Source: Antedon mediterranea (taxonomy: Eukaryota > Animalia > Echinodermata). Taken from it: DNA of 64,000 bases. Under the pieces are notes generated by a model. That model worked only from the letters and a program-made list of their open reading frames with translations, ran no database searches and had not been told where the DNA came from. Within the stretch, counting starts at the first letter, position 1, and each line of letters opens with the position of its first letter. The position numbers and the translations under genes are program-made. The stretch spans positions 19,105,045-19,169,044 of the forward strand of contig NC_092680.1 of assembly GCF_964355755.1 (NCBI RefSeq), read 5' to 3'. Positions 1 to 64,000 of the stretch are shown here, in pieces.

Positions 1-1160
1 TATCGACTTTGATTAGAACGCGCTTGAATTACTATGGACGGAAGCTATGTACACAGTGGGATGCATCACGCCTAATTTGACGTTCCATATAATCAGTAAA
101 GCCAAATGGAACCATTAATTGTCGCTTATATATCATATGAGCCATTATAGTATTAGGAAAATAGATTGTTTGGTTATTTTATTCTTTCTGAAAACCTTGA
201 TCCGGGGTCTACTCTCTGAGAGGGTACAAAGCGTCACACACAACTATATAAAGTGGGGTTACATGACGCCTTAACGACCCACACTTACACGTCTGCTGTA
301 CATCTACCTCCTTTGGGCAATGGTCATTATGAAGTCACACACGTTTGACTCGCTTTTAGTATAGAAGACCCGCTTAAATGTGTCCACGTGATAACTTACT
401 GTATGGTATTTGACATCCGTTATTACAGAGTATGCATTTCATTACTGTATTTCTAGCATGTTATCTGTCCGATTGCTATATCTCCACTACAAGCTGGAGC
501 TATCTTTAGTTATACGGTACGGCGGATAATCGGGTGGTAAATCTCCCTCAAATTATTATTATTATACATCCTTTGCATGGGGCCTATAGAATGGACGCCA
601 TTTAAATAGCGTAATTCGTTTAATAATCCTTCAGCAGCACACAAAGGGCACATTAGGATAATCTGTGATTAATTTACACAAAAAAAACCGCACGCAACGC
701 ATTAGGACGTAAGCGCAACGCAAGTAATTGAACAATCACAATTGATTATATTTTCGAACTGTCTCTTATCATTGGTCCAAGCTTAAGTAAATTTGGTGTC
801 TGAAATCTGCTTTATCTATTGTAATTTTTGTCCTCATGCTTATGAATTACAGCTCTTTTTGGCAAAACTGTCTGTCCGTTATATTAATATAAATAGACCG
901 AGATATATCGTTTTGCTCCACGTTGATAACGATTTTTATGTAACAATATCAATTCTATATACAACAGCGTAACAATAGGCCAACCATTTTGTTTATTTTT
1001 ATCATAAGTATGACAACTAAAGCTAGTTCAGTTGAAGGTTATTAATGGTAATAAAATGTGTTGTTATTAGTTTGCAATTCATACTACAGTAATATGAATA
1101 AATAGACCTACGTTATACTGTACTAGGCTACATAGTCTACACTTGAGCTTGTTCCGTTTT

Positions 1161-1312
1161 CAATCAATCAATTCAATCAATTCAACTTTATTTCTTTCAG
1201 ACAAACTGTCTATATGAAACATATAAATACAATAAAAAAAAAATACAAAGCATTATGTGACAACCGTCATGGAAAGAGGACTAATAATTATTTGTTGACA
1301 TATAGTGCCTCT
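1161..1312 (-). mobile_element. Probable LINE/SINE 3' tail
   Basis: Minus strand ends AAATAAAGTTGAA(TTGA)n after a T-rich tract, the usual form of L2/CR1-type 3' ends. Confidence 0.35.
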
Positions 1313-1416
1313 TAAAATACATGTGGATTATGTTTTGGGATTTATTGGATGTAGACTGTAGACATTATTATATTATTGATTAGTATAGTTTACAAAACAA
1401 CACATTATTATGGCTG

Positions 1417-1512
1417 TACTGATACTAGTTAACTAGTTAGTTAACTAGTTATACTGATACTAGTTAACTAGTTAGTTAACTAGTTATACTGATACTAGTT
1501 AACTAGTTAGTT
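1417..1512. repeat. 35-bp tandem repeat (~2.7 copies) built from ACTAGTTAACTAGT palindromes
   Basis: Units start at 1417, 1452, 1487. Confidence 0.9.
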
Positions 1513-4500
1513 TTACTTTCTATGATGATAGGCCTATTCAAGAAAACGGAAGCATTAGGAAACAGTTACCATGCGGTAGCTTATAGTTTACTAAGGCTGA
1601 AAAAATGGGTATTTGGAAACTCGGACTGGGCATGCGCACACACCAAAGAACGTCTGGGAAAAGAGAGTCTGTGAACAAATTTGCTGATAAATATTGAGAT
1701 GCATGTAGACGGTAGTTATATGAGCGGCGTTTTTTGTTAAAAAAATGTCTTGTCTATATAAAAAGGCCCCTTCTTCCGTTCAGAGTTATTGCAGGTAATC
1801 AACCAATAAATGGCAAGGATAACTGTTATAAAATAACATATTTCACGGATCCACTACTGATACGAATCTAAATTATACATCTATATAGGCCTACATACAT
1901 TATAATAAATTATCTATAAGCATACGGTAGATTTAATTATTGAATATCATGATAGATTGTGGGCCCGATGGAGTAATACTTTTTATCAATTTCGATTATA
2001 GCTAGATTATACACGTATTTACTGGTTACACCTGAAACGTATAGGCCTAGTTTCTCCCGTAAAAGTGCATGTGGAACTATTATGTAACGGCGCTTACATT
2101 TGCGTGACACGGGGCACAGGCTATAACCACCGGGGCATCGAAGATGACGCTACGCACCTGCTGAACTCTGCTCACCTGAGATACCTATTAACGAGCAGTC
2201 ACGCTACAACATTCACAGTTACTTCAGTAACAAACAAAACATCTCTCATTGGAGAGAACTCATATTCTGTTCGCTGACTACATAACTGATTGATTAGGTT
2301 TAAATGTTTATTTTAATAATTTATCGCCATTACAATATTGATTGAAGTTCATTTTCGTAATTATGACAATTTATTTTACTCTCAGGCCAATATATTAGTT
2401 AGGCCTAATATACCGTAATTGGCCTACCACCATTTGATATACCGTATGACCCACCTATTTTAAAATATGTACACGTGGTGATGTCTAGGCCTATACGTCA
2501 CTTGTGAAAGAGAATTGTCTGAGAAATAACATATTTATTTATTTATTACAAATTTGATACCAACTTGACCAGGGCGTGGTTAGATAATAACGCAGAAGTA
2601 TATTATTATTATTATAAATATAATTTGATATATAAATATATAAAGTATATAAAAAATATGAAAATGTTAAAATAAAAGAGAAATGCACATAACACGTTAG
2701 GCCTACAGATAAAAAAAGTTAGAAGAACATTGGAAACAGATAAGTGAGATGCGCTCTGACGAACTATGACGAAAGAGACTTTTCCCGATCGTCCTCATCA
2801 TTCCTCGATTTAAGTAGGCCTATAAACTGCAGTGCATACGAACAAAACAAATGATATACTTAATAGATGGTCTTTGCTTATAATGCAATAAAGTTGCGAC
2901 TAAAAAAAGTACATTGACCCTATGCTCTATGCTTATCATAAACTTCGTGGCGACAAAATTACGTTTCCGAGAAAGTTACGGAATGACATATCGTGTTTCA
3001 ATTGCGTTCTTCCTAAAGCGTCTACTAATAGAGCACCCGAAGCGCGCGACGCTATACTTAGCCTTGTTGACATTTAATAACATTTCGCTGAAATATTACT
3101 AGGACAAGGACTACAAAAGTGACATCGACTAATGACCTAACGGTTATCGACAGTAAACGTGATATTTAATTACATCATTTATTAAAATCGATTCCATCAG
3201 GTCGAAAGCCTTAAAAGGAGCAATTAACGCCCATGGCTCCAAAGACAACAACAGTGCAGACACAAGTTTTTATGATATGTTTGTGATTTACATTATGACA
3301 ACTTATAACAAAAACAATAATATTAATCATTCGATACTGTTGTTATGTGAACTAGATCCATCTGTTTGTGTTTGTTATTTGTAGTTTTTCGGATGTTTAT
3401 TTCCTCCGTTATTGACAACACAACAAGACCTTATAAATAAACATATTTGGGTCACTATGGGGTATTGACCTATGAGACCACGCCCATAATGTTGCTAGGC
3501 GTGGAAATATAGCTCCTTTCAGCTCATATTCAGGCATGTTTTTAAGCCTAAAAATGGTGAATACATATGAATGATGAATACAAACTTCAATAAAAGGGGA
3601 CCTTCGGGGTTCCCCTTAATAGGAGCCCATTGAATAAGAGGAGTTTACCCTGAACAGCGGGTTGCTGTTATTGTGTTAAAAACATTATTTCCATTTGTTC
3701 TATTTAGGTGGTGTTCACAGAATCTGTGTGTCCCGAGAGGGTTTTACTACTGAAACTATCAATCTTAATGAGTTTTGTATACGATGTTCTGATTTTTGTA
3801 CAGGCTTTTACACATTTCAAGTGTGTAACTATGCTATTATGATATTCAAGCGATTAAGTTTTAAATATATCCGATACGAAAATTGTTGTTTTCCAAAATA
3901 TAAATTCAACATTGAGAGTAGGCTTACTGTATCTACGTACCTTGTTATATGAAAAACAGTTTTGTCGAAAGTGGCTTCTTAGGCTTATACTAAAATCAGT
4001 AAAAGATAGACATATCTTTTTTTTATTTATTTTTTATTAAAACTTGTATCGCACACAGGGTATGATATCGGTGGCATTTTTCTAAAATGATGATAGACAG
4101 ATTGTTCAATTATTAATTCTACAAAGATAATAATTTATTTTGTAAATTGTTTATTTTACTCTCCAATTCAGCTTACTGAAATGGACTGTTTCTGTAATAT
4201 ATGATCAATACAAGTATACAATACCCACATAGTTACCTTTCAATTTCATCATATTAGCAATTCCGCCAGGCACTCGCAAGCCTTATCTTAACACTAAACT
4301 AAAAATTCGATGTGTTTTTTTTCTCGTAATTTTGATAGATTGATAGCATATTATTTGCCATAAAAATCGTCTGCGTATATGAACGTATTTATTATAAAAG
4401 TTAATGATACTGTCTACAGCATTTAAATATAGTAAAATAAGTAGGTTGGATAGACACAAAAGAAGAAAAATAAAATATAAAAGGAATTACCGCTACATTA

Positions 4501-7500
4501 GTGATATTTGAAAAGTTATCATTTTTCATTTCTATTTTGACAACATGCAGTCAGGCTGGGAGTTCGTTGGCCTGGTAATCGGTTTATCCAGTTCGCACGT
4601 TATTCCTATAATGGCAACGATTCGCTTCAATTGCTTTTATAGAGCACAGTTTCGTCATTCCGTCGTAAAAAATTATCGGAAAATATTCCCTCGCACATAT
4701 TTACTTTTCTGTATGAAATTTTTTTCTGTCGTTTATTGTGAAATGACGAATGCATGCCGTTCAGAGCAGTAATAATAAAGTAATTACCGTACTTCTGAGC
4801 TCTGCGAAATGTAATCTGTTAGGCCTACACATGCAATGGCTGTTTAATTATTAGTTTGCGTTTTAAAAGGGTACCGTTGTGTTAGGGTGTAACACCAATC
4901 CCTGTTTCGGTTCAATACAACTATATTAACGTCAAAAACATACTCATTTATTAATAAGTGAATAAGTTACCAATTTTATAAATAAAGCGTTAGCCTAATC
5001 GATATAATACATTATTTTATACAGTTTATACCGACGTGTGACGTATCGATATGTATCTATGTGATCTAACAAGTGACACACAGTCATTGATTGAAATTGG
5101 CATGACGTCACGTCTTTATGTAATGGAACGTTCCACGTTTATTTAAGATTCAAATTAAGTTTATAATCTGCTAACGCAACTACCCAATATTCCACAGGCT
5201 CACACGATACTCGTCAATTCATTTCATAAGTAAAAATGATGTTGTAATATACCGGCTCACGTGACTAAATTGAGGTTAACGACTTCCTATAGCCAACGGC
5301 GACCAAGAGTTCAATTAATGCGTTCGAAAGTGTCATTGGCTTAGTTGACGCGTCAGAATATGCGCAGGAGGATCAGAGACTGGATTGAGCGAACAGCAGT
5401 CGCTTGGTGATACATCCGGGAAACCTGTCGTGGCACTATCTACTACCAGCGTCGGGGCCCAGCTGTTAACATCTTCAAACTGATTTACAATATCTCATTT
5501 TTTGATTTATCGCTATATATAAATTAGTTACGAATACGATTTATTATCAATTTGAGCATACATGTCAATTAGTAATGTTGAACAGTCTTTTTAATCTATT
5601 TTAGACCACTAAACATTGAAAATCAATTACGTAACATCTATGTAACTAGTAACGCTGTATTCATATCACCTACCGTATTCTCACTTGTTTTATGAGATTA
5701 ATTGATACAGTAGGCCTACCAATGATTTTATGGTGAACACAAAGGTAGAATCCACCACTGCCAATGCCTAATGTAGTGGTGGTCTAGACCTAATCTGTTG
5801 TTAATCGTTTTATCGAAGGATAGACTATACTTTAGCATTCATATCCGTTATATAACTTTTTCCCATGGTTACATCGTGGTTACATCATGTAATTTCGCCA
5901 GAATAATTGTCGGTACGTGGTGTTGCAAGGCCCCGAATGCCAGGAAATTTGAGACATGTTGGACGTTAATGCACTCTTGTAAAATTAATAGTTATATTTA
6001 TTAAAATTCAATAAGAAACGTCGATTTTCTTGTTTTTTTGTCATTAAATGTTATTGTAAAGTTATATAGTAAGCGTCTATTAATTCGTAATAAGAAATAT
6101 ATATTACAAAATGTAAAAATAGTTTAAAGATTATGCTCGTCATTTTATGAATTGGAAATTACTATAATGTGTCAATGTTGATTCAGAAATGCGGTGGAGG
6201 TACGGTACCGTACTTATAGTGTAGTAAGTTTCTTGTTTAGATTGAATTTCAATCAGTAGGCCTACTTAATTAATTAGCGGTATATACTGTAGTTAAAAAG
6301 ATAGTGAGTGAGTCTCAACGGTTTAATTATCATTATTGCAAGAAAAAAAACCCATATAAACAAATGTCGACTGGTAAGTTGGCTGAAGGGAAACTGAATC
6401 CCTCTAGAGCCCATGTTCTCCTCTTAGTAGTACATGAAGATACAAAATATAAGTAATACATTTATCATAAAATATCAACAATTAACAAAAACTGGCAGCA
6501 GTTACCAGATTTATCTCAAAAGTGCAACGTTTCGTTTTTCAAATTGGCACATAAATTACGGACACTCAGCAATTGCTTGTTTTGAAGGAATTGGATTTCA
6601 AAACTTAATTTTTGTGAAGTTTATCGAAATGACATCGTATACTTGTTTCGGAAATTTTCAATTACGTCATGAAATTGTTCAGATGGTGAAGACATCTGGA
6701 ATCGTTTTTCGTGCTTGAAAAAAAAAAGCATGTTTTGTTTCAGATTTACACAATTTTTCTGGGCAGTGTCCGCTAATAGGTCAACGGCATTAAAGTTCAA
6801 ACAGTGATCAGTCTACAGTAGGCTTACCGTACATGAAAATAGTAGGCCTACCAGTGTACATAGAAGCATGATTAAGGCAGATATAAAGACTATTAAGGCC
6901 CATTGAAATAAATAATTTGGGAAGATTTGTATTGAATATCGACACGACGACGTGGGGCTATCGTTAATCCTATTAATTAATTTCACGAACATGTCCACGA
7001 ATTACGAAAACAAATTTGATTGCGTCTGCAAATCGATTGGAACAAGCTTCGAGAGAATCGGTCTAAAACACTATGAATGATTCATTTGTTAATTTAGGTG
7101 TAATGTAGGCCTAAATTTTGTTTCAATATGTTCACTTTATATATCGTTAACTCCAGTCTTAGTTAGTTTAGACTTTATTTACCATACGTTCATGCTGATA
7201 TCACTTCAGGAACAAAGTGGGTTTGTTCGAACCCTCGAATTACCCCCTACCCTCTGGCTGGCTACGGGCTTGAAATGTTTCATATTTTTAGTTTTCAAAA
7301 CAGATTTAAGAATAGATTACTATAATTCTCCCATGTGGGATTAAATCGTTTGAGAATCCGTTTGCATGAATCGTGGGAGGCGAACACACAGCATTAGGCT
7401 ACTAGTCAGGCTTAACATAAGTCATGCAGTTAAGTTTTTCCAGGTTCATTTATTTGATAATTTGTCGGAGAAACACGCACTGTTGCACGCTATGTTTATT

Positions 7501-7599
7501 GGTTATTTTAATCGTCCAAAGGTTGTTTGACCAGGGTACAGAAGTTTCTATAGATATTTCATTGCCATATGTTGGTGTTGGTTCGCTATCTCGGTTTTA

Positions 7600-7762
7600 A
7601 GCTCTGTCTACACTTTCAAACTTTATGTGAAAAAAAGTGTGATGTGCCAATATATGGTAGTGATATACCTAAATATGGTAGAGTGATATATGACATCATC
7701 ATGTCCATATGGGCACATCACACTTTTTGTCTCACATACAGTTTGATCGTATAGACAGAGCT
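7600..7762. mobile_element. MITE family B (Harbinger-like TIR AGCTCTGTCTACACT)
   Basis: TTA|AGCTCTGTCTACACTTTCAAACT...AGTTTGATCGTATAGACAGAGCT|TAA, internal AATATGGTAGTGATAT units; homologous to 33708-33954 and a decayed inverted copy at ~10805-10922. Confidence 0.85.
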
Positions 7763-7910
7763 TAAGGTTGAAAACAAATTATTCTTTGATTTTTCTTCTG
7801 CTCTGATAAACTTCAAGGTCGCCAATGCAGCATGGTTCATCAAAGCATATTTGTTATAAATATAATGATGACGAACTTCTGCAGCTGCGGTGGAGTGCTA
7901 AGATTGTTTC

Positions 7911-8044
7911 CACACGTGCGTTATCACGGCGCGTTGAATGTACTATCTCATGATAATGCGCCCGAGAGGTCGCCTACACACGTGCGTTATCACGGCGCGT
8001 TGAATGTACTATCTCATGATAATGCGCCTGAGAGGTCGCCTACA
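7911..8044. repeat. 66-bp CpG-rich tandem duplication
   Basis: CACACGTGCGTTATCACGGCGCGTTGAATG...GAGAGGTCGCCTA twice (7911, 7977), one substitution. Confidence 0.92.
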
Positions 8045-11000
8045 TCAGTCACTTTAACTTATATATAACAAATCCAGGTTAATATACATTACATTTGTTA
8101 AAATAGCCGATTTACCTATCGAGCATTTACCGTTTTGACGCTACAATTATGTGATTAACGTTCGATGATTCTGCTCGCACAATCCAAGTATTTGCTGGGG
8201 CGTTGCCCCAGTCCATTTATTTTTAAATCGTAGTCGTTAGTATTACTGCACTTCATTCTCAATATCAGCTTCAAGGCCACTTGCTCATAACTAATACCGA
8301 CACACTTTTGAAATCATGACCTTATAAAGCTGCATAAGACTTATTAATACAAATATGAATAGCATATGATTGATAAAGTAACGTGTAAAATGTGTAAGTG
8401 TTGCAGACCAAATCGAAAACGCAATAAAGAGTGCAGTTATTGCAGTGGGTTTGGTTTTCGAGGTCCATCTTTTCGATAGTTTTTTTTATACGATATGAAA
8501 CGTCTATAGACACATAAATGAAGATATATGCGATGCAAGTAAAGCATTTAACATTACATAGGCCTATATTATATTTTGACGACTTTGCCGTATGCTATAT
8601 AGGCCTATGTTAAAAAAAAATGATGTTCCTATTGAATACAATTTTTGATTCAACATAATGTTAACATGTTATATTCTTATCACTAGCAATTTCTCATATA
8701 GTTTTAAATGATCTACTTCTTCAGTATGTTTTATAGTACATATTTTGAACATTTTATTTTAACATATATAATATTATATAAATATTAATGGAAATGAGAA
8801 TATTAAAGGTGGATTGGATACCCACAAAGAAAAAAAAGGAAATCATATAATTTAAATACTCGTACTGTGAAAAGAAGAGGCAGGCAGGATGGAGAATCAA
8901 AATTAGTTACAGAAGACACGATTAAAGAACGATATAAAAACCGAATGCTTTATAAATCAGGAGACGCGTGGACCTGCCATGAGTTACATCAAACAATCAT
9001 TGTCAGCATTCAAATAATAGTGCACGGCAAAAAATAACCTAAATAGAACAAGTATTTCCATTAGGGACCAGTAATTCTTAGGCTGAAATCTGAGTCGGGC
9101 ATCTACCTTCACATTAAGTCACATTTAGTGTTCAATGCGGGCAATGACTTGTTTTTCATTAACAGAACGTAATCTACAAACGGCCTAGCCAGTAGCTATA
9201 GCGGAACATAATATCGATATTTCTAGGAATATTGAATGTCATGAGATTCATATAAGAAAACCTGTCCCTAATGATGGTTGAATTGATGACTCGATCTTTT
9301 TCATCTCTTTTCAAGGTCATGCGCGATACTGTAATGTTTGACGTCATCAATCCAGGGTCGTGATTTTCAATGTGTTCGTTTTCGCACACCACGTCTCTCC
9401 AGAGAAAACACAATATTATCTTTACAGCAACTGTTTAGGGTGTTATTTACGGCCAGGTTATTTTCCCTGTTGTTTAAAGTATTAAAAATTATGAGAATAT
9501 TAAACATATTTAGGTTGCTCAATGTTTTATTACCACGAATAGGACTATAATCACGAATATAAAGAGCTTGTGATGTGATAATAGGAACACGATGGATGAT
9601 GAAAAATGTTTCGGGTTCTGAACGTTGTACAAGTGCCTATTTATCCCCTCAAAAGGAGGTCAGGTCAAATCCGTAATATTATATAATGTGATATTTGACA
9701 ATCGAGTTACAATCAAATGTAGGTTAAACGGATAGAGAGTGTGATGGGAAAGTCGGCAGTGACATACAAGTTTGGAACATACATACGTTTGTACCGATTA
9801 TTGTATTTGGTGATACTTATGCAACAGATTACCTCACGTGATCAATAATGTTTCCTTAAGAAATGGAAGTTTAGAACATGCTTACGACAGGGCTAACCAC
9901 AATTATTTCAACATCGAATGCATTATACCTTACAAATTCACATTTTATAGACATTCATAAATAGGCCTATACATTCATTGTTGATAAATTGTCCATGTAA
10001 ATTCATTATGCATATTCATAATGTGCTCCTCAAGATGATGACACCCCCTCTCGGGTAATTAGAGATAATTTTGGGGTGAAAAAACCACATGAGACAATGA
10101 GAGGGTTGGGAAACTTGTATGTAAATCTTGGCAAACCAAAACATGGCGAGTATTTTTTTAAATAATATTTGTATTCTGAACTATAGAAATATTTTGTTTG
10201 TTTGCTGCAATTGTAAGCGACCGGCTGGCCACATTTTGTGCAAAACATGATGGTAGGCCGCGCCTAATAATACCATAGTTCAATGTTCGCTTTTTAAATG
10301 AGGGTTGCGAAATCTCGATTTTTTTTAGTTATTGATGAGAGCGCGCATAACTTTGCTGTTATTTTATTTTTATAACTATTAGCACATGTGTTGTTTATTT
10401 TTCTAGGATACTCGGCAGTAAAAAGAAAATCACCGGTAATCGGCGTGATGCTATTTACATGCCGGTTAACATCTCTCGAGTTTATGTTTCCTGAAGTTAG
10501 TATGACGCGCTGCGGAATAGTATGGAGCGCCGAATAGATTAAGATAAAGAGGCGTTACGTAAAACAAGTAGGCTTATTCGTAAATATTATGACACTAATT
10601 TACATAGTATTATGTAAAATAATATGCTTACAATAAATTAAAATTACATTATATTGTTATTCAGCGCACCATACGTTCTAACGTGTAGTATATCGAGAGG
10701 TTAGGAAGAGGTTATCTTTTGTCCAGGGTTGTCGCTCAAGTAGATATAGATTTCAATATTGATGTAATTTGTTGACAACTATTATGTTGCGTGTGTTATA
10801 ATGTTATGTGATGTGCCCATATGATGATATCATACCAATACCATATTTGGGTATATCACTACCATATTTGGACACATTACACTTTTTTTATCAAACTAGT
10901 TTGATAATGTATATACAAAGCTTTAGGCCTATTGTTTTCCGTGAGTGGATTTGATGGGGGTGATTGTCTTGTAGAGGGTTGTCCGGATACGGTATACTTC

Positions 11001-14000
11001 TTCCGTCGATTTCTAAAATGATATCTTTTGCTTCTGTTTATACACGGGGTGTTTATAACATCGGAACTATTCAGAAATAACGAACATTGCCACTTGCACG
11101 ATAATGGTCAAAAAGCATACTGGAACTAACTCAATTTGTAGTCTGTTCCGACGGGTAAAATAACAATGTGCTTTTATATGTTGTGTTTGTATGTTCTGAT
11201 AATAAACAAGAAATATTTCTTACAAAATACGCTGCTCGCTTATTGACGTAACAGTTTTAAATATATATTGTCCCTCTGAAAAATATTTTTTATTTCAAAT
11301 TTGTGTTTGAATGTGTCATTTTATTGTCACATCATAGTTATTTTACCTGAAAAAATGTAATTTAATGCAAAAAATACTTAAATTGTCTGTCAGACAATGG
11401 TTTTTGAGTTATAATTAAACGTTTCTTTTCTTTTTTTATATGTGAACAAATATTATTTTTTTTGTTACAGAGTCTGTGTTTCATATCAGTCACTTTAGTT
11501 TATTTTATTGCTAAGGTCAAGTCTGGGGGTCACTTCATCATGCCTAGATACTTCATTCAATTGTGAAGTATCATCTGACAGCGAATTATATAATATGGGA
11601 CTCATAAATACCACAAACTAATGCTTTGGGATTTGTCATTCAACCGTTAGACTCTTTCCCAGACGTTTTTTGGTGGTACCTATAAATTACAGTCGAGTAT
11701 GCATTTTAGCAAAACTGTCAACCTTAGATATATAACTGCTGCTTTACTTCATCCTCCTGTGACGTAGCGGGCTAAAGCAGCAGCGTGAAAACTAACTTTT
11801 CTACACTTGAACCATGATTGAACTTAGTTATGATCTATGAGTGTGGTTTCTGTACTTCGCCATTATCTTATCCAGGGTTGTGACATCATGATATCAGTGT
11901 ATTATGCGGAAGATAGGGCAATTGGATGACGTCATGAAATGTCCTTATGTTCGTTTGATTAGAAATTCATTTTAGCCTTTTGACAATTTTTTAATGGTTC
12001 TGCTTTCATTTTCTAGAGTAGCCTACAGTTAGGTCCTACCAGTTTAGGTTGATTCACCTCTTTATGTAATGGTGATGGATGATGGAGATGTAAATATGTG
12101 TGAGTTGTAATAAAGTATTATTTTGAACATAGATTGATCAACGTTGAAGAAATACTATTGCGCCCTCTTTTTCTGTACTCATCATCCCAGAGACGCGTGT
12201 GGGTTCTGGAGATTGTGGGCGGCGGAAAGAACGTCTTGACCACCGGATTTGTAAGTTTCTCACGCCCAAAAGGCAAATTCTTAATAACAAATCTTTTCCT
12301 TGATTACATAATTAAGATATCATAATTTTACACCACCTTTTACATGAATTTAAGTAGGCGTAAGTATCTACCGTGTGTCTTAAAGAGGTGGGACCTTACC
12401 AATATGTTATACAATTAACACATGGAAGTTCAAAGTAGCCTACAGTACAAAGTTTCCAGAATTGTATAAGTAAAGGAATAAAGGGATCGTGTAATTATTT
12501 ATTTAATATTTTACCTGGCACTGTTTTGCATTACTAAAGTACAGTGAATTGAGTACTGTAATACAGGTACAAAAGAGAGACTTTTTTTATTTAAGCCTGG
12601 ACAACGCGGATACAATGATAAATAATGACGTTTTATAAAACATCGTGCGAATACGATTTGTATAAGATTATGTATTATCATCATTTGAGTATACTGTTGT
12701 ACTGTAATATTGATACATTGATGCGTATCTCAGCCCTCTCCCCAAGACATACATTGCGTCCGTAAAAATAATCGATTAAATCCGCTTAAATTACTAATGT
12801 AAACATACAGTGTATCTTCATGTTTGATCGGTGCAAACATGCCTGTTTATGATATTGACACTGCGCATAATGTAGAGAGAGAATGGCATTCGAATGCTTC
12901 AATACTGTAAAGTATGTTTGTTGTAGCACTTAAATACAACGTGGATTTGTCACGCTATCATAGTAGTACAGTACCTGTATATCGAAGCTGCATGATTGAT
13001 GGATAAAGTGCTGTGACTTATAGTGATGACATTGCAGGCCAGAGAAAGCGAGAATGCCTATGCCCAACTAAAATTGCTCGCTTTGAGGGTACGACGCCAG
13101 CGCCGTGCCGCACTCGGGCGAGGCTCAACAACAGGCCCACCAATATTTTAGTGATTTGCCGTACCATCGTGTGCGGAGTTAAAACATTTTGTTTTATTTG
13201 CTTGGTCCACCACCCCACCGCCCTTCCCCCACACGCAAAAAGCTGAGCAACGCGTTGCAAGTAAACCAATGACGCGATGGATCATCCAAACTGTCACTTG
13301 ATTGGTCAACTTTTTGTTTGTTTACGTCGTCCTTGCGTTGCGTCCAAGTGTGAATCAGGCCTAATGGTTTAGTCCAGCAGACGGTAGTTACCCGGGTCCG
13401 GGCGTAGTTTTAATTGAACCCGTGATGATTGTAGGTGATGATTGTCTGATCATCTGAGGCCTTTTCTGCTGATACATTATTGAATTTAGGTAATCGAATA
13501 ACACATGGACTCATCGATTATTCGATTGTTTTATTTGCTATCGTAGGAGGGGATTTATTCAGAGGTCGGGTCCGATCGGGAATAGTTTTAGTGGTGATGA
13601 TTCGCTGCTGATAGGCCTACATACGATTTGATTCTCTCTAGGCGAATTAAATAACATCCATGCTCGAATAATAACTACTCATGATTGTACTTTATATTAA
13701 GAAAATCTGGTGCCATTAACTTACATGTTGTTATTCAGGAATAATGCCCTCATTACATCACGCAACTGATTCCCCGGCCGATTTTAGTTAATTTACCAAT
13801 TTAGAATGTTGTTTATGACCTGTGCTATCGGCATTACCAATACCATTATTATGTTATGATTCGAAAACTGTTGCAACTCTTACAATAAAAAGTACACGTA
13901 TTGAACTTTGTCTTTCACTTCATTTATACTACAATAAACGCGTGTATGCTATGCTTACTCATCGGAGAAAAAGCGGAGATGGTGCAAATGGGGCGTGATG

Positions 14001-14559
14001 AAGTCCAATGTCCGATGACCATTTTACTAATCATCCGTAATATTTCAACGAATTAAATTGCTATTTATTATTATTATTATTATTGACTAACAGAATATGG
14101 CAAGTGACCCTTCCGTGCAGAGATTAGTCGTATACAGGTCACTAGGTTTTTTCTCGTCTCTATGTAATTTCACGGATGGATAGCACAGTGGTAAGCATCA
14201 CGCATATCGCTATATATTATCGCTATCAAGTTTTTGCGTTCACAGCCAGAATTTGTGGACGTGCCAATATGAAAAACTTATATAGTTGAAATGTGTGCAG
14301 TTGATAGCCAAGTGTCACGCAGATCTGGCTAACGAGGGTGATTAGGCGTGGAGTGATGACACCGCGTGATAACCCAGCGCTTTGGTTCGCAACGGGTAGG
14401 AACGGTGTTATTATTATTATGTATTACGAATACCCTGATATGAAATGTAATATTACCATTTAATGTGCTGGACACGAACCAGTGAAAGTGCGTGTGCCCT
14501 TTAATTATATAACGTTGGATAATGGTCATTTGACTGTATTGACGGGCATATCTTATTCT

Positions 14560-15090
14560 ATAACACTATACAACACCCCTCCATGCGTATATATAACACT
14601 ACGCAAGCGTGAACACTCCTCCGTACGTAACTCCATGAAAGCGTCCGACACTCCTCCCGTGTATATATAACACTATGCAAGCGTCCAACACATATCCATG
14701 TATATAACACTATGCAAGTGTCCAACACACCTCCATGTGTATATTTAACACTTTATGCAAGCGTCCAACACTCCTCCGTGATTGCGTATATATAACACTA
14801 TGCAAGCGTCCAACACATCTCCATGTGTATAACACTATGCAAGTGTCCTACACTCCTCCATGCGTATATATAACACTATGTAAGCGTCCAACACTCCTCC
14901 ATGCGTATATAACACTGTGCAAGCGTCTAACACACCTCCATGTGTATAGATAACACTTTATGCAAGCGTCCAACATTCCTCTATGCGTATATATACTATG
15001 CAAGCGTCCAACACATCTCCATGTGTATAACACTATGCAAACGTCATTAAACACTCCTCAATGCGTACGGCATAATGCAAGCGCTCAACG
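14560..15090. repeat. ~38-42-bp minisatellite (~13 units)
   Basis: TATATAACACTATGCAAGCGTCCAACACTCCTCCATGCG consensus with variable (TA)n. Confidence 0.93.
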
Positions 15091-15454
15091 CTTAGTTTAT
15101 TATCACTAAAACAGATAAAGTTAATTTATGATGAAAGTAAAGCCAGTCATATCATAAGTCAGTCAGTCACTATTATTATTACTCATGGCCAAGACCTATA
15201 TTTATTTAATTGCTCTTCAAAATAGACGAAGCTATCGGTAAATGACCTTAATGATCTTCACGGCTAAATACTGTAGTACACTTGACCTTGACATTCAAGC
15301 CAAACAATATACCGTACCTTACCTAGCTTACGGCACCGGTATAACATAAGGAGGTATACGTCTTCAGAACTCTGTCTCCAGGTGGCGACCGGGAACGTAT
15401 TAGCTTGGTTCCCACTTTCTATAAGAGTAAAACGGTTAGGACGCTACATCGCGC

Positions 15455-15664
15455 CGTGATTGGTCAAATTGTTTGCGTACTATTATCCATGCGTTGCGAC
15501 CAAGTGGGAACCAACATTTAGTGTAAAATACCATATGAAATATTTTTGTTAATCTGTCGTCGTGATTGGTCAAATTGTTTGCGTACGTTTATCCTTGCGT
15601 TGCGACCAAGTGGGAACCAACCCTTAGTGTGTAATGCCATATGAAATATTTTTGTTATTCTGTT
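15455..15664. repeat. ~105-bp tandem duplication of a MITE A right arm plus flank
   Basis: CGTGATTGGTCAAATTGTTTGCGTAC...GTGGGAACCAAC...CCATATGAAATATTTTTGTTA occurs twice. Confidence 0.85.
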
Positions 15665-17126
15665 ATGCTAAAATGAAGATGAGCAGAATGGTTGTCAAAA
15701 TGCACTGTTATAAATTCAAACAGTCAAACTATACTATACGTTTGACGTCAGATCATGAGAATTTGGACTTAATCCATTTTGAGCATACTATTTCTGTTTA
15801 ATCTTAGCGAGCACTTTCTAGAGTGAACGTGATCTGCCAAGGTCTAAATCAGATGCTTCCCGGAAAAAAGTCGGAAACAAAGTGGCGATTTTCGTCTTGT
15901 GTTCTTTACGCTATTATGATATAATAATTAGGTCGCTTACGGCGTGTCGATTTATCGTATTTTATTTCGCATTTAGCAATCAAACACTGTTGATGATTAT
16001 TTGTGAGTATCCGGACATCTTTATGATTTATGTATATATATAACAACTTCAAATAGAATCAATATCAAATAACGATCCTTAACATATACTCAATAAAACT
16101 TAATGGAGATTATCAGACTAAATAACTGAAGTACTATAATATATCAATATTTTTATACAGCTCAGAGTTTTGATAAAGCTCAGCATTATAATATTGTGAG
16201 CAACCTTTTCATAATTATAACCCCATGGTTATGCAAATAACATACATTTACTAACTCTGGCGACCGATGTAACATAAACCATTCAAACGGTGACAAGAAA
16301 AATCTATCCTTGCTAGCTACATTGGTATAGGCCCTACTTTTCTTCAGGTCGGAGATCCACTAATCCTTTCCAACCAGACATATACATAAATACACATAAA
16401 TTAAATCTAGCGTTTATTTTTTACTCCTGTAACATTTTTCTCCATGTTTAACTGTGTGTTGTGATGTTTTAAGGAGTGTACTGAATTGGGGTTCGGTCAA
16501 CTGGCTCAGCTACAGTGATTTAGTTCACTCTGTATGTCCCTCAAGCTCTCCACAAATATCAGGGTTTATTTAATCTTTTAAATGCTGAAAAAGACCAAAT
16601 AATATCACAAACTCGGAATTTTTATATTACATTTTTTTTAAACGGCAATCCATTCGTGTATTTCAGTTGAAATCCCACGAACCGTTTGTACTTTTTATCG
16701 CTCTATTAGAAGATATTGAGATTACACTCTTGGGTCTGTAGAAAATGATGGAAACCTTATTTTTATGAGAGTTGTTTCTGTCTTAATAATTCCCCCGAGA
16801 TTAAAGATTCGTTATAACATACATTTGTCAAAAAATCTGTCATTTTAACTGACATAAGACAGCTGCTACGAATTGTGAACTACATATCGCCATTCAAGGT
16901 TTTCATATCAGGTTGTTCTCATAGCTTTGACACCCCGTTTAAACAACTCAAACCCCTAATCTGTTCTGCACTGGCTGCCTGTTATGTGTTAACAATTTAC
17001 AATCTTTATTAGCGTACATATTGTCTGTCGCATTTTAATGTTTTAAAACTGGCAAACTTAAAAATGAATTCCTTTTTAAAATTTATTCTTATAAATTCCT
17101 ATATATATTTTGATTCAGTCTTTAAA

Positions 17127-17640
17127 ATCTGAGGCGTTTGATTGGTTGAAAGTATAACATTACGAACAGGTTGAAAGTTATAAATTGAGTTCTATACGGC
17201 GATCTGAAGCTTCTGATTGGTTGAAAGTATAGCATCACAAACTGTTTGAATTACAGAAATAATTATATCAATAGCGTTATATGCGGAAGTCAATCAGTAT
17301 TTAGATCTGAAGCTTCTGATTGGTTGAAAGTATAGCATCACAAACTGTTTGAATTACAGAAATATATCAACAGCGTTATATGCGGAAGTAGGCCCTAAAT
17401 CAGTATTTAGATCTGAAGCTTCTGATTGGTTGAAAGTATAGCATCACAAACTTGTTGAAGTACATACATAAATCAACAGCGTTACTATGCGGAAGTAAAC
17501 CAGTCTTTAAATATGAAGCTTCTGATTGGTTGAAAGTATGGCCTTACGAACAAGTTGAATTACATAAATAATTCAATAGCGTTCTAAGTGGGCTGAGAAT
17601 AAGTATTTAGGATATGAAGCTTTGATTGGTTAAAAGTTAA
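17127..17640. repeat. ~100-bp tandem repeat, 5-6 units
   Basis: ATCTGAAGCTTCTGATTGGTTGAAAGTATAGCATCACAAAC-like starts at 17127, 17202, 17305, 17411, 17511, 17612. Confidence 0.9.
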
Positions 17641-18887
17641 ATTGAGTGCTAACTCATTTCATATGAACAAAATGTTTGGTTACGGCAAATAGTGCCAGGC
17701 AGCTATTATTGTATTGGTTTACAGAGAATTTAAATGATTTCGATGATGATGAAAGATGATGAGATTATCAATGATCATAATAATAAACGTTTGATTACGT
17801 AAATTGTATGTTATATGGCCTATTTATTGCGATGATCCGTTACATGAATCGATTTGAGTTTATAACGTACAAGGCCAATGCAAATTGATATTCAAACATT
17901 ACCTTCCTATTTAATCAAGAATGTCATCACGTTTTTAGCCGTGAACGTGACTTGGCCTAGTAAAGCTAATATCTCAGGCGGTATCAGCATTATCGATCGT
18001 GTTTACAATGATAGATTCTAATGAATATGTTTTATAATATATGTGCGTATTTTAAATTGTCACCAAGGTTAGTGCTTCTCTCTGTATAGTAATCACAATT
18101 TAATTATTATCACGTGATATATTCAAATTCACATAACACGCATCTGAAGGAACAGTATTTTATACAATGGCGTTAATGGTGATCGGCTCAGCGTGTTCTT
18201 CATCTAAATCAAGCAAGTAGAAGAAAACATGCATAAATCATTTGCGCATAATCTTACGCACGTACAGGTTCACGAGGGAAATGCGGACAATTAAGGCTCT
18301 GTGAACTGACACTTTGCGTAAAGCAACCAATCAATTCATAGTATTATAACTGTCATTGTTCATAATCGACGTTATACTGTAAATCTTCTATCTCTCTCTT
18401 TCTGATAACACACTAATTAAATTCCAGTCGTCGTACGCGCGCGTCTCCAATATTTTTGACGCCAAATAGATACTGTGATTTATTATCAAATCGACCGATG
18501 CCTATGCTCCTGTGTTTAAACTATTTAGGCCTAATGGAACTCCACAATGAAAACTTTACTTCTGAGTCGCTTAAGATTCAAGGAATTAAATGACATCTGA
18601 CATGCTGATTGCTTTTGCTTTTCTAAATAGTATCCCTGTATCCTTGAGGCAATACTATATCGGTCGTAATATTACTGAAAATAATTTGTTGTTTTTATCT
18701 GGAAAGCTTTTAGTAGCGCATGGTATTTGTCAAATTTGCTAAAATATGAGATGTATCTTTTTCAAACTCACGTTTTACTTTAGTTAGCATTCTATTAGTT
18801 ACGTGTACGCGCACGATAGCAGATTATTGCGCACACGTTAAAACGAATTCATTCAAATGGGTGTGTTTTAGCGCATAATACAGTTGA

Positions 18888-19057
18888 AAGCTTGGTTCCC
18901 GCAAGTGACTTGACCAATCACAAGCGATAGTTCGGGTGATCACTCGCGTCATGGTTGGTCAAATTACTTGCGATTCATGCGTCCTCTACGTCCATCATGT
19001 ATTGCGTAAATACTAAAAAAAAGTAAATACTTCGCGTTACTAGTGGGAACCAAGCTT
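18888..19057. mobile_element. Diverged MITE family A copy (further fragments near 690-785, 13250-13362, 15402-15625, 24280-24398, 29590-29680, 48330-48370, 50125-50220)
   Basis: AAGCTTGGTTCCC...CTAGTGGGAACCAAGCTT termini with internal GACCAATCACAAGCGA / TTGGTCAA motifs. Confidence 0.7.
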
Positions 19058-22000
19058 TCTCCGTATTTTGTTTCATCACGAAACGAAAGAAAGTGCCGTT
19101 CAATTATTGAACAAAATCGTGAAAGTGAACATTTGTGAATGTAGCCTCATTCGGCACAAAATAGTAGAATTACTTAATAGAAAATATGAAAAAATCTTAC
19201 GATTTATTTGATGATACATATTACTTGTACGTTATCCTTTAAAAATTAAAAAGTAAATACAATCGAATTACAATAAATAATACATTGCTGTAAAGATTTT
19301 GGGAGTGCCGGTTTGCTAAAGATCAGAGTGAGTAGCCTCTAATACGAAAATCCCACGGCTTATTTTGATAATCATGCATTTAAAATATGTCTGGAAAGTA
19401 GTCCAAATAAGCCTTATATTAGTCAAACATACATCCATGGTGTGTATAGGGATAAAACTAAGTATCGGTTCGTAATTTGGTATCCTTCCGCGACCTTCAT
19501 TCAGTATAGAAAGTACGTCGTACTTTTAAACTTTCCTACAATGTGTACAGATTTTATCAATAGTTGGGATACACAAGGCACAATTGATTTTCTGCCAATA
19601 TGCTATGTTAATATATATAAACACATGTGTTAGTAGTATGTACTTGTTTCGTATCACGTGCCGTGCATTATTTCTTCCATTTCAACGATTGAAGTTTGTT
19701 TTGCATGCTCAGTTATTTGGAAGTGGATACATTTTATTGAACGTTGTAGGCTGATGATGGTCGATAGAACTGCTTTAGACATTCCGTGGCTCCTCCTTTT
19801 TACATTCGATTATTCAAGATGGATGCGGTGGCTTACTGAATAAAAGTTTAACTTGAGAGCAGGTGTGTTATGATATAATGTGTGGCATTCGTTAAATAGA
19901 GAGAGTATTTAAATTCGTAAACTGTCTTTAACATGATGAACGCTTTGTTATTTTTATATATAATAAATATTAGCTTACGTGTTTAACACAAGTAGTGACA
20001 AATAGTAATAGAATTGTTGTAGTACAGTTTTTTGTGAGCAGCTGCAGCAGTTGTAGGTGCAAGATCATGTGATCTGTGATTTCCTTTAAGCCAACGCACC
20101 GTGGGAATTAAATAGGGTGCACTTAAGGATGAGTCGACTCCGGTTAGATTTTCCCAGGTCTTATACAAACTCCCAGGCTTACATCTCATGTCAAGAGCAG
20201 AGCGTCGTATCTGGCTTCCATGGACATCTTTATAGCATTACGTCATTTTCACTCGGGAAGCGAATAACAAGCTATTAATGTTTCCGCTATACCAACTCTC
20301 GTAAGTCAAATGAAGAACATACTACACTGTATACACACTACACAGTTTATACGGTAATATGGTTATTATCTAGTCTGTTTTATGCTAGGTCAATCAAGCG
20401 AAGCCTTCAAATGTGTACTACAGGGATTACCTGTTAAATCCTTCATGTGTTTGGGTCATATGTAAAGTCAGAACGTGACAAAACACAAGATAAAAACACA
20501 TTTTAAAAACTGAGACTGAAATAGGATCTTCAACCTGTAATGGGCCTATTAAGTTTTAACAAAAAGAAAAAAAAAAGGAAGATTTTAACAAAAATTACAT
20601 TGTTGTTTCTGCTTTATCATCGCGTTAGAAAAATAGTGTAAAACAGTAACTGGTACGCTCGTATGAAATGTATTTAAACCACTACAGCTTAAAAATCGAA
20701 TTCAACTTTCAGCAGACGATCACACAAATGGTGAAGATCATCTTTCTCTCAAACTGGTTCCACTAACCAATTAGAGACAGATTTAGGTATTGGCAAATCA
20801 AGAAACTAATAGACATTTTGAGACTAGACGAAAAACAAAAACGTTTAATGTAAAATTTAGTTTCGATAAGATCAATTCGGAGATTTTCCCACTTAACTGG
20901 CGGCTGCTTGTACTAAATATGAATGACCTTTGCTAAATAACGAACGGTCACACATACTCACTTGATTAGTGTCAAACGCATACTGTATTGTATTTGAATT
21001 TGTAGAAAGTTAAGATTTTCTCACCACCTGTATATTAAAAATGATTAAAAAGCGTTTCTATAGATTTTTTTTTCATTCCCATTTAGTTTTCAATCTTACG
21101 ATGTTTTATAAAATACCGTAAACTATAGAAATAATATAAACACATTAATCAAACATGTCATGAGTCTCTGTTTACAATTGACACATCATAAACCACAACC
21201 AACGTATTGCGAAATTGAGTTCACAATGATGTTCGCACATTATTGCTGATACACAGTACTATACATAATGATACAGTTTAAAGAAAGAGCAATATCGCCC
21301 TCATCAGTCTGTTAGTTAGTTTTACATACATTTAAATGAAACATTCAGTTGATTTGATTACAGTTTTTTTTAATTAAACATTTGCCTATTAATGCAAGGT
21401 CTTTGAAAATTCTGAATAGTCAACATATAATTGGTTTAATTTAAATTACGTGGCGTTTTATGAAAACAGAATTAGACTTGATCAGTTTTATGTTGCATAG
21501 AAAGCCTAATCGCTAGCCTAGCAGCCAGACAACAGCCAACTAATAAATAATGGTGTTTTATATTCGGCACAAATAATTTCATTGGATGAAAGATGAAAAT
21601 GTGCTATGTGTCTATTGCTCAACTCTGCGACCAAAAATTGCCTTGACATCCTGGTTTTGCATGTTTTAATTACATACGAATTTACAATAGGGAGTAGGCG
21701 TGTACAACAAATAATGTACAAATAATCGCCTACGTACTAGGCCTATTACAAATAAGAATGTTTTTGAATCTGAGAAATTGACAAAATTGGAACTCCCTAC
21801 ACCGGCCCTAAACAACTTAATTACCGAATGACAAAACACTTTAACGATCAGAAAAACACAAATCGCTTTGGATGACCCAGTGTAAGAACTTTGGTGCCTT
21901 ATCATTGAGGCTTCCAAAGTCACGATTATTTCCCAATAAAGGATTCAGGCGCAGGTGGCGATGAACCCCGAAATAAAGTATAAAACCATGGACTACAACC

Positions 22001-25000
22001 AAAATGAAAGTGATTTTCGCTTGGGAGGTTACTCGATAATGCGACGAATTGAAATCACGGGTCATAAGGTCCATTGTCAGTTACTTCATTTCTAGTCAGA
22101 TGCAGATAAAGAAATATTATTCGCACCTGTTGGTTGCGCAATTCAAGAAATAAACTCATACCAATTCGTGTAAATGCCGTCGCATGAACAGGGTGGTTAC
22201 GGTTACATTTCACAACGGGATTGCTAGATTTAACTACCCATGTGAAGCACTTTGAATAATAAGACGAATAATTATGACATATTTTTTATTGCATAAAAAC
22301 GGTAAATCTTCTTTCACGCTCAGCTGACGATAAACCCACCCGTCTAACCCCGGTCTATTCTATAGGTATTCTAGGCAGATTGGAACCGACTATTGACAGT
22401 TATCATCGGGGGACGGTCAATAGCGTACGTAAAGGCTTTAGGCCCTGGCCAGGATGCCTCTCCAACGCAGGAGGCATCGGGTGTTTTTAGCCTTTTCCGA
22501 CATTATTTTAATGCCTGTTTCCTCTGGACACTGCTCAGACCAGCCAGTAAGCACATAACCGTTACGGCACTGGGGGCGGTGTCGTCACATTATAGTATTC
22601 TACCACCGAACCCACATGTGAATAATGTAATGTATAAAGAATATACTGACAGAATCTAACTTTAATTAATCTAATTATTAGTGCATTGAATATGCTAAAA
22701 CGGATCATTTTTTTTTGCATATTTTAACCGAATTAGCGCTTAACATTACGCTATTACAGGCCCTGATGTCTCAGGGCCTGTTTTCCAAGGCTGGGCCCTT
22801 TTCGAAGATAAGATTTTCTTGTAGGCCTATCCATTGCTAATATGTAATTAGGTTTATTAATAAAATCCCACGAGACTGCGCGTTCTAATGTAAGCTAACA
22901 TAATTAGTCAGTATCACGTCAACGACAAGAGATTTCATTTTCCCAACAATCAAAACAGACGACTATACACTTTCCCGGTTTTGTCTTATCATTTTCACTT
23001 CTATAATGTCCAGGGGCGATGCCATAGTTCAAACATATCCCATATTTGAGTAGTAGCCATCTCTTAAAGTAGCAACACCAAAATCCCTTTGTCGAGCCCA
23101 TCGGTACGTTAGGTTCGGAAGAATCCGATAAAAGAAGCTGGAGGCAATTGGAATTCCATAATAAGACCAGGGAATTATTTTTTCACCTCTCTGATAAGAC
23201 CTTAATTAAATAAATACCCGTAACATCGGTTAAATCTCGGCACAAGTCCACTAAACACACACACATAATAATTGCCATTCAAATCACACTTGTTAAAAAT
23301 GTATTATTAGTAATGACATCTTGTTCGACGTCAATTATATAAATTTGATCCTGCTATTATTAATAATCAGCAATTTAACCTAACTAAACAATGATAAATT
23401 AGAACAAATAAACAAGCCGTACTCATTACAGGTTTTAGTATCCTCTTTGTATTAAAGTAGAACGCATAGCTGACCCTTGGTGTTATTTGTGAATGATTAC
23501 GGATCGATAGTCTGTCGGTTCTATATCCCCTATGATGACGGGCAAGGTACGTGTAATTAACTCCAGTGCCATTAAAATAGTATGAATATTGACTGATGGA
23601 TGTCGCTGCGTCACCGAAGCGCACTAATTTATTTGATCAAAACCAGGCCACTTGATCAACTGTTTTTATTTTTTGCTGTCTTTAACCTTAAAGAAAATGC
23701 AGCCTGTCTAAATATAAAGCTATAGGCCTAGATGAAATATACAATGCTCACACGCAGACCTTTCTTTCTAAACATAGAAAGAGGGGATACTGCAAAACAT
23801 AATATTATTGTTATTATTATATAGTTACGTAAACGTACCTGTAATAAAGAACAAGAAGGAGAACAATTCAACATAAACACAATTATTATTTATAACCGAT
23901 TTTGAATGAAAAGTAGGTCACACGAAACGGAAACAACACGGTAAACCCCGGCAGATACACAACAAACACACCCAATCGATCATAATAATTTATCCACGGA
24001 AGAATGATCGTCGTTGAACCAATCTCCATTTTTGTATTGAATTACTCGATTTAATCCCTTTCATAGGCGGATCCCGGGGTTACAATTCCTCGCCCTTACC
24101 CTTTCGGAAATTAGAACGCAAAATAGGCTTGTTTTGGTATTTACTGAGCATGCACACTTTATTGGTTAAACAATTAACCGATACTTTTGTTTTGGGCTGC
24201 GGAAACACGGCCCAAGTGAGAGAACCAGGGAAGTTGAACTCTTCCCTGAGAACCAAGTTGTTTCCACTTTATACGCCGATGCAACAGCCGCAGCGGAAAG
24301 AGTGACGTAGTGCGAACTTGACCAATTACAGGCGATGAATTCTTCTGTGGCTTTGCATTGGTCGACTTGCTTCCTTGCGTCCTCTTGGATCCAAGCTTAT
24401 AAAAGACCATTGAACGATCGAAGCATTCCATGCGCTGTTGTAGTAATAATTAATTACAATAGAAAGTGAGAATTACGTATGTCCTATTTAATTAGCATAA
24501 TAATAAGGTAATATTCCTTCAAATTTTGTTATTATTAATTTTTGAATCAAATCATTACCGGTATTTTCAAGCGACTCCGATGAACTGGGCCTACATTTTC
24601 TTACAATGACAATTTAGGTTAATATTCTACATAAAAAGATAAAATGATAATATTGTAAATAATAATGTACCGTACGTATTCCACAGGTGTGTGATCGGAT
24701 AGATCAGTGTATAGCTTAGTGTTAATCAATATTAGTACAATACAATATTATAGTAATACAATCCGATGGTTAAATTAACTATACTAATCGACTGAAGGGC
24801 GCCTAAATACTCAGACAAACATACATATTTCAATATTAACTAGGTCACGTCACACTATTCAGAATTCTTGCAGTCTTTATTGGTATTTAATGTATATTTG
24901 TATGATAAGTTGTCGCTTTGATGATTGCGAGACGAATACATAACGGTACCACTGGTATACATTGTGATGTTTGGAGTTAGTTTATTTGTTATATTGTCAC

Positions 25001-25217
25001 AAGTTCGGTCAAAAAGAACCGTGTGTTACAAGAGAGAAACCCCTATCATCGGACATCTCCGCCTTTTGTTCAAACTGTATTTCTTAAGTACATTTTGTAA
25101 ATTGCAAAAAGAAAAAAAAACCAGCAAATTGTAATTATTGCAAGAAGGCGAATACAACAAATGGTGATGTCTCCTGAATTTTGAAACACCCCGTTGTATA
25201 GTTTTAAAGGTTTCCTT

Positions 25218-25520
25218 GGGTGAGTGGCCGAGCGGTTAAGACAGTGGAACCGTAATTACGTAGCCATTGGCAAGGGTACGAAGCTCACTCGTGCCATGGT
25301 TCTGGTGATAGAACGAGTCTTCTCGGATAATAACTATAAACTGTAGGTCCAGTGTACACATTTACCTCATGTGAACCTAGTATCGTAAATCTGTCGAGAC
25401 GAGTAGGGGTTAACCCGGTGTACTAGTACATCACAGCCACTGATCATAACTGGGCCCTCTGGGAGACCAGTCTTTGGCTGAAGAGGTCGCCTAGTATAAA
25501 TAAAATATTTCAATCAATTC
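25218..25520 (+). mobile_element. Second copy of the tRNA-derived DeuSINE
   Basis: Colinear with 38148-38460 (TGAGTGGCCGAGCGGTTAAGACAGTGGAA...GAGTAGGGGTTAACCCGGTGT...CTGAAGAGGTCGCC), B box damaged, ATTTCAATCAATT tail. Confidence 0.8.
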
Positions 25521-28093
25521 CTGCTGAATAGAATTGTCCTCTCCAGTATATAGGTGTCTCAAATGAAGATGATTTTACTTTATCTAAATTTAGTATAGGG
25601 CCTAACAGTAGTAATAAACATTTTTTTTAAATGGAGATACTAAGTTCAAATACATGAGGTGTTATATCGATTCCGCCGCTTTTCTATAACGACATAAAAT
25701 ATGAAATCGTCCAATTATCGTCTTTTAATATTGATTCCTGAAACGGAAATGACTTCCTTACTGACTCATAGTTCACTTTAAGATATTGAGACCGGAATGT
25801 GTCGGATTATATAGTAGACAGTTGTTGTCTATAGACAGTCCAATGTCAATAAAGGTGATGTGATTGCTAAAGTAGTTCGTTCATACCATCATCATTTATA
25901 AAATAATTACGTCCACATTGCTAACATTATCCATTCACATTTTGAAATCTAAGTATAATCTGAATACCTAAGGCCGATGGAACTTCATATGTTCCTCAAC
26001 GTGCGCCTAATCGTCCGTGACGTATACACGTCCGCGGCAGACACGAACATGTGACAGGCGCGTGCAAATGTTGATGGAAATGTATACGACGTTCGTACGC
26101 GCATGTAAACTTCAAATAAATCAATGTATACCGTGCCGTAGGCCTACTTTAGCTAATTAAATGCTTTTGGCCAATTGTTGTTTTTACCGGTATAAAATGA
26201 TTCAAAATACCTAGTATCATTCCTGTAGATTCTCCTATATGTTGTAACCGTATCTCTGATATTAAAATACATTGCATTTGACGTTAACTTTAACCTTAAA
26301 AACAATTCCTATATATACAGAACTAAAACTGCAACACTGATGATAATTACGTCACTTTTAAGAATGTAGGGCTAGTGCAAAGCAACCGATTCCTTCACTA
26401 AAAAAAAAGAAATTCGTCGTTGTTGGTAAACAATTATATTGACACTAAACATGTACTTTATACGATAGAAAAGTTCATAGCCAACCGTTATTGCATTAAA
26501 TTTGCAATAGGCAGATATTATATGATAAAATATCTCTTTGTATCGTTGTGCCGACATGTGAAATCGAATCAAATTAACAGATGCAATGCTATAATGTAGC
26601 TGTTAAAATATATTCGACAAAGAGCCACCAGTTTTAATCAAAATTCTAAATTTTAATTTAAAAAGGTTGGTAGCTAACAAACATGATTAAATTAAAGTAA
26701 ATAGTATGATAACCTTCATTCGTCATCAAATAAGTTATTATTATTTATTCCCACTCAATTATTATTTTATGAGTTTGATGGGGGTTAAAATTGTGTGCCA
26801 CGGAAGGATGTTGACTGATGCGCGTTCGAAAACCAACCTGCTGTATGCGCCGTATAGACTAGGCCGCCGCCGACTTCGCGGCCAATAGAAGCGCTGTATT
26901 GTGTAAATTTACCTCCCGTCCTCACGTTTCTACTTCTACGTTGAAGATGGAAGCAGCGGATTAATTGAATAAAAGTTTCCGTGACGTGTTATAAAACTAA
27001 CGAATGTTTTGTATCCGTTACATGGGACTAATATGTTCATTGCTTACTGCCTGTCTTATTACTCGGATCAACTCGGCTCCACTCGGCTCCTCCGTTTCGG
27101 ATCTGATTTCTTCGTTTTTTTGGATTGGAAAGAGTGGGGTGGTGGTTAGGTTTTATTAAAATGACGGGAAATCATAATAGTTAACAGTTTATTAATCGTA
27201 ACTTTTCAAATCTACGGCATTATAGGAATTTAATTACGAAATATAAGCCGTTGACAATTCTGTACATGTGTTGAAAATACCTGCAGCCGGCGATCTACCT
27301 ACACTTTTGCTACCATCCATCTGACGTTTCAAATTTGGAAACTGACGCAATCCGTCTTTTCAGAGATCATCTATATAGTACCGGAAGGGTAGGGTTGAAG
27401 AAAGCACTGGTTCACACTGTTGAACCAGTGATAATTGATTGAGGAAGTATTTAATGATCAAGACAATTAAGGGGTTTGAACTAATACCCCTTACATTTAT
27501 TTGTTGACGTTATACATTTTACCAAGCCTGTTTCTTTCCCCTCAAATGTTACCCCTCATAAAACATCTGGCACCTGTTGGTGCAATGCTATCTCCACAAG
27601 CAGGCCTACACAGTTATAACACCAAGGAGCCATGCGAGTATCACCGACCCGCTTGAGATAGGAGGATCCTGTTTATTTGCATTATGGATGTGCCCTTTGC
27701 ATTTAGTAAACTTTCTTAACAATATCGATCAATCATACTTACAATATAATATTGATAACAAAAATGGTGGTTTTATATTAATGTTCTACACTCTCTACCA
27801 TTGCCCTCTTTATCGTTTCCTATCGTTCAAAGGAGAAATTAAGAAGCAAGCGATATCCGGTGAAAGCTGGTAGTGTAATATTCACCGAAGTTCACACACA
27901 GTCTCGGAAACACGTGCCTCTGATAAATAAATGTGTACTGCAACGTATACGGGAGATGAGTCACCATTCGCCTTGCTTCTTCCTTTTTAAAACCTTGATC
28001 AGACATCTGTCATTGTCCAGGGGGACTTCAAATGAGATCTGAAACAAGTTAATATTGGTGTGTATAAAATTAATATACAGTCAGACCATTGAT

Positions 28094-28190
28094 AGAGTTT
28101 GGTGTGGCGTACTGTGATAATGGTACTACCACCATTATACTCTGACAGAGTTTGGTGTGGTGTACTGTGATGATGGTACTACCATTACTG
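28094..28190. repeat. 54-bp tandem duplication of a quasi-palindromic unit
   Basis: AGAGTTTGGTGTGGYGTACTGTGATRATGGTACTACCA twice. Confidence 0.8.
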
Positions 28191-29256
28191 AACCCATACG
28201 AGAGGAAACATACAACATCAAATTGTCATTTTAGTAAAAATACTAAAAGTAAGCAATAATCTGAGCTAAGAATTGGTATTTGAATTTTCTATAGGCCTAC
28301 ACGATAATTACATTTTATTTTTACTACTAATGTTTTTGTTCTCATTTACCGTAAGTACCTTGTTCAAGTCGCCGTTCTTCCCCGGGTTCTCCCCCCCCCC
28401 CATCCCAAACAAAAACAAACACACTGATTAATAATACAAAAATAATTAAAAATAGAATAGGTCATTTGCCGTTTTAAAGTTTTTTTTACTTGTTAAAAAA
28501 CGAACAAAAAAACAATGATTTTACTTTGGCATATACACAAACATACGGTTAAATTGAACCAAAAACCCATTTTGACTATTTTTTGGGGTTTAAATTACAG
28601 TTTTTTTATGTAAATTACTTTTTTTTCAATTTTTTTGATCAAATTCAATAATTATTATGTGACATTAAATAGAATTATTCACAATCTTTAAGATATCAGC
28701 TTGGATTTTTTAGAGAAAATCTTTTAGGAAATGTACACAGGCCTGGACGTGACACATATTGTTGGTGGGATCGGATATATACAAATACTTTACTGTATGA
28801 ACACGTCTTTATAATATGATTTCTCATAAATCACCAATAACTGTCATTTTATTTATCTAATCTGTTTATAAATACACCATAAATCACTACAATACAAGTG
28901 TTTATCCTACAGTATCTTTTCTTTACACTTGGACAGCACAAATGACCGGAAGTTGACTTCACCAGTTTAATCCGACCGATACTTGACCTTTGTTTTGCTG
29001 AAGATGAACTTTACATTCAAAAACACCTTGCGATAAAATTATGAAAGAGATTGTTTTGGGAAGGATGCTGAATGTCCTGCTGGTCATTGGTCAGTGACCT
29101 TATTAAAGTTAAGGAAGTTCTCGCACCTTCTTGCAAGTCATAACACGCTGACCACAATGACAATGTTGATTGTGATTTTAAGTATTTATGACAATTATGC
29201 ACCTGCATTTTTCCAGTAAATTTTGGATAAAACAAAAGAATGGATCATCACTCTAA

Positions 29257-29412
29257 TGGGCCTTTCACACCTGCTCCGGCACGGTTCCGTTCCGGCGACG
29301 GCAAATACGCGCATATCGATTGGTGCTTGGCCACGTGGAGCGTCGTGAAAACGAAACATTGGCGTTCGATTCGCCGGACCGGAACCGTGCCGGAACAGGT
29401 GTGAAAGACCCT
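29257..29412. mobile_element. GC-rich MITE family C (Harbinger-like), ~40-bp TIRs, TAA TSD
   Basis: TAA|TGGGCCTTTCACACCTGCTCCGGCACGGTTCCGTTCCGGCGA ... TCGCCGGACCGGAACCGTGCCGGAACAGGTGTGAAAGACCCT|TAA. Confidence 0.85.
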
Positions 29413-30330
29413 TAATGCGTAAAACGTTATCCAGATAATAGGCCTACGTGGAAACAAATGTTCGTTTCGATTTCTCTTATGTGGCGTATTCTTGGTACTG
29501 TATTCTTTTAATTACCTGTACGTGAACCATAACATGAAAGAAACCATTCGATGCGAAATTCCTAAAGTGTTTTTGTTTTCAATATATAGGACTTACGCAA
29601 GGCCAGAACGTAACGCAAGGCCAGGACGTACGCGTAACGCAAATACTTGACCAATCGTCGATATCATTCGTTGCGCATGCTTACAAAGCTGTACCGTCGT
29701 TGTGATACGTTTTGTGCAATTATATATACTCGACTTTCGAAATCATGAGGGTGTTAAATTCATAGAGACCTTCATGTATGTTGTGTACCTTATTTGTTCG
29801 CAATTACAAAAGCCCAGTGATATAATTACTGTATGGACAATAAAAACGATTAATTATCGACGCGCGCTTCTTCCTGGCGACAGACTTTTAATCAAAATTG
29901 CAAATCTTACGTATAACAATATGCATATATTACTACCCACCTTCGAGATCAAAGGGATCGGTCTTGAATAAAAAGTGTTGATGATTATAAACATATCGCC
30001 TTGCCTTCAATCTACCCATTGTCAATACACGATTTGATCAATATTTTAAATCTGTAACACTCTTTTTGAATAATTATTTTTTATGAGATTGGAAATGTGA
30101 CCTATATATATTTTTTGTCTGAATGATGCCGTATGTTTACAACATACCAAAATTAATAATAATATAGTTGATTGCTGCACTGATATTTTGCGGTTTGTTT
30201 TTCATGTCATATTCTTTGTAGTATTTAGGAACATAAACATGTTATAAAATTCGGTGAGCAAGTTCTGTGGCCGGATTCGTTACTTCTGCTTGACCGAGAA
30301 TTACCCTTTAGGGTTTACAAAAGTGATTGA

Positions 30331-30497
30331 CTTAAGTAAGGCCTATTGATTCGTTCTTTTGTTTTAACCAGTATATATTGGCTACTTTTTTGTATACGTT
30401 TTAATAGCCTTAAGTAGGGCCTATTGATACGTTCTTTTGTTTTAACTAGTATATATTCATGGCTACTTTTATAACTGTTTATACGTTTCAATAGCCT
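30331..30497. repeat. ~80-bp tandem duplication
   Basis: CTTAAGTARGGCCTATTGATWCGTTCTTTTGTTTTAACYAGTATATATT...AATAGCCTT twice. Confidence 0.85.
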
Positions 30498-30890
30498 TGC
30501 CGGTAGATATTAATTTAAAGTCGAGACCTGCTTTTATTAACATGTTACATACGGAAGAAATCACATAATCTGTTTGCAATTCATTTGTAACTCAATATGG
30601 ATGGGGTGGTCGTATCCGTCAGGTTCATGGCAAGTTTGTACCGTATATCTCCCTAGCGGTCTACTCGACGGTCAAGGGAGGTCCTTTCACAGTTTACCAA
30701 ACACGCCGTTGTTTTCTATCGTTTATTTTTCATGTCTACTTCAATGAAACAAAAAGAAAGAAAATAAATATTCCGTCTGATTAAATATTAATTTCATTTC
30801 TAAATGTTTGCATTCACATTCATAAACAAAATTGGTATAAATACTATACGCACTTACTGTACTGTCGCTTTTCATTGGTTAGCTCGCTAA

Positions 30891-31069
30891 AGCTTGGTTC
30901 CCACTAGAACGTAACGCAAGGACGTCAACGCAACGTAAGCGTTTTAACCAATGACAAGCGAAGTTATAGACAGTTAGCAATCACAAGCGAATAAGCCATC
31001 GCTTGTGATTGGTCAATTCACTTGCGTTGCGTTACGTCCTTGTGTTGCGTCGCTAGTGGGAACCACGCT
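30891..31069. mobile_element. MITE family A, intact copy lying within an older decayed copy (30864-31112)
   Basis: Same 179-bp sequence and TIRs, TAA/TTA flanks; family-like remnants on both sides. Confidence 0.88.
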
Positions 31070-33707
31070 TTACGTTGCGTCTACGTCCTTGCGTTGCGTC
31101 TGAACCAAACTTAAATGCACTTCTTATTACAAACCGAAAATGAAAAGTTTTATTTTTCCTGGCCCCACATTTTCTACTGCAGTTCCTCGTGTGTAGGCCA
31201 TCAGGTGAAAATCCTATCGTTCAATCCCGTTCCGATGCAACATGTGATTAGTTAATTTAAACCAGTAAGTCATAAAATCTAGGCCACCTTCATATAAACC
31301 AATTTAACTGGTTAGAAAATGTTGATCAATAATCTAACACGTAAACTACCATAATCATTTTGTAAAGTTAATTTATTTCAGTATAGCATACGTTAATTAC
31401 GTACGTTGTAGCAACAAGTAATATACTGTACGATAGCATAGTAATATAGAAGATAATAACTTATCGGTCAATAACCCAAATATCTAATCAGGAAAAAGTT
31501 GTTAGTTCACAAACCTAGATGCATAGCGCTTTATTCAACCATTATATCTATGATCACTTCTCGTATAGGAAATAATAAAAGTATACAAAAGGAGAATTAT
31601 AGTCCACAGAGGTAAGCTTAACGGTTTACCATTAAGTAGGTCATAAGTGCTGTTCAGTTCATAGCAGAAAAATTTGCTGTTTCTTTATTAATAACACTGA
31701 AACGCGTTTTATAGAATGTAAACGCATTCATTTGCTTGCAATGAAATAGAAATTCCTGTCTGTATTTTTGTTTCTAGTTTACTCAGACAGACAGTCATTT
31801 GATAATTATAGGAAATAGATTGTTATTTCGTAATACCATAGAGTAAATAATAATTATTTCATGGTAAAACTAACATAGGATGTTAATAAACTAAATTGAT
31901 TAAGTTGTAAAACCACACATTACAATAAAAACAACAGTCTATGACATGTCGCTATGAACTTAGTCAAACCAAAATAATATATAGACAGTTGTCTTTTAGA
32001 AAAAGTTCAGAAATTGTTTCTGACGTTAATTTTGGAAAATCTATTTTTAAGGCTTTAGGCCTACGGTTATTTATACGAAGTTTCATTATTGTTGTATTTT
32101 ATTAGTGTGTCTTGGTGGTTACGATGCTTTGTCCCGGGGTTCAAGACCCGTCACATGTCATGATTTTTTCTACGGACAAAATTAAAAACTTCCTTCACAA
32201 GGACTTGTAATAAGAATTTGTTTATGTAGAGGATCTTATGTATATGTTTGTCTTGTGAACCTCTGAGAGTCCCTAATGATCAGCAATTGCTGGATGGATC
32301 ACCCATTAAATATGGTGTAAAAAAAAAGAAAAAAAGTTTTAGAACGAGAAGGAGAACCATCGTCTATGTTATACGGTCGTTTGCAACATTATATTTACAT
32401 ACTTTATCTTCTACGACACTGTTTTCAAACTAAAAGGGCTAAAGCAGTTGATGTTTGCTGAGTTTTCCTGCCATACTGGTCTCATTACTCAAATGACCGT
32501 GTCTAAATCAACTTTGACTTCCTTCGTTGATTGTCTTTTAAATCAGATGTCAACATTTTGTGGATTAACTCACAGGTTGCTTTTGAAGTACAGTATTTAG
32601 ATTTACAACGCACCATAACATATCCGTTGTTTTTCTCTCTTAATTAATATTGACAAAGAGACAATAATTATGGTAAAAACTTTTTTTCTGAAATAAAGAA
32701 TCGTCGATTAAAACGATTGTATTTCTAATATGTAACGTTGAGATTATCATAATGAATTATATCAGACAGAGTGATGTTCAAATATTGTTTTTAGTAAGAT
32801 TTCCTCATCTTTTACATCTGTTATCAGTCTTTCTTTATTATTTCCATTTATCATACACAATCATAAACATACATAAATAATCATAGTACAAAGACAAAGA
32901 TAAAAAAATAAAGAATGGAAAGGGAGAATCTCTGAAGCATATCTTATAGAAACAATATATATAAATAGAAATATGAAACAACAAAGCCACAATGGCATAG
33001 GCGAATAATTTAGTAAAAATGCAAACATTATTTTTTTAAGCAAAAAGGTTTCACAGAGATTGAAATGTTTTTTTTAAATTTCCGTCATTACAAGGCACTA
33101 AATGACGAACTAATACAAGCAGCAATTTTAAGTATTCATTCGTAATCCTCATGTTATATCATTCACATATTTCATTTGCCGGGTCTGTTTTCCTAATAAT
33201 TTTGTATAGGCCGCCATGCAGTATATAATGTGTTGTGTTTTCCATTCATATTAGCCTATACATTCCTATATAATGTCATGATCTTATTTGAATGTTATAG
33301 AAAAGTATGCCTCAGCATCCGGCTTTATGCATTCTGAAATAACATATTAAATCAGTAACAATAATTATGAACATGCATATTTATCGATCAGTAAACGAAC
33401 AGTTAAATAGATGATATTTTTTTAATGTATGACTGCAGCCGACAATTTGATAAAATTTTATTATAAAATACATGATGCCAAGTAACATCCACATTACATT
33501 ACCCTTTATAGGTCTTTCTACTTTCTACTAAATTTGATTAAAACATGTTTGTAGGCCTTTTATAATCATCACCAGGTTCATGAACATTATTCGATAAATC
33601 AAAATGTTGGTAACAAAAATTCAAAAGTACATTAAGGATGTGACTGAATGAATCCTGGTGATGAATATGCATGTAGACCGACATTAAGGAATGTTTTAAT
33701 CAAACGC

Positions 33708-33954
33708 AGCTTTGTCTACACTATCAAACTAGTTTAAAAAAGTGTGATGTGTCCAAATTATGGTAGTGATATGCTCAAATATGTCAGTGATAATGCCCAA
33801 ATATGGTAGTGATATGCCAAAATATGGTAGTGATATGCCAAAATATGGCAGTGATATGCCAAAATTAATATGGTAGTGAAATGACATCATCATGTCTATA
33901 TATGGGCACATCACACTTTTTTGTAACATAAAGTTTGATAGTGTAGACAGAGCT
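33708..33954. mobile_element. MITE family B copy with expanded internal 21-bp minisatellite
   Basis: Same TIRs; about six units of AAATATGGTAGTGATATGCCA versus about two in the 7600 copy. Confidence 0.85.
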
Positions 33955-36900
33955 TAGTTAAATCAACTTTGTTCGAAGTTGTTCAGTCATATAACTTTAC
34001 AGATATTTTACGTCTTAAACTATATGGCAATGATTTCATCAATTCACTTTTTTTTTGTGGTTAAATGGTTAGTTTTATTTCTTTCTTTGTGTTGTTGTTC
34101 CACTTTGTGTTGTTGTTCCACTCCTGTGAGACATTCATTGACCTTTACAAACTACACGAGACATTTCGACCTGACCCGCTAATAAGGTTCGAGGGCCAGT
34201 CATGGCTTGAGCAGACTATCAACATTCCATAAATTAAAATCATTTGTTGAAATCCAAGAGAACAAATTGCTTGCTATTTGGGAATTGATTTCATTATTGA
34301 TCAAACAATGTTGGAAATTGAAGGAATTATCTTGGCTGTAACTCTTCATTTACCAACGACCTTAGGGAGGTCGCTGACACTAACTCTTTCCAGTCATACA
34401 ACTCGGATGGACTGGACAAGCATCCGGACAAGTGCCCGTTGCAAACTGGAAAATGTTTCTCCTTCAACTTTTCCCCTGTTGATAAATGAACGAGGCCAAC
34501 TATTTGATTATAGTTTTTTTTTTTTATAAAATTCTTTATTGACTTTTTAACACTCATTGGCAAAGACAGTGTTAATTAATTGGCACTTAATGTAAGCTAT
34601 ATGTAATACATTGGCTTTGGTAAATCAAAGTTCATGGCGTGGGTATGAACTTCGTGGTTCTCAGGTCTTAAGTGTCGAATGGATTTATGGTTATTAGTTT
34701 GATAGTACTTTTTATATTACAGAGGGCACATGGGTGTAATATATTAATTATTGAATACGTGTTATTTTTATATCTTACATTCATTTTAATTTCTCCTAAC
34801 ATATCCCCATATTAAAATTTTGCATCGGAAATTACTTACTTTCTTAATACGAAACTGTACCTTTTAAAAAATCGAAAAATGTATGAATTCTGTAAGATAA
34901 AAATCGGTACATTTTCCTATTTTAAGAAACATTATTGCTGAATTCTATAAAGTAAAAATCGACAAATTATTTGTTATTTTTTTTAAGAAAGTTTGTGCAT
35001 GAAAAAAAAAATTCTTATTAAAAAAAATTGTGAATTCCTTAATTTTTGTTGGGACAAATTTTGCTTGAAACAATTCTATCAAGTAAAAATTCTCATTTTA
35101 GGAACGTGATTGCATAAAGAAAGAGCATAATACAAATTGTTTAATTCCTTTTGCCTACCTGTACTTTAAGAAACATAATTACTTGAAACAAGAATTCTAT
35201 AATAAAAATGGTTAACATTCCTATGTATTCAAAATATTGTTTGAAGAAGTACAGTACTATAGAATGTCTGGTATTCTTGATACGAATTTATATTGAGTTA
35301 AGTAATACGGTATTTTCATGATAAGAATGTATGCGATTCGTGTAAGAAATGTTTCGATTCTTGGTAAGCAAAAAAGTATTGAAATACTGTACGGTTAGAA
35401 TTGATTGATTTCAAGAAATATTTGGCTTGAAAAAAAAGTTTTTTCCCTCTTAAAATGAGAATTGGAATTTTGCTGTGTCTAGGTTTAGGTATAGCTAATA
35501 AATAGACCGCGAATTTCATAGACGTTATCTATTAGAAAAGAGTTAACATTGGAAGAAAATCGGTGGTATAGATAATTTTTAACTTCGGTAGAAACCATTT
35601 TACAGAAATAAATTATAAAATATTAAATGCAATTTATTACCGATATAAAGTATAGGCTATGCCTGTCTATCACTAAATTTCTTGGTTAAATAAAGGACCT
35701 ATAAATGTATAGGGCCATGGTTAAATTAAATGTAAGCTTTTGTTTTATTGTCATTCCGCCACCCACCCCCTTCAAAATCGTACTTTTAAAAACATTTTAT
35801 TCGAATATTCTGGTTAACGATATGTGTTAATTTATTTTTCAGTGAATGCAAAGATGGTGGTATAGCTGGTGGGGTGGTTGGCTACAAACTGCTAAAAAGG
35901 TACGTATTTTTTTATTACCTAACTAGCTAGGCCTACTAAGGACAAGGTAGTTTGGCCCTAGATAAACATTATTTAACAAGTTTGCTAATAATTTACCTCA
36001 AATAAACGCGTAAACATCTTTTTAATTTAAATGTTTAATATTATTTCCATGGTTTATAAAATACAGTACAGTAGTACGGCATTATGTTTATTGTTACGAC
36101 TTTATTAAGTTTCAAATAAAAGTTTGTGGAGGCGCTGTGTAGGAAAGTATCGCACATCAAAAAGAAAATAATAATATGCAATACAACTGCAGTGTATACC
36201 GTAACATTTTGTTACTACACGTGACTGTACGTCGTCGTCATCGTTTATCATCAGCGTTAATACACGTGATCAAATGAGACAGACTGAAGTAAATAAGCTC
36301 GTCTCACACAATTTATGTGTACAGGTATTCTTTTGAGAGATTTATTGCTACGTGTACTTACGTCATTAATTGTTAACTAAAAGCCCAGATACCATGTCGA
36401 TATAGGAACTTTGTATATTTTTTCACATACAATCTTCTAAATCAAACCAATTTTAATTATGTCTAATTACAAATAAACATTAACGTTAATTATAATTTAT
36501 TTCATACATGTTTGTGTATCAAACATTGTGTTTCTATGAATAGAAGATATGGAATGGAATACCTCAAGGTAATGTTGGCACATATGACATCGGATTTTGC
36601 ACTTTGTAAATTTTCAAGCTTTCAAACAAAAAATAAACCTTTTTTTTCACAGGGTTTCGCGAGTTCAAAGTTTTAACACCAAAATGTTTTAAGACAAAAA
36701 AAAGCCTAAACACAGAAAAATAATAAGCTTTACTAACATTGTTTATATTGACAACCTAAATTATCAACATTCTGTAGCTATCACTAGATTGATCCTGACT
36801 GACTATCGCAAGTCAGTCAGATACAAGTCTAGGTGGTATACATTGAATATCAGCAGGGTAGTAAATATTCATCTAGCCTAAGTCACGTTATTTTAGTTTT

Positions 36901-38147
36901 AGTTTTTAGACATTACAATTGCATTTCAAAATATATTGTTTTTGCTTTCTTTTATAATCTATATTTTTATAAAAACAAACATCTAGACCTAAATGTATTT
37001 TTTTTAAATAAGTTAGGCCCATTTTGAGCACGTAGGCCTATACTTGAATGAAAAGGAAAAAACAACTTCAGGCAACTCGTAACTTAATTCTTTTATACTG
37101 AAATAACAAAGAGTTGAGCTTAACAAACGTATAACCAAAGATTTTATTTATTTTGACAGGTTTTAAATTGTGTTAATTATCGAATCAAATACACAGACCA
37201 GTACGCTAATGCCTTTTCCTTATGGGAATAAGCAAGATAATATCCGTCTCAAAATAAGATTTGTTTACCTTCAGGGTTTATATGATTTCCTTTTCAAAAT
37301 ATGTCTTAACTCTTATTATAAGAACGTTCGTTATGACAAACACGAACTCAAATCAAGTAGAAGTTCAAATTGAAGCACTCTAGTTGAACTTAACACCGAA
37401 ATGCCTATTGGGATATGGTGTTGCAACACGTGACAATTGCATGAGTCGTCTTTAGACCTTGCATATTAGTTTTAAAAACTAAAATTAAATCATGAATATG
37501 TTTTATAATTTATATTAAAAAATACTGTTTTAGGCAAATAAAAAAAACATAAACAAATTTATGTTAGGGATTAAGCATTTTCTTTGTACTGAGTCTGTAT
37601 CTTATATATCTTTATAGTACCGTATATCATAGTATAGGCAAATGCTGTAATAAAGTATCACATAGTATCACATGTGAAATGCTTAAACATTTCGATCATA
37701 ATGCTATTTCGATGGAAAAAACAATGATTATATCCTTTCAATTCAATTCTTTTCCTGAATTATAGGCCTACCTGCATTTCTAACTAATAAATATTTTCCC
37801 CTCTAAATCATATATTACGGTATCGTTCTAAAAACGATACAATGCCATCTCTCCCTTTAACCTAAAAAAAACAAAAAACAAGTCGAGGGGGCGATACCGT
37901 TAGTTCAGTCAGTAGGCCTACGTTTCCTCACCAAAAATAATACTGCAGAACGGATATCGCTACTATCCTTCCATGCATGATGATTGACGTATAACAGTTG
38001 CTTAGCAAAATTGCCCAGGTCAGTCCTTAATCGACGTTATTGGTTACGCCCTTCTATCATCTATCACATAGATTACATCAGATAAGTACAGTGTATTAGG
38101 TTTTGTATCACAGCATAGGCCTATAACATGTATAACATGTATGTATA

Positions 38148-38460
38148 TGGAGTGAGTTGAGTGGCCGTGCGGTTAAGACAGTGGAAGCGTAATTACGTAG
38201 CCATAACATCGGCAGGGGTTCGAGGCTCACTCACTCCATGGTTCTGGTGATAGGACAAGTCTTCTCGGACAAGGACTATAAACCGTAGGTCCAGTGTACA
38301 CAACTTAGCTCGTGTGTACTTTAAAGAACCTAGTACATCTTTCGAGACGAGTAGGGGGTTACCCCGGTGTATAGTACATCACAGCCACTGATCACCAACT
38401 GGGCCCTCTGAGAGACCATGACTGAAGAGGTCGCCCATAGTATAAATATAAAACAATACA
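38148..38460 (+). mobile_element. tRNA-derived SINE with Deu/Nin-like central domain (DeuSINE), near full length
   Basis: A box TGGCCGTGCGG, B box GGTTCGAGGC, acceptor-like pairing TGGAGTGAGT/ACTCACTCCA. Core CTTCTCGGACAAGGACTATAAACCGTAGGTCC...TTAAAGAACC...GAGTAGGGGGTTACCCCGGTGT resembles the Deu domain as I recall it from zebrafish SINE3/AmnSINE1; A-rich tail; second copy at 25.2 kb. Confidence 0.8.
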
Positions 38461-39314
38461 AATATATATTAGGTTATTAGTTACTGCAACACATAAATAA
38501 CATAACTTATTTTTATATAAATAAAAATAACGCATCCATGACAACTCCATACATGAATTTGAAAACGAAAATATTTTATTTCTGTATCAAATTAATCCCC
38601 ATCATATATATACTCCCCACCCGTACCAATCACCCGCAAATATGCCTACCCGTCAACCGTCTCATCCCATAATTCTCCCCAGCCACACCAATCTAACACC
38701 CCACGCCCACCAATCTAACACCCCCTCCCCCAATGGTCCTTTTGGCATAATGGACCACCTATTATACACGAGCACTCATCGTTTTAGGCCACTGGGAACA
38801 GCTCACAGGATCCATCACCACTCGCTAAAAATTGTACATGTTTTGTAATGTAGGCCTATCATGCCAAGAGTGTCCTCACCTGTTTGAATCATCAACAATT
38901 CCCTGATGATAAAAGCCTCACATTCAGGTGTGGTGTTGAAAGGATCCGCTTTGAATAGTGGTGGTACAAATCATTTATTATATTGAATGTAATGAGTTAC
39001 TGAGAGATTAATTGATCCGCTTTGGTCCTCGCATTGCCCATTATGGTGAATACTCATTGGCCTAAAGCTATCGATGAATTATTAAAACATCGCTTAACTT
39101 TTATAGACGAAGATTTATTACAGGTAAGGCACAACAACAGCTGAATTCGACATATTATTCTGATAAACTTTTCTAGGCCTTATTCACTATCCTCAGACAA
39201 CCACTGGGACAACCGCCCTGAACTATTTCCATGGGACAAAACTCAATTGGACGACTAAGGCCTAGGGCTAAAAGTAGCTCCGCGTTTCTTTGCAACAACA
39301 TTGATAATAACTTA

Positions 39315-39493
39315 AGCTTGGTTCCCACTAGAACGTAACGCAAGGACGTAAACGCAACGCAAGCGTTTTAACCAATGACAAGCGAAGTTATAGACAGTTG
39401 GCAATCAAAACCGAATAAGCCATCGCTTGTGATTGGTAAATTCACTTGCGTTGCGTTACGTCCTTGCGTTGCGTCGCTAGTGGGAACCACGCT
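39315..39493. mobile_element. Palindromic MITE family A (PIF/Harbinger/Tourist-like), intact copy
   Basis: TIR AGCTTGGTTCCCACTAG...CTAGTGGGAACCACGCT with long imperfect arms; 3-bp TTA duplication on both sides; near-identical to 30891-31069 and 47994-48172. Confidence 0.9.
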
Positions 39494-40316
39494 TTAACGT
39501 ACTTTTCGACACTGAGTGAACTGAAAACCGTGACATTTTAATGTAATTGAAAATTTATATTTTACCATTAGGAATAGGCCTATCAATATTAAATCTTGGT
39601 AGCTACTATTTAAGCTGTATAAAGAGTTTAGTTTAGCTTGCATAATGCTAAATTTGTTTCCTATAAATAGCACAATTATATAAACAGATTTTCGTGAAAA
39701 TAAAAATAATTCGTCTAAAAACCAAAAATAATGTTTAGGCATACGATTATAAAATTATATTATATGTTGATATATGTTAGTTATATATACAGCCATATAT
39801 ATAATATATAATATATACAGCCATGTCATGGCAAAACATTTTTTTTATAGAATAAACGTGGATATTTAAAATCATATAAAAGAAAGGTTATTACGTTGTT
39901 TGTTTACGCTAATATTACAACACAGGAAACAATACACAACAGAAACTAGAATTATCTATTGAAAATTTCCGATTTCTGTCACGCAATAGCGTTCGACATT
40001 GAAGAGGTTATATTTATATAAAAATTATGAGCTTCTTAGCGGATACAGGTAAAGTATATCGGTTCCTCTGTAATCCCGTCTGTTTATATACTACGCATTT
40101 TCATATTTTATTTTTTAATTCTTACTAAAGATGTTGGTCAAATCCGTTAGGGATTTTTTTTTCAAAATACTATTTACCTTGGTAGTGATTAAACGTCACA
40201 GCCAACCATATTCAATTCCGAGAATTTTAATGTTTGTTACGACCTTCGGCGTTGTACATGATTCAATTTAATTTATTTTGTAAAACACATAAATATGTCA
40301 TAACTATATCTTTGAA

Positions 40317-40652
40317 TACGGCTTTACCACGTTGAAACACCGGTTCTCGTCAGATCACCGAAGTTAAGCGACGTTGGGCCTGGTTAGATGGGAGACCATC
40401 TGGGAATAACGGGTGCTGTATACGGAGCTGGGGTCCCGTTAGGCATTCTTATGGCATCCCCTGCATCTAGTATCTGCCTCAGACCTCTGGTCAAGGTGGG
40501 CACTGGACGAGAGAAGCCCTTGATCATTGTTAGGACCAATCAAGGTGCTTTAAACAGTCCTGGCTTTGTTTGTATCAAACCTGTTAGTGGCGGTAATTAT
40601 CGCTGTTGGTTTCGATTAAAAATAAAATTAAAATAAAATAAAATAAAAAAAA
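40317..40652 (+). mobile_element. 5S rRNA-derived SINE (SINE3-type): 5S head 40317-40420, unrelated body, (TAAAA)n tail
   Basis: TACGGCTTTACCACGTTGAAACACCGGTTCTCGTCAGATCACCGAAGTTAAGCGACGTTGGGCCTGGTTAG...ATGGGAGACCATCTGGGAATAACGGGTGCTGTA follows the animal 5S rRNA sequence with a ~7-nt deletion. It lacks the oligo-T terminator and runs into a ~195-bp body and A-rich tail. Confidence 0.8.
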
Positions 40653-40899
40653 TATATATATATAATAGCAATACAATAAACACACAAAATAGAGTAGCAT
40701 TTTCATCAAATTGGTAAAATACGGTACAGATATTTACTTTTCTACATTTATAAATCTTAAAAAAAGAGACAAAAGACATAATGACAAAAAACGATGAAGA
40801 TAAAGATTGAAGCATTTATATGTTTTATTTAGTACCTTTCCTAGCAGTCTTATGAGTCAAGATTGTATATTATATAGTCGTGGTTGTCCTAAAATTCAC

Positions 40900-41066
40900 C
40901 GAGAGATAAAGTAAAAGCCAAACGGTAATGGACAAGAGGAGAACAGATGGTTCAAAAGATTAGGAAAAAAGAAACGCAGATGGTGGACGATTTCACAATA
41001 TCACATACAGGAACAGCATGAGCTGGACAGCACAGAACAGAAATTAATGTCAGAGGCTTGAGAAGT
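40900..41066 (+). mobile_element. Possible RTE-clade LINE 3' remnant, followed by a small CAG..CTG-ended element (41070-41168)
   Basis: Frameshifted peptides RRW.DDF / WTAQNRN..QRLE resemble the RTE ORF C-terminus; weak. Confidence 0.3.
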
Positions 41067-42675
41067 GGACAGGTGGCGCCAGGATTTGCCCGACGGAGGG
41101 ACCAAAAGGCTCGACAAACATGGTCAATCCTCTCCGAACGGGGTTGGGACCGGATGACGCCACCACTGCTGGGTTTAAGCAGGGCTATGACGCGGTGGAT
41201 AGAGGCGAGGTAAGGTTATAAGGTGTTTGCGGCTGTTTGTTGTTGGTTATATCAGATAGTCCTCGCAATTGTCCATCAGGTCATTTTTATAGTGAACCTG
41301 TAACTCTCTGCTGTAACTACTATGACCGTTACAGTACATCAAATATGCCTATATAAACAAGACAGATTTTTCTATTCACAATTTCATAACAACCAGGCAG
41401 AAATGCAAAACAGATACGGTAAATTTATGTTTCGTTTTGGCTTATTAGTTATAAATTACCTAATGTAGAATATAGCATTATGTAATGCGGTTGAAGAAGC
41501 AGGTTATAGAAAGCTGTGTATTGGAATCACTCTAACTTGTCAACAAAATTGTTGACAGACGAAAGTACTATGACACTACTGTAACCGCAAGGACATCGTT
41601 TCAGTTTTCTAGTTGCTATATTATACCATGATTATACTGTATATTTCAAATCAAAGCTTGTGTATTGGAAAACTGTTCAGTATGTAAATACAGTACAAAT
41701 ATAGACAATTGGCGCCAATGCTAGAGAAGCGAACAGGTTATTGCATTTATATCGCCTGCATTTGTTTATAAATTGTAGTCTTCTCTAGATGCAAGTGGCA
41801 AGGGGAAAACACGTCGGAGAACTCTTGCAGAGCCTTCACTCGATGATGGGTCGATATTTTTTGTTGACAGTAAGTTTTGCAAGAATGTTGCTTTCGACTG
41901 TAATACACTGGTAAATTCCAATTGCACTATTTTACCATACTGTTTTTTCCTTTCTACTATTTATGAAGCATAGCCTACAGGTTCCGACGTATTTATTAGT
42001 TAAAAAATATGTGTCCTAAAATCACGAGATCGAAATTCATGTACGTTTATGGGGTTAAAAAAAACACCTTTTTCTGAAGTAGGCCTATCAAATTAGACTA
42101 GCAGATAAAGCTCATAACAACTTGGCAAATCCTTACCAGTATAAGTTAGTCCTGAAAAAAATCTTTTTTATCAACTTAGTCCCATGTATTTATGTTGCTT
42201 ACCTCGGGACCAAAACAAAAATATATAAAAAAAATAAAAAATATATAGGTCTATACTATAGAATAATTGCTATTTATAAATGTTGTTTTTATATTAGGAG
42301 AAAATTATTTTTAAGCAGGCAAGAAAAGATTCCACCGATTGAAATAAAATGCGCGATGAAAAGTACAGATACCGGCAAGCCTACACTCATTGATTGGACA
42401 GTACCGTACATTCAGTTTTGTGAATTTGTGAACTTAAATAGGTTGATTGACGGTTCTATTGACAAGATACAATTACGGGCCATTACGGTATAACAGATGA
42501 TGTATGCGCCAAGAGGCAATACCACAACACAACACATTATATACCTGTATGCTCCAATTAAGGCCTACATTGTGTATCGGGCGGAGGTACTGTCAATCAA
42601 AATGAAATATTCATTTAGTAACAAATTAGCAACATTTCGATGTATATAGTAAAAACAGTGTTTAATGAATAAAAT

Positions 42676-42762
42676 AATGTTTATATCGGATCCTTTACGC
42701 ATGCGTGTTTAATGAACAAATGTTTATATCAGATCCTTTACGCATGCGTTTTAATCAACAAC
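42676..42762. repeat. 43-bp tandem duplication
   Basis: AATGTTTATATCRGATCCTTTACGCATGCGT twice. Confidence 0.8.
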
Positions 42763-44819
42763 CCTTCGATTATAATGCGTCAAATCAAGGTGTCCTCACG
42801 CGACCTTAATTTGATTGACAGCTGTCACTACCTGTTTCGGGTTTCTTATAATAACTACCACATGGTTATGCTTGGTTCTGTTGCCGTAGAGATGGTTATG
42901 TTATGAGATCGTGAAAACACAGAAAAGTCGTGGTTGCAGTTTGGTTTTTGTTTTTAATATTTGGTGTTTTGCCTGTGTTACCATATTCGGCTAGTTCATT
43001 CATTGGAAACATCATTTACATTTGCATAACCACAGTAGTAAGGGATGTAGGCCTAATGTGTAATACATTAATTTAAAAACAAATACTGCGTAAAATCATG
43101 GAGTAATCTTTACTCCATGGTAAAATCTCTACAAAATCAACCCGACGTAATTCTGTATTGTGACAACGTTCAGTTCACTGAGATGAAAACCTGGTCTGAC
43201 CGCCTACGAAAACTTCAAAGGGGATGATGTGTTGCAAACCTGAAGAACAGGTCAAAGAACATTATGCAAGTTCCAACAATAAAGCATATTAGTGATTATG
43301 AAGAATACTTTACTGGTTTCTCCCTTGAATTGAGGTTGGGGAAGGTGTATATATCGTATTCAATAAATACAAAATGAACAATATAGTTATAATAATGTTC
43401 CGATGCCTCCTTACATTACATTATTTTGCAGTAGCCTAAAAAATACTGTAGTTTTCAAAACACCGGTCTGCCAATTTATTTTCCGCTTTTACTTTCGATC
43501 ACAAACACGTGTTATTCATTATAATGATAAGTGCATTATCTGTTTCGTGGACTTGAAGTTCTGATTGGTGGAAATTTACTCAGCAACAGAATATCGCCGA
43601 TGGTTGCTGGAAATAATCGAGGCACTTGTTGGTCTTAAATTCCTTATGCAAGCTCTCATGCACTTTCAAGATCGTCCTTTTGTTTCGCTTGAAGAGGCTG
43701 TGGCGTAAAACAGCGGGCAAAGGGCCGATGGTTTATCGCTCATTAGGGGCCCTCCAATGCTGGAGAGTTGCATTGGACTTCTCATGCTCTGGTGGGGCCA
43801 CTTAAGCCAGTGAGCGCTTATAGTCGTTACGTCACTAAGAAGAGGCCTATGCCTACTGATCATGTACTGCTATTTTCCATAAAAGTTGGGGTTAGGCATG
43901 TACATTGAATAAAAAGACGGTAATGACAGACCCATCGATTAACGGATGTATCTTTTAACACATAATTAATTACAAGTTAAACACATTCTGATTAATATAC
44001 TTGATTCAGTTCGAATCTTGTGTCTGGCTTGTCTGTTTGTTTTTAATTCGTGTTATTGAAGCATGTTAATGTATAGTGATCAACATGCTACCAGATTAAA
44101 TAAATAAAGAGGTCTTTCACTCAATTTGGTTCTGTCTGTTTCGATTCAGAACACGATTATCATGCCATCTTGCCAATGACGTCATCTTTCAGCGGCAATT
44201 TGCTTTGATGGTGTTATTTTGATTCATTTTGTTGTTGTTATTCGTTTATCTTTCACAGATACCTAGTCTCAAACCTTTACTGTATTGGTACCAATATTTT
44301 TTGAGAAAAAAATTCATTCATTATTTCTGAAATTTGAAAAACAAAAAATAAATAAATAAGAATAATGTTATTTTTTAAGAGGGTTTTCGTTATAAAAATT
44401 AAATTAACATTTTTCCACGATCGTTAATTTCAACAAGAAAAATGTTACGTAATGTTTTGTTCATTATCCAATGAATGCCCAGAGTAACTCAGTGTGCGTA
44501 CGAATGAATGACAGTTTATATCTTCATGGTTATCATAATTAATAGTTTTTAAATACCATTACATAATCTACCACTGTTACTGACACCTTATGACAATGAC
44601 TACCAGGGTTAACAGTAAGACTTGTCTCATCTTGACCTACGCCGTACTATAGGTTATTTTTCACGAAAAAAGAGATTTTCTTGCTTTACAGTAGGCCTGC
44701 TGTAACAGTTACCATAGAATGACATGTTTCGTCTTGACCAACTACACAGGACAATAGTTAGTCACGAACACTTTTTAAATTAATTTTTTTATAAAAAAAT
44801 AGTGGTAAACTCATCTTGA

Positions 44820-44858
44820 CCCAGAGCTTTCAGGAAACACTAGCCCTTCATCAGTGAA
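44820..44858 (-). ncRNA. Minimal type I hammerhead ribozyme candidate (Penelope-like-element type)
   Basis: Minus strand UUCA-CUGAUGA-AGGG-CUAGUGUU-UCCU-GAAA-GC-UC-UGGG: complete core, 4-bp helix II, palindromic AGCU helix III, helix I UUCA/UGGG; predicted cleavage after C at 44824. Confidence 0.6.
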
Positions 44859-47800
44859 AGAAAATGAATGTGTAAATATGTATTTATCTTTAGTTTGCTT
44901 AATATTAATAAAATCTCATTAAATGTGGCCTAAATAAATTCCATCGGATCTGAGCATGGTATATCAACACGAAGCATTAACGTGACCATGGGAAATTCCA
45001 CGACGAAAGAACTGTCAGTGTGAGTGTCTTTACGTGTGATTCGTGGAAATTAGTCGCGTGTCATGATGCGATAATTTAATGTTATTATACAGTACCCGCC
45101 CGTTAACTATGACGTCATAACTGGCGTGACACCACACCATTGAGAGACTGAAAGCTGCGGGTATTTTGAAGGTAGAACTGTTGTGCCTGGTCAGATCATG
45201 TATCATGTTGGTCAGTATTTAGGCTGCGGCATGATATTAGCTTCACTTACAACTATAAGGTTTTATGAGTTGTTTTTGAACTTCCAATTAACTGGTTACA
45301 TTTCAATGTACATAGTTTTCAATTAATTTTTGGATTGTAGACCTAAGTTCTTTCTTATCATTACTAATTGAATGGTTAAGTTCGTATCCCGCTCAGTATT
45401 ATATGTATTGCACCCATGAAAGTTCAATGGTTTTATTACACAGCAGTTTTTATTTATTTATTATTTTGTTTATAGAATGTTACGCAACGCGTCCTAATAA
45501 ATAAAACACGAACAATGTCACTGAGGCTGGACCAAGAAAGAATAAAAATATGTATCATGCATAAACCAAAATCTTGTAACCCTAAACAATGTACCGTCCT
45601 AATATATACAGATATTATATTAGATATATTACGGTACCTGCCCTATAAGCCATGCAATTTAGGCCTGCATTTCACTTTTTTCCTTTCGTGTTATTGAATC
45701 GACTTAGTTTCATTAGAAAACTGCTTATAAATTATTTTACTATAGGCCAATGACTGACAGGCCCATAGTATATACCTCATATCATACCACAGTCGGGAAA
45801 CCGACAATACATAACATATCCACCAAGGTCGACAAAAGTCGACACTCCCGACATAAGCCACATACGGTACCGACTGGAAAATAAGAATATGAGTTCAAGG
45901 GGTAAATTTGAATATGTATAGAAACCACGCGGTTTGTGTTATCTAAAAATATTTCATAAATGTCGTTTGAAAATAGATGATTTCTTTTAAGTTGTTGTAA
46001 TTACGATCTCACAGAAAGTACATAGAACTAATTAATCGATGTTCGAGTGATTTTAGAGAAATATGACCACTTGGTGTGAAGCTAGGCCAAGGCATGTGGT
46101 GACTTGAAATCATTCGCCTGCAAGAAACGTTCTTCGCCCTGAAGAATGAATGGATTGATTGCTATCAGGATAACTTATATGTATGCAGTATAGGCCTAGA
46201 CAGACCGGACAGCAAGGTAAGAGTAATAACAAGTATATAATTTAAAATTTGAAGGAATATGGTGGCTACAATCTTATTAGTTTTCTTAGATAAATGCACG
46301 GATCAAGTGCCGTTTTCGGCTATCTCGACGCTCTATATACAGTGTATGATGTTCCATTCATATGATAGGGTGTGGTGTATTATGTATTTATAAATAAATA
46401 TATATCAAAGTATATTTTATGTTATATATTAGTGATTTTTTGTTAGTTTTTGGAATACATTTGCTGGATTAAGTATGGTCAGGTCGGTCACATACCACAC
46501 ATCGGCCACAAACAATATCTAAACCACTGTATGCATGTTGTTATTTGCTGCCTAAAATCAATAATTTTAGTACTTTTTATCATAATTTACTAATTTTCTC
46601 ATAATGTTCTCATAAATAATATTTTAAAAGACGTATTAAAAGATACCAAATTTAATAAGGAACATTTGTTTTTAGAAACATCTTAAAGTAAAGTTTTTAA
46701 AAAAAGAGGCAAACAAAAAAAACGTGAAGAAACAGCAATTAAAAATGTGGTCTCATGGTTTGTGATTGCTCATTAAAAACATATTTTAATATGATTGCAG
46801 ACAGTAATAGGCCTACAAATAATTCGTTATTTTATGTATGTTATAGGGCCAAAGTTCAATTTTGAAATGTATCATCACATCCTCGATTTCTGTTTTACAG
46901 TATTATAAATTGAGATCGTTCGTAATTATGTAGGCCTACGTCTATAAACAGAAATGCAGTTAAACTATCGTACTCTATGTTATTATTGTTATTTCATGTA
47001 ATTTGTATCGACTGTTATGTCAATTAACGATGTTACCATAAACTTCAGCTATGTCTATAAATATTAATCTCATCTTGACCACGGGGCACCTGGGTAATAT
47101 TATCTATGAGTGATTGCCTCTATGCAGCCCAGTGCAATTAGATCACGTGACAGATGTCAAAGTACTTCTTGGTTACCAAATACAGTACAGTGGTCTAAAG
47201 TTATTTTTAAAATATCCGGTAGTAAGTAAAGCCATTCTGCGAAGAACTAGTTAGGAAATGTGGTAATTCGTACTTACTGACCTTGGTGTTTTAATATAAG
47301 TGTTGTAATTTTAAGATATTATGTTTACCTAATTAATTTCTGGATGCGATCCTTGGAATGAACGGAGTGCATGTTGTCTCCGCAACAGAGGAATTAGTGT
47401 GTAATAGTCGCCTGTTATTATTACGCCTAGTTGCGCATAAAGGGGAAACATCAGCAATTCGCTCGACCTTCACGATGTGAATGCACTTTTTTTTTACAAC
47501 AACAAAGCCTTAAAACTTTAGTCTCTACGTAGATTATTTTATACAACCAAACTATAATATGAATAATGGTACTGTAATTACAATATTCCAAAAAGCAAAA
47601 TCTATATTTATTAGAAAATTCATCCGATCACCAAAAAGAAAAAAAACGAAAAAAAAAAAATATAAATAAACACACAAACAAAAACCACTTTATATTCACC
47701 GCACACGAACATATCAGTTTACGGTAAACATGGACTGGATAAAAATGGAATGGAAGATTATGATTATTCCGTCAGTCCGGAATCATTTGTTTTTATTGTC

Positions 47801-47864
47801 ATTTTATAATATTAACAATGTAGGCCCAACTTGGACGTAAGCTTCGTTCTTCGGTGCGTTCTTA

Positions 47865-48185
47865 GGCGTGGTTCCCACTAGCGACGCAACACAAGGACGT
47901 AAACGCAACGCAAGCGTTTTAACTAATGACAAGCGATTGTGATTGGTCAATTCACTTGCGCTGCGTTACGTCCTTAAATTGCCTTGCTAGTAATGCTTGG
48001 TTCCCACTAGCGACGCAACACAAGGACGTAACGCAACGCAAGTGAATTGACCAATCACAAGCGATGGCTTATTCGCTTGTGATTGCTAACTGTCTATAAC
48101 TTCGCTTGTCATTGGTTAACACGCTTGCGTTGCGTTTACGTCCTTGCGTTGCGTTCTAGTGGGAACCAAGCTTGAGAACCAAGCT
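47865..48185. mobile_element. MITE family A nest: host copy 47865-48185 (TTA TSD) with intact copy 47994-48172 inserted in its right TIR
   Basis: Host begins TTA|GGCGTGGTTCCCACTAG; its right TIR is split as CTAG-TAA[insert]TGA-GAACCAAGCT|TTA. Confidence 0.85.
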
Positions 48186-50543
48186 TTAAGCGACGTATTG
48201 ACGCAAAGTGCTGTATTGCGTAATCACAAGTGGAAAAACGACGACGCAATAGTGCTGCAAACATCGCAGGTTTGATTTCACGCAGGCGGGAGAAAACACA
48301 ATTATTAGAAGGGCATTTGTTTACGTTTCGTAGATCGCGTTACGTTGCGTCGCTTGTCGGAACCAAGTTTAAATGGGATCCTCCAATCTTTAGACCCCAA
48401 CGTACTGTACACATAGCTGGCACTCAATATACGACAAGCGCCCGCTAGATTATTGTATTGGTCCATGGATGGATGAACGAAATGTAGTTTCCTAGTTTAG
48501 TTGTGTCCGCCTTAATATTTGTAAAAAGATAAATATTTTGGCCAGATTGAAATTTTTTGAAAAATCTTCTCAGTTAATCGTTTGAGGAACAACGAAACCA
48601 TCAAGAAGGTAGTTAGCATCTAATTTCGTATTTTTACCATTGGTTTGATAAAAAGAATTTTATACATTCATCATTTGTGATTACAAACCCAAACCATGAG
48701 ATGGATATTTATTATTAAGTTCTCCCTAGGATGAAACATGTTTGTTTTATATAGAAAAATTCATATTTATCGTTATCGTCGTAGTATAAATGGGCATGTA
48801 GGGGTACACAGGGTGCCCTATTTAACAACCAAAATACAACTATGAACTTTTTATTATCAGTTTATTTTTTAACAAACTACCGTACTTAAAAATGTATTTG
48901 TTAAAAAAATATAAACGCAGCTTAAGCTTAACATTTAATTCGCCGCTCTGCGCGAGGCAACACGATAGAGATTCGCCCTTGTCACGTGTCATTTAAGTTA
49001 CGTCATGTTGCTATGAAAGACAGCGATGATTGACAGGCAGTGACGTATAATATTATACGATGGTGCCTTCATAAAATGCTTTGTATTTACAAAATCGGAT
49101 TTTCTTTTCTTTGCGTCTACGTTATTTGTTTATTTTGTTGCTATTTTCTCAATTGTAAATTGACAGAAATCATGCATGTGAATAATAATAATAATTAATC
49201 TTTTTCTTTCTAAATAAAAAAGCATTGTTCTTCACCAATAATCAGAAATTTTTTTGAAGAGGCCAAGCGACGACATTTTCATTTCCACAACCTTTAAAAT
49301 TACTGTTCTTTAAATAAATAATTAGAAAAGTCGGTAAGGTGGAATTATGGACTTGGACATGGTTCGGTATTGCGACAACCTTGGCTCATAGTGCTAAAAC
49401 CCCGATCATCACGTTTCAATGCTTCTAAACATGCGGCTGGTGATTTTTGATTTAGCATTTTCACGGTATTTTACTCTCCCCACGTGCAACAACATCCGTC
49501 TGGTCTTTTTGACGTCGCTTTATAACAAGCCAATTTTACCGGTTGTAGATTCAGTCTCTTTCATTTATGTTTTCCTTACCTTTGCTTCAGTAAGCAAGGC
49601 ACCTACGTAAACAATATCGCAACACGTGGCCATTGCAACTTTATTTACCTGTGTTTTATTTGCCAATATTATAATTTTATCACGGTCTGTTAAACTTCCG
49701 GGACGTTAGTAATAGCACTATAATATAAACACTGCCTATTGAAGAACTTACCATGGAAATACAGTTAAAGTTCCTACTTTATGCCATTACTAGTACCCTA
49801 TTACTGTTTAAAGTTCGATCGGACAAATGTTATTTGTGTTTGCTTAGGCCTACCATAATTATATACAGCCATGAGCGTGTGTGTGCGGTACAGCGTGGTC
49901 GCAAAAGCCGACCGTTCTCGTGGGCCAAACTGAAAGCCCAAACAACTGATACACAGATCATTAATTCATTTTAATGACATCTTTTTAGAAAATATAAATG
50001 ATACATATTTGGAAGTACTTTTTATTAGTATTTTAAAATGGACATTGGGTGAGCATGCCAAAAAGAACAGTTTAATGAAGGATAAATGGTATACTTACTA
50101 ACATTTAAAAGTGTTTAATTTGACCCAACGCAACGACATAGAGTAGTTGTCGAATCAGTCGCGACAGCTACCGTCGTTGTTATGGTCAATTGTGCGTTGC
50201 GTCCATTAGGATCAAAAGCTTGACCATGTTTTTTTTCCTTAAGCACCAGTAATCCAACTGGATTACATGTAACTATTGAATGGACAGACAACATTTACAG
50301 TGTCCTTAATCAAGAGATTATTATCACTTTTATATGATTAGGCCTACCAATCATTTACTAAGTCGTCATGATTATCATTACCAATCTATCAAATATCATC
50401 ATCATAAATCTCTCACACCATATGAATGATGTAGATTATGAATATAGTTTCAAAATAGTAGGCCTATAATATTATAATCTCTATAATACAATAACTGTAG
50501 CAGTACAGTATATTGTACAAACTGTATTGCATTCATTGTCATC

Positions 50544-51129
50544 AAATCAATATATTATTTGAATTCCTGGAAAGGTGTAATTTATTTTAATGTCACGGCG
50601 TCTATCAACAGCACACGGTACTATTAATGATTGAAGTTTATGTAATTACCTGGTGCGCAGAAGACCTTACCTGTAACTATATTTAAATAATTATGAATAA
50701 AATAATAGGTTATACTGTTCCATTCAGTTTTCTCTGTCGGTATCATTTATATCAATATGGTAGGCCTATAACCTTTAACTTTTCACTCTTTCCGTTTAAA
50801 TTTAGGATTTTATACTGTCCTATCATGTTTAATGTATTTTTCAGTCAGTATGCTAAACGTGCCAGTACAAATTGTATTGCATTAATTTTTCTCTAAAAAT
50901 CAATATGTCATTTGAATTCCTGGAAAGGTGTAATTTATTTTAATGCCACGGCGTCTTTCAAAAGCACACGGTACTCTATTAATGACTATGAATAAAATAA
51001 AATAGTAATACTTTCCCATTCAGTTTTATTTATGAATCATTTATATCAATATGGTAGGCCTATAACCTTTAACGTTTCACTTGAGGATTTCACATCATGT
51101 TTAATGTATTTTGCAGTCAGTATGCTAAA
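50544..51129. repeat. ~350-bp-period local duplication; second copy has internal deletions
   Basis: ATTTGAATTCCTGGAAAGGTGTAATTTATTTTAATGYCACGGCGTCT and TCATTTATATCAATATGGTAGGCCTATAACCTTTAAC...CAGTCAGTATGCTAAA each occur twice. Confidence 0.88.
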
Positions 51130-51309
51130 TGGGACTTTAATTTTTTAAGCAAGTGATACGTTTTTAAACAGATTGGACCTGTACTGTATAATCATGGTTT
51201 AAAAAAGTGAATAGGCCTACACTTCAATCATTAACTTCACTCGTCACTGGGATGGATAAACTATTACGGGGTTTGTGGAATGGAGTTTTAGAATCCTGGT
51301 ACTAGGAGA

Positions 51310-51490
51310 GGATTGAACCCTGACACTAGGTCACGATTGAACTCGTGACACTACGTCACGATTGAACCCTGACACTAGGTCTGGATTGAACCCTGACACT
51401 AGATCAGGATTGAACCCTGACACTATGTCAGGATTGAACTCTGACACTGTCACGATTGATCCCTGACACTACTGTAGGTCACGATTGATT
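51310..51490. repeat. 24-bp minisatellite (~7 units)
   Basis: GATTGAACCCTGACACTAGGTCAC consensus. Confidence 0.9.
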
Positions 51491-51583
51491 GAAGTCAAGA
51501 ACGTTAACAACCAAGTTACAGTTCCACACACAAGACTTATAAATAAATCAACCACAAATACGGTAATCTTTGTTTAATTATTA

Positions 51584-52985
51584 TTTATTTCTTAGCAAAT
51601 GTGTTGAAACAAAAATAACAGCTGCTAAGTGGTTATGCCAGCACATACCTTATTCAGCAGAAAAATAAACCCAAACAAGTACAAATTGATTATATTCGAG
51701 AAAAGATGGTTACAAAATTATGAAGAAAACTCATTATTAACAAAAAATATATATAAAAATCCTTCTGAGCTTCGGTAGAATGTTCTGTTTATAATAATTT
51801 ACGAGACTTCGTAAGCCTAAACTTCCGACCCCCTTTCTTTCGGAATGTTCTCCAAACAACACAGTTTTTGTTAAAATGTCCGCACTGTAATATTCCTCCC
51901 CATTGTGGAATGGAACATGCGGATTTTCTTAACTAAAATATGTTTGTTGATTTACTATATTTCAGTATAATATAGTTATTAGTAAACCAGATTATAATAT
52001 ATGAATATCAAAATGATAGTGTACTGTTGCAGTACAGTACGTTGCGAGTTTATTATTATTAATGAAGAACAGGTCTATATTTATTATCGTATATACATAG
52101 AGGAAAAAAACCCTTCCCAAATCAAATGTTCGAATACAGCACCATATACATCTGGTGACGTATACAGACATGAATATCCATCCCGAACTAAAACACACAT
52201 TATTGTTCTTGGAATTCGGTCATTAAACCCCGTTCAAACTACTATGAATATGAAATGAATCTTATGTTATAACAAAAGAAACTGTTTAGCACACAGTTTG
52301 AACAGGGCTTAAATTAAACTAAAATGGTATCAATACGTCATGTATTCCCATTGTAAGGGTCATTGCACATTCAGTTACATTAGTCAGAACATATACTCAA
52401 TACACCGTCCTCTACAGTGTTAGTACTCTTTTTGTTTGCATGCTTCAGTCAAGTATGCAGCAGGGACATAACTTATTAAACCTTTTGTATTCATTTGCAG
52501 CATGTTCTAAGGTGTGAAATACTAGTTTCAATTTTCAACCAGAGCCATATATAATAATGGCTCTGTTTTCAACTACAAAGTAGCGCCCCCAATTTCCAAA
52601 TTATTAATGAGCCTCGATTTCACTTCGCAGCTAGCTGTAAAGGTGTACGTTTAATTGGTACCAGTAAATTAACAAGAGATAGACCGACATTGTTTTGAAT
52701 TTAAAATTGCACAGAAATTCTGTGAAATCTCTCACAATTCCAGTGAGTATTGCACTTAGATAAACTTTGAATATTGGTCTGCAACGAACGGGCAATGAAT
52801 TATAATCCAAGTGGAATGGTGCTGTAATGTATTAACAGTGCAGAGAGTGAAATCGAGGCTTACGTACTTGTTTTGTTATGAATAAAACATTAGAATACAT
52901 ACATATTATTATAATGCTTTACAGTTAAAATCAAATACCTGTATTATCTACATGAGATATCCGTGAATCACATCTAGCATTTATT
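51584..52985 (-). terminator. Candidate SoxF polyadenylation signals (AATAAA on minus strand at ~52980, ~52049, ~51584)
   Basis: TTTATT hexamers on the plus strand downstream of the stop; which one is used cannot be told from sequence in such AT-rich DNA. Confidence 0.3.
52610..52860. mobile_element. Decayed palindromic MITE downstream of the SoxF stop codon
   Basis: Perfect 15-bp TIR AGCCTCGATTTCACT / AGTGAAATCGAGGCT, plus weaker internal inverted similarity (AGACCGACATT / AATATTGGTCT). Confidence 0.65.
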
Positions 52986-53319
52986 ATATACAACTTTAAA
53001 ATCACATTCAAGAATCAACTAACTTTAGCCTAAATGCTACGGGCTTGCATAGTATGCCAAAAAATGCATTTTAGTCTTAAACTGCGAACAATATTAAATA
53101 TAATATCTGGTCCAAAAATTCTGTCTCATTATAAAAATTGATTTTAGTAGAAAAATATTCACAATCCTTTCACCATGGGAAGAGAGGTATTTCATATAGT
53201 CGTAATTATTTGTTATGGAAGATGTATTATTTTATCACGAGATAACGGAACATGTTCCAGTTAGTCTTGTGATTACCCACAATTCACTGACTCCAGTCCG
53301 CCAGGTTGCGCGCGCGCGT

Positions 53320-54356
53320 TTACTCGTAAACGGACGCTGACGCATCTGCTAAAACAGACGATAGAAGCTCCACATCCGAGGATGACATGGCCGGTGTGGT
53401 ATCAGGAATGAGCATAGGGGTATTCAAGTACATGTCAAATTCATCTCTGTTCAAATCATTTAATTGTTCTGTTGCGGTGAACTGTTCTAATGACATGGTT
53501 GCCACATCCTCGGCAGAAAATACGTTCATGTTCGAATCAGAGTTCAAATTGAACATTTGATGATGTACATCTGGCTGCGACAGCTCGCAGAACTGTTGCT
53601 GAGGAACGTTACCATTTAACGTGGTTGAGAGTATAGTATTCATGCCGTGTTGGCACTGTTGTGTCTGGTTGCTAACAAGTTCGTGCAGGTGTGTCAGTGT
53701 TTCACACGCAGGGAACGCGGACGTCGTTGCAGTGTGAGATACGAAGCGATTGTCCGTAACCTCCTGTTTCATATTGAAATTTATATTTAGATTTCCAAGC
53801 TTGTTTGAGATACGACTCGAACTGTCGTTGCAGGACGTTTGCGTATTGAATGTAAAAACATCGTCCATCGACTCAATCGGAGACATCTCTGGGGTTGGCA
53901 AACCCATTGCATTGATGAAGCCCCTGTTATGTATAGGGGTTTGGCGAAGACCTGACGCGTTCGTTCCAGTGAAAGAGCTCAGAGGTGGAAGAGGATATCG
54001 AATTGATGTGAGCTCTTCCGAAGTGGAATTACCGTCGGTGTTGTCCAATGGGGTTGGTGATGTTCTTGGGGAAACATCAGGCGTCTGAATATTGTTATTA
54101 AAGTTTGTAGATGCCGGACTGTTGACGTCGCTTCCAACAGGCGATGGTGAAGATGACGACGATTGGGCGTTGGTACCGGAAGTCTCAGAAGAGGCTGATG
54201 ACGTTGATACGGATCGCTTGTTTCGCTTTGGGCCTTTACGTCTCCTAGGCCTGTATTTATATTCAGGGTAATCCGACATATGTTTCACTCTTAATCGTTC
54301 AGCTTCCTCTACAAATGGCCGTTTATCTGGAAGGGAAAGGCTCTTCCAAGTTTTTC
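53320..54356 (-). CDS. SoxF: SoxF coding exon 2 (rest of HMG box plus C-terminal transactivation region; full protein 452 aa)
   Basis: Polypyrimidine tract and acceptor TTTTGCAG|GA; phase-1 join rebuilds [41 protein letters not shown]. Has Sox17/18-type motifs [22 protein letters not shown] (cf. DxxEFDQYL) and terminal [13 protein letters not shown]; stop TAA at 53320-53322. Confidence 0.96.
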
Positions 54357-56944
54357 CTGCAAAATAAAAAAAAAGTGAACTTAAATTCACCTATACGGAA
54401 ACGAATGTTGATCAAATGATCATGTAGGTCTAACTCGATTTTTATCAGAGTGAATGAGGATCAATAGACAAGTTACGTGAGGTAATCAATACCACGACAA
54501 TGTATCGCGTACGTTTCTATAGGCTATGTAATCTTCAGATTCAATGCCAAAGCCAGTCCGGACTTGACATGTATAAACGACGGAATAATGGAATTTAACC
54601 ACCAACATGCGCTTGGCTTTTTCCATTTATAAAAACAAATATAAATTAAATATCTTCCGTTTAATTTTTACAGGTGAAATAATAACTTTAATAATAGTAG
54701 TAACATAATGTGGATCAGTTTATATTGTAAAACTGTTTTAAAATACTGTATCAGCAAAAATATAAAACAGCCCAAAGCTATATTTAGCTATTATGTTTGC
54801 CTGCAAACAGTTAACGCATGCGCGTTGCTACGGCGAAGGTACTTAACATCAAACGGTTAAATGATGTCACTTGTCACTTGAGAGTGTATTATAAATAAAC
54901 CCTTGTTTTCAAGGGCTCCGCTCAGCTGGGTCTGTTAAAAACAAGATTTCGATCCCGAGGCACTTGATACTGCGCATGCGTTGTGTTGGATTTCCCATTT
55001 TATGACACAAACAAGTCGCGATGACTCAGAGGTGATGCTATCAGCACTGCGCTTCGAGTTGAGGAAATTAAATGAGCTGCTACCGTTAAGAATATTGTAA
55101 TGATAATGTTATATAATTATTTAGACGTGAAATTAAAACATACATACTATCTCTAACAAACACGGTTTTTAAATAACTAATTACATAAAACCTAAATAGT
55201 TGTTTACCATCTAGAACCTACTGATACAGATGCCTTAGAAAACAACACATTAGATTGGGTACATTTAGACAGATACTATAGCAATAAATGTAAAATGGGT
55301 CTCCCTGGCTTTACAGTTTATTGGAGGTCGACCGACCGGGTGTCACGATGACACAGAAGTGTTTATGATTGGTTGGCATAGATAGAAAAGTGACAAAACG
55401 ACGATACTTGTGCATTGCAAGTTATCGGGTTTCAGAAATATAATATTTATTTTGAACAAAAGATAATGTAATATATAATATACTGTGCTTTTACAATCGT
55501 ATCGCTGGTATTTTGTGTTGTGATCGTATCCGAATCATTTATATACTCAAGAACAATTTTACTCAAATAAAACCGAATATAATATTACTAACAGTACTAA
55601 TATTGGAAAATACTGTATTTAGGCTAATTTATTTTAACAAATTAATATAAATACATCATAACAAATAATGAGCATCATAACAGAGCGTGTACACAAACAT
55701 CATATTAAACATCCTATCTATAGTAACACGAAAATACGAAATGTGCCAACATTATTCCACTTGTTAAATAAAACATGTGTGATTGAAAACTTCCGACAGA
55801 AACACACAATCATATAAACCAGATCAAAATGGTGTGCGAACAATACTTTCGTAAATAGATATGGAGATTTGTAGAAAACATACCCGTCCATGTTTTAATT
55901 TAATAATTAAATTTCAGATTATACATCACTACTGTTTATACCAAAAACAGAGTGTTTCATGTAGTCCTTTGTTAGCTCAGTTAAGTCTATAATATTAATA
56001 CATTTATTTATGCCCTAATCACGATATTATCATTGAAAACATATCACAACCAGCATTAAGCAAGATACTGTACATGTAGCATAGTTGATACAAAATGTTA
56101 GTAAGTTTAAAACTCATTAGATTAGATATTGAAATAAATGCGAATATACTGTAAAACAGGGCACAATGTGAGTTATTATAATTAATATCATTCATGTTGT
56201 ACTGTATTATTATATTATTTGTTAAACCTCTCTATACTTATTCAAGAAATACTTCTTTAAATAGCGTGTACGTAACTAATATTATAAAAACTGTGTTTTG
56301 AATAAAATATTTTCTTATTAATGCATCGAGACGATTGTATACGTTTCGTGATTTTGCCTGCAAATAATAGTAATCTACATCAACAGTGAGTTCTGTGTTT
56401 ACAAGCGTTGCATAAAAAGCATGGCAGCTTTCCATCATTAAAAATCTATCAATGCGCTAGCAAAGCTGACCTGGATTCCAGCCAGGTATAGCCGTTACCA
56501 GGGAGATATTTCCACAGCAAAGCATGAACTTCGGTTTAACCAGCTGATCGGTACTCGCTGCGGGAGGCGGGCTGCGGACTCAGGCTAAAATAAAACCACG
56601 GCCGAATCAAACAACGTAAGGTATTGATTTTTATAAATGGGAATCTGCTGTCATTGTTACACACGTCAATTGTCGATATTATGTAGATATATATCTTTTG
56701 TAAATTATTATAATAGGATACGGACGGTATCACGTGTGTTATTAAAGCAGAGAAACTAATAATAACACTGTAGTATTATTAAACACGCGTGAAAATTAAA
56801 TTTTGGGAGATTTCAAAGTTTACACAAGTTACAGCAAAAAATACTTTTTGATTACCCAAGTAAACATCATTGACTATCCGTGTTACAGTTTCAACAAAAA
56901 GACATGACATTTTGTTAACAGATACATCTACAAAAATAACTTAC
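54357..56944 (-). other. SoxF intron (2588 bp, GT-AG, phase 1) splitting the HMG box
   Basis: GTAAGT donor at 56944 and TTTTTTTTATTTTGCAG acceptor ending 54357; splicing gives a continuous HMG domain. Confidence 0.93.
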
Positions 56945-57266
56945 CGAGAATTTTGCTGAGATCCGCGTTATGAAGGTCCGGATTCTGATCGGCAAGTCTT
57001 TTTCGTTCATCCTTAGCCCATACCATAAATGCATTCATTGGTCGACGAATCCTTTGCTCTTTCTTTCCCCTTCCTCCAGTCGCAACTTCTGTGTTTTTCT
57101 GATCATTCCAAGCAACAACTCCATGGTTAATAGCGGCACTTTGTGTTTGCAGGGCCGATGCCTGGAACAATGTATTGTTCAACACAAGTTGTCCAACATT
57201 AGCATTAACGCGGTTATTATTGCGATTAAAATCGGCACGGATCAACATCTCCGAAACCGTCTTCAT
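56945..57266 (-). CDS. SoxF: SoxF (Sox7/17/18-like) HMG-box transcription factor, coding exon 1 (107 codons + 1 nt)
   Basis: ATG at 57266; encodes [38 protein letters not shown], where RPMNAFMVW is the Sox signature and AKDERKRLA is typical of group F. Ends at donor G|GTAAGT (intron starts 56944), the intra-HMG intron position known in SoxF genes. Confidence 0.96.
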
Positions 57267-57385
57267 TTTTAATCCGACAGATATAATATAAGTCCAAGAA
57301 AATAATAATAAGTCCTTGTACTGTTTCGTTAATGAACACAGCCGAAGACTATCTTGAAATCAGCTGTTCTGTAACGAATCGCGGT

Positions 57386-57418
57386 TTTTATACACAGATA
57401 AGCTCCGCCCATACGTCA
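57386..57418 (-). promoter_or_regulatory. SoxF core promoter candidate: TATA box, GATA site, GC box and CRE half-site
   Basis: Minus strand reads TGACGT (57413-57418), GGGCGG (57405-57410), CTTATCT (57396-57402), TATAAAA (57386-57392), about 120 bp upstream of the ATG; predicted TSS near 57360. Confidence 0.65.
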
Positions 57419-58514
57419 ATCGTATTCAATGAAGCGACGTTGCTATCGCGTGGACGAATCCAGTGTAACCACCCCCATATTGTTTAAACCCTGCAGAGTA
57501 AAGCAGTCAGAAACAGTGGAGCCTGTCATTTAAAATAGTTGGCAGATATCATACGCATGCTTTTGACAGTGTATTAATAATATTAGGGGTAGTGTACTGT
57601 TATAACCACGTGATATTTTGACACGGCACATGGAAAAAATTTGTTTTCATTGACTTTCTTTTATTTTTTTGTTTATTTTAACGGTCAAAATGTATATATC
57701 TTGTCTTTTAAGCATCCACTCTTAAACTAAAAACTCTTCAATCAACCAAGATATTTATATATTTATGGCCTAGTAAAATAGTAAAGACTTACATAGTATT
57801 GATTATTCAAACACTTGAACATAGCGTTGGTAGGATGATTACATATTTATAAATAATATTTAATAATCTCCAAACAGTGAAAAATATCATAATGTATGAT
57901 AATTGGTACCGTATATTAGATAACACTATCAAGACGAGGTTTCTAGTAGCTACTACTGTTATGAAACATAACATTAAAGTAAGCCTCTGAAATCTGCATT
58001 TTGTTTGATAAACACCATTATAATTTATGAATTAAATATGTATACGCAGAGGTTGAAAACACAACAAAAAGCATGTTTTACAAAATTCTATCATTATTAT
58101 TATTATTAATAATTTGGTTAAACAAAATCTATTATATAATATATATTATATGTATAATTATACTGTACGTTCATTATCTAATGTCACGGTTAGCTTACAG
58201 ACTCTAGAGGGCGCATGTACACTTTTCATTGCAACGATGTTGTAATGAACAACGTTGAAAAAATCTTACCAAATATAATAAAAATATTATACACATTGAC
58301 ATTAACATTTTCCTCAGGGCCGGTATTATTATTTTGTGCGAGTTGATTTAGGACTTTATTCCGATATTTCTACTGTTTATGCACTGGGGCTGCAATGTCG
58401 CCTCGGACAAATCAAACGATAGCCTACCCTCACCATTAATAAATAATACCATTACCAGGGAGTTGTATTTAACAATACAACTGATTATACCACCATTTGA
58501 TCATGTCATGTCAG

Positions 58515-58640
58515 CAACATCATTTAATTAATCATTATCATCATCACCGTCATTATCATAATAATCATCATCGTCATTATCATCATAATCATCATCGTCC
58601 TTGTCATCATAATCATCATCATCATCTTTATCATCATCAT
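58515..58640. repeat. Imperfect (CAT)n microsatellite
   Basis: CATCAT/CATAAT/CGTCAT runs; accounts for the His-rich ORF 58497-58685. Confidence 0.9.
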
Positions 58641-58808
58641 TTAATATCGTCAGCAAGATTTTCGATCAGTCGTATAATATCATAATTGTCACCACTATCT
58701 CTATCATCATGATTGTCGCTGTAGTTGTATACGAGTCATTATTGAACATAATATTGTTAAATTATGATTATTTCCCCGTTAAGTATCCTATCATGATTTA
58801 CTTATAGG

Positions 58809-59010
58809 CAGTGGTGTAACGGCAATGAGCGCTCACTGGCTAAACACAGGGGCCCCGTAGCTTATGGGGGGACCCATGAGCAATGCCCAGAGAGGAGAAA
58901 ACACAGGCATTAAAATTTCGAGGCTAGTCAAAACGCCCGAGGCCTACAGTATTGGTGGGCCACTTAGAGTTCCTAAACCAGGAATCTCGGGTCTCTACGT
59001 TACGCCACTG
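58809..59010. mobile_element. hAT-like MITE family E (TIR CAGTGGYGTAACG)
   Basis: CAGTGGTGTAACG...CGTTACGCCACTG; homologous in opposite orientation to 62742-62926, with decayed relatives at ~22419-22572 and ~43697-43837. No clean 8-bp TSD seen. Confidence 0.75.
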
Positions 59011-60227
59011 TACTTAAACACAGTTGTATTGCAGCGATGTTGGCACAGCTATGGTTTTTGAAAAGATAAAACATAATATCGTGTTCATCCATCATTATGG
59101 AATGCACAGAAAATAAACAGACAACAAGCTTTCATTTTCATCCTTACGAGGATAACCCCTTCCCATCCCCGCCGCCGTCGACATCATTGAATCCAAGGCC
59201 GCAGTGCTTGTAATTTGTCACGTGCTGACACGAGACCTTGGAGTATTATAATAATGATCCTGATGTTATGGACAGTTTGTCAACATCACTAATTGATGCG
59301 TACTTGATACTATTTGAGAACTTGGGTCGTGTTCGTACGGTGGTTAAAATAAGCGCTTAATTTCACCCATGCCTCGGGTTATAAATTGAGCGTTGTTCGT
59401 ACTTGAAATATTTAACCGCTTATGCTTAATCGACGAATCACAAACCGGAAATTACGTTTTAAGGTCAGTTGTCTTTACAACCTACGACCCCATTTTCGCA
59501 CGCTAGTTTCGTGTTGTATATTTTTTACTCGCGATCTTTCTTTACAATAACAATTACTTGCTACCTTTTACACTGCTTATCCTTGCGACAAACCTTATGC
59601 CTCTTAACGCCGATAATCCTGCCGAAATATGCCTTCTCCTGACGACCATTATTTTACTCATTGACGAAGAATTTGAGCCCAATGTTACACGACGGAAACA
59701 CCACCGACCAGCGGCTCCCCGACCAGCTAGGCCTACTAAGCGGTCTACACCAACAAGGACAGCACCAGCTGACGATCGCTCTCGAAGCGTGTATGGAAGA
59801 GCTTCGTAGGAGAAATGACGGGCCTAGGCAGCGAACGTTTGTCAAAATTTGACACATTGCCTCTATCGGAGATTTATTATCCTCGAAGGCCGAGTATAAT
59901 TGGATTATCGCTGAAATAACCTGCAAATTTGGTGAACATTTTACCTCGAATTTTTTGTAGCCTGAGGCAAAAGTTAATTGGATCACGCGAACGGAAATCG
60001 GGAATAAGCTGGTATTTTCAACCCCTACGAACAGGCCCTTGTATTTACTTTTTCTCTGTCTGTTATGTTTCGATTTAGAGGCCATGTATTTGTAGTGAAT
60101 TCGTTCAAATGGGTACAATTTTGAAGGTCAAAAAGTCCCAAAGTCTGCCTGCTTTATTTCGCCGGATGAAATAAACTAATTAGGCCTACTACTCTAACAC
60201 GAATGGACCTAGAAAATGTACCGTATA

Positions 60228-60838
60228 CTTCACCCTTGCCGTTGAGGCCTAATAAAGGCCTACATCGTAAACCGTTTGTCCCTTGCCGTTGAGGCCTATA
60301 AAAGGCCTACATCGCAAACCGCTTCACCCTTGCCGTTGAGGCCTATAAAAGGCCTACATCGCAAACCGCTTCACCCTTGCCGTTGAGGCCTGTAAAAGGC
60401 CTACATCGCAAACCGTTTGTCCCTTGCCGTTGAGGCCTACATCGCAAACCGCTTCACCCTTGCCGTTGAGGCCTACATCGCAAACCGTTTGTCCCTTGCC
60501 GTTGAGGCCTATAAAAGGCCTACATCGCAAACCGCTTCACCCTTGCCGTTGAGGCCTATAAAAGGCCTACATCGCAAACCGCTTCACCTTTGCCGTTGAG
60601 GCCTATAAAAGTCCTACATCGCAAACCGTTTGTCCCTTGCCGTTGAGGCCTATAACAGGCCTACATCGTAAACCGTTTGTCCCTTGGCGTTGAGGCCTAC
60701 ATCGTAAACCGTTTGTCCCTTGCCGTTGAGGCCTATAACAGGCCTACATCGTAAACCGTTTGTCCCTTGCCGTTGAGGCCTACATCGTAAACCGTTTGTC
60801 CCTTGCCGTTGAGGCCTACATCGCAAACCGCTTGTCCC
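60228..60838. repeat. Young minisatellite, 47-bp and 35-bp unit variants (~14 units)
   Basis: CCCTTGCCGTTGAGGCCTA[TAAAAGGCCTA]CATCGYAAACCG(CTTCA/TTTGT) repeated with very few substitutions. Confidence 0.95.
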
Positions 60839-62354
60839 AGTTTTCTCAATAATAAACAGTAGATCACCCACTCCTTCCAGAAGACACCTTCGGGACCCAA
60901 CAAAAAGCCCCTCTTTGGTGTGTTCTCTGAATTGGGATTAGCTTGTTAAAATATATATTGCCTGCACTCATTCGAGAAGTGTCCTCTTTATGTCATCGGT
61001 CGAAATCCATTTTTTATCTTACGCATGTAAAAAGGAGGGAATTGCCACATTTCTGGTGGGTTGCTTAATAATCGATGCAGGTTGTTTTGACAAGTTTAAT
61101 CACGAGGTACGCCTGGGATACCGATAAAGATAACGTCACTATTCGAATCGGTTATATCAAATTTCGCACGGTTACCAACTTGCCCCAGGCAAGGATGTGG
61201 GCGTTCAAACTGTTAGTTTTGATCATTAAATGACAAAGTATAATACCATGACTTAACAGTGAAAGTTAACCCTGGAAACTTGTGCAATTGCTAATGGTTA
61301 CAGGTCATAAGCTGCAGCTAAGACCTCTATTCAATATACTCAGTTGCTAGTTCTTACAACAACAATTAATAAGAAACTGACCTCGTGACTATACTGATTT
61401 TCGTAGTTCTTCGTAGGCCATATAAAACATTTATTTTGAATTACACCAGCCTGAAGTTGGTTCTAGATTTAGTGGCAATTTAGCCTGAACCGCAATCTTA
61501 TAAAGTAATGTTCTTAAAAAAAACTTGGTTGATATACATGTTCATCAACTATTAAAAACTATTTAAAAATTAACTTTAGGAGAAATAGAATATGATCATG
61601 ACCATGGCATTGGCATTCATAGTCCTTGTAAATGTGAAGATGACTGGATTTAATTGAGTCAATCGAACGATCATTAGTATAATCCGCAAGGGAGCCGAGT
61701 TTCTTGTCATCTGGAATGTTTCCTCTGTGAGCATGAGTCACATGCTAAAAACTCAAGGGCTTCCCTCTCCGTAACATAGCGCTGACTCACTGTCACATGA
61801 TTGGCTTTCACCTCGATTTGTTTTTCAGTTGTCAGCCATATAAGCCGCGGCGACGGATCGATCGGAAGTTCGACTCCGGTTGTGACCGAACATTATTCTC
61901 CAGTATTCACTGGTTTCCTGTGACAGTTTAGTTAAAAATTATCTAGGCCTAAATTATATTACCTTACCGATATAATGACACGGAGACAACATGGTAGATA
62001 CCTTGAAAAATGTGAACGCACTTCAGTATGAACTGACTCAGATAAACCATACCAACGGGGAAACTCATTTCTCCATGGTCAGACCGAGAAACTATTCCCC
62101 CATGGTCACACTGGAACTATACAAACATATGTTTCATTTCCGAATACAGTTGGATTGTTCCTCCCAATGAATTTACAATAAAAATGTCAGAATTATACTT
62201 TTTTTAGTCACAAGAATGCATATTCGCAGGAAAACATAATAGTCATAGCTGGCCTAAGAACAATTATTGAACATTTGCGATAAATATAATATTTATTGTA
62301 AATTCTGATCGTGAGAAACCGTATTATTGTCGGGACTGTTCGTAATGTGTAGTA

Positions 62355-63060
62355 TACGAATACGAATAGAACTTTATTGCAATCGAAAGATTGAAGTTTA
62401 ACAAAAGCGTTTCACTCAGAAAAATAACATGCAATATAAAAATATAAAAAACATTAAAAAAGGTAGTACAAACAATCAAAAAATTAAAACAAAATTTCAG
62501 TTAAATATTAATTATTATAAAAACTATATATATACATTCATAATGTTAAAAACAAGTTTAACTGAAAACATCAGAAAATTGATATAGGCCTGCAGTATAA
62601 AAATTTAAAAATTTGAATGAGTTTATCACAAATATAAGAAAATGTTGACTGAATCGACCAAATACGAATGACACATTAAGAGGCTTCAATATGGCGAGTT
62701 CCGCAATTTGTAGGACCTGAAGGAGTATACAATCATCGCCGCAGTGGCGTAACGTAGAGACCCGAGGCCCATGGTTTAGAAACCCTAAGTGGCCCTCCAA
62801 CGCTGGCCTTTTCGACATATTTTAATGCCTGTTTTTATTTCCTCTGGGCACTGCTCGGGATCCCCATAAGCTCCGGGGCCCCTTGGTTTAGCCGCCAGTG
62901 AGCGCTCATAGCCGTTACGGTCACTGCAAGAATCGAGATAACTATTTCTATAAATTGGACTCTTCTCATAAACTTTAATGAGGATATTTGTTGTTGCCAT
63001 CTGTTTTATTGTAATATTTCTCTAATATTGTTTTACTAACCCGTCCGCTAGACCTATTTA
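62355..63060 (-). mobile_element. Degenerate CR1/L2-clade LINE 3' remnant (interrupted by MITE E)
   Basis: Minus strand gives broken peptides such as FRSYKLRNSPY resembling the ORF2 C-terminal G.KLWNSLP region, then a T-rich 3' UTR ending AATAAAG-(TATTCG)n. Confidence 0.4.
62742..62926. mobile_element. hAT-like MITE family E, inserted in a LINE remnant
   Basis: CAGTGGCGTAACGTAGAGACCCGAG...GCCAGTGAGCGCTCATAGCCGTTACGGTCACTG; reverse-complement homolog of 58809-59010. Confidence 0.75.
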
Positions 63061-63063
63061 TAA

Positions 63064-63446
63064 AGGCACATTTACACAGGAAGATAACGATCGACAAATA
63101 TGCATTTTTTTTTACATAAAACCAAAGAAATATAAAATCTTTTCATTCTAGAACTATAGAATAACCTTCTATGCTTCATTTGATGAAAATGATATTTTAC
63201 ACGTCCAATCAAATGACGTCATGATTAGTAAGAGCAATAATATCGTGACAATACAACGAATTTATTGTTTTTATTGATCGTCATTTGATTGGATTTTGTA
63301 AAAATATTTTTTTTATCAAATATGGCATAAATGATTATCCTATAGTTCTAGAACGAAAACTGTTCTAATTTCTTTTGTTTTATCCAAGAAAAATGTATGT
63401 TTATCTATTTATCGTCGATCGTTATCGCCCTAGTGTGAATGGGACT
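63064..63446. mobile_element. Foldback MITE family D (~383 bp, ~160-bp imperfect arms)
   Basis: AGGCACATTTACACAGGAAGATAACGATCGAC pairs with GTCGATCGTTATCGCCCTAGTGTGAATGGGACT; internal pairs TTCTAGAACTATAG/CTATAGTTCTAGAA and TCCAATCAAATGACG/CGTCATTTGATTGGA; TAA/TCA flanks. Confidence 0.8.
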
Positions 63447-64000
63447 TCAGCCTTTTTTAATACACTAAACGTTTATACCGGCCGAGTAACTGATGCAGTA
63501 GTATTCAATCCTATCCTAAATTTAATGAAAACTATTTTTTGCAGTGTATATAGGACGGTCATTTTTACCCTTTGGTATAAAGCGTTTACAGTAAATAAAA
63601 GCCCTACAATTCCGCATTTCAGCTTGACACGTCCAAAGCCTCCGTTGTTTCATGGAAACATCTGATTGTGTAATCCTTTCACATCAACAGCCTGCAAATT
63701 CATTGTCAGATCCTCTGCCTTTTAACATCGCGTGAAATCGTTTAATCAGAATTACAACTTGGCATTATAATGTTGTTTTAATTAATATCGTGTCACCTAA
63801 CATGATAATCACATTCGCGCCATTAGTTTCCTATTTTTTGTATTAATAAACATATAAAAAGTGATGAACAAGATAAACGCGCCTATTTATTATGCAGTTT
63901 GGTTTCAGAAATGTATGAATAAATATTTTTCATTTTGTTTATTCGAACACGTTTCGATTAAGTTGGAAATCGAGCATTTTAATAGCTACCGTAAGATAAG

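Follow-up and report, generated by a model that had tools for sequence, protein, structure and literature searches.

The scars left by the excision of transposons belong to a mechanism class that is already known. Sleeping Beauty leaves TA, a few terminal bases and TA again, in several lengths per element and after a 3-nt staggered cut, with TACAGTA/TACTGTA as its canonical footprints (10.1101/659086). Tc1 of Caenorhabditis elegans leaves taCATGta, a TA-NN-N'N'-TA design (PMC3520976), which stems from 2-nt non-complementary overhangs (PMC4490562). The terminal repeats of ISL2EU usually begin with GG, its duplication being AT at the target A|AT|T (PMC4482050), and Sailor is described as ending in GT or CC, with TATA. 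Regarding binding proteins, the ZFX/ZNF711 motif is AGGCCTAG, with an AG ending preferred, near CpG-island promoters (PMC5848610). What is unusual in the DNA of Antedon mediterranea analysed here, a stretch of 64 kb (the window), is the GGCC core, its abundance and the missing donor.

Within the window (GC 35.2%), the palindromic 8-mer TAGGCCTA is found at 46 positions, a density of 0.72 per kb, and the 46 exact copies listed by the first-pass annotation all match at offset 0 (Table 1). The strong excess over chance that it had claimed was confirmed, as a Markov background of the window predicts 0.68 (order 0) or 0.93 (order 2) copies when the word is left in, and 0.56, 1.08 and 2.44 copies (orders 2, 3 and 4) when it is masked, corresponding to an excess of about 20-80 times. 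The enrichment thus survives higher-order backgrounds, because masked orders 2-4 expect only 0.5-2.4 copies. TAGGCCTA ranks first among the 2772 TA-(1-6 nt)-TA words (Poisson p 7e-71) and among the palindromic 8-mers of the window. Its flanks are unrelated, as had been annotated, with sharing found by self-search only between 50761 and 51055; since these represent one local duplication, 45 sites are independent. Clustering along the window was not significant (p 0.08) and no helical phasing was detected (p 0.67), an apparent 10.5-bp phasing having disappeared under a jitter null. An assembly artefact is argued against by the public contigs of one sample: of the 17 sites in 1-14400, 16 are spanned gaplessly in one or more of its runs, and site 1529 falls outside the listed pieces; as these four runs come from one sample, possibly the window's own source, they are not independent support. 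The long contigs over this interval are mostly identical to the window, with difference tables filled by high-copy repeats, and no TA/TAGGCCTA polymorphism occurs among the matches listed for 1-14400 in the contigs of this sample.

Table 1. Coordinates of the word series and of its context in the window.
Feature	Position	Strand	Remarks
46 dispersed TAGGCCTA	1529..61951	.	exact word; read as TA + GGCC + TA scars
TAGGCCTA starts, first part	1529, 1886, 2042, 2400, 2486, 2698, 2815, 4820, 5711, 6257, 6843, 7106
TAGGCCTA starts, second part	8559, 8600, 9962, 10924, 13612, 18526, 21738, 22822, 23723, 26139, 28292, 29439
TAGGCCTA starts, third part	32056, 35928, 37033, 37763, 37913, 38116, 38851, 39575, 42080, 43048, 46191
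TAGGCCTA starts, fourth part	46808, 46931, 49845, 50339, 50459, 50761, 51055, 51212, 59728, 60181, 61944
Local duplication copying one 8-mer (50761 + 51055)	50515..51129	+	self-search
Fifteen 7-mer variants	1124..58426	.	about 5 expected by chance
TAGGCTA starts	1124, 7395, 35653, 54520, 55620
TAGCCTA starts	4991, 12019, 12436, 21514, 33252, 36874, 41971, 43432, 53026, 58420
Four 9-mer variants	16328..30423	.	TAGGCCCTA at 16328, 17389; TAGGGCCTA at 25596, 30415
TAGGCCCTA as 7-base insertion at TA, in one tandem unit	17389..17397	+	the window's only series site with an empty paralog
100-bp tandem array, 4.3 copies	17201..17637	+	source of the empty-site paralogs
Two variant words with a common TA (TA-AGGCC-TA-GGGC-TA)	39256..39270	+	sequence
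Co-resident scar-like words	1..64000	.	word counts, tandem arrays masked
SoxF (Sox7/17) gene, 452 aa	53320..57266	-	exon borders read from sequence; length agrees with P0001
SoxF coding exons	57266-56945, 54356-53320	-

The shorter and longer variants that had also been reported all occur where they were placed, with an excess that is real but smaller than that of the 8-mer: the 7-mers TAGGCTA/TAGCCTA are found 15 times (4.8 expected) and the 9-mers TAGGCCCTA/TAGGGCCTA four times (0.2 expected). Some of the 9- and 10-mers may result from later one-base slippage, TAGGCCTTA/TAAGGCCTA being present four times (0.4 expected). In the two words joined by a common TA, an older scar may have been hit again at its TA, with a further insertion and excision. 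In addition, one-mismatch variants of TAGGCCTA number 45 against 18.7 expected, and at the four symmetric positions their mismatches number 13, 10, 12 and 10, in agreement with an even spread (p 0.90), so the decay is even across positions and looks neutral. From the number of such copies beyond expectation, each base would have decayed by about 7% on average, which would place the build-up of the scars in an extended time span that includes at least one recent event.

The sites are bounded by a duplicated TA, as expected from IS630-Tc1-mariner footprints: outside the satellite, both outer TA bases are present in 46 of the 61 AGGCCT cores (p 1e-32), with no longer duplication and no direct repeats of 1-10 bp flanking the 8-mer. 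Among the 92 half-sites, the next base is C in 37, T in 33, A in 14 and G in 8 (p 8e-8 against background TA), a bias typical of target preference; most contexts are G/A-TA-C/T, with G-TA-C preferred and A-TA-A avoided. These features bear on the alternative of a dispersed protein-binding site, which the first-pass annotation raised with ZFX-type zinc fingers in mind and which would be kept by selection as a ZFX/ZNF711-like site or for some homodimer. TAGGCCTA is palindromic, shares AGGCCTA with the ZFX/ZNF711 motif and contains the ZFX core AGGCCT (PMC5848610), and a precedent exists in Phytophthora, where TACATGTA was interpreted as a factor site, not a footprint (PMC3520976). Unlike the ZFX/ZNF711 motif, however, both TAs are needed here, the G preferred by ZFX is the rarest flank (AGGCCTAG 11 times, AGGCCTAC 42), and the sites lie in AT-rich intergenic DNA and are not clustered at the SoxF gene, being absent from it and from about 2 kb around it, without phasing. 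Cores one base longer or shorter are also enriched, and one variant arose by insertion (17389). Given the even decay, the need for both TAs and the scarcity of a flanking G, a ZFX-type site is disfavoured, and selected binding of any such kind is very improbable, although some scars may later have been co-opted as binding sites.

In two paralog comparisons, for a 9-mer in the window and an 8-mer in another animal, the word is inserted where the paralog has one TA. In the tandem array, the unit at 17389 (unit 2) reads TA-GGCCC-TA where its sister units carry two letters. It is identical at 96/98 positions to the preceding unit 1, which has TC there, and at 88/98 to the following unit 3, the outgroup (about 89% identity), which has plain TA; insertion is thus the parsimonious polarity, because the outgroup has plain TA and unit 1 has TC. 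This 9-mer is the only case in the window (n=1), as none of the 46 8-mers has an empty paralog there. In metagenome animal DNA, the locus L204:20 carries TAGGCCTA where L146 has plain TA, a difference of six extra bases in an alignment of 85% mean identity. A further candidate pair (L128) is weak, and L157 was rejected as a second TA versus TAGGCCTA pair, its alignment not being clean.

The whole series recurs in this animal DNA, where 260 kb of pooled loci, selected for carrying the motif, hold 144 8-mers (2.3 expected), 126 7-mers (22 expected), 22 9-mers (0.9 expected) and four GGCCCC-type 10-mers (0.2 expected). The pooled set comprises 105 of 120 metagenome loci, with query matches masked; the other 15 were dropped before counting for being motif-poor or for tandem or shared repeats. 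Viral contigs (121 loci) were not counted as support; the four motif-rich cases inspected are tandem repeats or unrelated clusters.

Other scar-like words are also in excess in the window, as counted with tandem arrays masked. Setting aside TAGGCCTATA, which extends the word itself, TAGGCCTA is followed in the enrichment of TA-bounded words by TACAGTA/TACTGTA, the Sleeping Beauty-type scar (51 vs 13.9 expected). TACCGTA/TACGGTA (32 vs 7.1) and TACAGGTA/TACCTGTA (11 vs 2.8) are enriched as well, and all these words are attributed to other elements that target TA. In its TA-bounded form and several lengths, the present series resembles the Sleeping Beauty footprint, but its core is GGCC and not CAG/CTG, the 8-mer and not the 7-mer is dominant, and it is seen as a fossil trace in the genome, without the element itself. 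The palindromic design is identical to that of Tc1, whose footprint is nevertheless called rare in the account of it, compared with 0.72 per kb for its analogue here. TACATGTA is not enriched in the window (2 vs 2.7 expected), nor are the one-sided products TAGGTA/TACCTA (16 vs 29).

A process other than excision, such as recurrent templated or non-templated insertion during break repair, could also add the word at TA. It would fit the 17389 and L204/L146 cases equally well and agrees with the lack of a donor in the window and the metagenome loci, and polymerase-theta repair is known to make templated inserts (PMC4490562). Such inserts, however, copy nearby DNA and would differ by site, whereas the core is constant; the flanks do not extend the palindrome further than the flank bias would (not at all in 32 of the 46 sites), and the co-enriched words equal experimentally known footprints. 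This origin is consequently considered improbable. The footprint reading is supported by the 17389 insertion, the L204/L146 pair, the co-enriched Tc1/mariner-type scars and the neutral-looking decay. TAGGCCTA is thus most likely the footprint of cut-and-paste excision at TA, with TA duplicated and end-joining repair, probably by an IS630-Tc1-mariner element with predicted GG(C) ends, and the scars are probably neutral debris.

Under the excision model, the element would insert at TA, duplicate it and later be excised, the break being end-joined, so that the inserted letters would be its terminal bases. The geometry tentatively favoured, with slightly less than an even chance, is a staggered cut leaving 3-nt 3' overhangs GGC on both flanks, which would be joined in different registers: an overlap of 3 would give GGC or GCC (7-mer), an overlap of 2 GGCC, where GC pairs perfectly and which would be the commonest (8-mer), and an overlap of 1 GGCCC or GGGCC (9-mer). 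It is weakened because CCG-type scars occur here without dominance of a matching 8-mer (TACCGGTA 2, TACCGTA/TACGGTA 32). The self-complementary 4-nt GGCC overhang that the first-pass annotation proposed also fits, but it is one of three fitting geometries and the 3-nt GGC overhang accounts for the lengths at least as well; we regard it as rather unlikely, and equally so a Tc1-like cut whose 2-nt GG overhangs are both filled in, which fits too.

Resident repeats were considered as another source, the words then being relics of Harbinger/PHIS-type MITEs (GGCC/AGC ends, TWA), of hAT- or Academ-like fused ends, or of a minisatellite. The GG starts of ISL2EU and the Harbinger-like MITEs with G-rich ends in the window resemble the series; a MITE terminus near 13360 has the sequence GGCC|TAA, two 8-mers neighbour MITE ends (10924 immediately, 29439 at no more than 30 bases), and a minisatellite at 60233-60818 is rich in AGGCCTA. 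The target duplication of Zator is TWA. With a TWA duplication, TTAGGCCTTA or TAAGGCCTAA would be expected, yet T precedes none of the four TAGGCCTTA, and the TTA...TTA or TAA...TAA scar of PIF/Harbinger or Zator type is not seen, as T-TA-A (2/46) and A-TA-A (1/46) are under-used. Unlike the AT or TWA duplications of ISL2EU and PIF/Harbinger (PMC4482050), the bounding dinucleotide here is TA, longer direct repeats around the word are absent, and the minisatellite contains no full 8-mer. Of all the explanations, this one is given the slightest chance.

The predicted element itself, GGC(C)-ended and TA-duplicating, was not found. Neither the 64-kb window nor the 352 kb of metagenome loci chosen for the motif contain a TA|GG...CC|TA element whose terminal repeats match, and no IS630-Tc1-mariner transposase was detected among 132 window ORFs (at least 64 aa) or in 30 of the 84 longest metagenome-locus ORFs, in which Pfam returned host genes and one hAT domain only. 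Several candidates were rejected: the matches of three TA|GG...CC|TA pairs in the window involve the scars themselves, the repeat of L153 continues beyond TA, L155 is telomere-like, L231/L234 are internal palindromic arrays, and the TAGGCAAATTATTC start common to L140/L146 is not a terminus. The text of the literature on Sailor, pogo, Mosquito/DD37E and Repbase, where termini are usually left to figures and supplements, names no TA-duplicating GG-ended family.

As for the genomic context, the only Pfam result on the window ORFs is SoxF, encoded identically to the named Antedon mediterranea protein, and ARAGORN (window) and Rfam (1-40200) gave 0 hits. The longest 8-mer-free gap, 51220-59727, contains this gene, whose lack of TAGGCCTA has weak significance (p ~0.05). 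SoxF is regarded as context, outside the scar system.

To our knowledge, excision normally leaves little to count, so germline excision rates in nature are poorly measured. A fixed, searchable scar at about 0.7 per kb would preserve transposon turnover in datable form once the elements have vanished; if the window is typical of the 265-280 million contig letters per run, an extrapolation gives about 190,000 scars per genome. With the chances for and against evenly balanced for the proposal taken as a whole, a widespread TA-targeting lineage with GGC ends may have left crinoid and other marine animal genomes with identical six-base insertions numbering around 100,000 or more. Its scars would chain, because each offers two fresh TA targets, excision would be a major countable source of small indels, and the 7-/8-/9-mer ratio would record both the cut geometry of the transposase and the germline repair route. 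The case would also caution that, in the genomes of marine invertebrates, such palindromes can be mistaken for transcription-factor motifs.

All 46 coordinates at which the first-pass annotation had placed the palindrome TAGGCCTA are correct, and exact copies in the window amount to n=46, the expected numbers being 0.56, 1.08 and 2.44 at Markov orders 2, 3 and 4 when its own copies are masked for the background estimate; the excess is thus kept over higher-order backgrounds, and it is the top enrichment among the 2772 TA-bounded words of the window. The flanks had been described as unrelated, and a self-search of the window found common flanks in just one pair of sites, 50761 and 51055, which represent a local duplication. 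In 1-14400, 16 of the 17 sites were matched gap-free by contigs in at least one of four runs from one sample, which may itself be the source of the window, and no TA/TAGGCCTA allelic polymorphism was found among the differences listed. Over the same interval, these contigs are almost identical to the window up to ~8700, possibly a homozygous tract (contigs drop variants), with scattered substitutions past ~13400.

Regarding the anatomy of the word, both TAs are needed: leaving the satellite aside, 46/61 AGGCCT cores are bounded by TA on either side. The base outward of TA is biased over the 92 half-sites (C 37, T 33, A 14, G 8; p 8e-8 vs background TA), and use per available target is 2.8% for GTAC and 0.06% for ATAA/TTAT. 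One-mismatch copies number 45 vs 18.7 expected, and their mismatches are spread evenly over positions (13/10/12/10), which fits neutral decay, calculated from these counts at ~7% per base. Neither direct repeats of 1-10 bases beside the 8-mer nor helical phasing of its sites was found in the window. A binding site for ZFX-type zinc fingers had been proposed as an alternative but does not fit the ZFX motif AGGCCTAG (PMC5848610), as AGGCCTAG occurs 11 times vs 42 for AGGCCTAC in the window, tolerance to change is equal at all positions and the excess extends to cores of other lengths. As far as sequence alone can tell, another palindrome-binding factor might occupy TAGGCCTA, a less likely alternative, and Phytophthora TACATGTA has been interpreted as such a site (PMC3520976, PMC11134190).

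The shorter and longer variants reported to accompany TAGGCCTA do co-occur with it, the 7-mers TAGGCTA/TAGCCTA being found 15 times vs 4.8 expected and the 9-mers TAGGCCCTA/TAGGGCCTA 4 times vs 0.2. TAGGCCTATA aside, the next most enriched TA-bounded pair is TACAGTA/TACTGTA (51 vs 13.9), and TACCGTA/TACGGTA (32 vs 7.1 expected) likewise ranks among the next most enriched words. The former are the canonical footprints of Sleeping Beauty (10.1101/659086), in excess here, and this known type of scar thus serves as a control within the window itself; the latter would derive from CCG-ended elements. Excision of IS630-Tc1-mariner elements, whose target duplication is TA, leaves behind a TA, some terminal bases and a second TA (PMC4490562, PMC3520976, 10.1101/659086). 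The TAGGCCTA series is a real feature and most likely represents excision footprints that vary on a scar type already known.

The scars would have been made by a predicted element with GG(C) ends. The staggered cut is 2 nt in Tc1 (PMC4490562, PMC3520976) and 3 nt in Sleeping Beauty (10.1101/659086). With 3-nt GGC overhangs, an overlap of 3 would give GGC/GCC, of 2 GGCC and of 1 GGCCC/GGGCC; the overlap of 2 would pair perfectly, making TAGGCCTA the commonest product. Within the excision model this geometry is favoured at slightly less than an even chance, and the CCG series, with TACCGGTA found twice (n=2) in the window, lacks a matching 8-mer dominance, which counts against it. The self-complementary 4-nt GGCC overhang suggested earlier accounts for the 8-mer dominance and the 9-mers, while the 7-mers require trimming. 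A 2-nt GG overhang would resemble that of Tc1, yet its one-sided product TAGGTA/TACCTA is not enriched in the window, nor are TAGCTA, TAGGGTA and TAGGCGCCTA. One-base slippage afterwards may add to the 9-mers and 10-mers. Searches of the window and of metagenome loci that carry the motif, with 30 of the 84 longest ORFs of those loci compared with Pfam, turned up neither a donor element nor a matching transposase. Among described groups, ISL2EU has GG ends and AT duplication and Harbinger a TWA duplication (PMC4482050), Sailor ends in GT or CC with TATA (PMC8533490), most pogo families use TA (PMC7386202), and Mosquito/DD37E uses TA and, in the account of PMC10379824, was not found in echinoderms. 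Among the papers listed in the literature searched, which includes few subscription journals, none describes TAGGCCTA as a genomic footprint.

Within the 100-bp array, unit 2 reads GGAAG-TAGGCCCTA-AATCAG, unit 3 GGAAG-TA-AACCAG and unit 1 GGAAG-TC-AATCAG, unit 4 being too diverged to call. Since units 1 and 2 are identical at 96/98 positions and unit 3 is ~89% identical to both, unit 2 most simply appears to have gained seven bases recently; this in-window case is one event, a 9-mer, and 0/46 8-mers have an empty paralog within the window. A pattern scan of metagenome contigs gave at least 120 loci selected for carrying the motif, and their Pfam matches, including a rhodopsin-type receptor, homeobox and BTB domain, point to animal DNA. 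With query matches masked, 105 of these loci contain 144 8-mers vs 2.3 expected, 126 7-mers vs 22 and 22 9-mers vs 0.9; as the loci were chosen by motif, this shows the recurrence of the series, not its commonness. One clean paralog pair (L204 vs L146) has TAGGCCTA in one member and plain TA in the other; a second candidate pair was dropped as not clean. A repair process other than excision, inserting the word at TA, fits in part: it is consistent with both paralog cases, array unit 2 and L204/L146, and at odds with the constant core and with the co-enriched canonical scars of the window. Directly chained scars number 10 of GGC type and 19 with TACWGTA in the metagenome loci, vs 0 and 1 in the window. 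On a large viral contig (L023 and L075, 9571-11673), the 8-mer lies inside a 73-bp tandem repeat with 26 copies in the locus, and these 8-mers were rejected as unrelated to scars.

Features of the window
Feature	Position	Strand	Remarks
SoxF (Sox7/17) gene, two exons, 452 aa	57266-53320	minus	HMG box split by intron
100-bp tandem array	17201-17637		source of unit comparison
47/36-bp compound minisatellite	60233-60818		AGGCCTA twice per unit, without the 8-mer's leading T
Very high-copy MITE, AGCTC...GAGCT ends	7597-7765, 10807-10923, 33696-33966
186-bp MITE family	30887-31072, 39311-39496, 47858-48372		copies ~95% identical
Harbinger-like MITEs	13200-13363, 29258-29411		ends GGCCTGATTCACAC and GGGCCTTTCACACC adjoining TAA/TTA
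~290-bp dispersed repeat	25221-25505, 38158-38451, 7911-8044		two copies 83% identical
Foldback element, 385 bp	63063-63447
Two related GC-rich repeats	58816-59010, 62742-62918		inverted orientation, CAGTGG ends

SoxF is the only protein-coding gene found and the sole Pfam-supported one among 132 window ORFs of at least 64 aa; its exon 2 is 100% identical (97% query coverage) to a protein of Antedon mediterranea named Sox-7-like by NCBI, the figure for an Anneissia japonica protein being 80%, which identifies the stretch as feather-star DNA. Outside the gene the window is intergenic and contains MITEs, satellites and copies of SINE-like repeats. The AGCTC...GAGCT MITE has a summed contig depth >200,000, and the consensus of its loose ends hints at C|TWA as the target, like that of NuwaII/Harbinger-type elements. 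At the longest interval of the 186-bp family, a copy seems to have inserted into a related element. The ~290-bp repeat looks SINE-like, its 5' end being tRNA-like by eye, and its 3' motif is present again in a tandem pair of 66 bp; neither ARAGORN nor Rfam matched the repeat.

The SoxF gene contains no 8-mer (p about 0.05) and sits in the longest 8-mer gap (8.5 kb, p 0.065 as maximum gap), weakly suggesting that scars are purged near it. The minisatellite is AGGCCTA-rich, adds no full 8-mer to the count and may have grown out of decayed scars. In animal-like metagenome contigs, an L191 ORF of 456 aa, without Pfam match, lies between two TAGGCCTA-bearing repeat copies. Repeat families there (L186, L191, L205, L231, L234) carry several internal TAGGCCTA, and other repeats can therefore spread scars.
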